Part shown: one piece after another, positions 1-64,000 of the stretch | Layout of the letters: each line of letters starts with the position of its first letter | Position numbering within the stretch: position 1 is the first letter of the stretch | Source of the DNA: Mobula hypostoma | Lineage: Eukaryota | Reading direction: 5' to 3' | DNA: 64,000 bases | Assembly (NCBI RefSeq): GCF_963921235.1 | Contig: NC_086101.1 | Span: 12,400,001-12,464,000, forward strand | Position numbers and translations under genes: made by a program | Notes under the pieces: model-generated | Database searches by the model: none | What the model was told of the DNA's origin: nothing | The model's input: the letters and a program-made list of their open reading frames with translations, nothing else

Positions 1-655
1 CTTGAGACTTGAGGCGAGGCTAGAGGTGGGAGGCAGGAGACTTGATGCGAGGCTTGGCAGGCTCCTCCTGAGCAGGGCGCGGATCACCTCCCGACAGAGG
101 GAAGGGCCAGGAAGGGACAGAACCAACCCCAGATAACAGCAAGAAGGTCTGGCTTACCTGGGCAGAGGAAAGGATCTAGGAACAGGGTGGCTCCAGGACC
201 TGACAGCAAGATAAGGCAATGCTACTGGCAAAGCAAGGCAAAACGAGACCTTCAGGTTAGGCGAGAGTTACCAGCAAGATAAGGCAGGACTTCTGGCAAA
301 GCAAGGCGAGACAGAACTTCAGGTTAGGCGAGAGTTACCAGCAAGATAAGGCAGGACTTCTGGCAAAGCAAGGCGAGACAGAACTTCAGGCGAGGCCAGA
401 GTTACCAGCAAGACAAGGCAAGGCTTCAGGTGAGAAAACAGAAGGCAGGGGAAGGGATACAAGGAGTAAGGACAGGAACAATCCAGCAACCGCGCACTGG
501 TCTCTGGAGGTATTTCTGCAGCCAGCCCCAACGAGCATCAGTTGCCTCAATTAGCTCAACAAGAACAGAAACAGGGTAGATAGGAAAACCTGGAGCAAGG
601 GTCAATGGACTGGACCGTGAACCGGAATACGGACTTCACGGACCTGACTATGACA
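1..655 (-). mobile_element. LTR-like element (probable Gypsy-type LTR, runs off window start) inserted in HSP70 upstream-flank sequence
   Basis: Ends ...ATGACA at 655 (TGTCAT on the minus strand). Terminal motif GGACCGTGAACCGGAA is shared with 18236-18973. The sequence after it (GAAACAAACATCGAG) resumes the HSP70 upstream flank seen uninterrupted at ~12162. Confidence 0.5.
250..428. repeat. 67-bp tandem repeat (~2.6 copies) inside the LTR-like element
   Basis: CTTCAGG(TTAGGCGAGAGTTACCAGCAAG...) recurs at 250, 317 and 384. Confidence 0.85.
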
Positions 656-1475
656 GAAACAAACATCGAGAGTGTGTGTGGTGTGGGGATAATGTTGCTG
701 TTCATATTTATGTAATGACAATTTACGATGGAAAGCATTTATGTAATTTGTTTATGGGATTAAAAAATTACCCGATGACTTTTTAGTGACTTTCTATTGA
801 GGTTGACAGCGCTGAACTCTGCCTCACATCTGACCCCGAGCCTTTTTCTTTCTTTAGTCGTGGATTGGCCACCATACAGCATGACATTGTAAGATTGAAT
901 GGCAATCTTAGATACCTGGCGACAGTGCAGAAAATAATTAATGAAGGTAAAATCAGCATGTACATTTATGAATGGTGTAAAAGGCAGCAGAGATTAATTG
1001 GCCAGAGCATTAATTTTATTTTATATCAATTTCATGCCTGTGGTGTCGGCAAGCTTTAGAGTTTAGTTTGGCTCAATGGTGAGATGTGGTCCTGGAGGAT
1101 ACAGAAGGCTTGTGGAGGTTGTGGATAATGTCCATATTAGTTATTTATGGCATCCGTTAGTCTTGTGAGACCATGGATCTGCGCCTGGAAAGTTTTCGCT
1201 CAGGCCTGGACAAGGTTGTATGGAAGACCAGCAGTTGCCCATGCTGCAAGTCTCTCCTCTCCATGGCACCGATGTTGTCTCGGTGGCAACATCGATGCCT
1301 CAGCTGGGACTCGAATTCACGACCTTCAGATCGCTAGTCGAATGCCTTAACCACTTGGCCACTATATTAGTGATATTGCCCTAATATGTTGACCCGCTGC
1401 TGGAGGTTCGCTTGGGCCAGAGGTGTAAGGTGCTAGGATCAGCTCCGGATCAGAATCGGGTTTATCACAGACGGA

Positions 1476-2003
1476 CACTCAGTGGCCACTTTACTAGGTA
1501 CAGCTGGGTGTCTGCTGGTTAATTGAATCCACTAAACAGCCAATCCTTTGTGTCTGCAGGTTATGCAAACAACTGAACAGCCAATCCTGTGTTTCTGCTG
1601 GTTAATGCAAACAACTAAACAGCCAATAATGTGGCAGCAGCTCAGTGCATAATAGCATGCAGACATGGTCAAGTTGTTGTTCAGACCAAACAATGGATTG
1701 AGGAAGAAATGTGATTTTTACTGTGGAATGACTGTTGGTGCCAGGCAGGGTGGTTTGAGTATCTCAAAAACTACTGATCTCTGGGACTTTTGTTCGCAAC
1801 GTTCTCTAAAGTTTACAGAGAATGGTGTTTAAAACAAAAACCCTGCAGTGAGCGAAAATGCCTTGTTATTGAGAGTGGTCAGACTGGTTCTGGACGACAG
1901 GAAGGTGACAGTAACTCAAGTAACCACATGGTACAACAGTGGTGTTTACAAGAGTGTCTGAATGAACAGTATGGAGAACATTCAAATGGACCTGCTAGAG
2001 CAC
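1476..2003. mobile_element. Tc1/mariner-like non-autonomous element, right end missing
   Basis: Starts CACTCAGTGGCCACTTTACTAGGTACA, the TIR of the complete copy at 36089-36572. Paralogous copies at ~13543-13885 and ~61320-61934. Confidence 0.65.
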
Positions 2004-2477
2004 AGACGCACTCTAAGACAGCACTTTACTACAGTAAGAATATATATAAATATATGCATATTAAACAGTTAAATTAAGATACGTAGTGTAACCGCACAAA
2101 TTTTAAAAAAAGCAGTGAGGTAGTGTTCATAGCTTGTTGATCAGGACTGTGGGAATGGTGGTGTTAAATATTGATGGTGACAACGAACAGCATCCTCCTG
2201 TCCAGGCCTCAGGCCGTGTGAAGAGTGAGTTCATTTGAAGTGGAATGGCTTAATGAAACAATTGAAAAAGCTACACTGAAATCTCGTGAGTTTGGAACGT
2301 GCAGTTTCTGCTCATCTCCATCGGAAATTGAATTTTTGAATTGAATTGAATGATCTTTATTGTCATTATACATAGGTACAATGAAACTCTGTTTCTCAGG
2401 CAATTAAATAAAGCGGTAGATAAAAACAAGACAGTAATAGAAAAACAGTATTAAATGGATAAGTAACAGAAAATAAA

Positions 2478-3267
2478 TCTTCTCCCCTGAATCTTGAAGG
2501 GAATGTGCCCCAGTTCTAGTCTCACCTTCCAATAGAAACTAGTTTCCCATTTCTATCTTATCTATCCCTTTCAAAATTTTGTATGTTTCTATAAGATTCC
2601 CTCTCATTCTTCTGAATTCCAGAGAGTATAGTCCCAGGTGACTCAATCTCTCCTCGTAGGTTAACCCTTTCATCCATGGAATCAACCTGGTGAACTTCCT
2701 CTGCACTGCCTCCAAAGCCAGTATATCCTTCCTCAAGTATGGAGACCAGAACCGCACACAGTACCCTGTATAGTTGCAGTATCACCTCCCTGCTCTTGAA
2801 TTCAATCCCTCTAGCAATTAAGGCCAACATTCTGTTTGCCTTCTTCCTAACCTATTGTACCTGCAAGCCAACCTTTTGCAAGTCATGTACAAGTGCTCCC
2901 AAGTCCCTCTGCACAACAGCATGTTGCAATCTTTCACCATTTAAATAATAATCTGCTCTTCTATTATTCCTTCCAAAGTGGATGATCCCTCATTTACCAA
3001 AGTTGTATTCTATCTGCTAGGACTTAGCCCACTCACTTAACCTATCTATATCCCTCTGCAGACGCTCCATATCCTCTGTACAATTTGCTTTTCCACTCAG
3101 TTTAGTGTCATCAGCAGATTTTGCTACACTACACTCAGTCCCCTCTTCCAAATCATCAATGTAAATGGTAAACAGTTGCAGGCCCAGCACTGACCCCTGC
3201 AGCACCCCACTCACCACTGACGCCAACCGGAGATCCCATTTATGCCAACTCTCTGCCTTCTATCTGT
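2478..3267 (-). mobile_element. CR1 LINE ORF2 (RT C-terminal) fragment
   Basis: Peptides PQGSVLG-like, KSADDTKL, FWSPYLRKDI and LGLYSLEFRRMRG in broken frames. Paralogous to 14797-16008. Confidence 0.9.
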
Positions 3268-3269
3268 TA

Positions 3270-4089
3270 ACCAATCCACTATCAATGCCAATACACTTCC
3301 TCCGACTCCATGGATCCGTATCTTAATTAACCTGTGCGCCGTGTGTGGAAAATATCCTGATTTCCTTGCTGAAAATGCTGTCACAGTTAAGCAGTGCAAT
3401 GACTTCAAATTTGCTGTACAAGAAAAAATTAAATCCAAACTGATTACCAGCTCTTCTGAAATGGTGACATTTGCAACTCAAAATGAAGAGTTTTGTGAGC
3501 TTGCAAAGCTGACGGACATTGGCGGAACCTTTCTTACAACTCGCGCTGCTCGTGAAAGAGGTTTTATTGTCATGAATCAGATCAAAAACAAACTGAGGAA
3601 CCGTTTAAGTGAGTGTCATTTGGATATGCCAATGAGAATTCTCTGCTGGAAGGCGGATTTATTTGTCTGGACAAAGATTGGGTAGATGCCAAAGACAGCA
3701 GGGAGAAAAATGATGGAGCAACTTTGATATGTTCATTATCTTGTTCACGATTATGTCTCTAATATAATTAAGCTACCAATTCAGTGCTGTATGCAATGAT
3801 TTCGAAATAAAACACCTGTCTGGATATTTTGTCAACCATTTCAGATAACTTTAAAAACGTGAACCGATTGATATTGTTGCTTGCAGTCGTATTGTTCATG
3901 AGAAAGAAGACTCATTGATGTGTATTATTTTTTTTCTTTTAAACAATAAACAACAAACTGAATCAGTAATTTACTTTCATTAGAATTGCTTCAGGTTTAC
4001 TTCCTTGTAAAAATTCAGTGCGCACATGTTGTCATTGTGCAGTACAATTTTTTGCTCACACTGGTCATTATAAATTAGGAGGAACTTTG
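3270..4089 (+). mobile_element. hAT transposase C-terminal (dimerisation-domain) remnant and right end
   Basis: TFLTTRAARERGFIVMNQIKNKLRNRLSECHLD resembles the hAT C-terminal motif (S..CERGFS.MN.IK...RNRL). The same peptide occurs inverted at 58104-58450. Confidence 0.7.
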
Positions 4090-4343
4090 AGTTGAGGTGC
4101 TGAAGGAAATGGTCCCCCAATTCAAATGTTAAACTTGTGACAGTCCCTGTCCTGGACCTTTCATATCAATCTAATTGCAAAGAAAGTTTCTACTTCCTTA
4201 GGAGACTGTAGAGTTTGGCGTGTCATCAAAACCTACAGATGTGCAGTGGAAAGTGTATTGACTGGCTGCATTATGGCCTGATATGGGAACACCAATGCCT
4301 ATGAATGGAAAATTAGAATCAGAATCAGGTTTATTATCACAGG

Positions 4344-4612
4344 AACACACATCAAAGTTGCTGGTGAATGCAGCAGGCCAGGCAGCATCTCTAGGAAGAG
4401 GTACAGTCAACGTTTTAGGCCGAGACCCTTCGTCAGGACTAACTGAAGGAAGAGTTAGTAAGAGATTTGAAAGTGAGAAGGGTAGGGGGAGATCCAAAAT
4501 GATAGGAGAAGACAGGAGGGGGAGGGATGGAGCCAAGAGCTGCGAGTCTGAGTCAAAATGTGGTGGAAAAGTTGAAGAGCCGAAGAAATTGCAGATGGGG
4601 AGCAGTGAGAGA
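4344..4612. mobile_element. Penelope-associated short repeat inserted in a LINE 3' end
   Basis: ACACACATCAAAGTTGCTGGTGAATGCAGCAGGCCAGGCAGCATC family, also at 27512-27936, 40400-40530 and 48320-48635. Flanked by the direct repeat TATTATCACAGG (~4332 and ~4613). Confidence 0.6.
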
Positions 4613-5769
4613 TATTATCACAGGTATGTGTTGTGAAATCTGTTAATTTAGCAGCAGCAGTTCAATGCAATACCTTGCAATTCAATATAGAAAATAAATA
4701 CGCAAGTAGATCAATCACAGTAAGTCTATATATGTGCATTTAATACATTAAAACTAGTACAAAACAATTTTTTAAATATATATATATGAGGTAGTATTCA
4801 TGGTGGGTCTGATTTCTGAATGGTCATTGAACCCATGAACACTGATTGCAGTGGGGAAGAAGCTATTCCTGAATTGCTAATAATAAATTTTACTTTGAAC
4901 TTTGAACGTTTCCAGATTCCAACCACCCTCTGGGAGATGAAGTTCATTCTCAGGTCCCACTAACCCTCGTTCCTAAACTCTGGTTTGAACTCGACTGTCC
5001 ACTGGGTAAACAATGACCCTGTCCACGCTACCTGGGCCTCTCTCTCCCATCTATGATCACCAAAGAAAACAAATCTAACCTGACCCGTCACTAGATTTCT
5101 CTCAGTTGTCGGGGGATGGAGGCAAAACCCAACAGCTTTAAAATTGATGAGAAACACTTGTAGAAGAGATTAAAAGTTTTCCTCCGAATAGAAATATCAA
5201 ATACTTGCATTTCTATGATGATGGAGTTAGTTTAAAGGAGATTTTCTTTCACCCAGAGGCTGGTGGTTTTCCCGGGAACGAGCAGCTTGTCGTGGTGATG
5301 GAAGCAGATACGGTGCAGTTTAAGAGCGTTTTAAATAAGAACAAGACCGGGTATGAAGAGATAGGGATCGTGTGGAGGTAGAAGGGATTTAATTTTATTT
5401 GGCATAACGTTGTGTACAGGCATTTTCGGCCGAAAAACCTGCTCGTGTGCTGTCCTGTGTTCACTCTCCCTTCATAAGTGAAAAGCTAACACTTGTGCTT
5501 ACAGGGATAAGTGCCGGGTGGGAGATCCGTGGGGAGGGACGTGTGGATCAAGGATTCACGGAGGGACCCTGCGGAAGGTAGAGAGGGATGGAGAGGGAAA
5601 CATGTGAAATTAAGAGATTTTCTCCGCATAGAAATATCAAATACTTGCATTTTTATGATGAGGGAGTTAGTTTATGATCAGGGAGCTGCATGGCGTGGTG
5701 GTGGAAGCTGATATGGTGCAGTTTTAAATAAGAACTTGCCGGGTATGAAGAGATAAGGATCGTGCGGCG

Positions 5770-6220
5770 GCAAAAGGGATTTAATTTTATTTGGCATAAC
5801 GTTGTGTACAGGCATTTTGGGCCGAAAACCCTGCTGGTCTGTTCAGTCTCTCCTCATAAGTGAAAAGCTAACAGCCCTGCAACTTCCTGGCTAATCTCCC
5901 CTTCACCCTTTTCAGCGCAATCCCGGTCTGCGGGGCCGGGGACGGGGTCGCCTGTTCATTCACCCTGTGGGCCTCAGGCAGCTCCCTGCATTTCCTCAAG
6001 GAAAACACTGACACCGTGCGGTCGGGTTCGGCAACGACCAGTCGCTGCAAAACCAATCGTGGCGCACATTTCCTTTTTTGGAAAAGATGCAGATTTAGGT
6101 CTTGGAATTGTCAGCACTAAACTACAGCAGTTAATCAAATAATCTAGATTTAGGGCATTTGTGGTAACGGTATTCTAGGAGGATCGTTCCTAAAAGTAGG
6201 AAATATATCTTCAAAATATT
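5770..6220 (+). promoter_or_regulatory. Orphan U1 upstream region (CCAAT, octamer-like ATGCAGAT, SPH-like TTGGAATTGTCAG) whose U1 gene is deleted
   Basis: Colinear with 27020-27445, which precedes a U1 copy. Homology to 16750-17044 stops right at the predicted PSE. Confidence 0.65.
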
Positions 6221-6346
6221 TGGGTGGCCATAAGTCTGGATATGTACAGACCACAACGGAAACGTATGTAAAGGATGGAAAGTTATTGAATGGTTTATTG
6301 TATATATAATTTATTTTTGTATAAAGTATATTTTAAAATAAAAAAA
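6221..6346 (+). mobile_element. Tx1-clade retrotransposon 3' end (subfamily a) at a deletion junction
   Basis: Matches the 3' UTR/A-tail at 11640-11750 and 27650-27774 (GGGTGGC.ATAA...GTTATTGAATGGTTTATTGTATATA...AATAAAAAAA). Confidence 0.75.
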
Positions 6347-7265
6347 ATTCTGCGTGTTCTATTGTAGAGCAGAGGCAGTTCACTATTTAAGGGAGACAGT
6401 TTTGAATACCACAGGCGCCAATCAAGACGGCGTTAATACAGAAATATCTCACTGTGGTAAAATAGTTTAACTTGGTCCTCAGGGCAGGAGATAAAGTCCA
6501 TGAGCAGGATACTTGTTGCCAGTGGATTTGATGAGTTTCTGCTTACAGTCTGCTGTTGGTCCACTGTTCATTTTCCCAACATAGATACTGCCTGACTTTC
6601 AAGGAGGAGGTACAGGAGCCAGGAGACACACCCAACTTTTCAAGAAAAACTTCTTCCCCTCTGCCATCAGAATCCTAGCCTCAAGCCCACTAACTCACAA
6701 TATTTTGCCGCCATTCTGCAATAACTATTTAATTTATTTTATATGTATTTCTTATCGTATTTTATATATAGTTTTAGAAATTACAATGTATTGCAATGTT
6801 CTGCTGCCACAAAACAACAAAGTTCAAACATATATCAATGGTATCAAATAGTGTATGTGTGTGTTGTGTGTGTCCAGTATTGGCGGTATCACTCCAGTGC
6901 ATTGAAGACCTGCTGCAGGTAGTCCTTGGCTGATAAAGTTCTTTTACGTCCGGACATGATACGATGTTGGTGATGCACAGAAACGCCAACAGTTGTGCGG
7001 AGAGCAGCTGGGAAAAGGCCCTTCCACCCAACTTGTCCAAGCCCCACAACAGCATCCTCCCGGCTAGTTCCAGTTGCCCGCAATCTGTCAATCACCTCCC
7101 CTCCAGGTACCTGTCCAAACACACACCTCAAAACTGAGCCTGCTGCCAATACTAATCGTCCCCAGTAAATGGGATTCTCTCCCAAGGCAGCTAATTAAGC
7201 CGTTTTTGGTGACAGTGCCGGATCTCCTGGCAAAAGCCTTTGGTAAAGTAATGCCAAAGTGCACC

Positions 7266-8397
7266 AAGAGTCATGGTTTTTGACTTCTCCAATGCGTTCA
7301 ACACAATCCACCCTGCTCTGCTGGGGGAGAAGCTGACAGCGATGCAGGTGGATGCTTTCCTGGTGTCATGGATTCTTGATTACCTGACTGGCAGACCACA
7401 GTACATGTGCTTGCAACACTGTGTGTCCGACAGAGTGATCAGCAGCACTGGGGCTCCACAGGGGACTGTCTTGTCTCCCTTTCTCTTCACCATTTACACC
7501 TCGGACTTCAACTACTGCACAGAGTCTTGACATCTTCAGAAGTTTTCTGATGACTCTGTCATAGTTGGATGCATCAGCAAGGGAGATGAGGCTGAGTACA
7601 GGGCCACGGTAGGAAAGTTTGTCACATGGTGTGAGCAGAATTATCTGCAGCTTAATGTGAAAAAGACTAAGGAGCTGGTGGTGGACCTGAGGAGAGCTAA
7701 GGTACCGGTGACCCCTGTTTCCATCCAGGGGGTCAGTGTGGACATGGTGGAGGATTACAAATACCTGGGGATACGAATTGACCATAAACTGGACTGGTCA
7801 AAGAACACTGAGGCTGTCTACAAGAAGGGTCAGAGCCGTCTCTATTTCCTGAGGAGACTGAGGTCCTTTAACATCTGTCAGACGATGCTGAGGATGTTCT
7901 ACGAGTCTGTGGTGGCCAGTGCTATCATGTTTACTGTTGTGTGCTGGGGCATCAGGCCGAGCGTAGCAGACACCAACAGAATCAACAAACTGATTCGTAA
8001 GGCCAGTGATGTTGTGGGGATGGAACTGGACACTCTGACGGTGGTGTCTGAGAAGAGGATGCTGTCCAAGTTGCATGCCATCTTGGACAACGTCTCCCAT
8101 CCACTACATAATGTACTGGTTGGGCACAGGAGTACATTCAGCCAAAGACTCATTCCACTGAGATGCAACACAGAATGTCATAGGAAGTCATTCCTGCCTG
8201 TGGCCATCAAGCTTTAGAACTCCTCCCTTGGAGTTTCAGACACCCTGAGCCAATAGGCTAGTTCTGGACTTATTTCCTGGCATAATTTACATATTACTAT
8301 TTAACTATTTATGGTTTTATTACTATTTAATTATTTATGGTGCAACTGTAACAAAAACCAATTTCCCCCAGGATCAATAAAGTATGACTATGACTAT
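7266..8397 (+). mobile_element. Rex1/Babar-type non-LTR retrotransposon, 5'-truncated
   Basis: RT peptides DFSNAFNTI, GAPQGTVLSPFLFTIYT and KFSDD, plus C-terminal LYFLRRLRSF. Tail is (TATGAC)n. The empty site CAAACTGCACCTGTGAG is visible at 19701 and 32196. Confidence 0.85.
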
Positions 8398-8913
8398 CAC
8401 CTGTGAGAGTGGGGAAGTGTTGACAAAAGAGATCCAGAAAGAAGGTGTGCTGGAAATTAGAAGGAAGATATCCCTGGGAAAGGGAGGAAGAGGAGGGAAC
8501 ATTAATTGAGATACAGTGATACTTTAACACCTATAAATTGTTGACTTCATGTTTTTGAAAACAAAATGGCAAGTTTTCCTTCCCTGGTGATGAAATATAA
8601 TTACACCCAATTTTTTTAAAAAATAAAAGATTTATTAAAAGCATGTTACAAGATACTTAAAACTGTAAAAAGATTACATTCCAAAACAGACGACTTAAAA
8701 AAAATAAAGTAACCCAATACAGAAAACCCGATCAAAGGAATTGAATAGACCTAGTTACCAATGTTTACAAACACAGCCAGATTCAGGACATTGACATAAC
8801 CCTGTGGTGTTACAGTGAAGACTATTCCCAAGTGCCAACATTAGCATCAGACCCACTGAAGTGTCCAGAGAGCTCAAACCGTGCAAGCCCCAGACAGTCA
8901 CATTTACAGTCCT

Positions 8914-10836
8914 TTAATCCACCTCCTCAATAGTTGGTCCGGCAGAACTGGCATTCCCAGCCTGTGCCCTGCACGATTCCCCTGCGGCTGCTCCTTGGTA
9001 CAGTTTGGCAATGATGGGATTGCAGAGTTTTTCCAGCTCTTTCTGCTTGTGCTCAAACTCCTCCTTCTCTGCCATCTGATTCTTCTCCAGCCAGGATATT
9101 GTCTCGTTGCACAGGTCAATGACTTTCCTCTTGTCCTCAGCACTGATCTTTCCGGCCATCTTCTCATCCTCCACAGAGCCCTTCATGTTGAAGGCATAGG
9201 ACTCCAGGGAGTTCTTGGCTGCAATCTTCTGCCGCTGCATTTCATCCTCATTCTTGTACTTCTCTGCATCTTGCACCATCCTGTCAATTTCCTCCTTACT
9301 CAGCCTGCCCTTGTCGTTGGTGATGGTGATCTTGTTTGTTTTCCCGGTGCTCTTGTCAACAGCAGAGACGTTGAGAATGCCATTGGCGTCAATATCGAAG
9401 GTCACCTCAATCTGGGGTACGCCACGAGGAGCGGGAGGGATGCCACTCAACTCAAACTTGCCCAGAAGGTTGTTGTCCTTGGTCATGGCTCTCTCACCTT
9501 CAAACACCTGAATAAGGACCCCAGGCTGGTTATCAGAGTAGGTGCTGAAGATTTGGGTCTGCTTGGTGGGGATTGTTGTGTTACGCTTGATAAGGGTGGT
9601 CATGACTCCACCTGCCGTCTCCAGCCCCAGTGACAGAGCAGCAACATCCAGGAGTAGCAGATCCTGAACATTCTCCGACTTGTCGCCCATCAGAATGGCC
9701 GCCTGGACAGCTGCCCCATAGGCCACGGCCTCATCGGGGTTGATGCTCTTGTTCAGCTCCCTACCGTTGAAGAAATCTTGCAGCAGCTTCTGGATCTTGG
9801 GGATTCGGGTGGAGCCTCCGACCAGGACAATTTCATGGATCTGGGATTTGTCCAGCTTGGCATCTCTCAGGGCTTTCTCCACTGGCTCCAGAGTGCCCCT
9901 GAACAGGTCAGAGTTCAGCTCCTCAAAGCGAGCCCTGGTGAGTGAGGTGTAGAAATCAACTCCCTCAAACAGAGAGTCAATCTCAATACTGGCTTGGGTG
10001 CTGGAAGACAGCGTTCTCTTTGCTCTCTCACAGGCCGTCCGCAGCCTCCTCACCGCTCTCTTGTTCTGGCTGATGTCTTTCTTGTATTTCCGCTTGAACT
10101 CCTCAATGAAGTGATTGACCATGCGGTTGTCAAAGTCCTCTCCTCCCAGGTGGGTATCTCCAGCTGTTGATTTCACTTCAAAGATACCGTCATCGATGGA
10201 GAGAATGGACACATCGAAAGTGCCACCACCCAGGTCAAAGATGAGAACATTACGCTCCCCTTTGCCTTTCTTGTCCAGACCATAGGCAATGGCAGCTGCT
10301 GTTGGCTCATTGATGACACGCAGGACATTGAGACCAGCTATCACACCAGCATCTTTGGTTGCCTGGCGTTGGGAGTCATTGAAGTAAGCAGGAACGGTGA
10401 TGACAGCGTTGGTGACTCTGCAGCCAAGGTAAGCCTCAGCAATTTCCTTCATCTTGGTCAGCACCATGGAGGAGATTTCCTCTGGGTAAAAGGTTTTGTT
10501 CTCCCCCTTGTACTCCACCTTCACCTTTGGCTTCCCCGCATCACTCACCACCTGGAAGGGCCAGTGCTTCATGTCAGAATGCACCGTCGGGTCATCAAAC
10601 CTTCTCCCGATGAGCCGCTTGGCATCAAAGATGGTGTTGGCGGGGTTCATTGCCACCTGGTTCTTTGCTGCATCACCGATGAGCCTCTCGGTGTCGTTGA
10701 AGGCCACATAGCTGGGGGTGGTGCGATTGCCCTGGTCATTGGCGATGATCTCCACCTTGCCATGTTGGAAGACCCCTACACAGGAGTAGGTGGTGCCCAG
10801 GTCGATACCGATGGCTGTCCCCTTTGATGCAGACAT
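8914..10836 (-). CDS. hsp70: Heat shock 70 kDa protein, inducible cytosolic type, intronless (copy A, 640 aa)
   Basis: Single ORF with [32 protein letters not shown] and a C-terminal GPTIEEVD. HSEs upstream; AATAAA at 8631-8636 (-). Confidence 0.98.
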
Positions 10837-10939
10837 CTGTGTTTCTGACGAAAGCTCCGACGTTCTTTATTGAAATACCAGAAGGAACTCGTTGCTTCTC
10901 CAAGCCGATCGTTTACTGCCTGGTCCGCTGCTCCGTCCC

Positions 10940-11112
10940 TTAATATTGTCCCAGCACAGGGTGTGGGCGGTGCTTTGTTCTTGAGGGACGACCAGGTAAA
11001 CCAATGAAAACGCCGGCGAGTGACTCACCGCCGAAGGTTGGAGAAGGTTCCGAGGCGGCGGCCAATCACAGCGCTGCTAGTCTGAGACTTGCCAGGGCTT
11101 CGCGAATATTCT
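10940..11112 (-). promoter_or_regulatory. HSP70-A promoter: TATA-like box, GC box, two CCAAT boxes, AP-1 site, two heat shock elements
   Basis: Perfect 3-unit HSE cTTCg cGAAt aTTCt at 11098-11112; aGAAg gTTCc at 11042-11051; CCAAT at ~11001 and ~11062; TGACTCA at ~11021; AATATTAA (-) at 10940-10947. Confidence 0.88.
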
Positions 11113-11346
11113 GGTAATAGCGAGAAAGATCTGGTGCAGTCAAGGAGGTTCTGGCTGAAAACCGAGTCATTCGGGAACCTTTTGAAACACTTCTTAAACT
11201 ATACGAAACCAGCAATTTCTTCCGAAAGTTCCCTACACGCAAGAAAAAATCTCAAGCACCTTCTGGGGAGAGAATTCTCTGGCTTTAATGGACAAAGCAG
11301 CAAACAGGGAACGGCAGCTCTGGTTAATATCTGCAGGACGAAATTA

Positions 11347-11750
11347 TGTGCTGCTGGCAGATCATGAACTCGGTGAAAGACGCTCTTTGGTCGGCCCGAA
11401 ACTTGATGATCTACCAGCACATGGAGATGTCCGTGGGAGAATGCTGCCGACTGGCACATTCTCGACTGCAGGAGTACGTGCTGAGGGACGCACTGAAACT
11501 TGGTGCAGCCACCGCAAGGGCCCGGTGGGGAAGGACCACAGTATAGGTTTCTCCACCCGTGGGAGTGGGAGGGGTCGGAGGGCGTGGTGTATACCCCTCA
11601 ACAATGATATGCTAAGCTGAACTACTGGAGTGCCACGTGGGTGGCTATAAATACGGATATGTACTGACTATAATGGAAACGTATGGAAAGTTACTGAATG
11701 GTTTATTGTATATATTTATTTTTGAATAAAGTATATTTTGAAATAAAAAA
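11347..11750 (+). mobile_element. Tx1-clade retrotransposon, 5'-truncated (ORF2 C-terminus, 3' UTR, A-tail; subfamily a)
   Basis: CCWQIMNSVKDALWSARN...ECCRLAHSRLQEYVLRD...WGRTTV*, then AATAAA and an A-tail. Absent from the paralogous promoters of B (GACGAAATTAGTAAC at ~35147) and D. Confidence 0.82.
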
Positions 11751-12387
11751 ACAGAGCACTTCAAAGAAGCATAGAACTGAAAGGCAGAGTTTATGACATT
11801 AAATTTTGACAAAAGGACTTTTGCAGTGTTTGTGACCATAACAGGACGTGACGTGGAGTTTAAAAAATATTATCAGACTGGCAGAAATGATGGTAAAGTT
11901 TGCGCGAGAAGTTTTTTTTTGTTTTGGTATAGATATACAGGTTCACATGTCATAATTACTCCTTTTGCAGCCCTAGCATAGTATATTGCTAAGGGAAGGT
12001 GACTTAAACAGGTTAAAATAAATTATCCGTAACGCAGCGATGTTAGTGTTGTCAGATTCTCCCAGACTCTGCACCAGATCTACCTCGCCACCTCCAGAAT
12101 TATCGCAAAGTTCCGGCGGCTTGCGAGCTCTCAGCGATACTCCCCGTGTAGAGTCGGTTATGAAACAAACATCGAGTGTGTATGTCGTGTGGGGATAATA
12201 TTGTTTTTCAGATTTATGTAACGACAATTTACGATGGAAAACATTTATTCTATTTGTTAATGGGATTGAAATTTACCCGATGACTTTTTAGTGAGTTTCT
12301 ATCGAGGTTGACAGCGCTGAACTCCACCTCACCTCTGACCGGGAGCCTTTTTCTTTCTTTAGCCATGGATTGGCCAGAATACAGCAT

Positions 12388-13174
12388 AGAAACATAGAAA
12401 CATAGAAAATAGGTGCAGGACTAGGCCATTCGGCCCTTCGAGCCTGCACCGCCATTTATTATGATCATGGCTGATCATCCAACTCAGAACCCAGCCTTCC
12501 CTCCATACCCACTGACCCCTGTAGCCACAAGGGCCATATCTAACTCCCTCTTAAACATAGCCAATGAACTGGCCTCAACAGTTTGCTGTGGCAGAGAATT
12601 CCACAGATTCACCACTCTCTGTGTGAAGAAGTTTTTCCTAATCTCGGTCCTAAAAGGCTTCCCCTCTATCCTCAAACTGTGACCCCTCGTTCTGGACCTC
12701 CCCAACATCAGGAACAATCTTCCCGCATCTAGCCTGTCCAATCCCTTTAGGATCTTATACGTTTCAATCAGATCCCCCCTCAATCTTCTAAATTCCAACG
12801 AGTACAAGCCCAGTTCATCCAGTCTTTCTTCATATGAAAGACCTGCCATCCCAGGAATCAATCTGGTGAACCTTCTTTGTACTCCCTCTATGGCAAAGAT
12901 GTCTTTCCTCAGATTAGGGGACCAAAACTGCACACAATACTCCAGGTGTGGTCTCACCAAGGCCTTGTACAACTGCAGTAGTACCTCCCTGCTCCTGTAC
13001 TCGAATCCTCTCGCTATAAATGCCAGCATACCATTCGCCTTTTTCACCGCCTGCTGTACCTGCATGCCCACTTTCAATGACTGGTGTATAATGACACCCA
13101 GGTCTCGTTGCACCTCCCCTTTTCCTAATCGGCCACCATTCAGATAATAATCTGTTTTCCTATTTTTGCCACCA
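12388..13174 (-). mobile_element. CR1 LINE, 5'-truncated young copy
   Basis: 231-aa open RT C-terminal frame; (TTTCTATG)n tail; short AGCAT duplication. Nearly identical to 20371-21170. Empty site ATACAGCATGACATTG at ~874 and ~35756. Confidence 0.93.
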
Positions 13175-14094
13175 AGCATGATACTGTAAGATTGAGTGGC
13201 GATCTTAGATATTTGGCGACAGTGCGGAAAGTAATTAATTAAGATGAAATCAGCATGTACATTTATGAATGGTGTAAAAGTCAGCTGAGATTAATCAGCC
13301 AGAGCATTAATTTTATTTTATAACAATTTCATGGCGGTGGTGTCGGAAAGCTTTAGTGTTTAATTTGACTCAGTGCTGAGATGTAGTCCTGGAGCATACA
13401 GAAGACTTGTGGAGGTTGTGGATGATGTCTATATTAGTGATATTGCCCTAATATGTTGACCCGCTGCTGGAGGTTCCCTTGGGCCAGAGGTGTAAGGTGC
13501 TAGGATCAGCTCCGGATCAGAATCGGGTTTGTCACAGACGGACACTCAGTGGCCACTTTACTAGGTACAGGTGTGTGTCTGCTGGTTAATGTAAACCACT
13601 AAACAGCCAATCCTGTGTTTCTGGTGGTTAATACATACAACTAAACAGCCAATCATGTGGCAGCAGCTCAGTGCATAATATTCCCTAAAGTTTACAGAGA
13701 ATGGTGGGTAAAACAAAAACTATGCAGTGAGCAAAAATGCCTTGTTATTGAGAGTGGTCAGACTGGTTCTGGACGACAGGAAGGTGACAGTAACTCAAGT
13801 AACCACGTGGTACAACAGTGGTGTGCAGAAGAGCGTCTGAATGAACAGCATGGAGAACATTGAAATGGACCTGCTAGAGCACAGATGCACTCTAAGACAG
13901 CACTTTATTACAGTAAGCATATATATATATATGCATATTAAATAGTTAAATTAAGATAAGTTCTCTAGTATAAAAGCACAAATTAAAAAAAAAGCATTGA
14001 GGTAGTGTACATAGCTTGTTGGTCAGGACTGTGGGAATGGTGGTGTTAAATATTGATGGTGACAACGAACAGCATCCTGTCCAGGTGGTCTAAG

Positions 14095-14605
14095 GCCGTG
14101 TGAAGAGCGAGTTCATTTGAAGTGGAATGGCTTAATCAAACAATTGAAAAAGCTACACTGAAAGCCCGTGAGTTTGGAACGTCCAGCTATGAGAAATATT
14201 TATGTAGAATGCAGAAAATGGTGTTACCTGTGTGGGTTGTCACAGATGCAAGAGTTGCTGGAGAACTTACAAGTGGAAAGAAGTGGAGTGATATTTGGAA
14301 ACTTGTCTTTTTGAAACATCATTTAGCAAGAAAATCACATATGGATGGTGTACAAAAGCTTCGGTAAGAAAATCCTTCATTACCCGCTACAGGCCCTACC
14401 TGTGTTTTGTGAGGGTGCAGATGAACGAGAGCAAAAACGATCAAATCCAGAGGAGAGCAAGTTCTTATTGACAGCATTTTGCTGGCTGTTAAAATGAATC
14501 CTTGCATACATTCAGTTCAACACACTGATGAACAAATGGAAAAGTGTGTCCAAACCCCAGATAGCTGGAGAAGCAAAGATTACCTGTTTGCATTTCTTGA
14601 CCTTA
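14095..14605 (+). mobile_element. hAT transposase N-terminal remnant
   Basis: EWL...GKKWSDIWKLVFLKHHLARKSH resembles the zinc-finger region of ZNF862-like hAT transposases. Colinear with further hAT fragments at 16190-16735; inverted copy at 60605-61100. Confidence 0.5.
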
Positions 14606-14796
14606 TCAAAGCTCAAAGTAAGATTTCTTCTCAGAGTACATACATGTCACCACATACAACCCTGCGATTCTTATTCTGTGGACATACTTAGCAAATCTAT
14701 GGAACAGTAACTGAACTGTAAATATCCAGAACTGTAAACAGTAAACAAGCTGTGCAAATATAAATAAATAGCAATAAGTAACGAGCATGAAATAAC

Positions 14797-16008
14797 ATAA
14801 GAAATAGGAGCAGGAGAAGGCCATCCGGCCCATCGAGCCTGTCCCGCCATTCAATAAGATAATGGCTGATCTGTCTGTAAACACAGCTCCATCCGCTCGC
14901 CTTTCCCCATATCCCTTAATTCCCCTACTATGCAAAAAACTATCGAACTGTTTCCTAAAAATATTTAGTGAAGAAGCCTCAACTGCTTCCCTGGGCTGAG
15001 AATTCCACAGATTTACCACTCTCTGGGAAGAACAGTTTCTCCTCATCTGCATTCTAAATCTTCTGCCCTGCATCTTGAGGCAATGTCCCCTAGTTCTAGT
15101 CTCACCTGCTGATGGAAACAAGTTTCCTACTTCTACCTTATCTATCTCTTTCAAAATTTTGTATGTTTCTATAAGATCCCCTCTCATTCTTCTGAACTCC
15201 AGAGAGTATAGTCCCAGGTGACTCATCTCTCCTCATAGGTTAACCCCTTCATCCCTGGAATCAACCTGGTGAACCTCCTCCGCACTGCCTCCAAAGCCAG
15301 TATATCCTTCCTCAAGTATGGAGACCAGAACTGTACACAGTATTCCAGGTGCGGCCTCACCAGTACCCTGTATAATTGCATCATAACCTCCCTGCTCTTG
15401 AATTCAATCCCTCTAGCAATGAAGGCCAATATTCCATTCACCTTCTTACTAACCTATTGTACTTGCAAGCCAACTTTTTGCGATTCATGAACAAGCACTC
15501 CCAAGTCCCTCTGCACAACAGCATGCTGCAATATTTCACCATTTAAGTAATAATCTGCTCTTCTATTATTCCTTCCAAAGTGGATGATCTCGCATTTACC
15601 AACATCGTATTCCATCTGCCAGACCTTGGCCCACTCATTTAACCTATCTATATCCCTCTGCAGACTCTCCACATCCTCTGTACAATTTGCTTTCCCAATC
15701 AGTTTAGTGTCATCAGCAGATTTTGCTACACTACACTCAGTCCCCTCTTCCAAATTATCAATGTAAATGGTAAACAGTTGCGACCCCTGTGAAACCCCCC
15801 TCACCACAGGCTGCTCACCAGGGAAGCACCCATTTATGCCAACTCTCTGCCTTCTATCAGTTAACCAATCCACTATCCATGCCAATACACTTCCTCTGAC
15901 ACCATGCACTCGTATCTTATTTATGAGTCTCTTCTGCAGCACCTTATCGAACACCCTTTGGAAATCCAAGTACATGACATTCACCTGTTCTCCTCTATCC
16001 ACTGCACT
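14797..16008 (-). mobile_element. CR1 LINE RT fragment (frameshifted)
   Basis: YLDFQRVFDKV, KSADDTKL, VRPHLEYCVQFWSP and CR1 3' tail. Inverted paralog at 59190-60405. Confidence 0.92.
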
Positions 16009-16189
16009 CATTATAAAAATATAACAAAGTCCTTAAATGAGTGTAGATATCCCCTTCTGTTGACGAACCTGATGGTCGGGGTGTAGTAACTGTTCATGAA
16101 TCTGGTGGTGTGAATCCTGAGGCACTTTTACCTCACCTGATGGCAGCAGCAAGTAAAGAGCACGGCCTGGGAGGTTTCTGGGTGATTTC

Positions 16190-16735
16190 TCAATCTTCAA
16201 CTAAAAGATGCACTTTTAAAGGAATTGCAAACACCTGTGGAAATGAAGCTGTTGCTTTCAGACCAGTGAATAAAGTGAGATGCTGTCTAGACACGTTATA
16301 CTGCAGGCAATCATAAACATGTATGAGGCATTGATTGTATATTTTGAGGACGATATTACAGAAGAAATATTGTCACAATAAGTTGATAAGCAGTGAATAA
16401 AAATAGCTTTAGAGCTGTTAAATGATGTCTTTGAAGAAGAGGCTGCACTGTTGAAGACTCTGCAAAGGAGTGTCTTAATGACAATTGATGCACTTCATTT
16501 TGCACGAGGCAAAATTAACAAGATAAGAAAGAAGCATCTGGGAGACAAAGAGTCTTGGAGTGAGGAAGTTAAATTTTTCTGAGCTACAGTTGTGACAGTA
16601 GCTACAAATTCTCTGTTGACCTTGATAAGCTATCTCTGTGTTCATTTAGAAGAGAGGTTTCCTGAGGGCGAGGTACAAGGACGGGAGGCTTTTGATTTTT
16701 CTGTGCGTGCAGACTGTGACCTCCAGTTTGGCAAA
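16190..16735 (+). mobile_element. hAT transposase central remnant
   Basis: Degenerate frame ...YLCVHLEERFPE..., contiguous with the hAT C-terminal peptide in the inverted copy at 58104-59000. Confidence 0.55.
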
Positions 16736-17045
16736 GACCAGAAGAGATTTAATTTTATTTGGCATAAGGTTGTGTACAGGCAGTTTGGACCGAAAGATCC
16801 GTTCGTGTGCTGTCCTGTGTTCACTCTCCCCTCATAAGTGAAAAGCTAACAGCCCTGCAACATCCTGGCTAATCTCCCCTTCACCCTTTTCAGCGCAATC
16901 CCGGTCTGCGGGGCCGGGGACGGGGTCACCTGTTCATTCACCCAGTACAGCAGCTAATTAAATAATCTAGATTTGCGGCATTTGTGGTAACGGTATTCTA
17001 GGAGGAGCACGTGGAATAGTAGGAAATAGATCTTTAAAACATTTG

Positions 17046-17066
17046 TTCGCCTGATTATTGAGGGGT
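17046..17066 (+). promoter_or_regulatory. Putative snRNA proximal sequence element (PSE)
   Basis: TTCGCCTGATTATTGAGGGG at about -60 from the U1 start; conserved at the same spacing before the second U1 copy (~27445). Confidence 0.55.
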
Positions 17067-17106
17067 GTGGGTTAAGCATGCATGCGGATGGCAGAGAAGA
17101 AAAAGC

Positions 17107-17270
17107 ATACTTACCTGGCAGGGGAGAAACCGTGATCATTAAGGCGGTTCTCCCAGGACGAGGCTATCCCATTGCACTTCGGGTGTGCTGACGCCTGCGA
17201 TGTCCCCAAATGCGGGATACTCGACTGCAAAATTTGTGGTAGTGGGGGACTGCGTTCGCGCTCTCCCCTG
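17107..17270 (+). ncRNA. RNU1: U1 spliceosomal snRNA, full length (164 nt)
   Basis: 5' ATACTTACCTGG; loop II ATTGCAC; Sm site AATTTGTGG; terminal stem GGGGGACTGCGTTCGCGCTCTCCCCTG. Same length as canonical U1; 3'-box-like TCTAAAAACAGG follows. Confidence 0.97.
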
Positions 17271-17679
17271 ATTTCTAATCTAAAAACAGGCTGGTCTGTT
17301 GTTGAAACGTATTATGTACAGCAAAGAATAATCGCATGAATTGACGATCGCTGGTTCACTTCGCACATCTCGGTGCTTCCAGATATCTCATCATTCACCC
17401 ACTCGCTTATAAGGTTACAATTTTACAAGTGCCTTCCGTTCTCTCAACCAAACAAACAAATTGCGCCTCAACTTGTTATTTAAGAGCTAGATCAGGAACA
17501 ACAGAATAAGGTGTGAAAAAAACAATAGGTGCCGGAAACAGCCGCTCACATCAATTCTGTAGAAAAGGACGAACACGAGAAATTCTACAGATACTGAGCT
17601 GCAAGTACAAAATAAAATACAAAAAATGTTGGGGGGCCGGCTGAGCGGTCTCGGCGGCTGCTTACCTTTTCGCATCGTT

Positions 17680-17880
17680 TTTTCCCCCCAAACAAAATAT
17701 ACTTGATAAAATTATTTATGACAAATCATTCAATAACTGTGAATTCATGACCATTTCATTCTATAGTTTAAAAATGGTAGTCACTCACGTGGCACTCTGC
17801 TAGTTCATCCGGTATAATACAACCGTAGTTGAGGGGTATACACCCCGCTACCCAACCCATCCCACTCGCGCGGGAGAAGA
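17680..17880 (-). mobile_element. Old degenerate Tx1 3' UTR in the U1 downstream flank (paralogs ~29795-29990 and ~55995-56190)
   Basis: Reverse complement contains GAGTGGGATGGGTTGGGTAGCGGGGTGTATACCCCTCAAC...GTGCCACGTG...GTTATTGAATG, matching the 3' UTR at 11550-11750. Confidence 0.6.
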
Positions 17881-18235
17881 ACCCTAAAGAAACATTCATC
17901 CGATTTTTTTTTAAACTTTCAGACGCAAGGCGATATTTCCTCCCTTGATATCCAGATCCAGGAATCATAGTCTCAGGATAAAAACTTGTTCGTTCGGGAC
18001 AGAGTTGAAAACTCGAGATCAAGGGTCTGTCTAATCCGAAACGTCGACTGTCCATTTCCCTCTGCAGATGATGACTTCAGCCAACACTTAAGATATGTTG
18101 GTGCCGATTACAACATCTTTTGTCCCTTGGAGTATATTTTCTACCCCGTATTCAATTCTCCATATTCTATTGTAGAGGGCAGAGAAAGTTCAGCATTTAA
18201 GGGAGACAGTTTTAAATACCAGAGGCGCCAATGAA

Positions 18236-18973
18236 TACGACTTGCCGAGGATAGCGGAACCAGGACATGGAACTTGGAACTAGGAGCCTGGGCTTGGACT
18301 CCGAGCCAGAGACTGGACAACGACCCAGAACCTGGGCTTGCCTCGGGCTCGGACCCTGGAACAAGGCAAGGACATGACGTGGCTACAGGACTGGACGAGG
18401 CTAGAGGCTGGAGGCAGGGGTCTTGGGTCTGGAGAACAGGCGAAGACATGGCGAGGCTGGGGTTCCTGGAGAACAGGCGGAGGCTGGGATCGACGAGGCT
18501 TGGGATCTTCGGGGCTAGACGAGGCTTGGGATCTTCGGGGCTAGACGAGGCTTGGGAACTTCGGGGTAAGTACTGGGCAGGACGGAGGACTCCTCCCCAC
18601 GGAGGCAAGGACAGGGAGGGACAGACCCAACAACAGGGTAACAGCATTACCCGACGGAAGCAAGGGACAGAAAGCGAGTAAGGTCCGGGGTGGCTCCAAG
18701 ACTCGAGGCGGCCGGTAACTTCGGCGGTCTACAAAACAGCCAAATCCATATCTCGATGACTGCACTAGCCTTCCACCGGTGGGTTGCTCCAAGGGAAGAC
18801 TGACAAGACAACCCAACCACCACACTCGACCCCAGGACCACTTATATTCCCAGCCCCAAGATGAGCATCAGGTGTTTATGGTTAAGTCCGACCGAAACAA
18901 GGGAGAGCCGGAAGACCCGGAGATCAGAATCGGACCGTGAACCGGAAAGCGGAGTTCGGACCGGCCCATGACA
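18236..18973 (-). mobile_element. LTR-like element with internal ~26-bp repeats
   Basis: Ends ...CCCATGACA (TGTCATGG on minus). Related to 1-655. GAGGCTTGGGATCTTCGGGGCTAGAC repeats at ~18495-18568. Confidence 0.5.
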
Positions 18974-19304
18974 TTTCTTTCGTCAGAGTGTGTTGAAACT
19001 GTGGATTCCTTACCACAAATGGCTGGCGAAGACCTCAAGTTATTGGAGACACTTAAAGATGAGGTTGATAGTTTCTTGATTAGTGAGCGTATCAAAGGTT
19101 ATTGATGGAGAGAAAGCAGGGGAATGGATTTAAGAAGGAAAATTATTTAGCGATTATTGCATGCCAAAGCAGTATCGATGGGCTGAATGGACTCATTCTG
19201 TTCCTCTGTCTAAAGGTGATTTAAATCAGAAGTTCAATAAGCACCCGCTTAGAGTGTACAGAAATCTCTGCAAGATTTTACGTGATTACAAGGTAAAATA
19301 CCTT

Positions 19305-20015
19305 GTAACTGATAAAGTTCCTTTACATCCTGATACTGTATGATACGCTGTTGGTGATGCACAGAAACGCCAACAGTTGTGCGGAGAGCAGCTGGGAAAT
19401 GGCCCTTCCACCCAACTTGTCCAAGCCCCACAACAGCATCCTCCCGGCTAGTCCCAGTTGCCCGCAACCTGTCAATCACTTCCCCTCCATGTACCTGTAC
19501 AAACACACACCTCAAAACTCAGCCTGCTGCCAATACCAAACGTCGTTCCCAGCATATGGGATTCTCTCCCAAGGCAGTGAATTAAGCTGTTTTTGGTGAC
19601 AATGCAGGAGCTACTGGCGAAGGGCAACATCACTAGATCTGTCAACTTTGGGGACTGGTCACCTTCTTGAAGAACCAAAAGCCTTCTGGTAAAGTAATGC
19701 CAAACTGCACCTGTGAGGGTGGGGAAGTGTTGACAAAAGAGATCCAGAAAGAAGGTGTGCTGGAAATTAGAAGGAAGATATCCCTGGGAAAGGGAGGATG
19801 AGGAGGGAACATTCATTGATATACAGCAATACTTTAACACCCATAAATTGTTGATTTCATGTTTTTGAAAACAAAATGGCAAGTTTTCCTTCTCTGGTGA
19901 TGAAATATAATTACACCCAATTTTTAAAAAATTAAAAGATTTATTAAAAGCATATTACAAGATACTTAAAACTGTACAAAGTTTACATTCCAAAACAGAT
20001 GACATTAAAAAAAGT
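19305..20015 (-). pseudogene. Orphan HSP70 3' end (distal 3' UTR with AATAAA plus downstream flank); CDS and promoter deleted
   Basis: Colinear with 8400-8705 and 31800-32510, including the polyA signal at 19940-19945. Homology stops at ~20015. Confidence 0.8.
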
Positions 20016-20469
20016 AAAATAATGTAGTGGGAAGTGTATTGAGGTAAGTGCACGCATTATGGCCAGTTAAGGGACCACCAGTGCTTTTGAACAGAATATC
20101 AGAATCAGAATCAGGTTTATTAACAGAGGTGCTGTTGAATTTGTTAATTTAGCAGCAGCAGTTCAATGCAATACATAACATAAAAAGTAAATACATAAGT
20201 AGATCAATTACAGTAAGTCTATATATGTGAATTTAATAGAGTAAAACTAGTGCAAAACAGAAATATAAATTATATATATATATGGTAGTGTTCACGGGTT
20301 CAATGACCATTCAGAAATCAGATTGTAGTGGGGAAGAAGCTGTTCCTGAATTGCTGAGTGTGTATCTTTACATAGAAACATAGAAACATAGAAAATAGGT
20401 GCAGGAGTAGGCCATTCGGCCCTTCGAGCCTGCACCGCCATTTATTATGATCATGGCTGATCATCCAAC

Positions 20470-23400
20470 TCAGAACCCCGCCCCAGCCTTCCCTCCATAC
20501 CCCCTGATCCCCGTAGCCACAAGGGCCATATCTAACTCCCTCTTAAATATAGCCAATGAACTGGCCTCAACTGTTTCCTGTGGCAGAGAATTCCACAGAT
20601 TCACCACTCTCTGTGTGAAGAAGTTTTTCCTAATCTCGGTCTTAAAAGCCTTCCCCTTTATCCTCAAACTGTGGCCCCTTGTTCTGGACTTCCCCAACAT
20701 CGGGAACAATCTTCCTGCATCTAGCCTGTCCAATCCCTTTAGGATTTTATACATTTCAATCAGATCCCCCTCAATCTTCTAAATTCCAACGAGTACAAGC
20801 CCAGTTCATCCAGTCTTTCTTCATATGAAAGTCCTGCCGTCCCAGGAATCAATCTGGTGAACCTTCTTTGTACTCCCTCTATGGCAAGGATGTCTTTCCT
20901 CAGATTAAGGGACCAAAACTGCACACAATACTCCAGGTGTGGTCTCACCAAGGCCTTGTACAACTGCAGTAGTACCTCCCTGCTCCTGTACTCGAATCCT
21001 CTCGCTATAAATGCCAGCATACCATTCGCCCTTTTCACCGCCTGCTGTACCTGCATGCCCACTTTCAATGACTGGTGTATAATGACACCCAGGTCTCGTT
21101 GCACCTCCCCTTTTCCTAATCGGCCACCATTCAGATAATAATCTGTTTTCCTATTTTTGCCACCAAAGTGGATAACTTCACATTTATCCACATTAAATTG
21201 CATCTGCCATAAATTTTCCCACTCACTCAACCTATCCAAGTCACTCTGCATCCTCTTAGCATCCTCTTCACAGCTAACACTGCCACCCAGCTTCGTGTCA
21301 TCCACAAACTTGGAGATGCTGCATTTAATTCCCTCATCCAAGTCATTAATATATATTGTAAACAACTGGGGTCCCAGCACTGAGCCTTGCAGTACCCCAC
21401 TAGTCACCGCCTGCCATTCTGAAAAGGTCCCGTTTATTCCCGCTCTTTGCTTCCTGTCTGCTAACCAATTCTCCACCCACACCAATACCTTACCCCCAAT
21501 ACCGTGTGCTTTAAGTTTGCACACTAATCTCCTGTGTGGGACCTTGTCAAAAGCCTTTTGAAAATCCAAATATACCACATCCACTGGTTCTCCCCTATCC
21601 ACTCCACTAGTTACATCCTCAAAAAATTCTATGAGATTCGTCAGACATGATTTTCCTTTCACAAATCCATGCTGACTTTTTCCGATGTTTCACCGCTTTC
21701 CAAATGTGCTGTTATTACATCTTTGATAACTGACTCCAGCAGTTTCCCCACCACCGACGTTAGGCTAACCGGTCTATAATTCCCCGGTTTCTCTCTCCCT
21801 CCTTTTTTAAAAAGTGGGGTTACATTAGCCACCCTCCAATCCTCAGGAACTAGTCCAGAATCTAACGAGTTTTGAAAAATTATCACTAATGCATCCACTA
21901 TTTCTTGGGCTACTTCCTTAAGCACTCTAGGATGCAGACCATCTGGCCCTGGGGATTTATCTGCCTTCAATCCCTTCAATTTACCTAACACCACTTCCCT
22001 ACTAACATGTATTTCGCTCAGTTCCTCCATCTCACTGGACCCTCTGTCCCCTACTATTTCTGGAAGATTATTTATGTCCTCCTTAGTGAAGACAGAACCA
22101 AAGTAATTATTCAATTGGTCTGCCATGTTCTTGCTCCCCATAATCAATTCACCTGTTTCTGTCTGTAGGGGACCTACATTTGTCTTTACCAGTCTTTTCC
22201 TTTTTACATATCTATAAAAGCTTTTACAGTCAGTTTTTATGTTCCCTGCCAGTTTTCTCTCATAATCTTTTTTCCCCTTCCTAATTAAGCCCTTTGTCCT
22301 CCTCTGCTGAACTCTGAATTTCTCCCAGTCCTCAGGTGAGCCACTTTCTCTGGCTAATTTGTATGCTTCTTCTTTGGAATTGATACTATCCCTAATTTCT
22401 CTTGTCAGCCACGGGTGCACTACCTTCCTTGATTTATTCTTTTGCCAAACTGGGATGAACAATTGTTGTAGTTCTTTCATGCAACCTTTAAATGCTTGCC
22501 ATTGCATATCCACCGTCAATCCTTTAAGTGTCATTTGCCAGTCTATCTTAGCTAATTCACGTCTCATATCTTCAAAGTTATCCCTCTTTAAGTTCAGAAC
22601 CTTTGTTTCTGAAATAACTATGTCACTCTCCATCTTAATGAAGAATTCCACCATATTATGGTCAGTCTTACCCAAGGGGCCTCTCACGACAAGATTGCTA
22701 ATTAACCCTTCCTCATTGCTCAAAACCCAGTCCAGAATAGCCTGCTCTCTAGTTGGTTCCTCGACATGTTGGTTCAAAAAACCATCCCGCATACATTCCA
22801 AGAAATCCTCTTCCTCAGCACCTTTACCAATTTGGTTCACCCAATCTACACGTAGATTGAAGTCTCCCATTATAACTGCTGTTCCTTTATTGCACACATT
22901 TCTATTTTCCTGTTTAATACCATCTCCGACCTCACTACTACTGTTAGGTGGCCTGTACACAACTCCCACCAGCGTCTTCTGCCCCTTAGTGTTACGCAGC
23001 TCTACCCATATCGATTCCACATCTTCCCGGCTTATGTCCTTCCTTTCTATTGCATTAATCTCTTCTTTAACCAGCAACACCACCCCACCTCCCCTTCCTT
23101 CATATCTATCCCTCTTGAATATTGAATATCCCTGAACGTTGAGCTCCCATCCTTGGTCACCCTGGAGCCATGTCTCTGTGATCCCAACTATATCATAATC
23201 ATTAATAACAATCTGCACTTTCAATTCATCCACCTTATTACGAATGCTCCTTGCATTGACACACAAAGCCTTCAGGCGCTCTTTTACAACTCTCTTAGCC
23301 CTTATACAACTATGTTGAAAAGTGGCCCTTTTTAATGCTTGCCCTGGATTTGTCGGCCTGCCACTTTCACTTTTCTCCTTAGTACTTTTTGCTTCTACCC

Positions 23401-23500
23401 TCACTTTACACCCCTCTGTCTCTCTGCACTGGTTCCCACCCCTCTGTTGTGAACTAACCTCCTCACGCCTAGCCTCTTTAATTTGATTCCCACCCCCCAA
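20470..23500 (-). pseudogene. CR1 ORF2 (APE endonuclease + reverse transcriptase), two frameshifts
   Basis: NARSI, ITETWL, VYRPP, GDFN, SPGPDG, YRPVSLTS, KFVDDTKL. Frames break at ~21660 and ~20757. Confidence 0.9.
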
Positions 23501-23505
23501 CCATT

Positions 23506-24465
23506 CTAGTTTAAAGTCACCTCAGTAGCCCTCGCTAATCTCCCTGCCAGGATATTGGTCCCCCTAGGATTCAAGTGTAACCCGTCCTTTTTGTAGAGGT
23601 CACGCCTGCGCCAAAAGAGGTCCCAATGATCCAAAAACATGAATCCCTGCCCCCTGCTCCAATCCCTCAGCCACCCATTTATCCTCCACCTCATTGCATT
23701 CCTACTCTCACTGTCGCGTGGCACAGGCAGTAATCCCGAGATTACTACCTTTGCGGTCCTTTTTCTCAAGTCCCTTCCTAGCTCCCTATATTCTCCTTTC
23801 AGGACCTCATCCCTTCTCCTACCTATGTCATTGGTACCTATATGTACCACGACCTCTGGCTCCTCACCCTCCCACTTCAGGATATCTTGGACACGATCAG
23901 AAATATCCCGGACCCTGGCACCAGGGAGGCAAACTACCATCCGGGTCTCTGGACTGCGTCCACAGAATCGCCTATCTGACCCCCTTACTATCGAGTCCTC
24001 TATCACAACTGCCCTCCTCTTCCTTGCCCTACCCTTCTGAGCTGCAGGGCCAGACTCTGTGCCCGAGGCACGGCCACTGTCGCTTCCCCCGGGTAAGCTT
24101 TCCCCCCCAACAGTACTCAAACAGGAGTACCTATTGTTAAGGGGCACAGCCACCGGGGTACTCCCTATTACCTGACTCTTCCCCTTCCCCCTCCTAACCG
24201 TGACCCACTTGTCTGCCTCCCGTGGCCCCGGCGTGACCACCTGCCTGCAACTCCTCTCTATCAACTCCTCACTCTCCCTGACCAGACGAAGGTCATCGAG
24301 CTGCAGCTCCAGTTCCCTAACGCGGTCCCTTAGGAGCTGCATCTCGATGCACTTGGCACAGATGTCGACATCCGGGAGGCTTGGAGACTCCAGGGCCTCC
24401 CACATCCGACACCGAGAACAGCAAACTGCCCTCATCCTCATACTGCCCCTCTCCTCAAATAACAA
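23506..24465 (-). CDS. CR1 ORF1 (zinc finger/coiled coil + SGNH esterase-like domain), 319 aa
   Basis: CxxC...CxxC, VIEDSIVR (GDS block, G changed to E), HIGTND, DGLHLN. Confidence 0.85.
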   Translation of the reverse strand: MLFEERGSMRMRAVCCSRCRMWEALESPSLPDVDICAKCIEMQLLRDRVRELELQLDDLRLVRESEELIERSCRQVVTPGPREADKWVTVRRGKGKSQVIGSTPVAVPLNNRYSCLSTVGGESLPGGSDSGRASGTESGPAAQKGRARKRRAVVIEDSIVRGSDRRFCGRSPETRMVVCLPGARVRDISDRVQDILKWEGEEPEVVVHIGTNDIGRRRDEVLKGEYRELGRDLRKRTAKVVISGLLPVPRDSESRNAMRWRINGWLRDWSRGQGFMFLDHWDLFWRRRDLYKKDGLHLNPRGTNILAGRLARATEVTLN

Positions 24466-24634
24466 CAGAAAATGAATGCCAAACCTTCCTCGCCTCGCCC
24501 GTTTCCGCCAAAGCCCGTTGAGCTGAAGCCCTTGTCTTCACTCTGCTCCCGGCTCACTCCGCCGCCCGCAAACTACGCTGCCCGCTCTATGAGGCTCTGT
24601 TCCTTTTAAATCTGCCACGCTTCCCTGCCTCCTT

Positions 24635-25365
24635 CCCAACAGTAACCATGAGAAGAGGGTATGCCCTGGATGATGGGGGTCTTTAATAATGGACTTTACC
24701 TTTCTGAGGCACCGCTCCTTGAAGATGTCTTGATGTCAGACAGTGATGTAACCCATCAGAATGCTCTCCACCGTCCATCTATAGAGGTTTTCGACTGTTT
24801 TAGGCGACTAACTAAATCCCTTCAAACTCCTAATCCTGCAAAAATTCTACAAAGGTATTTTATTCGGTCCAGTACATCAAGGGTAAAGCCCCCTCCCCAC
24901 AACCATTGAGCAGATCTACATGAAACGCTGTTGTAGGAAAGCAGCATCCACCATCAGTGATCCGACCAGCCAGGCCAAGCTCTTTTCTCACGGCTGCCAT
25001 CAGGTAGAAGGTACAGATGCCTCAGGACTCAACGCCACCAGGTTCAGGAACAGTTACTACCCCTCAACCATCAGGCTCTTGAACAAAAGAGGATAACTAC
25101 ACTCATCTATGAGATTTTCCCAGAACCTATTATCTTACTTAAAGGACTCTTTATCTTGTTATTTCATGCTCTCATTATTTATTGCAAAAGATAAATATAT
25201 ATGTTTGCATTTGCACAGTTTGCCGTCTTGTATGCTCCACTTGATCTCTCATTGATCCTACTTACAGTTACTATTTTATAGATTTGCTGAGTATCTCGGG
25301 GTTTCTATATGGTGTCATGTATGTATTCTGATAATAAATTTTACTTTGAACTTTGAACTTTGAAC
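24635..25365. mobile_element. Degenerate LINE (L2/Rex-like) 3' fragments
   Basis: LPSGRRYR..RT..TRFRNSYYPSTIRLLN-type C-terminal peptide at ~24990-25085, followed by a (ACTTTGA)n tail. Confidence 0.6.
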
Positions 25366-25888
25366 TCTCAACTCCACCGCACCCTCAGACAACAAATTTC
25401 CAGATTGCAACCACCCTCTGGGAGATGAAGTTCACTCTCAGGCCCCACTAACCCTCGCTCCTAAACTCCGGTTTGAACTCGACTGGCCACTGGGTAAACA
25501 ATGACCCTGTCCATGCCACCTGGGCCTCTCTCTCCCATTTATGATCACCTTTTCCTTCCCCAAGTAAAACAAATCTAATCTGACCCCGTCCCTGGATTTC
25601 TCTCAGTTGTCAGGGGACGGAGGCAAAACCCAACAGCTTGAAAATTGATTTCCTCCGAATAGAAATATCAAATACTTACATTTTTATGATGAGGGAGTTA
25701 GTGTAAAGGAGATTTTCTTACACACAGAGGTTGGTGGTTTTCCCCGGAATGAGCTGTTTGTCGTGGTGGTGGAAGCAGATCCGATGCAGTTTAAGAGCGT
25801 TTTAAATAAGAACATGAGCGGGTATGAAGAGATAGGGATCGTGTGGAGGAGAAGGGATTTAATTTAATTTGGCATAACGTTGTGTACA

Positions 25889-27012
25889 CAGACATCCCAC
25901 CTCTCCTGGAAGTTCCGGGAGTCTCCCGCTTATTGATAGTGGTTTCCTGATGCCAGGAAATTATATACAATATCCCGGAAATCGATTTTTTCGAGAGGGA
26001 GAGCGAACATCCTGATTGGTCTCTCTTCGTGCTGAGAGTGGTCCCACCACCGGGCCGCGAGGAAACGATATGATTTGGCGATATGAGTCAGCTGCACCTT
26101 CCCTCATTCCCTGTCACGCCCACTGTTGAGCTTGAACGCACGCGAGGTCATTACCCACATGTCATCCATGTCAGCGTGGGAAGAAGATCAACTCCTCGAG
26201 CTTGCAAATGACGGTGGGCTGAAAAGTTGCAATGATTTTATATGTTCATACGAGGAAAATATGCGCTGTGTGTTTAATATGCAAACATTACTTAAAATGT
26301 TATGATGCTATTGCCTTATAAGTGACTTATAATTGACTTATCACCATATTCATGGGAGGAAAGTACGCGCTGTGTGTTTAATATTAAATTTGTTAGATAA
26401 ACCTTTTTAGAAATGAAATTGAGTGTATTAGCCACTGATAAGTGATTTATAGTTGACTTATCACTTATATTCCGGTCGTGATTAACACGCACCTCCCCCC
26501 CCCCCCCCCCCCGTCGGCCGGTCCGCGGTGCAAGAAAGGTTGGGGACCCCTGCTAAGTAGACCTATCAGTTTTCTCTGTGAGCGGACTTTACAGTCGACC
26601 TCAAAAATAATGACAGTATTGCTGGCTGCACTGTTTGCAAGAGTGACTTTTCTATTGTCGATGGTGGGTTAAAATGTAAAAGACAAGTTGAGGTGAGTTT
26701 AACAGATGTCATTCGTTCATTAGCATAGCTAACATTATTTAAACTAACTGGCTAGCTGCTAAGGAGCTACTCTATTGATGTCCTACGTGATGAGGCCAAA
26801 CTCCCTGTAGACTTGCTTAAAATTGTAATAGAATAAACATGATAATATAAGGACATATATTAACGTCACACTTTCTGCATATATCCATCTTGGTTTACAG
26901 ATTAGACAAAATCACTAAAACAAAGTATTACATACACCCTTGTAGATCGACCGGGGGGGAGGGAGATATGTGGTTGAGGGGGGCGGGGTGCTATTGCAGG
27001 GTGGGATGTCTG
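25889..27012. mobile_element. Non-autonomous TIR DNA transposon
   Basis: 13-bp TIR CAGACATCCCACC / GGTGGGATGTCTG. Flanks TGTACA / TGCACA. Empty site TGTGTACAGGCATTTT at ~5411 and ~5803. Confidence 0.8.
26036..26552. mobile_element. hAT/Charlie-like MITE nested in the preceding transposon
   Basis: Right end GGTTGGGGACCCCTG; degenerate left end GAGTGGTCCCACC. Confidence 0.6.
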
Positions 27013-27269
27013 TGCACAGGCATTTTGAGCCGAAAGATCAGCTCCTGTGCGCACTCTCCCTGTGTTTAATCTCCCCTCATAAGTGAAAAGCTGACCCCCC
27101 CAGCAATTTCCTGGCTAATCTCCCCTTCACCCTTTCCAGCGCAATCCCGGTCTGCGGGGCCGGGGACGGGGTCACCTGCTCATTCACCCTGTGGGCCTCA
27201 GGGAGCTCCCTGCATTTCCTCAAGGAAAACACTGACACCGTGCGGTCGGGTTCGGCAACGACCAGTCGC

Positions 27270-27500
27270 TGCAAACCAATCGTGGCGCACATTTCCTTTT
27301 TTAGAAAACATGCAGATTAACGTCTAGGAATTATCAGTGCTAAAGCACAGAAGCTAATCAAATAAATAGATTTGTGGTATTTGTGGCAACGGTATTCTGG
27401 AAGGAGCACGTGGAATAGTAGGAAATAGATCTTTAAAAGATTTGTTCGCCTGAATATTGAGGGCTGTGGGTTAAGCATGCATACGGATGCATAAAAAAGG
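27270..27500 (+). promoter_or_regulatory. U1 promoter: CCAAT, octamer-like ATGCAGAT + SPH-like element (DSE), PSE
   Basis: CCAAT at ~27276; ATGCAGAT at 27310; TAGGAATTATCAG at ~27325 (about -190); PSE-like TTCGCCTGAATATTGAGGG at ~27445. Confidence 0.6.
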
Positions 27501-27511
27501 GATATTTATCT

Positions 27512-27936
27512 GCAAACAAGAGGAATTCTGCAGATGCTGGAAGTTCAAGCAAGGTTTCTCCACCCGTGGGAGTGGGAGGGGTCGGAGGGCGGGGAGTATA
27601 CCCCTCAACAATGAAATGATATGGTAAGCTGAACTACTGGAGTGCCACGTGGGTGGCTATAAATACGGGTATGTACTGTGCATAATGCAAACGTATGTAA
27701 AGGATGAAAAGTTATTGAATGGTTAATTGTATATATTTATTTTTGAATAAAGTATACTTTGAAATATAAAAAAAACATACATCAAAGTTGCTGGTGAACG
27801 CAGCAGGCCAAGCAGAAGGAAGACTCTTCCTTCAGTTAGTCCTGACGAAGGGTCTCGGCCTGAAACGTCGACTGCGCCTCTTCCTATAGATGCTGCTTGG
27901 CCTGCTGCGTTCACCAGCAACTTTGATGTATGTTGC
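27512..27936. mobile_element. Penelope-associated palindromic insertion at the U1 5' end, with a nested Tx1 3' end (27553-27774)
   Basis: 14-bp target duplication AGGGATATTTATCT at 27498-27511 and 27937-27950. Internal inverted repeat ACATCAAAGTTGCTGGTGAACGCAGCAGGCCAAGCA. Confidence 0.8.
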
Positions 27937-27940
27937 AGGG

Positions 27941-28005
27941 ATATTTATCTAACCGGGGAGAGACCGTGATCGTGAAGGCTGTTTTCCCAGGACGAGGCTA
28001 ACCCA
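27941..28005 (+). pseudogene. U1 snRNA 5' part (nt 1-65), degenerate
   Basis: ATATTTATCTAACCGGGGAGAGACCGTGATCGTGAAGGCTGTTTTCCCAGGACGAGGCTAACCCA aligns without gaps to 17107-17171. Confidence 0.88.
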
Positions 28006-29237
28006 CCGTTCTTCTAAGAACGTAGCGGTTCTTGCTGTGCTCGGAACGGAGAGATCTTTGTTTGGGAGAGGATCTGGCGCTGACGGCGCTGCTGAACGTG
28101 CTCTCTCTGAACAACGAAGGAAAAGGATGGCTGGTAAGACCAGCGCATGAGGAGGGAGTGTTGCAGAGACCAGCGACTCAGAGGAAAGAGCTGAGGGCTA
28201 TAACGACCAGCGCATCAATGATGCAGACCGGAGAATCCGGCGTAGCGGCGACTTCTGGAAAGTCCAGCCAATCAGAGAAGAGAGTTGCGGAGTCCATCGA
28301 ATCGGGGAAGAGAGCCGGGGAGACCGGCGAATCGGGGAAGAGAGCGGGGGAGACCGGCGAATCGGGGAAGAGAGCCGGGGAGGCCGGCGAATCGGGGAAG
28401 AGAGCCCGGGAGACCGGCGCACCGAGGAGGACGTCGAGGGAGACCAGCCCTTCCGCTCGTGGAGCTGGTATCAAGAACACTGTGCGAATGAGTGTCAAGG
28501 ATCTGAAGGATGGCAACGGCTTCAATCGGATTACCTTCATTCGTAAGGTGCTTTTCGATTGCTGCGGCTTTAAGGTAGACGATCTGTACTGCGTGCAGGA
28601 TTTCCCGAGTTACTATGATATCACCTTCCGGCGTGCCGTGGGGTGGCAGGGACTGCTCCAGTGCTTCTCCGAGAAAGGGAGCGAGGCGCCGCTGTCGCTA
28701 TTTAAAGTGCAACCTCTCTTTGCCGTGGCAACGCAGGAGTGAACAATTGCGATACAGATGTTTAATATCTATGTGCCTGTCGTCGACGTTCTCACGTTCC
28801 TCGCGTGATATGTAGAGAGCGTGGGGAGGTGTGAGGCCGTCGACGACAGTCTGGAGGTTTGGACATCTGAACGGCAGGTCAGAGTAAAGTTAAGGATGTG
28901 GGAGTGGGAGGGGTTGGGTGGGGAGGAGACCTACCTTCATCAGCGGTGTGGACAGATAATCAACATGGTGCCCAAGGAGTGGGTGGAATTGTTAATTTGG
29001 GAAAGTATTAGAGCCATCGCGTGCCTTTATTGTTGATAATTTTATTGTTAATAAGTCTTAACTGTTGACCAAGGATTGAGAGTAAATGAATGGTTTATCG
29101 TAAACGTCTTTCATTTGTAAATGAACAGAGAGTCAACGCATAATTTTATTGTTAATAACTTTGTTGAATAAGGACTCAGAGTCAACGACTGTTTTTTCAT
29201 GTAACACTTCTGAATAAAGTAGCTTTGGAAAAAAAAA
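28006..29237 (+). mobile_element. Internally deleted Tx1-clade retrotransposon inserted in U1 (5' region + ORF1 N-half fused to 3' UTR and poly(A); subfamily b)
   Basis: ORF1 peptide DLYCVQDFPSYYDITF...MFNIYVPVVDVLTFL...VWTSERQVRVKLR resembles Tx1 ORF1/ZCCHC3-like proteins and has in-frame stops. It joins the 3' UTR at ~28898. AATAAA and A-tail at 29213-29237. Flanked by duplicated U1 nt 40-65. Confidence 0.85.
28295..28420 (+). repeat. 30-bp tandem repeat (~4 copies) in Tx1 ORF1
   Basis: GAATCGGGGAAGAGAGCCGGGGAGACCGGC units encoding ESGKRAGETG. Confidence 0.9.
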
Positions 29238-29355
29238 GGTTCTCCCAGGACACCCTTTGCACTTCGGGTGTGCTGACGCCTGCGATGTCCCCAAATGCGG
29301 GATACTCGATTGCAAAATTTGTGGTAGTGGGGGACTGCGTTCGCGCTCTCCCCTG
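29238..29355 (+). pseudogene. U1 snRNA 3' part (nt 40-164, small internal deletion)
   Basis: GGTTCTCCCAGGAC...TTGCACTTCGG...AATTTGTGG...CTCTCCCCTG, followed by 3'-box-like ATTTAAAGACAGA. Confidence 0.92.
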
Positions 29356-30077
29356 ATTTTCAATTTAAAGACAGAAGGGTCTCTGGTTCAGTTTTGTGTT
29401 TTCTCCCTATGTCGCGTGAATTGACGACCGCCGGTTAATTTGGAATCTCTCGGTGCCTCTAGACAACTGCTCATCTAACCACTCGCTTACTTTACCTTAT
29501 AAGGTTACAATATTAATTCAGCCTTTCAGTTGTTCCGTTCTCTCAACCAACCAAAGAAGAATACTGTACTTATACTGTAACAAATTGCGCATCAACTTCT
29601 TATTTAGTAAGAGATGATAAGCAACGACAGAAGAAGGTGAGAAAAATAACAATAGGTGCCGGAAACAACCACTCACACCACATCTGCAGAAAAGGACAAA
29701 CACGAGAAAATCTGCAGATCCCGTGCCACATCATACAATAAATGCTGGGGGCCCTGCTGAACGGTCTCGGCGGCTGCTTACCTTATCCCATCGTTTTTTA
29801 AAATATATATATATTTAATAAAATTACTTACAATAAACCATTCAATAACTCTGAATTCATGATTCATTCTAAACAGTTTAAACATTTTAGTCAGTCACGT
29901 GGCTCTTGCTCGTTCATCTTCTACAATACAACCGTAGTTGAGGGGTATACTCCCCGCCACCCAACCCGTCCCACTCGCACGGGAGAAGAACCATTCATCG
30001 GATTTTTTCCAACTTTTAGACGCAAGGCGATGTTTCCTCCCTTGATAGCTGGATCCAGGAATCATAGTCTCAAAATA

Positions 30078-31530
30078 GATACTTGTCGAATCTTAGATTT
30101 TATTACTGGGCAACTAATATTCGATATTTAACGTTTTGGACGCAAGAGTTCGATGTCCACGATGGATGAACCTCGAGGGGCAGTCTGTACAGGGGTTTTC
30201 GCTGGCTTCCATTTTCGGAGCTGCGCTTGAATAAACAAATGATAAATCCAACAATTAAACATACAGTACGAATATGGTTTCAATTTCGTATATTTTTTGG
30301 ATTGAATAAATTGATCTTGTCAAGTTCAATGATATCTAATTTTTTCTTTCAATCATCTAGAATTGATCAAGCTTTTCTTCTATGGAAAAACAAAGGGAAT
30401 AACATGTTTTCGTGATTTATTCATGGATGATTGTTTTAAGTCTTTTGAACAGTTGTCTAATAAATATAATTTGCCCAGATCACACGTTTTCCAGATATTT
30501 ACAGGTTAGAAACTTTATGAACGCTACTTTACCTATTTTTCCGATATCGCATCAAATTGAAGTTACAGAAAAATGTTTAGGTTTAAACCCCAATTAGGAG
30601 AGATTAATAGTAATTATTTATGATTTCATTACGCAAATACGTCTAGGTACATCTGATAAAATTAAGAATGAGGGGAAAGAGAACTTCAAATATCTTTATC
30701 TACAAAGAACTGGGAGAAAATTTTTCGACTGGTTAATACTTCTTCAATGTGTGCCAAACACGCCCTGACACGAGTTAAGGTGGTTCACAGGGCACATATA
30801 TCCAAGGATAAGTTAGCTCGTTTTTAGTGCCACATAAATCCTGTTTGTGATAGATGTAATACTGAAGTAGCTTCCTTGACACATATGTTCTAGGAAAATA
30901 TTGGAAAGATATTTTTGGTACTGTGTCAGTAGTTCTGTGTGTTGATTTACAACCTCACCCTATTACTGCAATTTTTGGACTACCAGTGACAGACTCCAGT
31001 CATTTATCCTCATCAGCTTGTCGTCTAATTGCATTATGTACATTAATAGCCAGAAGATCCATTCTATTTCAATGGAAATATTCCAACCCCCCTACTACAT
31101 TTCATTGGTTTTCCCAAACGATAGCACGTTTAAACTTGGAAAAAATTGGGTGCGGTGCTATGGATCCTTCGGTTAAATTTGAAGAAACTTGGAGGCCATT
31201 TATTCAATACTTTCATATCATGTAAGCTGACCCTTTCTGAATCCTTTTTTTTAGTAATTTTTTTTCTCCATGTAAAGAGGAGCGGAGTTAATGACAAATT
31301 ATAATTTTAACCGATGAAATATGGCAGCCCAACCTTTAGCTTTTTTTCAGTTTAGGGATTTTTCTTTTTCTCTCTCTATAAAATTTTGTTTTCATGGTTA
31401 GTTACTACACATTTATTACTTAGATTCTGTGGTTGTACATGTTAACCGTTTTTAATGCAATCCCGATCTCTATGTATCATTATTGCTATGTTTATTAATT
31501 TGAAACTTAATAAAAAGATTGAAAAAGAAA
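30078..31530 (+). mobile_element. L1-clade LINE, 5'-truncated (ORF2 C-terminal region)
   Basis: LSNLRFYYWATNI, FRYLQVRNF, CDRC...LTHMF, LIARRSIL..WK, ending AATAAAAAGATTGAAAAAGAAA. Confidence 0.85.
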
Positions 31531-32722
31531 GGATTTCAGGTTATTTAAATTTCACTTAAAGATGAGGTTGATAGTTTCTTGATTAGTGAGCGTATCAAAG
31601 GTTATCGATGGAGAGAAAGCAGGGGAATGGGATTAAGAAGGAAAATAAATCAGCAATGATCGAATACCAAAACAATATCGATGGGCTGAATGGACTCATT
31701 CTGTTCCTCTGTATGAAGGTGATTTAAATCAGGAGCTCAATAACCTATTGCTTACAGATATCTCTGCAAGGTTTGACATGATTACTAGGTAAAATACCTT
31801 GTAACTGCTAAAGTTCCTTTACATCCTGATACTCTATGATACGATGTTGGTGATAAACAGAAACGTCAACAGTTGTGCGGAGAACAGCTGGGAAAAGGCC
31901 CTTCCACCCAACTCGTCCAAGCCCCACACAGCATCCTCTCGGCTAGTCCCAGTTGCCCGCAACCTGTCAATCACCTCCCCTCCATATACCTGTCCAAACA
32001 CACACCTCAAAACTCAGCCTGCTGCCAATACCAATCGTTGTTCCCAGCATATGGGATTCTCTCCCAAGGCAGCAAATTAAGCTGTTTTTCGTGTCAATGC
32101 AGGAGCTACCAGCGAAGAGTAACATCACTAGATCTGTCAACTTTTTGGACTGGTCACCTTGTTGAAGAATCAAATGCCTTCTGATAAAGTAATGTCAAAC
32201 TGCACCTGTGAGAGTGGGGAAGTGTTGACAAAAGAGATCCAGAAAGAAGGTGTGCTGGAAATTAGAAGGAAGATATCCCTGGGAAAGGGAGGATGAGGAG
32301 GAAACATTCATTGATATACAGCAATAATTTAACACCCATAAATTGTTGACTTTATGTTTTTGAAAACAAAATGGCAAGTTTTCCTTCTCTGGTGATGAAA
32401 TATAATTACACCCAATTTTAAAAAATTAAAAGATTTATTAAAAGCATGTTACAAGAAACTTAAAACTGTACAAAGTTTACATTCCAAAACAAATGACATT
32501 AAAAAAAAAATACCCCAATACAAAAAACCCGATCAAAGGAACTGAATACAACTAGTTACCAGTGTTTACAATTAGTACATCACAGCCAGATTCAGGACAT
32601 TGACATGACCCAGTGGTGTTACAGTGAAGACTATTCCCAAGTGCCAACATTAGCATCAGACCCACTGAAGTGTCCAGAGAGCTCAAACCGTGCAAGCCCC
32701 AGACAGTCACATTTACAGTCCT

Positions 32723-34645
32723 TTAATCCACCTCCTCAATAGTTGGTCCAGCAGAACTGGCATTCCCAGCCTGTGCCCTGCACGATTCCCCTGCGGCTGC
32801 TCCTTGGTACAGTTTGGCAATGATGGGATTGCAGAGTTTTTCCAGCTCTTTTTGCTTGTGCTCAAACTCCTCCTTCTCTGCCATCTGATTCTTCTCCAGC
32901 CAGGATATTGTCTGGTTGCACAGGTCAATGACTTTCCGCTTGTCCTCAGCACTGATCTTTCCGGCCATCTTCTCATCCTCCACAGAGCCCTTCATGTTGA
33001 AGGCATAGGACTCCAGGGAGTTCTTGGCTGCAATCTTCTGCCGCTGCATTTCATCCTCATTCTTGTACTTCTCTGCATCTTGCACCATCCTGTCAATTTC
33101 CTCCTTACTCAGCCTGCCCTTGTCGTTGGTGATGGTGATCTTGTTTGTTTTCCCGGTGCTCTTGTCAACAGCAGAGACGTTGAGAATGCCATTGGCGTCA
33201 ATATCGAAGGTCACCTCAATCTGGGGTACGCCACGAGGAGCGGGAGGGATGCCACTCAACTCAAACTTGCCCAGAAGGTTGTTGTCCTTGGTCATGGCTC
33301 TCTCACCTTCAAACACCTGAATAAGGACCCCAGGCTGGTTATCAGAGTAGGTGCTGAAGATTTGGGTCTGCTTGGTGGGGATCGTTGTGTTACGCTTGAT
33401 AAGGGTGGTCATGACTCCACCTGCCGTCTCCAGCCCCAGTGACAGAGCAGCAACATCCAGGAGTAGCAGATCCTGAACATTCTCCGACTTGTCGCCCATC
33501 AGAATGGCCGCCTGGACAGCTGCCCCATAGGCCACGGCCTCATCGGGGTTGATGCTCTTGTTCAGCTCCCTACCGTTGAAGAAATCTTGCAGCAGCTTCT
33601 GGATCTTGGGGATTCGGGTGGAGCCTCCGACCAGGACAATTTCATGGATCTGGGATTTGTCCAGCTTGGCATCTCTCAGGGCTTTCTCCACTGGCTCCAG
33701 AGTGCTCCTGAACAGGTCAGAGTTCAGCTCCTCAAAGCGAGCCCTGGTGATTGAGGTATAGAAATCAACTCCCTCAAACAGAGAGTCAATCTCAATACTG
33801 GCTTGGGTGCTGGAAGACAGCGTTCTCTTTGCTCTCTCACAGGCCGTCCGCAGCCTCCTCACCGCTCTCTTGTTCTGGCTGATGTCTTTCTTGTATTTCT
33901 GCTTGAACTCCTCAATGAAGTGATTGACCATGCGGTTGTCAAAGTCCTCTCCTCCCAGGTGGGTATCTCCAGCTGTTGATTTCACTTCAAAGATACCGTC
34001 ATCGATGGAGAGAATGGACACATCGAAGGTGCCACCACCCAGGTCAAAGATGAGAACATTACGCTCCCCTTTGCCTTTCTTGTCCAGACCATAGGCAATG
34101 GCAGCTGCTGTTGGCTCATTGATGACACGCAGGACATTGAGACCAGCTATCACACCAGCATCTTTAGTTGCCTGGCGTTGGGAGTCATTGAAGTAAGCAG
34201 GAACGGTGATGACAGCGTTGGTGACATTGTAGCCAAGGTAAGCCTCAGCAATTTCCTTCATCTTGGTCAGCACCATGGAGGAGATTTCCTCTGGGTAAAA
34301 GGTCTTGTTCTCCCCCTTGTACTCCACCTTCACCTTTGGCTTCCCCGCATCACTCACCACCTGGAAGGGCCAGTGCTTCATGTCGGAATGTACCGTCGGG
34401 TCATCAAACCTCCTCCCGATGAGCCGCTTGGCATCAAAGATGGTGTTGGCGGGGTTCATTGCCACCTGGTTCTTGGCTGCATCACCGATGAGCCTCTCGG
34501 TGTCGTTGAAGGCCACATAGCTGGGGGTGGTGCGGTTGCCCTGGTCATTGGCGATGATCTCCACTTTGCCATGCTGGAAGACCCCCACACAGGAGTAGGT
34601 GGTGCCCAGGTCGATACCGATGGCTGTCCCCGTTGATGCAGACAT
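32723..34645 (-). CDS. hsp70: Heat shock 70 kDa protein, inducible, intronless (copy B, 640 aa)
   Basis: All three HSP70 signatures intact; EEVD C-terminus; AATAAA at 32434-32439 (-). Confidence 0.98.
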
Positions 34646-34747
34646 CTGTGTTTCTGACGAAAGCTCCGACGTTCTGTATTGAAATACCGGAAGGAATTCC
34701 TTGCTTCTCCAAGCCGATCGTTACTGCCTGGTCCGCTGCTTCGTCCC

Positions 34748-34920
34748 TTAATATAGTCCCAGCGCAGCGGTGTGGGCGGTGTTTTGTTCTTGAGGGACGA
34801 CCCGTAAACCAATGAAAACGCCGGCGAGTGACTCACGGCCGAAGGTTGGAGAAGGTTCTGAGACGGCGGCCAATCACAGCGCTGCTAGTCGGAGACGTGC
34901 CGGGACTTCGCGAAAATTCT
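34748..34920 (-). promoter_or_regulatory. HSP70-B promoter (TATA, CCAAT, AP-1, HSEs)
   Basis: TATATTAA (-) at 34748-34755; HSE cTTCg cGAAa aTTCt at 34906-34920; aGAAg gTTCt at ~34850. Confidence 0.88.
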
Positions 34921-36088
34921 GGTAATAGCGAGAAAGATCTGGAGCAGTCAGGGAGGTTCCGGCTGAAAACCAAGTCATTCGGGAACCCTTTGAAACACTT
35001 CTTAAACTATACGAAACCAGCAATTTCTTCCAAAAGTTCCCTACACGCAAGAAAAAATCTGAAGCACCTTCTGGGGAGAGAATTCTTTGGCCTTAAGGGA
35101 CGAAGCCAGCAAACAAGGAACGACAGCTCTGGTTAATACCTGCAGGACGAAATTAGTAACAGAATACTTAGAGGAAGTGTAGAACTGAAAGTCAGAGTTT
35201 GTGACATTTAATTTTGACAAAAGGACTTTTGCGGTGTTTGTGACCAGAAGAGGACTTGACACGAAGTTTAAAAAAATTATTAGATTGACAGAAGTGATGG
35301 TGAAGTTTCCGCGAGAAGTTTTTTTTTGATTTGCGTTTTAAACATACAGGGTTTAAATGTCATAAATAATCTTTTTACAGCCCCCGTATAGTACATTGCA
35401 AGGAGAAGGTGATAGAAGCAAATTAAAATAAATTATCCGTAACGCAGCGATGTCAGTATAATCAAATCCTCCCAGACTCTGCACCAGATCTACCTCGCCA
35501 CTTCCAGAACTTTCGCAAGTCCCTGCGGCTCCCAGCGCTAATACCCATGTAGTGTCGGTGTATGGTGTGGGGATAATATTGTTGTTCAGATTTATGTAAC
35601 GACAATTTACGATGGAAGCATTTATTTTATTTGTTAATGGGATTGAAATTTACCCGATGACTTTTTAGTGACTTGCTGTTGAGGTTGACAGCGCTGAACT
35701 CCACCTCACCTCTGACCGGGAGCCTTTTTCTTTCTTTAGCCGTGGATTGGCCAGAATACAGCATGACATTGTACGATTGAGTGGCGATCTTAGATATTTG
35801 GCGACAGTGCGGAAAGTAATTAATGAAGGTAAAATCAGCATGTATATTTATGAATGGTGTAAAAAGCAGAACAGCATCAATTTTATTTTATATCTGTGGG
35901 GTTGGCAAGCTTTCGAGTCTAATTTGGCTCAATGGTGAGACGTAGTCTTGCAGGATACAGGAGACTTGTGGAGGTTGCGGATAATATCCGGTATTATTAG
36001 CGCGTTGACTTGCTGTTGGAGGTTCCCTTGGCCCGAAAGTGCAAGGGGCTAGAATGTACAGCTCAGGATTGGGTTAGTCTCAGGCGTA

Positions 36089-36572
36089 CACTCCGTGGCC
36101 ACTTTACCAGGTACAGCTGTACAGCTGCTGGTTAATGCAAACAACTAAACAGCCAATCATGTAGCAGCAGCTCAGCACATAGCAGCACGCAGACATGGTC
36201 AAGAAGGTTCATTTGTTGTTCAGACCAAACATCAGAATGGGTAAGAAATGTGATTTGTGGAATGACTTGGTGCCAGACAGGGTGGTTTGAGTATCTGAAA
36301 AACTACTGATCTCTGGTATTTTTGTTCACAACATTCGCTAAAGTTTACAGAGAATGGAGTGTAAAACAAAAACCATGCAGTGAGCAAAAATGCCTTGTTA
36401 TTGAGAGTGGTCAGACTGGTTCTGGACGACAGGAAGGTGACAGTAACTCAAGTAACCACGTGGTACAACAGTGGTGTGCAGAAGAGCGTCTGAATGAACA
36501 GCATGGAGAACATTGAAATGGACCTGCTAGAGCACATGTGTAGGATGTACCTAATAAAGAGGCCACTGAGTG
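36089..36572. mobile_element. Complete Tc1/mariner-like MITE
   Basis: TA flanks on both sides; TIRs CACTCCGTGGCCACTTTACCAGGTACA / TGTACCTAATAAAGAGGCCACTGAGTG. Confidence 0.8.
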
Positions 36573-37508
36573 TAAAGCCCACCCCGTCCCCAGTGTGTGG
36601 ATGATTGATTGATTGGTGTAAGTGTGTGTTTGTTGGTTAGTGCAGAATAATGGGGATTGGTTTATACAAAATGATGCCATGACTTTACTGTCCTTTCATA
36701 CCCACTAACAGGTCGAAATCTTTATCTTCCCACCAAGCAGTTAAACAAGGCTCTAGCTAGAGTTGACTACTGACCTCCAATTCATTCTGGGAGGCTGAAT
36801 ATTGAAATTTGGGACTGTTCCTCACAAAAAAAAATTGGTAAATTATCACAAACACATCTACTATATAGTCAGCCATTTCTGTCGGTTCCCTGGAATGCTT
36901 TCCTTCAGGGTCCGGGGACTTGCCTACTGTTTGCTCGGCTTACCCATCTGCTCATCACCAAATGGGTGACAGTGATTGCCTGGGGTTCCCACCTTGCATT
37001 GCATCCATAACATCTCTCCTTGACCTGTTAGATGTGTCCTCGACGCAAAGTCAGAATCAGGTTTAAGATCACAGGCTGTTGTCTTTGAGGCAAGAGTGCA
37101 ATGCAATACATGATAATAGAGAAAGAATTAATTACAGTAAGAATGTATATTTGCATATTAAATAGTTAAATTAAGATAAGCAGTGTAAAAACAGAAATAA
37201 AAAAAGTGAGGTAGTGTTCATGGCTTCAATGTGCATTTAGAAATGGATGGCAGAGGAGAAGAAGCAGTTCCTGAATTTGTGAGTGTGAGCCTTCAGGCTT
37301 CTGTACCTCCTTCCTGATGGTAGAAATGAGAAGAGGGCATCCATGGCACCTCTCTTTGGTAGGTTAGATCCCAACACAAAGTCAGAATAATGTTTAATAT
37401 CAAAGGCATATGTTGTAAAAAGCATGGATTTGCAGCAGCAGTGTTGCAATTCGTAACAAAAGATCTATAAATGATAATAAGAAATGTATACACATACACA
37501 CACACAGA

Positions 37509-38644
37509 CAGTTGCAAGGAAAAGATTGTGAATCCTCTGCAATTACTTGGTTTTCTGCATTAATTACTCATAAAATGTGGTCTGATCTTCATCTAAGTCA
37601 TAATAATAGACAGAATCTGCCTAAACTAATAACACACAAACAATTGTACTTTTTATGTCTTTATTGAACACACTGTTCAATCATTCTCAATCCAGGCTGG
37701 AAAATGTATGTGATCCTTTGTATTTAATAACAGGTAGAACTTCTTTTACTAGCAATAACTTCCACCAAATGTTTCTTGTAGCTACTGATCAGACTTGTAC
37801 AATGAAGAGGAGGAATTTTAGACCATTTCCTCTGTACAAAAATGTTTCGGTTCATCAGTATTTCTGGGATACCTTGCAGGAACAGCCCTCTTCAGGTTCT
37901 ACCTCAGCATGGCAATTGGGTCAAGGTCTGGACTCTGACTTCATCATTGGAAAACACAATTTCTTTTCTTCTTTTTAAACATTCTGTTGTTCCTTTACTC
38001 TGGGATTTCTGATCATTGTCTTGTTGCATCATTCAACTCCTATTAAGCTTCAGGTGAAGGACTGCTACCCTGTAAAATGTCTTGATACAGTTTTGAATTC
38101 ATTCTTCCTCAATGATTACAAGCTGTCCAGGACCTGAGGCAGCAAAGCAGCCCCAGACCACGGGGCTCCTCCCATCAGGCTTCACAGCTGGGATGAGGTT
38201 TTGGTGTCGGTGTGCGGTGCCCTTTTCCAGCTTCATGCATCTCTGGAATTTTTCTTTTAAGGATCTCTGAAATTTGTTTTGATTTCGGCATGGTGCACAT
38301 AAACAGATCTTTCTTGAGAAGAGCAGGCTCTTGTGTCTTTTTTTATGGGGCAGGGCACCTCTACAACACACACCTCCCATCTCATTGATTGGAACAACTG
38401 ACTCCAAACAGCTTTTGTAGAAGGCATTACCCCAGAGGCGCACATACTTTTCTCAACCTAGACTGTGATTGTTTAAATGGTGTATTCAGTGTTGATGTGA
38501 AGAATTACAATATGTGTTATTAGTTTAGGTAGATTGTACTTGTCTATTATTGTGACTTGGGTGAAGATCAGACCACATTTTATGAGTAATTAATACCAAA
38601 AAACAGGTAATTGCAAAGGGTTCACAAACGTTTTCTTGCAACTG
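37509..38644 (-). mobile_element. Tc1-like DNA transposon, internally deleted
   Basis: ~200-bp TIRs starting CAGTTGCAAG and ending CTTGCAACTG-TA. Transposase remnant PAVK..GRSPVVWGCFAASGPGQLVII. Confidence 0.88.
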
Positions 38645-38673
38645 TATATACATTGAACTCATCATTGCCATGT

Positions 38674-38964
38674 AGTGTACCGTGCAAAAGTCCAAGGCAC
38701 ACATATAATAGCTTTGCTGCCTTAGACATTTGCACAGTATTGTAAATGGCCCCGAGGTTCACTCTCTGATGAGCTCAAAGCCTTTTATGCTTGCTGTTAG
38801 GGAGTATTCTGGACTTGTGTAAATACAGCCGATGTTAATTCAAACAAGAACCAGTCTTCAGTGCTTAGTGTAAATTGTAATTTGCAAGTAGTAAGTTGAA
38901 GTTACAGTACTGTTCAAAAGATTTGGGCACCCTATATGTGCCTAGGTTTTTTGCACAGTACTGG
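38674..38964. mobile_element. Two miniature palindromic Tc1-type MITEs (~38674-38745 and ~38903-38964)
   Basis: CAGTACTGT(G/T)CAAAAG...TTTGCACAGTA(C/T)TG ends. Confidence 0.55.
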
Positions 38965-39454
38965 ATATAATTAAATTAGTCGTGTAAAAAGTGAGTAAAA
39001 ATAAAGAAATAAATACTGAGGAAGTGTTCGTGGTTAGTTGTCCATTCAGAAATCTGATGGCAGTGGAGAAGCAGCTGTTCCTAAAATGTTGAGTGTGTAT
39101 CGTCAGGCCCCTGTACCTCCAGCTTGATGGTAGTGATGAGAAGGAGGGCGTGTTCTGGGTGATGTCCTTAATGATGGATACCATCTCTTTGAGGCATTTC
39201 CTGTTGAAGATGTACTTTGTAGGTGTTAAATTAGTTATTTAAAGCCTTGGCCATTTCTGTATTAACCAATATTATTTCCCTCATCTTATTATCAAGGGCA
39301 TATATTCACTTTAACCATTCTGATTGCATACACAATCTTCCCTTTCTTTCTTGTTTGCTCAGTGGTTAACTGTTACTTTTTAAACATTTTCCCATTTTCT
39401 CAGTCTCCCAGTATTCCTGGACTCTACCTCAACCCGCCCTGTTACTTGTTAAAA

Positions 39455-40532
39455 CACCATCCTCTTCTCTCAATTCCTTCATCTCCACCAGAGGCTTTTC
39501 ATTCTCGAAAGGGGCTTCCCTTCCTCCACAATCAACGCTGCCTTCAACTGCATCTGACACACTCGTCTGCTCTTACTCCAGCCTCTTGCCACCCTACCAG
39601 GGGTAGGGTTCTTCTTGTCCTCACCTACCACCCCACCAGCCACCTTGTCCAGCACATAATTCTCCGAAACTACTGCAACCTCCAGCGGGATCCCACCACC
39701 AAGCACCTCTTCCCTCCCACCCTCCTTCCACTTCCTGCTTTCCACAGGGATCACTCCCTACATGACTCCCCTGTCCATTCATCCCTCCCCACTGATCTCC
39801 CTACTGGCACATCCTTGCAAGCAGAACAAGTGCTTCACCTGCACCTACATCTCCTCCCTCACTACCATTCAGGCCCTAAACAGTCAGTTGGGTTCATATA
39901 CCGCGTCCAGAGCTCCTGGTGTGGCTTCTTGAATGTCGGTGAGATCTGACGTAGAGTGGGAGTCTGCTTCACCAAGCACCTATGCCCCGTCCACCAGAAA
40001 AAGTGGGATTTCCCAGTGGCCACCTATTTTAATTCCATTTCCCATTCCTATTCCGATACATCTATCCTCTACCATCGTGATGAGGCCACACTTAGGTTGG
40101 AGGAACAACACCTTATAATCTGTCTGGGTAGCCTCCAACCTGAAGGCATGAACATCAATTTCTCAAACTTCCGGTAATGCCCCCCACCACCCTCTCCTTC
40201 ACCGCTCCCCATCCCCTTTTCCCTCTCTCACCTTACCTCCTTATCTGACCATCACCTGCCTCCGGTGCTATCCTCTCTGTCCTTTCTTCTGTGGCCTTCT
40301 GTCTCTTTCACCAATCAACTTCGCAGCTCTTTACTTCATCCCTCCCCCTCCAGGTCTCGCTCATCACCTGGTGTTTCTCTCTCCCCTCCACTCCCCCACC
40401 TTTTAAGTCCACTCTTCTGCTTTTTTCTCCAGTCCTGCCAGAGGGTTTCGGCCCAAAACATCAACTGTACTCTTTTCCATAGGTGCTACTCTGGCCTGCT
40501 GAGATCCTCCAGCACTTTGTGTGTGTGTTGCT
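39455..40532 (+). mobile_element. Penelope-like element (GIY-YIG remnant and 3' repeat)
   Basis: Degenerate VG.IY...CS.CG...VGE..R...F..HL and LRLEEQHLI..LGSLQPEGMNINFSNF, typical of the Penelope C-terminus. Confidence 0.8.
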
Positions 40533-41151
40533 CACACTATTCCTGGTGACTTTTCATGAGGATTTAGTTTAATATCTGCCGTAATTTCCCCAGTATTCCA
40601 AGGCTGGCTCTCCCCCACCCTCACTATCTTTGTTTTCAACTGGAAGTACTTCTGATGAACAATGTGAAAACTCTCTTTGAATATCTTCCAGTGTTTCCAC
40701 TGTCCTGTCAAGTGGTCTGTGTTCCCAGTTGAAGTGAGCTAACTCCTCCCGTGTACTGTTGCAGTCTCTCTCATTCTGGTGCAACAGACTGGCTTCACAT
40801 CGAACCATTTCGCCCTCCACTTGTCTGATCACTCAATGATCACTCTTTCCAAGTGGATTCTTAACTAAAGCTTTGTTAGTTTGACTTGTCTCATTGCACA
40901 GGACCAGATTTAAGATGTCACATCCTGCTGTTCAATAATGTTATCACAGATGCATTCTATAAAACCCTCTTCAAGACTGCTTCGATGAATTTGATTTGTC
41001 TAACTTGCGTGCATGTTAAGGTCTCCCATGACAACTACTGCCCCATTATTACATTCAGCAAATATTTCCTTGTTTATTACTGTGTCACCACATTGGTGTT
41101 CAATTGACAATCCCACCGGCCAGTATCCCTAACCCTAATGTCATTATTTAG

Positions 41152-42827
41152 AAACATAGAAACCCTACAGCACAATACAGGCCCTGCGGCCCACAAAGCT
41201 GTGCCGAACATGTCCCTACCTTAGAACTACTCAGACTTTACCCATAGCCCTCTACTTTCCTGAGCTCCATGTAGCCATCCAGGAGTCTCCTGAAAGACCC
41301 TATCATTCCCACCTCCACCAGCGCTGCCAGCAGCCCATTCCACGCAGTCACCACTCTCTGCATAAAAAAAACTTACCCACTGACATCTCCTCTGTACCTA
41401 CTTCCAAGCACCTTAAAACTATGCCCTCTCATGCTAGCCATTTCAGCCCTGGGGAAAAGCCTCCAACAATCCACATGATCAATGCCTCTCATCATCTTAA
41501 TAACCTCTATCATGTCACCTCTCATCCTCCATTGCTCCAAGGAGAAAAGGCCGAGTTCACTCAACCTGTTCTCATAAGGCATGCTCCCCAATCCTGGCAA
41601 CATCCTTGTAAATCTCCTCTGCACCCTTTCTATGGCTTCCACATCCTACCTGTAGTGAGGCGACCAGAATTGAGCACAGTACTCCAAGTGGGGTCTGACC
41701 AGGGTCCTATATAGCTGCAGCATTACCTCTGGCTCTTAAACTCAATCCCATGATTGATGAAGGCCAATGCACCGTATGCCTTCTTAACCACAGGGTCAAC
41801 CTGCATAGCAGCTTTGAGTCTCCTATGGACTCAGACCCCAAGATCCCTCTGATCCTCCACACTGCCAAGAATCTTATCATTAATGCTATATTCTGCCATC
41901 ATATTTGACCTACCAAAATGAACCACCTCACACTTATTTGGGTTGAAATCCATCTGCCACTTCTCAGCCCAATTTTGCATCCTATCAACGTCCCTGCACA
42001 CAATCCACATCACCCCTAACCTTTGTGTCATCAGCAAATTTACTAACCCATCCCTCCACTTCCTCATCCAGGTCATTTATAAGAATCACAAAGACTAGGA
42101 GTCCCAGAACAGATCCCTGAGGCACACCACTGGTCACTGATCTCCATGCAGAATATGACCCATCTACAACCACTCTTTGCCTTCTGTGGGCAAGCCAGTT
42201 CTGGATCCACAAAGCAATGTCCCCTTGGATCCCATACCTCCTTACTTTCTCAATAAGCCTTGCATGGGGCATCTTATCAAATGCCTTGCTGAAATCCATA
42301 TCCACTACATCTATAGCTCTACCTTCATCAATATGTTTAGTCACATCGTCAAAAATTCAATCAGGCTCAGAAGGCATGACCTGCCTTTGACAGAGTCATG
42401 CTGACTATTCCTAATCATATTATGCCTCTCCAAATGTTCATAAATCCTGCCTCTCAGGATCTTCTCCATCAAATTACCGACCACTGAAGTAAGACTCACT
42501 GACCTATAATTTCCTGGGCTATCTCTACTCCCTTTCTTGAATAAGGGAACAACATCCGCAGCCCTCCAATCCTCCGGAACCTCTCCCGTCCCCATTGATG
42601 ATGCGAAGATCATTGCCAGAGGCTCAGCAATCTCCTCCCTTGCTTCCCACAGTAGCCTGGGTATTCCATCTAGTTTCGGTGACTTATTCAACTTGCTTTC
42701 CAAAAGCTCCAGCACATCCTCTTCCTCAATATCTACATTCTCAAGCTTTTCAGTCCACTGCAAGTCATCCCTGCAATCGCCAAGATCCTTTTCCGCAGTG
42801 AATACTGAAAAGAAAGTATTTATTAAG
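41152..42827 (-). mobile_element. CR1 LINE, 5'-truncated
   Basis: [26 protein letters not shown] and CR1 tail; multiple frameshifts. Confidence 0.9.
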
Positions 42828-45800
42828 TAGAAACATAGAAAACCTACAGCACAACACAGGCCCTTCAGCCCACAAAGTTGTGCCGAACATGTCCCTACCT
42901 TAGAAATTACTGGACTTCCCCATAGCCCTCTATTTTTCTAAGCTCCATGTACCTATCCAAAAGTCTCTTAAAAGACCCTATCGTATCCACCTCCACCACC
43001 GTTGCCAGTAGCCCATTCCACGCATTCACCACTCTCTGAGTAAAAAACCTACCCCTGACATCACCTCAGTACCTACTCCCCAGCACCTTAAACCCGTGTC
43101 CTCTAGTGCCAACCATTTCAGCCCTGGGGAAAAGCCTCTGACTATCCACACGATCAATGCCTCTCATCATCTTATACACCTCTATCTGGTCACGTCTCGC
43201 CTTCCATCGCTCCAAGGCGAAAAGGCCGAGTTCACTCAACCTGTTTTCCTAAGACATGCTCCCCAATCCAGGCAACCTCCTTGTAAATCTCCTCTGCACC
43301 CTTTCTATGGCTTCCACATCCTACCTGTAGTGAGGCGACCAGAACTGAGCACAGTACTCCAAGTGGGGTCTGACCAGGGTCATACATAGCTGCAACATTA
43401 CCTCTCGGCTCCTAAATTCAATTCCATGATTAATGAAGGCCCATACGCCGTACGCCTTCTTAACCACAGAGTCAACCTGCGTAGCTGCTTTGAGTGTCCT
43501 ATGGACTCGGACCCCAAGATCCCTCTGATCCTCCACACTACCAAGAGTCTTACCATTAATACTATATTCTGCCATCATATTTGACCTACCAAAATGAAAC
43601 ACTTCACACTTACCTGGTTGAACTCCATCTGCCACTTGGCAGGTCAGTTTTGTATCCTATCAATGTCCCGTTGTAACCTCTGACAGCCCTCCACACTATC
43701 CACAACACCCTCAACCTTTGTGTCATCAGCAAACTTACTAACCCATCTCTCCACTTCCTCATCCAGGTCATTTATAAAAATCATGAAGAGTAAGGGTCCC
43801 AGAACAGATCCCTGAGGCACACCACTGGTCACCGAACTCCATGCAGAATATGACCCATCTACAACCACTCTTTGACTTTTGTGGGCAAGCTAGTTCTGGA
43901 TCCAGAAAGCAATGTTCCCTTGGATCCCATGCCTCCTTACTTTCTCAATAAGCCTTGCATAGGGTACCTTATCAAATGCCTTTCAGAAATCCATAAACAC
44001 TACATCTACTGCTCTTCCTTCATCAATGTGTTTAGTCGCATCCTTAAAAAATTCAGTTTGGTTTGTAAGGCATGACCTGCCCTTGACAAAGCCATGCTGA
44101 CTATTCCTAATCATATTATACCTCTTCAAATGTTCATAAATCCTGCCTCTCAGGATCTTCTCCATCAACTTACCAACCACTGAAGTCAGACTCACTGGTC
44201 TATATTCCTGGGCTATCTTTACTCCCTTTCTTGAATAAGGGAACAACATCCACAAACCTCCAACCCTTTGGAACCTCTCCCGTTCCCATTGATGATTCAA
44301 AGATCATCGCCAGAGGCTCAGCAATCTTCTCCCTTGCCTCCCACAGTAGCCTGGGGTACATCTCATTCAGTCCCGCCAAGTTATCCAACTTGATACTTTC
44401 CAAAAGCTCCAGCACATCTTTTCTTAATATCTACATGCTCAAGCTTTTCAGTCTGCTGCAAGTCAGCACTACAATCACCAAGATCCTTTTCCATAGTGAA
44501 TACTGAAGTAAAGTATTCATTAAGTACCTCTGCTATTTCCTCCGGTTCCATACACACTTTCCCACTGTCAGACTTGATACGTCCTATTCTTTCACATCTT
44601 ATCCTCTTGCTCTTAACATACTTGAATGCCTTATGATTTTCCTTAAACCTGCCCGCCAGGGCTTTCTCATGCTCCCTTCTGGCTCTCCTAATTTCCTTTT
44701 TAAGCTCCTTCCTGTTAGCCTTATAATCTGCTAGATCCCTAACATTACCTAACTCTCTGAACCTTTTCTTTTCTTCTTGACTAGATTTATTACAGCCTTT
44801 GTACACTATGCTTCCTATACCCTACCATAACTTCCCTGTCTCATTGGAACGTACCTATGCAGAACTCCACACAAATATCCCCTGAACATTTGCCACATTT
44901 CTTCCGTATTTTTGCCTGAGAACATCTGTTCCCAATTTAAGCTTCCAATTTCTTGCCTGATAGCCTCATATTTCCCCTTACTCCAATTAACCGCTTTTCT
45001 AACTTGTCTGTTCCTATCTCTCTCCAATGCTATTGTAAAGGCGATAGAATTATGATCACTATCTCCAAAATGCTCTCCCACTGTGAGATCTGACACCTGA
45101 CCAGGTTCATTTCCCAATACAGATCAAGTACAGACTCTCCTCTCGTTGGCTTATCTACATATTGTGTCAAGCAACCTTCCTGAACACACCTCACAAACTC
45201 CACCCCATCTAAACCCCTCGCTCTAGGGAGATGCTAATCGATATTTGGGAAATTAAAATCTCCCATCACGACAACTCTGTTATTATTACATCTTTCCAGG
45301 ATCTGTTTCCCTATCTGCTCCTCGATATCCCTGTTACTATTGGGCGGCTTATAAAAAACACCCAGTAGAGTTATATTTACTGTTCCAAACCTCCACGCAC
45401 AGAGACTCCGTAGACAATCCCTCCATGACGTCCACCTTTTCTGCAGCCACAACACTATCTCTGATCAACAGTGCCATGCCCCCACCTCTTTTGCCTCCCT
45501 CCCTGTCCTTTCTGAAACATCTAAAACCCGGCACTTGAAGTAACCATTCCTGTCCCTGAGCCATCCAAGTCTCTGTAATGGCCACCATATCATATCTCCA
45601 AGTACTTATCCATGCTCTAAGCTCATCCACTTTGTTCACAACACTCCTTGCGTTAAAATAGACACATTTCAAACCAACAGTCTGAGCACGTGCCTTCTCT
45701 ATCACCTGCCTATCCTCCCTCACACATTATCTCCAAGCTTTCTCTATTTGTGAGCCAATGCCTCTTCCCCAGTCTGTTCAATTCAGTTCCCACCCCCCAA

Positions 45801-48310
45801 CAATTCTAGGTTAATTTCTGCCCAGTAGCCTTAGCAACCCTCCCTGCCAGGATATTGGTCCCCCTGGGATTCAAGTGCAACCCGTCCTTTTTGTACAGGT
45901 CACACCTGCCCCAAAAGAGGTCCCAATGATCCAGAAATCTGAATCCTTGCCCCCTGCTCCAATCTCTCAAACATGCATTTATCCTCCACCTCATTCTATT
46001 CCTATACTCACTGTCACATGGCACAGGCAGTAATCCCGAGATTACTACCTTTGCGGTCCTGCTTCTTAACTTCCTTCCTAACTCCCCAAAGTCTTTTTTC
46101 AGGATCTCTTACCTTTTCCTACCTATGTCATTGGTACCAATATATGCCACGACCTCTTGCTGTTCTCCTTCCCACTGCAGGATATTTTGGATGCAATCTG
46201 AAACACCTCCGACCCTGGCACCTGGGTGGCAAACTGTCATCTGTGTTTCTTTCCTGCGTCCACAGAATTGACTGTCTAATATACCTACGCTATTTCCTCC
46301 AGTTCCAAACACACTTTTCCACTGTCACACTTGATTGGTCCTATTCTCTCATGTCTATCCTCTCGCTCTTCACATACTTGTTGAATGCCTTGGGGTTTTC
46401 CTTAATACTGTCCGCCAATGCCTTCTCATGGCCCCTTCTGGCTCTCCTAATCTTATTCTTAAACTCCTTCCTGCTAACCTTATAATCTTCTAGATCTCTA
46501 TCATTACCTAGTCTTTTGAACCTTTCATAAGCTCTTTTCTTCTTGACTGGATTTACAACAGCCTTTGTACACCACGGATCTTGTATCCTACCATCCTTTG
46601 CATGTCTCATTGGAACGTACCTACTCAGAAACCCATGCAAATATCCCCTGAACATTTGCACATTTCTTCCGTTTCCCTGAGAACATCTGTTTCCAATTTC
46701 CTGCCTGATAGCCTCATATTTCCCCTTACTCCAATTAAACATTTCCCTGACTTGTCTTTCCTATCCGTCTCCAATGCTATGGTAAAGGAGATAGAATTGT
46801 GATTGCTATCTCCAAAATGCTCTCCCACTGAGAGACCTGACACCTGACCAGGTTCATTTCCCAATACCAGATGAAGTACAGTCTCTCCTCCTGTACTCTT
46901 GGAGGCTTATCTACATATTGTGTCAAGAAACCTTTCTGAACACACCTAACAAACTCCACCCCATCTAAACCCCTCACTCTAGGGAGATGCCAATCAATAT
47001 TTAGGAAATTAAAATCTCCCACCAGAACAACCCTGTTATTATTACTCCTTTCCAGAATCTGTCTCCCTATCTGCTCCTTGATGTCTCTGTTACTATTGGA
47101 TGGTTATAAAGAACACCTAGTTGAGTTATTGACCCCTTCCTGTTCCTAACTTCCACCCACAGAGACTCCGTAGACAATCGCACCATGACTTCCTCCTTTT
47201 CTGCAGCCGTGACACTATCTCTGATCAACAGTGCCAGGCCCCCACCTCTTTTGCCTCCCTCCCTGTCCTTTCTGAAACATCTAAAGCCTGGCACTTGAAG
47301 TAGCCATTCCTGCCCTTGCACCATCCAAGTCTCTGTAATGGCCACAACATCATAGCTCCAAGTGCTGATCCACACTCTAAGCTCGTCCTCTTTATTCATG
47401 ATACTCCTCGCATTAAAACAGACACATCTCAAGCCATTGGTTTGAGCACATCCGTTCTCTATCACCTGCCTATCCTCCCTTTCACACTGTCTCCAAGCTT
47501 TCTCTATTTGTAAGCCAACCTCCCTTTCCTCCATCACTTCAGTTCAGTACCAATATGTACCATGACCTCTGGCTGTTCTCCTTCCCACTTCAAGATATCA
47601 TGGATGCGATCAGAAACATCCCGGACCCTGGCACTTGGGAGGCAAACTACATCTGAGTTTCTTTCCTGCGTCCAAAGAATCGCCTATCTGACCCCCTAAC
47701 TATAGAGTCCCCTATTACTACTGCCGTCCTCTTCCTTTCCCTACACTTCTGAGCCACAGGGCCAGACTCTGTGCCAGAGGCACGATCACTGTTGCTTCCC
47801 CCAGGTAGGCCGTCCACCCCAACAGTACTCAAGCAGGAATACTTATTGTTAATGGGGACAGCCACTGGGGTACTCTCTAGTACCTGCTTCTTGCCCTTCC
47901 CTCTCCTGACTGTTACCCACTTCTTTGTCTCCTGTGGTCCCGAGGTGACTACCTGCCCATAGGCTCCTCTCTATCACCTCCTCATTCTCTGTGACCAGAT
48001 GAAGGTCATCTAGCTGCAGCTCGACGCACCTACTTTAGATGTGGTTGTCCGGGAGGCCAGGAGTCTCCAGGGCCTCCCACATCTGACACCGAGCACAGAA
48101 AACCGGCCTCACACACATACTCTCCATCTTTATTCTAAACAGATAACCTACCTTGTCTCGACCCTTTATCGTTGAAGCCCCGTTGAGCCAAAGCCTTCCT
48201 ACTCTGTCTCCCTCTACTCTGACGCACGCTCTGTAAATCTGCCTTCCTTTTAAACTCTTCCCACCGTTCTCACTGGCTGACCTCCACACGATTGCGCAGT
48301 CGAGCCCCAT
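42828..48310 (-). mobile_element. Rearranged full-length CR1 with a duplicated ORF1/endonuclease segment
   Basis: ORF2 at 42828-45800; ORF1 pieces at 45806-46280 and 47545-48120; a second APE segment at 46285-47540 (NARSI, ITETW, GDFNF). Confidence 0.88.
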
Positions 48311-49056
48311 TCAAACTGCTGAAGACATTTCTCCCTAGGCCTTCCGTCCTATGATACTCCCCCTTCTCCTGCCTTGTACCCCTTTTGCCAATCAAATTCC
48401 AAGCTCTTGGCTTCCCCCTCCTGTCTTCTCCTATCATTTCGGATCTCCCTCTCCCCCTCCCACTTTCAATCTCCCATTTACTATCTCTTTTTTCCATTAG
48501 ACCTGACAAAGGGTCCCGGCCCGAAATGTCAACTGTACCTCTTCCTATAGGTGCTGCCTGGCCTGCTGCGTTCCACCAGCATTTTGTGTGTGTTGCTTGA
48601 ATTTCCAGCATCTGCAGATTTTCTTATGTTTGCAAAAACATTTAATGTCATTTCGAACACAAAGTAATAGTTACTCCAGATGTGATGCAGCAGGAGCACC
48701 CATCTGCACAGAAGGTGGCTCTGGCAGGAAAGGACAAAGTAGAGTGTGAAGTAAGTTTATTATCAATGCCACCACCTACAACCCTGAGATCCCCTTTCTT
48801 GTGGGCATACTGACAATAAAACCACAGGGAAATCAATGAAAAGCCACATTAACCAGTGTAGAGACACAAAAATAAATGATAAAAACATGACATTGAAAGC
48901 GAATCGATAGGTTGTGGGAAGGTTTCTGTGATGGGACATGCGAAATTGGGTTTACGTGCCTGGTGGGTTAGGGGTAATAATAGTTCCTGATCCTGGTGCT
49001 GTGAGTCCTGATACTCCTGTACTTTCTTCCTGATCACAGCAGAGAGCACGACTTAC

Positions 49057-49177
49057 GAGTGGGCGTCCCCGAAACAGATCACTGAAACTTGACGAGTAAT
49101 GTGTTCGTACCACGGTAGAGGGTCCCGCTTCTGGACGGTGCACCACACGCGGGGGGCAGGGGGCTGGGAGGATGTCA
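49057..49177 (-). other. Candidate exon 2 (121 nt, apparently non-coding) of an unidentified minus-strand transcript
   Basis: Acceptor TGTTGTCTCTTAAG|TGAC; donor CTC|GTAAGT. CpG-rich sequence unique within the window. Confidence 0.45.
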
Positions 49178-49404
49178 CTTAAGAGACAACAGTCCTGTTG
49201 CTTTTTAAGAAATGTAATTGTAAACACCTCTTAACGCATTGTCTATGACCGTAAGAATCAAAATGCGTTGCACAGTTTATTCTTGTAAATATTTTTTAAT
49301 ATCAATAAAGTTTACCTTGGTTAAAATCATTCTGTTTCTTTGTTTTTTATATCGATTCTTACTTATTACTTTGATCTCAACCTTAATTATGAGCGCAAAC
49401 TCAC

Positions 49405-49900
49405 CTCCCTTACTCTTCGACATTCAGCGCAGGAGGCCAAATAGCCCCAGAATAACTCGCATAAATACCAGCAGCAGAATAACTCGCATTCCAACTCCAC
49501 GGAATCGACGAAGAAGCGAGAGAGAGAGAGAGGAGAGAGAGAGAGGAGAGAGAGGAGAGAGAGGAGAGAGAGGAGAGAGAGAGAGAGACCCCGATTCACG
49601 AACAAGATCGCTATCAACTGCCATTTTGAAACGCAGCCATCTTCGTATCAAACTCCAGAGAAAAAAATGTTATCCAATCAGTGAGAGCTATTCAGTCCCG
49701 CTGTCCTTAGAGCAGCCAACCACGGAGGGAGTGGTGTCAGAGCCATCACTGATTGGAGGAGAGTTGCCGTAAGAGCCAATCAAGAAAGAGAGAATTGATT
49801 GGGAGGAAGCAGAGTTTTGGACGTCGGTCTGTATCCTGGCCAATGACAGGTAAAGAAAAGAGAAGGGGCTGGATTACGGATGGCGAGAGGCGGAGTTTAG
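49405..49900 (-). promoter_or_regulatory. CCAAT/YY1-rich promoter and candidate first exon, divergent from HSP70-C
   Basis: Five CCAAT boxes (49674, 49752, 49776, 49798, 49840); YY1-type GCCATTTT (49620) and GCCATCTT (49636); GA-rich tract 49518-49588; donor GAG|GTGAGT at 49405/49404. Confidence 0.6.
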
Positions 49901-50505
49901 CCCAGTTAATCATCGCGAACACGAACTTTTTTTTAAGGTTAACATTATCCCCACACTATGCACGCAAGATTTGTTTAAGAACCGACCTGAAAAAGCCTAA
50001 CAGTACTACCAACCAAGATACAAGGTCGTTATGCTTATTTTGTTCAGTAAATTAGCAAATATGTTCGTTACGTACTGTGCGGATGCGTCAAAAGCTATTT
50101 TTAGAATAGTTAAAACCTTACAATAAAATAGAGCGGACAAACATGGCGCATTTCGGTCCAAAATTAGAAAAAATAACTTTTTACATCCTGTTTGTCTGGT
50201 CACAGGCACCGCAAAAGTCCATCTATCAAAATCACAAATCCTGAATTTCAGTCTTATAATTTTTATAAAGTGCTCTGTTTCCGGCTTCTCGCTTTTCTTG
50301 CTTCATCCCGTAAGGCACCAGTTACATTCGCTCCCTAGAAGTGGCATGAGAATTCTTCTTGTATGCAGGTAACTTTTGAATGAGGTGCAGTATTGCCAGC
50401 TCGAGGGCGGGGAAGGTGATTCACATGCTTTAAGAGGCGTATCTAAAGGATCATGAGTTTTCAGCCGGAAGCTCCCTGACTGCCCTGATCTTTCTCGCTG
50501 TTACC

Positions 50506-50678
50506 AGAATTTTCGCGAAGCCCCGGCAAGACTCGGACTAGCAGCGCTGTCATTGGCCGCCGCCTCGGAACCTTCTCCAACATCGGCGGTGAGTCACTCA
50601 CCGGCGTTTTCATTGGTTTACCGGGTCGTACCTCAAGAACAAAGCACCGCCCACACCGCTGCGCTGGGACTATATTAA
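50506..50678 (+). promoter_or_regulatory. HSP70-C promoter (HSEs, CCAAT, AP-1, GC box, TATA)
   Basis: aGAAt tTTCg cGAAg at 50506-50520; gGAAc cTTCt at 50567-50576; ATTGG at 50552 and 50612; TGAGTCA at 50590; TATATTAA at 50671-50678. Confidence 0.9.
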
Positions 50679-50780
50679 GGGACGGAGCAGCGCACCAGGC
50701 AGTAACGATCGGCTTGCAGAAGCAAGGAATTCCTTCCGGCATTTCAATAAAGAACGTCGGAGCTTTCGTCAGAAACACAG

Positions 50781-52703
50781 ATGTCTGCATCAACGGGGAC
50801 AGCCATCGGTATCGACCTGGGCACCACCTACTCCTGTGTGGGGGTCTTCCAACATGGCAAAGTGGAGATAATCGCCAATGACCAGGGCAATCGCACCACC
50901 CCCAGCTATGTGGCCTTCAACGACACCGAGAGGCTCATCGGTGATGCAGCCAAGAACCAAGTGGCAATGAACCCCGCCAACACCATCTTTGATGCCAAGC
51001 GGCTCATCGGGAGAAGGTTTGATGACCCGACGGTGCAGTCTGACATGAAGCACTGGCCCTTCCAGGTGGTGAGTGATGCGGGAAAGCCAAAAGTGAAGGT
51101 GGAGTACAAGGGGGAGAACAAAACCTTTTACCCAGAGGAAATCTCCTCCATGGTGCTGACCAAGATGAAGGAAATTGCTGAGGCTTACCTTGGCTGCAGA
51201 GTCACCAATGCTGTCATCACCGTTCCTGCTTACTTCAATGACTCCCAACGCCAGGCAACCAAAGATGCTGGTGTGATAGCTGGTCTCAATGTCCTGCGTG
51301 TCATCAACGAGCCAACAGCAGCTGCCATTGCTTATGGTCTGGACAAGAAAGGTAAAGGGGAGCGTAATGTTCTCATCTTTGACCTGGGTGGTGGCACCTT
51401 CGATGTGTCCATTCTCTCCATCGATGATGGTATCTTTGAAGTGAAATCAACAGCTGGAGATACCCACCTGGGAGGAGAGGACTTTGACAACCGCATGGTC
51501 AATCACTTCATTGAGGAGTTCAAGCGGAAATACAAGAAAGACATCAGCCAGAACAAGAGAGCGGTGAGGAGGCTGCGGACGGCCTGTGAGAGAGCAAAGA
51601 GAACGCTGTCTTCCAGCACCCAAGCCAGTATTGAGATTGACTCTCTGTTTGAGGGAGTTGATTTCTACACCTCAATCACAAGGGCTCGCTTTGAGGAGCT
51701 GAACTCTGACCTGTTCAGGGGCACTCTGGAGCCAGTGGAGAAAGCCCTGAGAGATGCCAAGCTGGACAAATCTCAGATCCATGAAGTTGTCCCGGTTGGA
51801 GGCTCCACCAGAATCCCGAAGATCCAGAAGCTGCTGCAAGATTTCTTCAACGGTAGGGAGCTGAACAAGAGCATCAACCCCGATGAGGCCGTGGCCTATG
51901 GGGCAGCTGTCCAGGCAGCCATTCTGATGGGCGACAAGTCGGAGAATGTTCAGGATCTGCTACTCCTGGATGTTGCTGCTCTGTCACTGGGGCTGGAGAC
52001 GGCAGGTGGAGTCATGACCACCCTTATCAAGCGTAACACAACCATCCCCACCAAGCAGACCCAAATCTTCAGCACCTACTCTGATAACCAGCCTGGGGTC
52101 CTTATTCAGGTGTTTGAAGGTGAGAGAGCCATGACCAAGGACAACAATCTTCTGGGCAAGTTTGAGTTGAGTGGCATCCCTCCCGCTCCTCGTGGCGTAC
52201 CCCAGATTGAGGTGACCTTCGATATTGACGCCAATGGCATTCTCAATGTCTCTGCTGTTGACAAGAGCACCGGGAAAACAAACAAGATCACCATCACCAA
52301 CGACAAGGGCAGGCTGAGTAAGGAGGAAATTGACAGGATGGTGCAAGATGCAGAGAAGTACAAGAATGAGGATGAAATGCAGCGGCAGAAGATTGCAGCC
52401 AAGAACTCTCTGGAGTCCTATGCCTTCAACATGAAGGGCTCTGTGGAGGATGAGAAGATGGCCGGAAAGATCAGTGCTGAGGACAAGTGGAAAGTCATTG
52501 ACCTGTGCAACGAGACAATATCCTGGCTGGAGAAGAATCAGATGGCAGAGAAGGAGGAGTTTGAGCACAAGCAGAAAGAGCTGGAAAAACTCTGCAATCC
52601 CATCATTGCCAAACTGTACCAAGGAGCAGCCACAGGGGAATCGTGCAGGGCACAGGCTGGGAATGCCAGTTCTGCTGGACCAACTATTGAGGAGGTGGAT
52701 TAA
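50781..52703 (+). CDS. hsp70: Heat shock 70 kDa protein, inducible, intronless (copy C, 640 aa)
   Basis: Full ORF ending EEVD; AATAAA at 52987-52992. Carries L338P in signature 3. Confidence 0.96.
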
Positions 52704-53895
52704 AGGACTGTAAATGTGACTGTCTGGGGCTTGCACGGTTTGAGCTCTCTGGACACTTCAGTGGGTCTGATGCTGATGTTGGCACTTGGGAATAGTCTTC
52801 ACTGTAACACCACTGGGTCATGTCAATGTCCTGAATCTGGCTGTGATGTACTAATTGTAAACACTGGTAACTAGTTGTATTCAGTTCCTTTGATTGGGTT
52901 TTTTGTATTGGGGTATTTTTTTTTTAATGTCATTTGTTTTGGAATGTAAACTTTGTACAGTTTTAAGTTTCTTGTAACATGCTTTTAATAAATCTTCTAA
53001 TTTTTTTAAATTGGGTGTAATTATATTTCATCACCAGAGAAGGAAAACTTGCCATTTTGTTTTCAAAAACATAAAGTCAACAATTTATGGGTGTTAAATT
53101 ATTGCTGTATATCAATGAATGTTTCCTCCTCATCCTCCCTTTCCCAGGGCTATCTTCCTTCTAATTTCCAGCACACCTTCTTTCTGGAGCTATTTTGTCA
53201 ACACTTCCCCACTCTCACAGGTGCAGTTTGACATTACTTTATCAGAAGGCATTTGGTTCTTCAAGAAGGTGACCAGTCCCCAAAGTTGACAGATCTAGTG
53301 ATGTTGCCCTTCGCTGGTAGCTCCTGCATTGACACGAAAAACAGCTTAATTTGCTGCCTTGGGAGAGAATCCCATATGCTGGGAACAACGATTGGTATTG
53401 GCAGCAGGCTGAGTTTTGAGGTGTGTGTTTGGACAGGTATATGGAGGGGAGGTGATTGACAGGTTGCGGGCAACTGGGACTAGCCGAGAGGATGCTGTGT
53501 GGGGCTTGGACGAGTTGGGTGGAAGGGCCTTTTCCCAGCTGTTCTCCGCACAACTGTTGACGTTTCTGTTTATCACCAACATCGTATCATAGAGTATCAG
53601 GATGTAAAGGAACTTTAGCAGTTACAAGGTATTTTACCTAGTAATCATGTCAAACCTTGCAGAGATATCTGTAAGCAATAGGTTATTGAGCTCCTGATTT
53701 AAATCACCTTCATACAGAGGAACAGAATGAGTCCATTCAGCCCATCGATATTGTTTTGGTATTCGATCATTGCTGATTTATTTTCCTTCTTAATCCCATT
53801 CCCCTGCTTTCTCTCCATCGATAACCTTTGATACGCTCACTAATCAAGAAACTATCAACCTCATCTTTAAGTGAAATTTAAATAACCTGAAATCC

Positions 53896-55905
53896 TTTCT
53901 TTTTCAATCTTTTTATTAAGTTTCAAATTAATAAACATAGCAATAATGATACATAGAGATCGGGATTGCATTAAAAACGGTTAACATGTACAACCACAGA
54001 ATCTAAGTAATAAATGTGTAGTAACTAACCATGAAAACAAAATTTTATAGAGAGAGAAAAAGAAAAATCCCTAAACTGAAAAAAAGCTAAAGGTTGGGCT
54101 GCCATATTTCATCGGTTAAAATTATAATTTGTCATTAACTCCGCTCCTCTTTACATGGAGAAAAAAAATTACTAAAAAAAAAGGATTCAGAAAGGGTCAG
54201 CTTACATGATATGAAAGTATTGAATAAATGGCCTCCAAGTTTCTTCAAATTTAACCGAAGGATCCATAGTACCGCACCCAATTTTTTCCAAGTTTAAACG
54301 TGCTATCGTTTGGGAAAACCAATGAAATGTGGTAGGGGGGTTGGAATATTTCCATTGAAATAGAATGGATCTTCTGGCTATTAACGTACATAATGCAATT
54401 AGACGACAAGCTGATGAGGATAAATGACTGGAGTCTGTCACTGGTAGTCCAAAAATTGCAGTAATAGGGTGAGGTTGTAAATCAACACACAGAACTACTG
54501 ACACAGTACCAAAAAATATCTTTCCAATATTTTCCTAGAACATATGTGTCAAGGAAGCTACTTCAGTATTACATCTATCACAAACAGGATTTATATGGCA
54601 CTAAAAACGAGCTAACTTATCCTTGGATATATGTGCCCTGTGAACCACCTTAACTCGTGTCAGGGCGTGTTTGGCACACATTGAAGAAGTATTAACCAGT
54701 CGAAAAATTTTCTCCCAGTTCTCTGTAGATAAAGATATTTGAAGTTCTCTTTCCCCTCATTCTTAACTTTATCAGATGTACCTAGACGTATGTTTGTAAT
54801 CAGATCATAAATAATTGCTATTAAACTCTTCTTTCTTTTTCAATCTTTTTATTAATTTCAAAATATAGAAACAAAACATAGCAATAATACAAATAGTAGG
54901 AGATATATTATTACACTTAAAAAAAGTAATTGCAAAACCAAGTAGTATAAATTAACAAAGCTCCCAAACATGTAGAACTAAACTAAAAGACTTGGGCGAA
55001 ACTAACAACTTAAAAATGGAAAAGAAGAAAACCTCAGTGTCGACGACTCCATTCCCCTCCAACAACAGTACAGAGAGATAAAACAAGTTTGGAAATGATC
55101 AAATTACATCAAATGAAAATGCTGAATGAACGGCCTCCAAGTTTTTTCAAACTTAATGGAAAGGTCATAAACTGCACTTCTAATTTTCTCCAAATTTAAA
55201 CACACCATAGTTTGTGAAAACCAATGAAATACAGTAGGAGGGTTAATCTCTTTCCAGTTCAACAAAATGGACCTTCTAGCTATTAAAGTAAGAAATGCAA
55301 TCATCCTTCGTGATGAAGAGGTGAAGTTATTTAAGTCTATCATTGGTAGTCCAAAGATAGCAGTAATTGGATGAGGTTGAACTCTTCTGATGGGGATTAA
55401 ACCTAAAATTTCTTCTGTAACTTCAATTTGATGCGATATCGGAAAAATAGGTAAAGTAGCGTTCATAAAGTTTCTTACCTGTAAATATCTGAAAAACTGT
55501 GATCTAGGCAAATTATATTTATTAGACAACTGTTCAAAAGACTTAAAACAATCATCCATGAATAAATCACGAAAACATGTTATTCCCTTTGTTTTTCCAT
55601 AGTAGAAAAGCTTGATCAATTCTAGATGATTGAAAGAAAAAATTAGATATCATTGAACTTGACAAGATCAATTTATTCAATCCAAAAAATTTACGAAATT
55701 GAAACCATATTCGTACTGTATGTTTAATTGTTGGATTTATCATTTGTTTATTCAAGCGCAGCTCCGAAAATGGAAGCCAGCGAAAACCCCTGTACAGACT
55801 GCCCCTCGAGGTTCATCCATCGTGGACATCGAACTCTTGCGTCTAAAACGTTAAATATCGAATATTAGTTGCCCAGTAATAAAATTTAAGATTTGACAAG
55901 TATCT
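53896..55905 (-). mobile_element. L1-clade LINE (inverted paralog of 30078-31530) containing a nested L1 3' end at 54833-55379
   Basis: Near-identical reverse complement of the left copy, plus a ~550-bp extra segment flanked by AGAAGAGTT (minus strand). Confidence 0.85.
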
Positions 55906-56624
55906 ATTTTGAGACTATGATTCCTGGATCCAGCTATCAAGGGAGGAAACATCGCCTTGCGTCTAAAAGTTGGAAAAAATCCGATGAATGGTTCTTCTCC
56001 CGTGCGAGTGGGACGGGTTGGGTGGCGGGGAGTATACCCCTCAACTACGGTTGTATTGTAGAAGATGAACGAGCAAGAGCCACGTGACTGACTAAAATGT
56101 TTAAACTGTTTAGAATGAATCATGAATTCAGAGTTATTGAATGGTTTATTGTAAGTAATTTTATTAAATATATATATATTTTAAAAAACGATGGAATAAG
56201 GTAAGCAGCCGCCGAGACCGTTCAGCAGGGCCCCCAGCATTTATTGTATGATGTGGCACGGGATCTGCAGATTTCCTCGTGTTTGTCCTTTTCTGCAGAT
56301 GTGGTGTGAGTGGTTGTTTCCGGCACCTATTGTTATTTTTCTCACCTTCTTCTGTCGTTGCTTATCATCTCTTACTAAATAAGAAGTTGATGCGCAATTT
56401 GTTACAGTGTAAGTACAGTATTCTTCTTTGTTTGGTTGAGAGAACGGAACGACTGAAAGGCTGAATGAACATTGTAATCGTATAAGGCAAAGTAAGCGAG
56501 CGGCTGGATGAGTTGGCTGGAGGAACCGAGATTATCGAACTGAACCGGCGGTCGTCAATTCACGCGACATCGGAAGAAAACGCAAAACTGAACAAGGGCA
56601 CTTTCTGTCTTTTATATTAAAGAT

Positions 56625-56749
56625 CAGGGGAAAGCGCGAACGCAGTCCCCCACTACCACAAATTTTGCAGTCGAGTATCCCGCATTTGGGGACATCGCAG
56701 GCGTCAGCACACCCGAAGCGCAAAGGGATAGCCTCGTCCTGGGAGAACC
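56625..56749 (-). pseudogene. U1 snRNA 3' part (exactly nt 40-164)
   Basis: Minus strand reads poly(A)-GGTTCTCCCAGGACGAGGCTATCCCTTTGCGCTTCGG...AATTTGTGG...TTTCCCCTG; 125 nt. Confidence 0.93.
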
Positions 56750-58103
56750 TTTTTTTTCAAAGATACTTTATTCAGAAGTGTTACAAAATAAAGTTAATTA
56801 CATAAAGAAAAAAAACATTCGTTGACTCTGAGTCCTTATTCAATAAAGTTACTAACAATAAAAATTATGCGTTGACTCTCTGTTCATTTACAAATGAAAG
56901 ATGTTTACAATAAACCATGCATTTACTCTCAACCCTTGGTCAAGGGTTAAGACTTATTAACAATCAAATTATCAACAATAAAGGCAGGCAATGGCTCTAA
57001 TACTTTCCCAAATTAACAATTCCACCCACTCCTTGGGCACCATGTTGATTATCTGTCCACACCGCTGAAGAGGGTTAGTCTCCTCCCCACCCAACCCCTC
57101 CCACTCCCACGGGTGATGAACGTTAAACTGTGCTCCTTCCCCACCGGGCCTTCGCGGTGGCCACACCAAGCTGGAGTGCATCCCTCAGCACGGACTCTTG
57201 CAGACGAGAGTGTGCCAGTCGGCAGCATTCAATCACGGACATCTCCATCTGCTGGCAGACCATCAAGTTTCGGCCGACCAAAGACCAAGTTTCACCGATT
57301 TGATGATCTGCCAGCAGCACCGAATGTTTGTCTCCGTGTGCGTCCCCGGGAACAGCCCGTAGATCACGGAGCCCTCGGTAACGCAGCTGCTGGGCATGAA
57401 TCCTAGTACTGTCCCTTCCATTCTCTTCCACACCTTCTTCGCGAACCCACAGTGTGCAAAGAGGTGAGCCCCCGACTCCACCCCATTACAGTCCTCCCGT
57501 GGGCAGTGGGGTGTGGAGGAACCGTTCCGGGCGTACAGGAGGGATCTGACTGGGAGGGCCCCTCTCACCGCCAGCCAGGCTAGGTCTTTGTGCCTATTGG
57601 TGAGATCTGGCGATGAGGCATTTTGCCAGATGAACTGGATGGTCTGCTCAGGGAATCACCCCACTGTGTCCATTACGTCCTTCTCCTGCAGTGCCTGCAG
57701 GACATTACGTGCCGACCACTGTCTAATGGCCCTGTAGTCAAATTCGTTGGCCTTGAAGAATTTTTCCATGAAGGACAGGTAAGGAGGCAACGACCAGCTG
57801 ACAGGGGTGTTGCGCGGGAAAGGGGCCAGACCCATCCTTCGTAGCCAGGGCGACAGGTAAAACCTGGGCACATAGTAGTACTTTGTGCCCACGTATCTGG
57901 GATCCACGCACAACCTGATGCAGCCACACACGAAGCTGGTCATCAGGGTGAGGGCGACATTGGGGACGTTCTTGCTCCCGTTGTCCAGGTACCTGTGCAT
58001 GGCGGTCCGCTCACCCGCTCCATCTTGGATCCCCAGACGAATCTGAAGACAGCTCGTGTGATTTTCGAGCTGTCGGAGCGGGGGACGGGCCACACCTGCT
58101 TCG
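56750..58103 (-). mobile_element. Tx1-clade retrotransposon 3' portion (ORF2 C-terminus with CCHC, 3' UTR, poly(A); subfamily b) inserted in U1
   Basis: FRFVWGSKMERV, NGSKNVPNVAL, GALPVRS, CPREDC...ESGAHLFAHC, ECCRLAHSRLQE. The 3' UTR matches 28898-29237. Confidence 0.88.
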
Positions 58104-59000
58104 TCATTTTTCTCCCTGCTGTCTTTGGCAATTACCCATTCTTAGTCCAGACATATCCAAATGACACTCACTTAAACGGTTCCTCAGTTTGCTTTTGATC
58201 TGATTCATGAGGCCAAAACCTCTTTCACGAGCAGCGCTTGTTGTAAGAAAGGTTCCGCCAATGTCCGTCAGCTTTACAAGGTCACAAAACTCTTCATTTT
58301 GAGTTGCAAATGTCACCATTTCAGAAGAGCTGGTAATCAGTTTGGATTTAATTTTTTCTTGTACAGATAATTTGAAGTCATTGTACTGCTTAACTGTGAC
58401 AGCATTTTCAGCAAGGAAATCAGGATATGTTCCACACACAGCACTCACCCGGACTTTGCCAAAATGGAGGTCACATTCTGCACGCACAGAAAAATCAAAA
58501 GCCTCCCGTCCTTGTACCTCGCCCTCAGGAAACCTCTCTTCTAAATGAACACAGAGATAGCTTATCAAGGTCAACAGAGAATTTGTAGCTACTGTCACAA
58601 CTGTAGCTCAGAAAAATTTAACTTCCTCACTCCAAGACTCTTTGTCTCCCAGATGCTTCTTTCTTATCTTGTTAATTTTGCCTCGTGCAAAATGAAGTGC
58701 ATCAATTGTCATTAAGACACTCCTTTGCAGAGTCTTCAACAGTGCAGCCTCTTCTTCAAAGACATCATTTAGCACCTCTAAAGCTATTATTATTCACTGC
58801 TTATCAACTTATTGTGACAATATTTCTTCTGTAATATCGTCCTCAAAATATACAATCAATGCCTCATACATGTTTATGATTGCCTGCAGTGTAATGTGTC
58901 TAGACAGCATCTCACTTTATTCACTGGTCTGAAAGCAACATCTTCATTTCCAGAAGTGTTTGCAATTCCTTTAAAAGTGCATCTTTTAGTTGAAGATTGA
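58104..59000 (-). mobile_element. hAT transposase remnant (inverted paralog of 16190-16735 + 3270-3710)
   Basis: 164-aa frame ending TSAARERGFGLMNQIKSKLRNRLSECHLD. Confidence 0.7.
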
Positions 59001-59189
59001 GAAAACACCCAGAAATCTCCCAGGCCATGCTCTTTACTTGCTGCTGCCATCAGGTGAGGTAAAAGTGCCTCAGGATTCACACCACCAGGTTCATGAACAG
59101 TTAATACCCCCCGACCATCAGGCTCTTGAGCAAAAGGGGATAGCTACATTCACTTAAGGATTTTGTTATATTTTTATAATGAGGACATA

Positions 59190-60405
59190 GTGAGTGCAGT
59201 GGATAGAGGGGAACAGGTGGATGTCATATACTTGGATTTCCAGAAGGCATTCGATAAGGTTCTGCACAAGAGACTTATAAATAAGATACGGATCCATGGA
59301 GTCGGAGGAACTGTATTGGTATGGATAGTGGATTGGTTAACCGATAGAAGGCAGAGAGTTGGCATAAATGGGTTCTTCTCCGGTTGGCAGTCTGTGGTGA
59401 GTGGGGTGCCGCAGGGGTTGGTGCTGGGCCTGCAGCTGTTTACCAGTGTTACATCAATGATTTGGAAGAGGGGACTGAGTATAGTGTAGCAAAATCTGCT
59501 GATGACACTAAACTGAGTAGTACAGAGGATGTGGAGAGTCTGCAGAGGGATATAGATAGGTTAAATGAGTGGGCCAAGGTCTGGCAGATGGAATACAATG
59601 TTGCTAAATGCGAGATCATCCACTTTGGAAGGAATAATAGAAGAGTAGATTATTACTTAAATGGTAAAAAATGGTAGCATGCTGTTGTGCAGAGGGACTT
59701 AGGAGTGCTTGTGCATGAATCGTAAAAAGTTGGCTTGCAAGTACAATAGGTTAGTTAGAAGGCGAATGGAATATTGGCCTTCATTGCTAGAGGGATTGAA
59801 TTCAAGAGCAGTGAGGTTATGATGCAACTATACAGGGTACTGGTGAGGCCGCACCTGGAATATTCTGTGCAGTTCTGGTCTCCATACTTGAGGAAGGATA
59901 TACTAGTTTAGAGGCAGTGCAGAGGAGGTTCACCAGATTGATTCCAGGGATGAAGGGGTTAACCTATGAGGACAGATTGAGTCACCTGGGACTATACTCT
60001 CTGGAGTTCAGAAGAATGAGGGGGGATCTTATAGAAAGATACAAACTTTTGAAAGGGATAGATGAGGTAGAAGTAGGAAACTTGTTTCCATTGGTGGGTG
60101 AGACTAGAACTGGGGGACATTGCCTCAAGATTCAGGGCAGAAGATTTAGAATGCAGATGAGGAGAAACTGTTCTTCCCAGAGAGTGGTGAATCCGTGGAA
60201 TTCTCAGCCCAGGGAAGCAGTTGAGGCTTCTTCACTAAATATTTTTAGGAAACAGTTCGATAGGTTTTTGCATAGTAGGGGAATTAAGGGATATGGGGAA
60301 AGGCAAGCAGATGGAGCTGAGTTTACAGACAGATCAGCCATGATCTTATTGAATGGCGGGGCAGGCTCGATGGGCCGGATGGCCTTCTCCTGCTCCTATT
60401 TCTTA
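59190..60405 (+). mobile_element. CR1 LINE RT fragment (inverted paralog of 14797-16008)
   Basis: YLDFQKAFDKV, GVPQG, SADDTKL; same breakpoints as the left copy. Confidence 0.92.
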
Positions 60406-61695
60406 TGTTATTTCATGCTCGTTACTTATTGCTATTTATTTATATTTGCACAGCTTGCTTACTGTTTACAGTTCTGGATGTTTACAGTTCACAGTTACTG
60501 TTCTATAGATTTGCTAAGTATGCCCACAGAATAAGAATCTCAGGGTTGTATGTGGTGACATGTATGTACTCTGAGAAGAAATCTTACTTTGAACTTTGAT
60601 AACATCAAGAAATGCAAACACATAATTTTTGCTTCTCCAGCTGTCCGGGGTTTGGACACACTTTTCCATTTGTTCATCAGTGTGTTGAACTGAATGCATG
60701 CAGGGATTCATTTACAGCCAGCAAAATGCTGTGAATAGGAACTTGCTCTCCTCTGGATTTGATCGTATTCGCTCTCCTTCATCTGCACCCTCACAAAACA
60801 CAGGTAGGGCCTGTAGCGGGTAATGAAGGATTTTCTTACCGAAGCTTTTGTACACCATCCATATGTGATTTGCTTGCTAAATGACGTTTCAAAAAGACTA
60901 GTTTCCAAATATCACTCCACTTCTTTCCACTTGTAAATTCTCCAGCAACTCTTGCATCCGTGACAACCCACACAGGTAACACCATTTTCTGCATTCTACA
61001 TAAATATTTCTCATAGCTGGACGTTCCAAACTCACGGGCTTTCAGTGTAGCTTTTTCAATTGTTTGATTAAGCCATTCCACTTCAAATGAACTCGCTCTT
61101 CACACGGCCTTAGACCACCTGGACAGGATGCTGTTCGTTGTCACCATCAATATTTAACACCACCATTCCCACAGTCCTGACCAACAAGCTATGTACACTA
61201 CCTCAATGCTTTTTTTTAAATTTGTGCTTTTATACTAGAGAACTTATCTTAATTTAACTGTTTAATATGCATATATATATATATACTTACTGTAATAAAG
61301 TGCTGTCTTAGAGTGCATCTGTGCTCAAGCAGGTCCATTTCAATGTTCTCCATGCTGTTCATTCAGACACTCTTGTAAACACCACTGTTGTACCACGTGG
61401 TTACTTGAGTTACTGTCACCTTCCTGTCGTCCAGAACCAGTCTGACCACTCTCAATAACAAGATATTTTTGCTCACTGCATGGTTTTTGTTTTACACATC
61501 ATTCTCTGTAAACTTTAGCGAATATTGTGAATGAAAATCCCAGAGATCATTAGTTTTTGGGATACTCAAACCACCCTGTCTGGCACCAACAGTCATTCCA
61601 CAGTAAAAATCACATTTCTTCCTCATTCCAATGTTTGGTCTGAACAACAACTTGACCATGTCTGCATGCAATTATGCACTGAGCTGCTGCCACAT

Positions 61696-61903
61696 GATTA
61701 GCTGTTTAGTTGTTTGCATTAACCAGCAGACACACAGGATTGGCTGTTTAGTGGTTTACATTAACCAGCAGACACACAGGATTGGCTGTTCAGTTGTTTG
61801 CATTAACCAGCAGACACACAGGATTGGCTGTTCAGTTGTTTGCATTAACCAGCAGACACACAGGATTGGCTGTTTAGTGGTTTACATTAACCAGCAGACA
61901 CAC
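61696..61903. repeat. 40-bp tandem repeat (~5 copies) inside a Tc1-like MITE (61320-61934)
   Basis: GATTGGCTGTT(T/C)AGT(T/G)GTTT(G/A)CATTAACCAGCAGACACACAG units. Confidence 0.9.
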
Positions 61904-62707
61904 AGCTGCACCTAGTAAAGTGGCCACTGAGTGTCCGTCTGTGACAAACCCGATTCTGATCCGGAGCTGATCCTAGCACCTTACACCTCTGGCCCAAGGG
62001 AACCTCCAGCAGCGGGTCAACATATTAGGGCAATATCACTAATATAGACATCATCCACAACCTCCACAAGTCTTCTGTATCCTCCAGGACGACATCTCAG
62101 CATTGAGCCAAATTAAACACTAAAGCTTTCCGATACCACAGCCATGAAATTGTTATAAAATAAAATTAATGCTCTGGATAATTAATCTCAGCTGGCTTTT
62201 ACACCATTTTTTAAAATGTTCATGCTGATTTCACCTTAATTAATTACTGTCGCCAAATATCTAAGATCGCCACTCAATTGTACAATGTCATGCTGTATTC
62301 TGGCCAATCCATGGCTAAAGAAAGAAAAAGGCTCCCGGTCAGAGGTGAGGTGGAGTTCAGCGCTGTCAACCTCGATAGAAAGTCATCGGGTAACTGCAGA
62401 AGTTCTTTTGTCAAAATTGAATGTCACAAACTCTGACTTTCAGTTCTCTACTTCCTTTAAGTGCTCCGTTACTAATTTCGCCCTGCTGATATGACCCAGA
62501 GCTGTCGTTCCTTGTTTGCTGGTTTCGTCCCTTAAAGCCAGAGAATTCTCTCCCCAGAAGGTGCTTCAGATTTTTTCTTGTGTGTAGGGAACTTTTGGAA
62601 GAAATTGCTGGTTTCGTATAGTTTAACAAGTGTTTCAAAGGGTTCCCGAATGACTTGGTTTTCAGCCAGAACCTCCCTGACTGCTCCAGATCATCCTCGC
62701 TATTACC

Positions 62708-62881
62708 AGAATATTCGCGAAGCCCCGGCAAGTCTCGGACTAGCAGCGCTGTCATTGGCCGCCGCCTCGGAACCTTCTCCAACCTTCGGCGGTGAGTCAC
62801 TCGCTGGCGTTTTCATTGGTTTACAGGGTCGTCCCTCAAGAACAAAGCACCGCCCAGACCGCTGCGCTGGGACTACATTAA
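62708..62881 (+). promoter_or_regulatory. HSP70-D promoter (HSEs intact, TATA altered)
   Basis: aGAAt aTTCg cGAAg at 62708-62722; TACATTAA at 62874-62881 versus TATATTAA in B and C. Confidence 0.85.
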
Positions 62882-62983
62882 GGGGCGGAGCAGCGGACCA
62901 GGCAGTAACGATCTGCTTGGAGAAGCAAGGAATTCCTTCTGGTATTTCAATAAAAAACGTTGGAGCTTTCGTCAGATACACAG

Positions 62984-64000
62984 ATGTCTGCATCAACGGG
63001 GACAGCCATCGGTATCGACCTGGGCACCACCTACTCCTGTGTTGGTGTCTTCCAGCATGGCAAGGTGGAGATCATCGCCAATGACCAGGGCAACCGCACC
63101 ACCCCCAGCTATGTGGCCTTCAACGACACCGAGAGGCTCATCGGTGATGCAGCCAAGAACCAGGTGGCAATGAACTCCACCAATACCATCTTTAATGCCA
63201 AGCGGCTTATTGGGAGGAGGTCTGATGACCCGACGGTGCAGTCCGACATGAAGCACTGGCCCTTCCAGGTGGTGAGTGATGTGGGGAAGCCAAAGGTGAA
63301 GGTGGAGTACAAGGGGGAGAACAAGACCTTTTACCCAGAGGAAATCTCCTCCAAGGTGCTGACCAAGATGAAGAAATTTGCTGAGGCTTACCTTGGCTAC
63401 AATGTCACCAACGCTGTCATCACCGTTCCTGCTTACTTCAATGACTCCCAATGCCAGGCAACCAAAGATGCTGGTGTGATAGCTGGTCTCAATGTCCTGC
63501 GTGTCATCAATGAGCCAACAGCAGCTGCCATTGCCTATGGTCTGGACAAGAAAGGCAAAGGGGAGCGTAATGTTCTCATCTTTGACCTGGGTGGTGGCAC
63601 CTTCGATGTGTCCATTCTCTCCATCGATGACGGTATCTTTGAAGTGAAATCAACAGCTGGAGATACCCACCTGGGAGGACAGGACTTTGACAACCACATG
63701 GTCAATCACTTCATTGAGGAGTTCAAGCGGAAATACAAGAAAGACATCAGCCAGAACAAGAGAGCGGTGAGGAGGCTGCGGACGGCCTGTGAAAGAGCAA
63801 AGAGAACGCTGTCTTCCGGCACCCAAGCCAGTATTGAGACTGACTCTCTGTTTGAGGGAGTTGATTTCTACACCTCAATCACCAGGGCTCGCTTTGAGGA
63901 GCTGAACTCTGACCTGTTCAGGGGCACTCTGGAGCCAGTGGAGAAAGCCCTGAGAGATGCCAAGCTGGACAAACCCCAGATCCATGAAATTGTCCTGGTC
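62984..64000 (+). CDS. hsp70: HSP70 copy D, 5' part (339 codons, runs off window); open frame with many radical substitutions, possible pseudogene
   Basis: ATG at 62984, [18 protein letters not shown]...EIVLV with no stop or frameshift. Missing from the ORF track, probably because no stop lies in the window. Confidence 0.9.

What the first reader, a model, noticed from the sequence alone, without database searches (positions are those of the whole stretch)
656..64000. A co-amplified HSP70 + U1 snRNA cassette repeated in tandem and inverted
Seen: the same ordered blocks recur as U1 promoter > U1 > flank < HSP70 < HSE promoter, Tc1 MITE, CR1, hAT remnant. Tandem units sit around U1 positions ~6220 (U1 lost), 17107 (HSP70 lost) and 27941 (U1 split, HSP70-B), with a period of about 11.5 kb (660 vs 12165). 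Inverted units lie on the right (HSP70-C with U1 at 56625, then HSP70-D). U1 3' ends and HSP70 polyA sites converge about 2.7-3.6 kb apart. Established: heat shock inhibits splicing and inducible HSP70 genes are typically intronless. Inference: the snRNA gene and the stress gene form one unit of duplication. This could be passive linkage, or a stress-linked arrangement such as a heat-responsive U1 variant or HSP70 read-through running antisense into U1/Tx1.
Basis: partly seen in the sequence, partly recalled or inferred. Interest (0 to 1): 0.8.

Follow-up and report, generated by a model that had tools for sequence, protein, structure and literature searches.

The report
HSP70 genes interleaved with U1 array edge
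In a manta/devil-ray-like genome, a block holding a heat-shock HSP70 gene and a U1 spliceosomal RNA gene has been copied about eight times where the HSP70 cluster meets the main U1 gene array, but no copy keeps both genes working, so this looks like passive hitch-hiking rather than a stress-linked device.

Summary
The window has three intact, 99%-identical, intronless HSP70 genes with heat-shock-element promoters. A fourth runs off the right end. It also has one intact U1 (17107-17270) and two broken U1 copies. These lie in the same convergent order, U1 then shared flank then HSP70, in tandem on the left and inverted on the right.

The context changes the reading. The window lies on the left flank of the genome's main tandem U1 array (C12:12.378-12.589 Mb, at least 15 full-length copies). 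That array is itself nested in an HSP70 cluster (12.31-12.64 Mb). About eight composite HSP70+U1 units exist in the 264 kb read, so the two genes were duplicated as one segment.

Nothing supports a functional pairing:
- No composite unit keeps both genes intact.
- The window's only intact U1 has lost its distal enhancer.
- Perfect HSE trimers occur only at HSP70 promoters.
- No U1 lies within 10 kb of 17 HSP70 genes in two skates, a sawfish, a shark and a sturgeon.

Best reading: a boundary-spanning segment was amplified by unequal crossing-over plus one inversion, and the copies then decayed (confidence about 0.8). The nearest relatives could not be fetched. The scan had already noted the U1-targeting LINE on other DNA of this genome.

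The parts
5803..6222 (+). U1 promoter remnant of unit A. The U1 gene and about 670 bp downstream of it are deleted.
   Evidence: 87-88% match to the array U1 promoter module. No U1 hit here. The next homology resumes at array-unit position 670.
6930..8913 (-). HSP70-A 3' flank and 3'UTR. Poly(A) signal at 8631-8636 (complement).
8914..10836 (-). HSP70-A: intact intronless 640-aa gene.
   Evidence: PF00012, 877 bits, full length. ORF. dN/dS 0.03-0.14 against the other intact copies.
11099..11111 (-). Trimeric heat-shock element of the HSP70-A promoter, about -275 from the ATG.
16740..17106 (+). Upstream region of the intact U1. The proximal 161 bp are 97-99% identical to array copies. About 153 bp present in array copies are missing at 16943/16946. 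That segment holds the octamer-like element and a second motif conserved among U1 paralogues.
17107..17270 (+). Intact U1 snRNA coding sequence. It differs from the array copies by one base (A22 instead of G22).
   Evidence: RF00003, 158.6 bits, model positions 1-166. SNP. A 3'-box-like AAAAACAG lies 13 nt downstream.
17455..18239 (+). U1-downstream flank module of the 17107 unit.
   Evidence: 80% to unit B and C copies; 88% to the array-unit copy.
19050..20022 (-). HSP70 3' flank and last ~80 nt of the 3'UTR, with a poly(A) signal at 19940. The coding sequence is gone.
   Evidence: 92-95% to the same module of units A, B, C, D and E.
20371..24465 (-). CR1-like LINE (esterase ORF1, endonuclease, reverse transcriptase) lying where the HSP70 gene of this unit would be.
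   Evidence: Pfam PF13472, PF03372, PF00078.
25133..27489 (+). Unit B: U1 array-unit upstream sequence and U1 promoter (26994-27489).
   Evidence: Colinear with the U1-only array unit at 86-92%.
27499..29355 (+). Unit B: dead U1. The U1 5' end is interrupted by a ~425-bp retroposon with a 13-bp target duplication (27499 and 27938). U1 nt 1-65 lies at 27941-28005, a LINE fragment at 28006-29230, and U1 nt 40-164 at 29231-29355.
   Evidence: The ORF at 28032-28742 has a ZCCHC3-type RNA-binding domain.
29356..32722 (.). Unit B spacer: U1-downstream module (29579-30086), an AT-rich insert, then the HSP70 3' flank and 3'UTR (31553-32722, poly(A) signal at 32434).
32723..34645 (-). HSP70-B: intact. 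HSE trimers at 34907 and 35502.
40000..48100 (-). LINE-rich centre between the two arms. Decayed, internally duplicated LINE copies with strong negative GC skew.
50781..52703 (+). HSP70-C: intact, the inverted twin of B. HSE trimer at 50507, poly(A) signal at 52987.
56625..57110 (-). Unit C: U1 nt 40-164 (56625-56749) abutting the same LINE tail as in B.
62709..64000 (+). HSP70-D promoter (HSE at 62709) and coding sequence from 62984, cut by the window end. The full copy has a stop at codon 437, just outside the window, and raised dN.

Best explanation
The window is the degenerate left flank of the genome's main tandem U1 snRNA array, at the point where that array meets the heat-inducible HSP70 gene cluster.

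A segment spanning the boundary held one U1 array unit and, convergent to it, one HSP70 gene with its HSE promoter. This segment was duplicated repeatedly by unequal crossing-over or segmental duplication and was inverted once. The result is about eight composite units.

The pairing is passive physical linkage. After each duplication the redundant copies decayed independently. U1 was lost through a deletion, through LINE or retroposon insertions at nt 39/40, or through loss of its enhancer. HSP70 was lost through deletion, a frameshift plus an insertion, or a stop codon.

The intact HSP70 coding sequences stay alike through purifying selection and probably gene conversion. The core U1 array to the right is homogenised by concerted evolution.

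Shown: the architecture, the copy states, and the absence of the linkage in other species. Inferred: the duplication mechanism and the lack of function.
For: Location:
- The window is C12:12.400-12.464 Mb. Fifteen of the 22 best U1 hits in the 3.48-Gb genome lie at C12:12.378-12.589 Mb.
- HSP70 copies span 12.31-12.64 Mb on both sides of them.

Composite units:
- They share two flank modules in one order and orientation.
- B and C are sister in both modules, at 98.2% and 99.7%.
- A and A' share the same U1 deletion.

State of the units:
- A', A, B and C have HSP70 intact and U1 dead.
- The units at -22239, 17107 and 96736 have U1 intact and HSP70 dead.
- D has both genes broken.

U1 side:
- U1-only units to the right are 7.3-7.7 kb and 98.3-99.6% identical. 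U1 flanks inside the window are only 86-90% like them, as expected for relic copies at an array edge.
- The intact U1 in the window lacks about 153 bp. That segment carries the octamer-like element and a second motif conserved across U1 paralogues.

HSP70 side:
- HSE trimers occur only at HSP70 promoters.
- dN/dS is 0.03-0.14 for intact copies.

Other species:
- No U1 lies within 10 kb of 17 HSP70 genes in Leucoraja, Rhinoraja, Pristis, Heptranchias and Acipenser.
- The sawfish locus is syntenic with the two left-most HSP70 copies, which are U1-free in the ray too.
Against: - The closest relatives (Mobula birostris, Hypanus, Hemitrygon) could not be read. The age and spread of the linkage within stingrays and devil rays are therefore unknown.
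- No heat-shock RNA data were available.
- RNA-like runs hold 26-45% of the sampled words of an HSP70-to-U1 intergenic stretch. Some transcription there is possible, and its origin is unresolved.
- The 344-bp core of the intact U1 is 97-99% identical to array copies, while its flanks are about 88-90%. That fits gene conversion, but it also fits selection on a still-used gene.
- With only six independent unit lineages, the absence of a doubly intact unit is not statistically significant (roughly p = 0.2-0.3 by my estimate).
Confidence: 0.8

Rival explanations
1. Stress-linked arrangement. The convergent HSP70-U1 pairing is functional. Either HSP70 read-through during heat shock runs antisense into U1 and damps it, or a U1 variant is heat-responsive. 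Selection would then keep the two genes together.
For: The convergent geometry recurs with 1.9-3.6 kb spacing. RNA-like runs hold part of an intergenic stretch that lies beyond the conserved poly(A) signal. It is established that heat shock inhibits splicing and causes read-through downstream of genes (my own knowledge, not tested here).
Against: - No unit has both partners intact.
- There is no HSE near any U1.
- The intact U1 in the window lacks its enhancer region and differs from array copies by one stem base that only turns a G-U pair into A-U.
- The linkage is absent in five other species.
- Ten or more U1 units of the array carry no HSP70 sequence.
- The words held in RNA may all come from the U1-downstream module, which is present in at least 13 array units.
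Confidence: 0.07
2. Antagonism. Convergent transcription of two very active Pol II genes a few kb apart is harmful, so selection favoured loss of one partner in every composite unit.
For: Survival of HSP70 and U1 is mutually exclusive in all eight composite units, which make up six independent lineages.
Against: The pattern is expected fairly often from independent decay of redundant copies (about 0.2-0.3 by my estimate). One unit lost both genes. The inactivating events are of ordinary kinds (TE insertion, deletion).
Confidence: 0.07
3. Assembly artefact. The repeated units are false duplications or a misjoined or collapsed repeat region.
For: The region is highly repetitive. The only DNA runs that hold most of its words come from one sample, probably the assembly's own. 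Read-level checking failed.
Against: Copies differ by 2-20% and carry different TE insertions, deletions and coding defects. False haplotype duplications would be nearly identical. There are no N gaps in the 264 kb read.
Confidence: 0.05

Closest known systems
Tandem U1/U2 snRNA gene arrays with large repeat units (human RNU1 at 1p36, RNU2 at 17q21; Xenopus embryonic U1 repeats). From my own knowledge.
   Same: Many near-identical snRNA genes lie head to tail with kilobases of co-repeated flank and are homogenised by concerted evolution. Divergent or dead copies sit at the margins. Here the units are 7.3-7.7 kb and 98-99.6% identical.
   Different: Here the flank of the array has captured and co-duplicated a protein-coding stress gene, and the array lies inside that gene's own cluster.
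Linked multigene-family repeats, such as 5S rDNA units carrying U1/U2/U5 snRNA genes in fishes and crustaceans. From my own knowledge; related fish work appears in PMC3464664 and PMC3123226, which were listed but not read.
   Same: An snRNA gene and an unrelated multicopy gene are repeated together as one unit.
   Different: In those cases both genes are normally intact in each unit and the unit is regular. Here the partner is HSP70, the units are irregular, and none keeps both genes.
Inducible HSP70 gene clusters (HSPA1A/HSPA1B-type duplicates).
   Same: Intronless genes with HSE promoters, in tandem and inverted copies. Coding regions are far more alike than flanks. Tandem clusters are also seen in skate, sawfish, shark and sturgeon.
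   Different: None of the other clusters examined has a U1 gene within 10 kb.
Target-specific Tx1/Keno-clade LINEs (Keno in U2 genes; PMC4494074).
   Same: Retroposon tails abut the snRNA at one fixed nucleotide. Four U1 copies are cut at nt 39/40 with two different tails.
   Different: The target here is U1, which is not among the Tx1 targets listed in that paper (U2, U5, 5S, satellites, transposons). This is a side issue to the cassette.

Membership tests
U1 spliceosomal snRNA gene (RF00003) | Full-length covariance-model match above the gathering score. | tested here: met
   17107-17270 scores 158.6 bits against a cut-off of 69.5, over model positions 1-166. The 29204 and 56625 hits pass the cut-off only because of nt 40-164.
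U1 spliceosomal snRNA gene (RF00003) | 5' splice-site recognition sequence (nt 3-10, ACUUACCU) and Sm site. | tested here: met
   Both are present in 17107-17270. The copies at 29231-29355 and 56625-56749 keep the Sm site but lack nt 1-39. The 5' piece at 27941 is mutated to ATATTTATCT.
U1 spliceosomal snRNA gene (RF00003) | Vertebrate snRNA promoter: a proximal element plus a distal enhancer with an octamer; a 3' box downstream. | tested here: not met
   The proximal 161 bp and a 3'-box-like AAAAACAG are kept. The ~153 bp carrying the octamer-like ATGCAGAT and a second conserved motif are missing from the window copy. Activity was not measured.
Heat-inducible HSP70 (HSPA1-type) | Full-length Hsp70 domain, uninterrupted intronless ORF, C-terminal EEVD. 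| tested here: met
   PF00012, 874-877 bits, profile positions 1-599. ORFs of 640 aa ending in PTIEEVD.
Heat-inducible HSP70 (HSPA1-type) | Heat-shock elements (nGAAnnTTCnnGAAn) in the promoter. | tested here: met
   A trimer lies at about -274 from the ATG in A', A, B, C, D and E, with extra dimers nearby. The window has 5 perfect trimers against 0.7 expected, all at HSP70 promoters.
Heat-inducible HSP70 (HSPA1-type) | Induction by heat. | not testable with these tools
   No heat-shock RNA data.
Functional composite repeat (two genes kept together in each unit) | The same ordered modules in three or more units. | tested here: met
   The U1 module, U1-downstream module, HSP70 3' flank and HSP70 recur in about eight units.
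Functional composite repeat (two genes kept together in each unit) | Both genes intact within units. | tested here: not met
   None of the eight units has both genes intact.
Functional composite repeat (two genes kept together in each unit) | Linkage conserved in related species. | tested here: not met
   No U1 within 10 kb of 17 HSP70 genes in five species. The nearest relatives were not obtainable.
Homogenised tandem snRNA array | Head-to-tail units of near-identical sequence. | tested here: met
   Outside the window, 7.66-kb neighbours are 99.6% identical. Inside the window the U1 flanks are only 86-90% like the array, so the window holds edge relics rather than core units.

The most novel reading that the evidence does not exclude
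In devil rays the principal U1 snRNA array was seeded inside the heat-inducible HSP70 cluster and grew with it. Two bursty, intronless Pol II gene families would then share one chromatin domain or nuclear-body neighbourhood. Stress-induced HSP70 read-through, or competition between convergent genes, would modulate nearby U1 copies, and this would explain why every composite unit kept only one partner.
Probability: 0.08. Interest if true: 0.6.

Novelty: new member of a known kind. Interest (0 to 1): 0.3.

Why it matters
The finding gives a fully resolved example of how a tandem snRNA array and a stress-gene cluster can intermingle by boundary-spanning duplications. It shows copies outside the homogenised core decaying in different ways. 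It locates this ray's main U1 locus and at least six intact inducible HSP70 genes, which is useful for annotation. A physical coupling of splicing and heat-shock genes would be notable if it were functional, but the evidence here points to hitch-hiking. The general biological weight is therefore modest.

Tried and rejected
There is therefore no read-level test of assembly, expression or read-through.
- The look-up of encoding contigs returned no DNA for Mobula birostris, Hypanus sabinus or Hemitrygon akajei because the files were too large. One Pristis protein was not on record.
C12:12.564-12.66 Mb is therefore known only from search hits.
- Literature searches for a U1-HSP70 linkage found nothing relevant.
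- A heat-responsive U1 was considered and rejected: there is no HSE near any U1.
- A distinct U1 variant was considered and rejected: there is a single A22/G22 difference.
- The idea that mutual exclusivity proves antagonism was rejected because only six independent lineages exist.
- Tandem Repeats Finder found nothing in 36-50.5 kb. The long-period repeats there are LINE duplications.
Full report
**What is in the window**

Rfam finds one full-length U1 at 17107-17270(+), scoring 158.6 bits. It also finds two matches just above the cut-off at 29204-29355(+) and 56625-56781(-). In the two weak matches only U1 nt 40-164 is real. Upstream of that lies a retroposon tail ending ...TGAATAAAGTA...AAAAAAAA.

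Three 640-aa ORFs are full-length Hsp70 proteins and 99% identical: 8914-10836(-), 32723-34645(-) and 50781-52703(+). A fourth starts at 62984(+) and runs off the window. Each has a trimeric heat-shock element about 274 nt before the ATG. Perfect trimers occur five times in the window against 0.7 expected, and only at HSP70 promoters. A conserved AATAAA lies 280-291 nt after each stop codon.

- A versus B is direct at 96.7%.
- B versus C is inverted at 94-98% over 6 kb.
- The 17107 unit shares both the U1-downstream flank and the HSP70 3' flank with B and C.

**Wider context**

The window is C12:12,400,001-12,464,000 of a 3.48-Gb assembly. Fifteen of the 22 best U1 hits in the genome lie at C12:12.378-12.589 Mb. 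To the right of the window they sit on the minus strand at 7.3-9.3 kb spacing. Intronless HSP70 copies span C12:12.31-12.64 Mb on both sides of that array.

I read 264 kb without gaps, C12:12.300-12.564 Mb. U1-only units are 7.66 kb. Neighbouring units are 99.6% identical, and a 7.3-kb unit from another part of the array is 98.3% identical. That is a homogenised tandem array.

The HSP70 protein is 99% identical to Mobula birostris and 98% to Hypanus and Hemitrygon. The genome is therefore a myliobatiform ray, probably a Mobula.

**Composite units**

Two modules define the composite unit. One is a U1-downstream module, which is also part of every U1-only unit. The other is an HSP70 3' flank module. 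In window coordinates the units are as follows:

| Unit | U1 | HSP70 |
|---|---|---|
| -22239 | intact | only a 3' fragment remains |
| A' (HSP70 at -5552) | deleted | intact |
| A (8914) | deleted | intact |
| 17107 | intact coding sequence | deleted beyond 20022 |
| B (32723) | dead | intact |
| C (50781) | cut at nt 40 | intact |
| D (62984) | cut at nt 40 (67067) | stop at codon 437, raised dN |
| E (96736) | intact | frameshifted, with a ~1.1-kb insertion (91835-94858) |

A further remnant lies near C12:12.605 Mb.

B and C are sister in both modules, at 98.2% and 99.7%. The other units differ by 5-8% in the HSP70 flank and 7-14% in the U1 flank. A and A' share the same ~0.9-kb deletion that removed U1.

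**Why passive linkage is the better reading**

1. None of the eight composite units, which form six independent lineages, keeps both genes intact.
2. The only intact U1 in the window matches array copies from -161 to +19 at 97-99%. It lacks about 153 bp found in array copies. That missing segment holds an octamer-like ATGCAGAT (ATGCAAAT in a second, dispersed U1 class on C12 21-32 Mb) and a second motif conserved between the two classes. From established knowledge of vertebrate snRNA promoters, loss of the distal element sharply lowers transcription. This was not measured here.
3. The window's U1 differs from the array copies by one base, A22 for G22. This turns a G-U pair of stem-loop I into A-U. 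It is not a distinct variant.
4. No HSE lies near any U1.
5. At least ten array units carry no HSP70-derived sequence.
6. Neither Rfam nor BLAST finds a U1 within 10 kb of 17 HSP70 genes in other species. These are Leucoraja erinacea (5 genes), Rhinoraja longicauda (2), Pristis pectinata (5), Heptranchias perlo (2) and Acipenser ruthenus (3). The sawfish locus is syntenic with the two left-most ray copies, which also lack U1. The composite unit therefore arose after the split from sawfishes.

U1 flanks inside the window are only 86-90% like the homogenised array, whereas unit E and the unit at 72302 are 97-98% like it. The window thus holds relic copies at the array's edge.

Intact HSP70 coding sequences show dN/dS of 0.03-0.14 and dS of 0.03-0.07. 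This holds even against the left-most copy, whose 3'UTR is unrelated. That pattern suggests gene conversion confined to the coding region, as is known for HSP70 duplicates.

**How the U1 copies died**

In B, a ~425-bp retroposon sits in the U1 5' end with a 13-bp target duplication (27499 and 27938). U1 nt 1-65 follows at 27941-28005, then a LINE fragment at 28006-29230, then U1 nt 40-164.

Four U1 copies (29231, 56625, 67067 and 74959) start at nt 40-42 directly after a poly(A) tail. Two different tail sequences are involved. This fits a LINE that prefers this U1 site. Other notes of this scan report the same thing elsewhere in this genome. The Tx1-clade targets listed in PMC4494074 do not include U1.

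**What remains open**

The nearest relatives could not be fetched.

Runs that look like RNA from the same species hold about the share of unit B's words expected from the HSP70 mRNA alone, 0.31-0.37. They also hold 26-45% of the words of an intergenic stretch of unit E that begins 375 nt past the stop codon. The 3' 54% of that stretch is the U1-downstream module, present at 98-99% identity in at least 13 array units. The signal could therefore be U1 read-through, HSP70 read-through or something else. It could not be localised.

DNA runs of a second species hold 18-28% of the words. This is compatible with homologous modules at about 95% identity, but it does not show that the modules are adjacent there.

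An assembly artefact is unlikely. The copies differ by 2-20% and carry different insertions and defects, and the 264 kb has no gaps.

**Verdict**

The co-duplication is real. The functional reading is unsupported. This is a new combination of a known kind of event: array-edge segmental duplication with a hitch-hiking gene.

Noticed in passing
window 29231, 56749; region C12:12,467,191 and 12,475,081: Four U1 copies are cut at the same nucleotide (nt 39/40, loop of stem-loop I) directly after a poly(A) tail. Two different retroposon tails are involved, which suggests a U1-preferring Tx1/Keno-type LINE. The same ~220-bp tail also occurs at non-U1 sites (11545-11751, 27552-27775).
   Followed up: partly
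L002, L015, L017, L018, L020-L022 (C12 21-32 Mb) versus L003-L014: The genome has two U1 sequence classes with compensatory differences in stem-loop I. The tandem-array class has a degenerate octamer (ATGCAGAT). The dispersed class has a perfect ATGCAAAT. This recalls the embryonic (tandem) versus somatic (dispersed) U1 genes of frogs.
   Followed up: partly
window 40000-48100: The centre between the two inverted arms is filled with decayed, internally duplicated LINE copies on the minus strand (endonuclease and RT fragments). These explain the strong negative GC skew (-0.36 to -0.43).
   Followed up: partly
L044:1233-2584 (C12:12,495,233-12,496,584): Small runs that look like RNA from the same species hold 26-45% of the sampled words of this HSP70-to-U1 intergenic stretch. 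This may reflect transcripts from the U1-downstream module shared by the array.
   Followed up: partly
window 16946-17289: The 344-bp core of the intact U1 (promoter-proximal 161 bp, gene and 3' box) is 97-99% identical to array copies, while its flanks are about 88-90%. This suggests a short gene-conversion tract or selection on the core.
   Followed up: no
L052, L057, L058: A TRIM-like gene (RING, B-box, PRY/SPRY) flanks the HSP70 cluster in little skate, sawfish and sevengill shark, so the cluster's neighbourhood is old.
   Followed up: no
C12:12,604,940-12,605,990 (outside the DNA read): A further remnant holds both the U1-downstream and HSP70 3' flank modules, on the far side of the U1 array and in the orientation of the left arm. 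It lies about 6 kb from an 85%-identical HSP70 copy.
   Followed up: no

What the first reader, a model, noticed from the sequence alone, without database searches (positions are those of the whole stretch)
27941..29355. Tx1-clade retrotransposon inserted in U1 snRNA at a defined site (candidate U1-specific element)
Seen: a U1 gene is split as U1 nt 1-65 | element with Tx1-like ORF1, AATAAA and poly(A) | U1 nt 40-164. This implies a ~26-bp target-site duplication of U1 nt 40-65, with a few mismatches and a small deletion. A second copy (56750-58103, minus) has its poly(A) abutting the same nucleotide, U1 nt 40. Established: the Tx1 group contains sequence-specific families (Keno in U2 snRNA, Mutsu in 5S rRNA, Dewa in tRNA arrays). 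Inference: this is a U1-targeting family nicking at U1 nt 39/40. Whether it is already catalogued cannot be checked here. The two copies could also descend from one insertion that was later duplicated with the cassette.
Basis: partly seen in the sequence, partly recalled or inferred. Interest (0 to 1): 0.88.

Follow-up and report, generated by a model that had tools for sequence, protein, structure and literature searches.

The report
LINE retrotransposon inserted in U1 gene
A poly(A)-type LINE retrotransposon really did insert into a U1 snRNA gene of this ray-like fish, but the window's two copies come from one insertion that was later duplicated, so whether the family specifically targets U1 genes is still open (about even odds).

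Summary
At 27941-29355 a U1 gene in its native cassette reads U1 nt 1-65 | 1232-bp LINE remnant | U1 nt 40-164. The remnant has a 5' UTR, the front of ORF1, a 3' UTR, AATAAA and A9. U1 nt 40-65 is duplicated, as a target-primed insertion would leave it. A second copy (56625-58097, minus) has the same poly(A)/U1 nt 40 junction.

The two copies are not independent. They lie in a ~6-kb inverted U1-HSP70 segmental duplication. The 3' UTR is 94% identical between copies, the U1 piece 97% and the flank 92-98%, and both share the U1 variant T65. The window therefore shows one certain event.

Family-level U1 specificity was not tested decisively. The 3' UTR has roughly 1000 copies by summed depth. A sister subfamily (84% identical at the ORF2 end) has non-U1 flanks here and in two other species.

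Some things favour targeting: a G/C-rich nick site, sense orientation, depth that hints at a multicopy U1|5'-end junction in a second species, unequal decay of the two U1 halves, and unchecked scan notes of similar junctions at other loci of this genome.

Tx1-clade membership is plausible but untested, because the window holds no APE or RT. The papers I could search report no U1-targeting retrotransposon.

The parts
27342..27502 (+). U1 promoter-proximal region of the disrupted cassette
   Evidence: 87% identical to 16942-17106 upstream of the intact U1. This shows the U1 5' piece sits in a native U1 locus.
27512..27937 (.). Later, unrelated insertion at U1 nt 10/11: a hairpin-forming repeat with a nested B-type LINE 3' end (about 27553-27775). 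It is flanked by a 13-bp direct repeat at 27499-27511 and 27938-27950.
   Evidence: Sequence. Repeat coordinates. Other copies of the hairpin repeat at 4335-4455 and 48485-48626.
27941..28005 (+). U1 snRNA nt 1-65, decayed (83% identical to the intact U1). Its last 26 nt (27980-28005) are the 5' copy of the target-site duplication.
   Evidence: Alignment; BLAST E=2e-13; identity.
28006..28217 (+). 5' UTR of the inserted LINE (copy 1)
   Evidence: Lies between the U1 nt 65 junction and the first in-frame ATG of ORF1. 28031-28255 is single-copy in a DNA run of the same species.
28218..28897 (+). ORF1, front part only. It holds five 30-nt tandem repeats (28270-28419) and a ZCCHC3-type RNA-binding domain (about 28473-28700). 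There is a stop at 28740-28742, then a decayed in-frame continuation to the breakpoint.
   Evidence: ORF list; Pfam PF23057 E=2.7e-13; TRF; translation; fold model best matches ZCCHC3.
28898..29228 (+). 3' UTR of the LINE. It begins 12 nt after the ORF2 stop as seen in copy 2, so 28897/28898 is a deletion breakpoint that removed the rest of ORF1 and all of ORF2.
   Evidence: 94.2% identical to 57110-56758 of copy 2. In other genomic copies the sequence before 28898 is the ORF2 end (loose ends).
29213..29237 (+). AATAAA (29213-29218) and poly(A) A9 (29229-29237)
29238..29355 (+). U1 snRNA nt 40-164 (7-nt deletion of about nt 54-60; 97.5% identical otherwise). 29238-29256 is the 3' copy of the target-site duplication.
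   Evidence: Rfam; alignments.
56625..56749 (-). U1 snRNA nt 40-164 of copy 2 (97.6% identical to the intact U1; shares T65 with copy 1)
   Evidence: Rfam 81.2 bits.
56750..57122 (-). Copy 2 poly(A) (56750-56757), AATAAA (56767-56772 on the plus strand) and full 3' UTR
57123..58097 (-). Copy 2 ORF2 C-terminal region in three frames, with frameshifts and a weak zf-RVT match. It is cut at about 58097, where a hAT-like repeat fragment begins.
   Evidence: ORFs; Pfam zf-RVT E=5e-5, 24.2 bits, below the 27.5 cut-off; 84% amino-acid identity to a Hypanus sabinus protein over 38% of the query; repeat match 58097-58442 vs 3720-3338.
17107..17270 (+). Intact U1 snRNA gene used as the reference target
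   Evidence: Rfam RF00003, 158.6 bits, full length.

Best explanation
A poly(A)-tailed LINE of a chondrichthyan lineage inserted by target-primed reverse transcription into a U1 snRNA gene, in the same orientation as U1. Relatives of this lineage carry an apurinic-type endonuclease, a reverse transcriptase and a C-terminal zinc-binding domain. ORF1 has a ZCCHC3-type RNA-binding domain, so the element belongs to the L1/Tx1 group and is most likely Tx1-like. The bottom strand was nicked between U1 nt 39 and 40, and the exposed 3' OH primed cDNA synthesis on the poly(A) tail. The top strand was opened about 26 nt downstream (nt 65/66), which duplicated U1 nt 40-65. These steps are read directly from the two junctions. 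Later, copy 1 lost everything between mid-ORF1 and 12 nt past the ORF2 stop. The right-hand part (3' UTR, U1 3' piece, flank, HSP70) was copied in an inverted ~6-kb segmental duplication, which produced copy 2. The inferred part is that this 'A' subfamily prefers this U1 site, like Keno in U2, and that full-length copies are probably transcribed from the U1 promoter with a U1 nt 1-65 leader. The window itself records only one certain insertion event.
For: Junction anatomy, target-site duplication and native promoter and 3' flank. One event plus duplication: a continuous 94-98% match of 28898-34970 to 57110-50457. By segment the identities are 3' UTR 94.2%, U1 96.6% and flanks 92.5-98.2%, and T65 is shared. 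The nick site (bottom strand ...GAACC|GCCTT...) is G/C-rich, not the A/T-rich site of L1-type nicking (my own knowledge of L1). The insertion is in sense orientation. Depth: in a second species (X29) the bin spanning the U1 nt 46-65 | element 5' end junction has depth 468. That is close to ORF1 depth (430-520), while the bin before it has 28. This suggests a multicopy U1|5'-end junction, but it is an inference from bins; the contigs were not listed. The two U1 halves decayed unequally: 11/65 changes against 3/118 (Fisher p=0.0004 for the counts 11/65 vs 2/111 that I tested). That fits a U1 leader inherited with the element, or two separate insertions joined by a deletion; both imply a lasting association with U1. 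Tx1-clade families are known to target snRNA and other multicopy genes (PMC4494074, PMC4640811). Leads only, unchecked: scan notes s1-141816, s1-141817, s1-141933 and s1-144355 report similar U1 junctions at other loci of this genome.
Against: Only one independent event is demonstrable here. By summed contig depth the 3' UTR has about 1000 copies in the same species (3000-5700 against 3.4 for a single-copy contig). That is many for a U1-restricted family. The sister B subfamily (83.7% identical at the ORF2 end, similar 3' terminus) has poly(A) tails followed by non-U1 sequence at 6348, 11752 and 27776, and in loci L001 and L002 from two other species. A Heterodontus relative lies inside a SAND/SAM-domain gene. 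U1 pseudogene cassettes here collect other repeats too: the hairpin repeat at U1 nt 10/11, and a B 3' end where the U1 of cassette 1 should be. A chance hit on a neutral pseudogene is therefore not negligible. No contig bridging poly(A) into U1 was listed, but contigs that carry human-like U1 are filtered out, so this absence means nothing.
Confidence: 0.5

Rival explanations
1. An abundant LINE family with no target specificity hit a U1 (pseudo)gene once by chance. The hit was then duplicated with the U1-HSP70 cassette. The shared nt 39/40 junction reflects common descent, not endonuclease specificity.
For: The two copies lie in one segmental duplication, with equal divergence in element and flank. 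The 3' UTR has about 1000 copies. B-subfamily copies and relatives in other species sit at unrelated sites. Other repeats also landed in the same U1 cassettes.
Against: A U1 gene is a 164-bp target. The nick site is G/C-rich. Depth hints at a multicopy U1|5'-end junction in another species. The asymmetric decay of the U1 halves needs an extra assumption. Unchecked scan notes report the same kind of junction on other chromosome regions.
Confidence: 0.35
2. Copy 1 is a composite of two independent insertions at the same U1 site in neighbouring cassettes. One is an old insertion (promoter, U1 nt 1-65, 5' UTR, ORF1). The other is younger (ORF2 end, 3' UTR, U1 nt 40-164). A single deletion at 28897/28898 joined them. 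This is a sub-case of the targeting model.
For: The U1 5' piece is 83% identical to the intact U1, about as diverged as the upstream flank and promoter (87-88%). The U1 3' pieces are 97.5% identical although their flanks are 71-84% identical. The two copies of the target-site duplication differ at 4 of 26 positions. The nearest family contigs differ by 8-15% over ORF1 but by 1-7% over the 3' UTR. The left half carries two further nested repeat insertions.
Against: A simple internal deletion within one element explains the ORF1|3' UTR junction equally well. Gene conversion of the 3' piece by functional U1 genes, or a U1 leader carried in with the element RNA, could also produce the asymmetry. 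The larger number of 3' UTR copies biases the nearest-contig distances.
Confidence: 0.25
3. This is not an insertion into U1 but a chimera. Either the U1 nt 1-65 head was added by template switching onto U1 snRNA, or the U1 nt 40-164 tail was carried along by read-through (3' transduction) and moved with the element. A related reading is a U1-headed, SINEU-like non-autonomous unit.
For: U1- and U2-headed Tx1 families and SINEU exist in crocodilians (PMC4494074). Scan note s1-144004 proposes this reading. Copy 1 is short (1.2 kb) and lies downstream of a U1 promoter.
Against: Both U1 pieces sit in native U1 context: promoter homology upstream and about 700 nt of U1 3'-flank homology downstream. 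The overlap at nt 40-65 is what a target-site duplication predicts. 28031-28255 is single-copy in the species' own DNA run, so the unit has not amplified. The RNA run gives zero depth over 28031-28660.
Confidence: 0.04

Closest known systems
Keno (Tx1-clade non-LTR retrotransposons specific for U2 snRNA genes; Kojima & Fujiwara 2004, as described in PMC4494074 and PMC4640811)
   Same: A poly(A)/APE-type LINE inside a spliceosomal snRNA gene at a defined nucleotide. The proposed logic is the same: a multicopy, conserved, transcribed target.
   Different: The target here is U1 (nt 39/40), not U2. Recurrent independent insertion has not been shown. No RT phylogeny links this element to Keno.
Tx1L of Xenopus laevis and other target-preferring Tx1 families (Mutsu in 5S rRNA, Dewa in tRNA spacers, Kibi/Koshi in microsatellites, Tx1-Mar in a Mariner transposon)
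   Same: Two-ORF LINE with a poly(A) tail. ORF1 is not of the mammalian L1 type. The clade is known for changing target specificity.
   Different: Clade membership is untested because the window has no APE or RT. The closest subfamily (B) shows no common target.
Dada-U1 DNA transposons of zebrafish (PMC3706591)
   Same: According to PMC4640811 (2015), these were the only mobile elements reported to target U1 snRNA genes.
   Different: They are DDE DNA transposons with a 6-bp target-site duplication at a different U1 site (GCGAAT, 3' half of U1). They are not retrotransposons.
U1-headed Tx1 families (Tx1-2_Crp, Tx1-4_AMi) and SINEU of crocodilians (PMC4494074)
   Same: U1-derived sequence is joined to the 5' end of a Tx1-type element. 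A U1 nt 1-65 leader would arise here if transcription starts at the U1 promoter.
   Different: Those families insert into Mariner or LTR elements, not U1. Here both flanks are a native U1 gene, and the unit is single-copy.
Utopia (restriction-like-endonuclease LINEs specific for U2 genes, PMC4640811)
   Same: snRNA-gene-specific retrotransposon with a precise 3' junction and a variable 5' junction.
   Different: Different endonuclease class and a different target.

Membership tests
Tx1 clade of non-LTR retrotransposons | ORF2 with an N-terminal apurinic-like endonuclease and an RT that clusters with Tx1L/Keno in an RT phylogeny | not testable with these tools
   Neither window copy retains APE or RT. 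A distant relative, P0086, has APE + RVT_1 + zf-RVT, but I could obtain no Tx1 or L1 reference sequences for a tree. The Atlas automatic name 'Transposon TX1 149 kDa protein' appeared only at rank 79 for P0086.
Tx1 clade of non-LTR retrotransposons | ORF1 with an RNA-binding (RRM-like) domain plus CCHC knuckles, not the L1 Transposase_22 type (my own knowledge of ORF1 types) | tested here: inconclusive
   ORF1 matches PF23057 (ZCCHC3 first RNA-binding domain, E=2.7e-13) and has no L1-type ORF1 match. The fold model best matches ZCCHC3. The CCHC part is lost to the deletion. Swiss-Prot's Tx1 ORF1 was not among the 30 fold hits.
Tx1 clade of non-LTR retrotransposons | 3' end with a polyadenylation signal and poly(A) tail; C-terminal zinc-binding motif in ORF2 | tested here: inconclusive
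   AATAAA and an A8-A9 tail are present in both copies. The zf-RVT match in copy 2 is weak: E=5e-5, 24.2 bits, below Pfam's 27.5 cut-off. L1 shares these features, so they would not discriminate anyway.
Target-site-specific LINE (U1-specific family) | Several independent insertions at the same nucleotide of the target | tested here: not met
   The two junctions in the window belong to one inverted segmental duplication, with equal divergence of element and flanks and a shared T65. A possible second event is only inferred from the unequal decay of the U1 halves.
Target-site-specific LINE (U1-specific family) | Most genomic copies of the family are flanked by the target sequence | not testable with these tools
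Protein searches found no junction-spanning ORFs, and a metagenome scan found nothing.
Target-site-specific LINE (U1-specific family) | Insertion within the target with a duplication of target sequence and a fixed orientation | tested here: met
   U1 nt 40-65 is duplicated and the element is in sense orientation inside a native U1 cassette.
SINEU-like / U1-headed non-autonomous retroposon | The U1-head + body unit is amplified at many non-U1 loci | tested here: not met
   28031-28255 has depth 3.4, which is only the window's own identical contig, in the same-species DNA run X25.

The most novel reading that the evidence does not exclude
The A subfamily is the first retrotransposon specific for U1 snRNA genes. 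It would be a chondrichthyan Tx1-group LINE whose endonuclease nicks U1 at nt 39/40. Its full-length copies would be transcribed from the U1 promoter with a U1 nt 1-65 leader, which helps the cDNA rejoin the target. It would have reached hundreds of copies in batoid genomes by repeated insertion into U1 arrays.
Probability: 0.45. Interest if true: 0.6.

Novelty: new member of a known kind. Interest (0 to 1): 0.42.

Why it matters
In the literature I could search, the mobile elements reported to target snRNA genes are Keno and Utopia (U2), a Tx1 family for U5, and the DNA transposons Dada-U1 and Dada-U6 (PMC4640811, PMC4494074). No retrotransposon that targets U1 is reported. A U1-specific LINE would add a new target to the Tx1-type repertoire. 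It would give a natural endonuclease with a defined G/C-rich site in a conserved gene. It would also offer a direct view of how U1-headed elements such as SINEU arise. If the family is not specific, the locus is an ordinary case of a LINE insertion decaying inside a duplicated U1-HSP70 cassette.

Tried and rejected
I did not resend those places.

2. Read laying on 27941-29280 identified the species run, gave copy-number estimates and showed the ORF2 end upstream of the 3' UTR. It cannot show what follows the poly(A), because contigs carrying U1 may be filtered and the tables are truncated. The zero depth after the poly(A) in X29 is therefore not evidence.

3. The ORF1 protein search gave no hit at E<=0.001. 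A search with the ORF that spans the junction gave no candidates.

4. A search with the ORF2 C-terminal piece found only chondrichthyan fragments. The loci I could fetch, L001 and L002, are B-like copies at non-U1 sites.

5. An exact-pattern scan of metagenome contigs for the junction gave 0 hits.

6. Atlas look-ups and a fold search did not settle the clade.

7. The ZCCHC3 papers gave nothing on the origin of that domain.

8. The 'U1-tailed by transduction' and 'template-switch head' readings were rejected because both flanks are native U1 cassette sequence.

9. The search of earlier findings by sequence came back blank.

Full report
**Observation**

Rfam finds one intact U1 gene (17107-17270, 158.6 bits) and two 5'-incomplete U1 matches that end at 29355 (+) and 56625 (-). 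I aligned the other pieces to the intact gene.
- 27941-28005 is U1 nt 1-65 (54/65 identical).
- 29238-29355 is U1 nt 40-164, with a 7-nt deletion of about nt 54-60.
- 56749-56625 (minus strand) is U1 nt 40-164.

Between the two copy-1 pieces lie 1232 bp (28006-29237) that end in AATAAA (29213-29218) and A9 (29229-29237). U1 nt 40-65 is present on both sides, which is the signature of a target-site duplication. Counting against the undeleted copy 2, 22 of 26 positions still match.

The U1 pieces are in native context. The 160 bp upstream of the U1 start are 87% identical to the promoter region of the intact gene. About 700 bp downstream of nt 164 are 71-84% identical to its 3' flank. This is therefore an insertion into a U1 gene. 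It is not a U1-headed or U1-tailed chimera that moved elsewhere.

**What the element is**

Copy 1 has these parts:
- a 5' UTR (28006-28217);
- the front of ORF1 (28218-28897), with five 30-nt tandem repeats and a domain matching Pfam PF23057, the first RNA-binding domain of ZCCHC3 (E=2.7e-13). A fold model of this domain also best matches ZCCHC3;
- a 3' UTR, joined directly to ORF1 at 28897/28898.

Copy 2 (minus strand, 58097 down to 56750) has the last ~330 codons of ORF2 in three frames. It has a weak zf-RVT match (E=5e-5, 24.2 bits, below Pfam's 27.5 cut-off), the ORF2 stop at 57125-57123, the full 3' UTR and A8.

Similarity between the two copies starts 12 nt after the ORF2 stop. Copy 1 has therefore lost the rest of ORF1 and all of ORF2.

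Relatives of the ORF2 C-terminus occur only in cartilaginous fishes: Hypanus sabinus (84% amino-acid identity over 38% of the query), Pristis pectinata, Heterodontus francisci and Rhincodon typus. A distant full-length relative has APE + RT + zf-RVT.

The element is thus a poly(A)-type APE LINE of the L1/Tx1 group, with an ORF1 that is not of the L1 type. The Tx1 label is plausible. It could not be tested, because the window has no APE or RT and I could obtain no reference sequences for a tree.

**The two copies are one event**

The window holds a family of U1-HSP70 cassettes. HSP70 ORFs of 640 aa lie at 8914-10836 (-), 32723-34645 (-) and 50781-52703 (+).

Cassette 3 (28898-34970) and cassette 4 (57110-50457) form one continuous inverted duplication at 94-98% identity. 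Either one is only about 74-76% identical to the intact U1 cassette.

Between the two copies, identity by segment is:

| Segment | Identity |
|---|---|
| 3' UTR | 94.2% |
| U1 piece | 96.6% |
| next 445 bp of flank | 92.5% |
| next 800 bp of flank | 98.2% |

Both copies share the U1 variant T65. The element is as diverged as its flanks, so the simplest history is one insertion followed by duplication of the cassette. The 5' end of copy 2 abuts a hAT-like repeat fragment (58097-58442, matching 3720-3338), not U1, so it was rearranged later.

**Is the family U1-specific?**

I could not run the decisive test. The genome is assembly GCA_963921235.1, but its file is too large to fetch. What I did learn falls on both sides.

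*Against specificity*
- A DNA run of the same species contains a contig identical to 27941-28337 at depth 3.4. Summed depth over the 3' UTR in that run is 3000-5700, which is roughly 1000 copies. ORF1 has 20-150, and 28031-28255 is single-copy.
- In other copies the sequence upstream of 28898 is the ORF2 end, so these are 5'-truncated LINE copies, not a SINE.
- A sister subfamily, which I call B, is 83.7% identical at the ORF2 end and has a similar last ~30 nt but a different 3' UTR. It occurs three times in the window (about 6230-6347, 11346-11751, 27553-27775) and in loci from two other species (L001, L002). Each time its poly(A) is followed by unrelated sequence.
- U1 cassettes here also collected other repeats. 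A hairpin repeat with a 13-bp duplication sits at U1 nt 10/11 (27499-27511 and 27938-27950). A B 3' end sits where the U1 of cassette 1 should be. Decaying U1 copies are therefore not immune to chance hits.

*For specificity*
- The nick site is G/C-rich, unlike L1-type sites (my own knowledge of L1).
- The insertion is in sense orientation.
- In a second species (run X29), the depth bin covering the junction of U1 nt 46-65 with the first 25 nt of the element reads 468. That is close to ORF1 depth (430-520), while the neighbouring U1 bin reads 28. This suggests that a U1|5'-end junction is multicopy in that species. It is an inference from bin depths; the contigs themselves were not listed.
- The two U1 halves decayed unequally (next section).
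- Other first-stage notes of this scan report similar U1 junctions about 19.3 Mb away and on another sequence piece (s1-141816, s1-141817, s1-141933, s1-144355). They are unchecked, so I use them only as leads.

**An unexplained asymmetry**

The U1 5' piece differs from the intact U1 at 11 of 65 positions (83% identity). That is about as diverged as the upstream flank and promoter, which are 87-88% identical. The U1 3' pieces differ at only 3 of 118 and 3 of 125 positions (97.5%), although their flanks are 71-84% identical. The Fisher test I ran gave p=0.0004; it used counts of 11/65 against 2/111.

Four histories could explain this:
- (a) faster local decay of the 5' piece;
- (b) gene conversion of the 3' piece by functional U1 genes;
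- (c) a U1 nt 1-65 leader that travelled with the element RNA from an old master copy;
- (d) two separate insertions in neighbouring cassettes, joined by the deletion at 28897/28898.

Options (c) and (d) would both imply a long-standing association of the family with U1. I cannot decide among the four.

**Mechanism**

Read from the junctions: a bottom-strand nick between U1 nt 39 and 40, priming on the poly(A) tail, and top-strand opening near nt 65/66, which gives the 26-bp duplication.

Inferred: the endonuclease prefers this site. Full-length copies are transcribed from the U1 promoter, and the U1 leader may guide 5' joining, as has been discussed for other target-specific LINEs (PMC4494074).

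My odds are about 0.5 for a U1-preferring family and about 0.35 for a non-specific family with a chance hit. Chimera models get only a few per cent. The two-insertions composite (0.25 in the rival list) is a sub-case of the targeting model and is counted within its 0.5.

**Comparison and novelty**

The closest known case is Keno, a Tx1-clade LINE specific for U2. PMC4640811 (2015) lists only Keno and Utopia (U2), Dada-U1 and Dada-U6 as snRNA-targeting transposons. PMC4494074 adds a Tx1 family targeting U5 and U1-headed Tx1 families that target a Mariner transposon. My full-text searches found no report of a U1-targeting retrotransposon. I could not consult Repbase or Dfam.

If confirmed, this would be a new member of a known kind. 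As it stands, the window documents one well-formed LINE insertion in a U1 gene and its later duplication.

That step is listed under referred steps.

Noticed in passing
window 8914-10836 (-), 32723-34645 (-), 50781-52703 (+), partial copy 62393-64000: Three complete intronless HSP70 ORFs of 640 aa, plus a partial fourth copy. Each is paired with a U1 cassette, so the window is a cluster of U1-HSP70 repeat units. The HSP70 parts are 96-98% identical while the U1 flanks are far more diverged, which suggests gene conversion or selection on HSP70.
   Followed up: partly
window 27499-27950: A second, unrelated insertion in the same U1 pseudogene at nt 10/11, flanked by a 13-bp direct repeat (27499-27511 and 27938-27950). 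It is a hairpin-forming repeat, also found at 4335-4455 and 48485-48626, and it carries a nested B-type LINE 3' end (27553-27775).
   Followed up: partly
window 5380-6347: A U1 promoter region (85-89% identical to the intact cassette) is followed not by U1 but by a truncated B-type LINE 3' end with poly(A) (about 6230-6347). The U1 gene and about 2.4 kb of its 3' flank are missing from this cassette.
   Followed up: partly
window 27941-28005 vs 29238-29355 and 56625-56749: The two halves of the split U1 decayed unequally. The 5' piece is 83% identical to the intact U1 and the 3' pieces 97.5%, although their flanks are only 71-84% identical. A Fisher test gave p=0.0004. This is unexplained.
   Followed up: partly
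window 20760-24465 (-): A near full-length LINE of a different kind. Its ORF1 has a GDSL-lipase/OSK-like esterase domain, followed by APE and RT ORFs interrupted by frameshifts or stops. It looks CR1/L2-like.
   Followed up: no
window 28270-28419: Five 30-nt tandem repeats, encoding a 10-residue repeat, lie in the N-terminal part of ORF1. A contig from a related species (run X29) skips 160 nt here (28199 to 28360), so this stretch, which includes the repeat array, may differ in length between copies or species.
   Followed up: no
window 58104-58598 (-), 16607-16739, 3338-3720: Fragments of a hAT-like repeat (164-aa ORF, no Pfam match). One abuts the truncated 5' end of copy 2. Another lies upstream of the intact U1 cassette; the two are 97.7% identical.
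   Followed up: no
L001 5190-6678 (assembly GCA_053455715.1): A sub-threshold U2 snRNA match (43.1 bits against a 46-bit cut-off) lies about 260 bp upstream of ORFs with an RT domain. This locus is 0.8 kb downstream of a B-like LINE 3' end. It may be a U2-associated, Keno-like element in another chondrichthyan.
   Followed up: no
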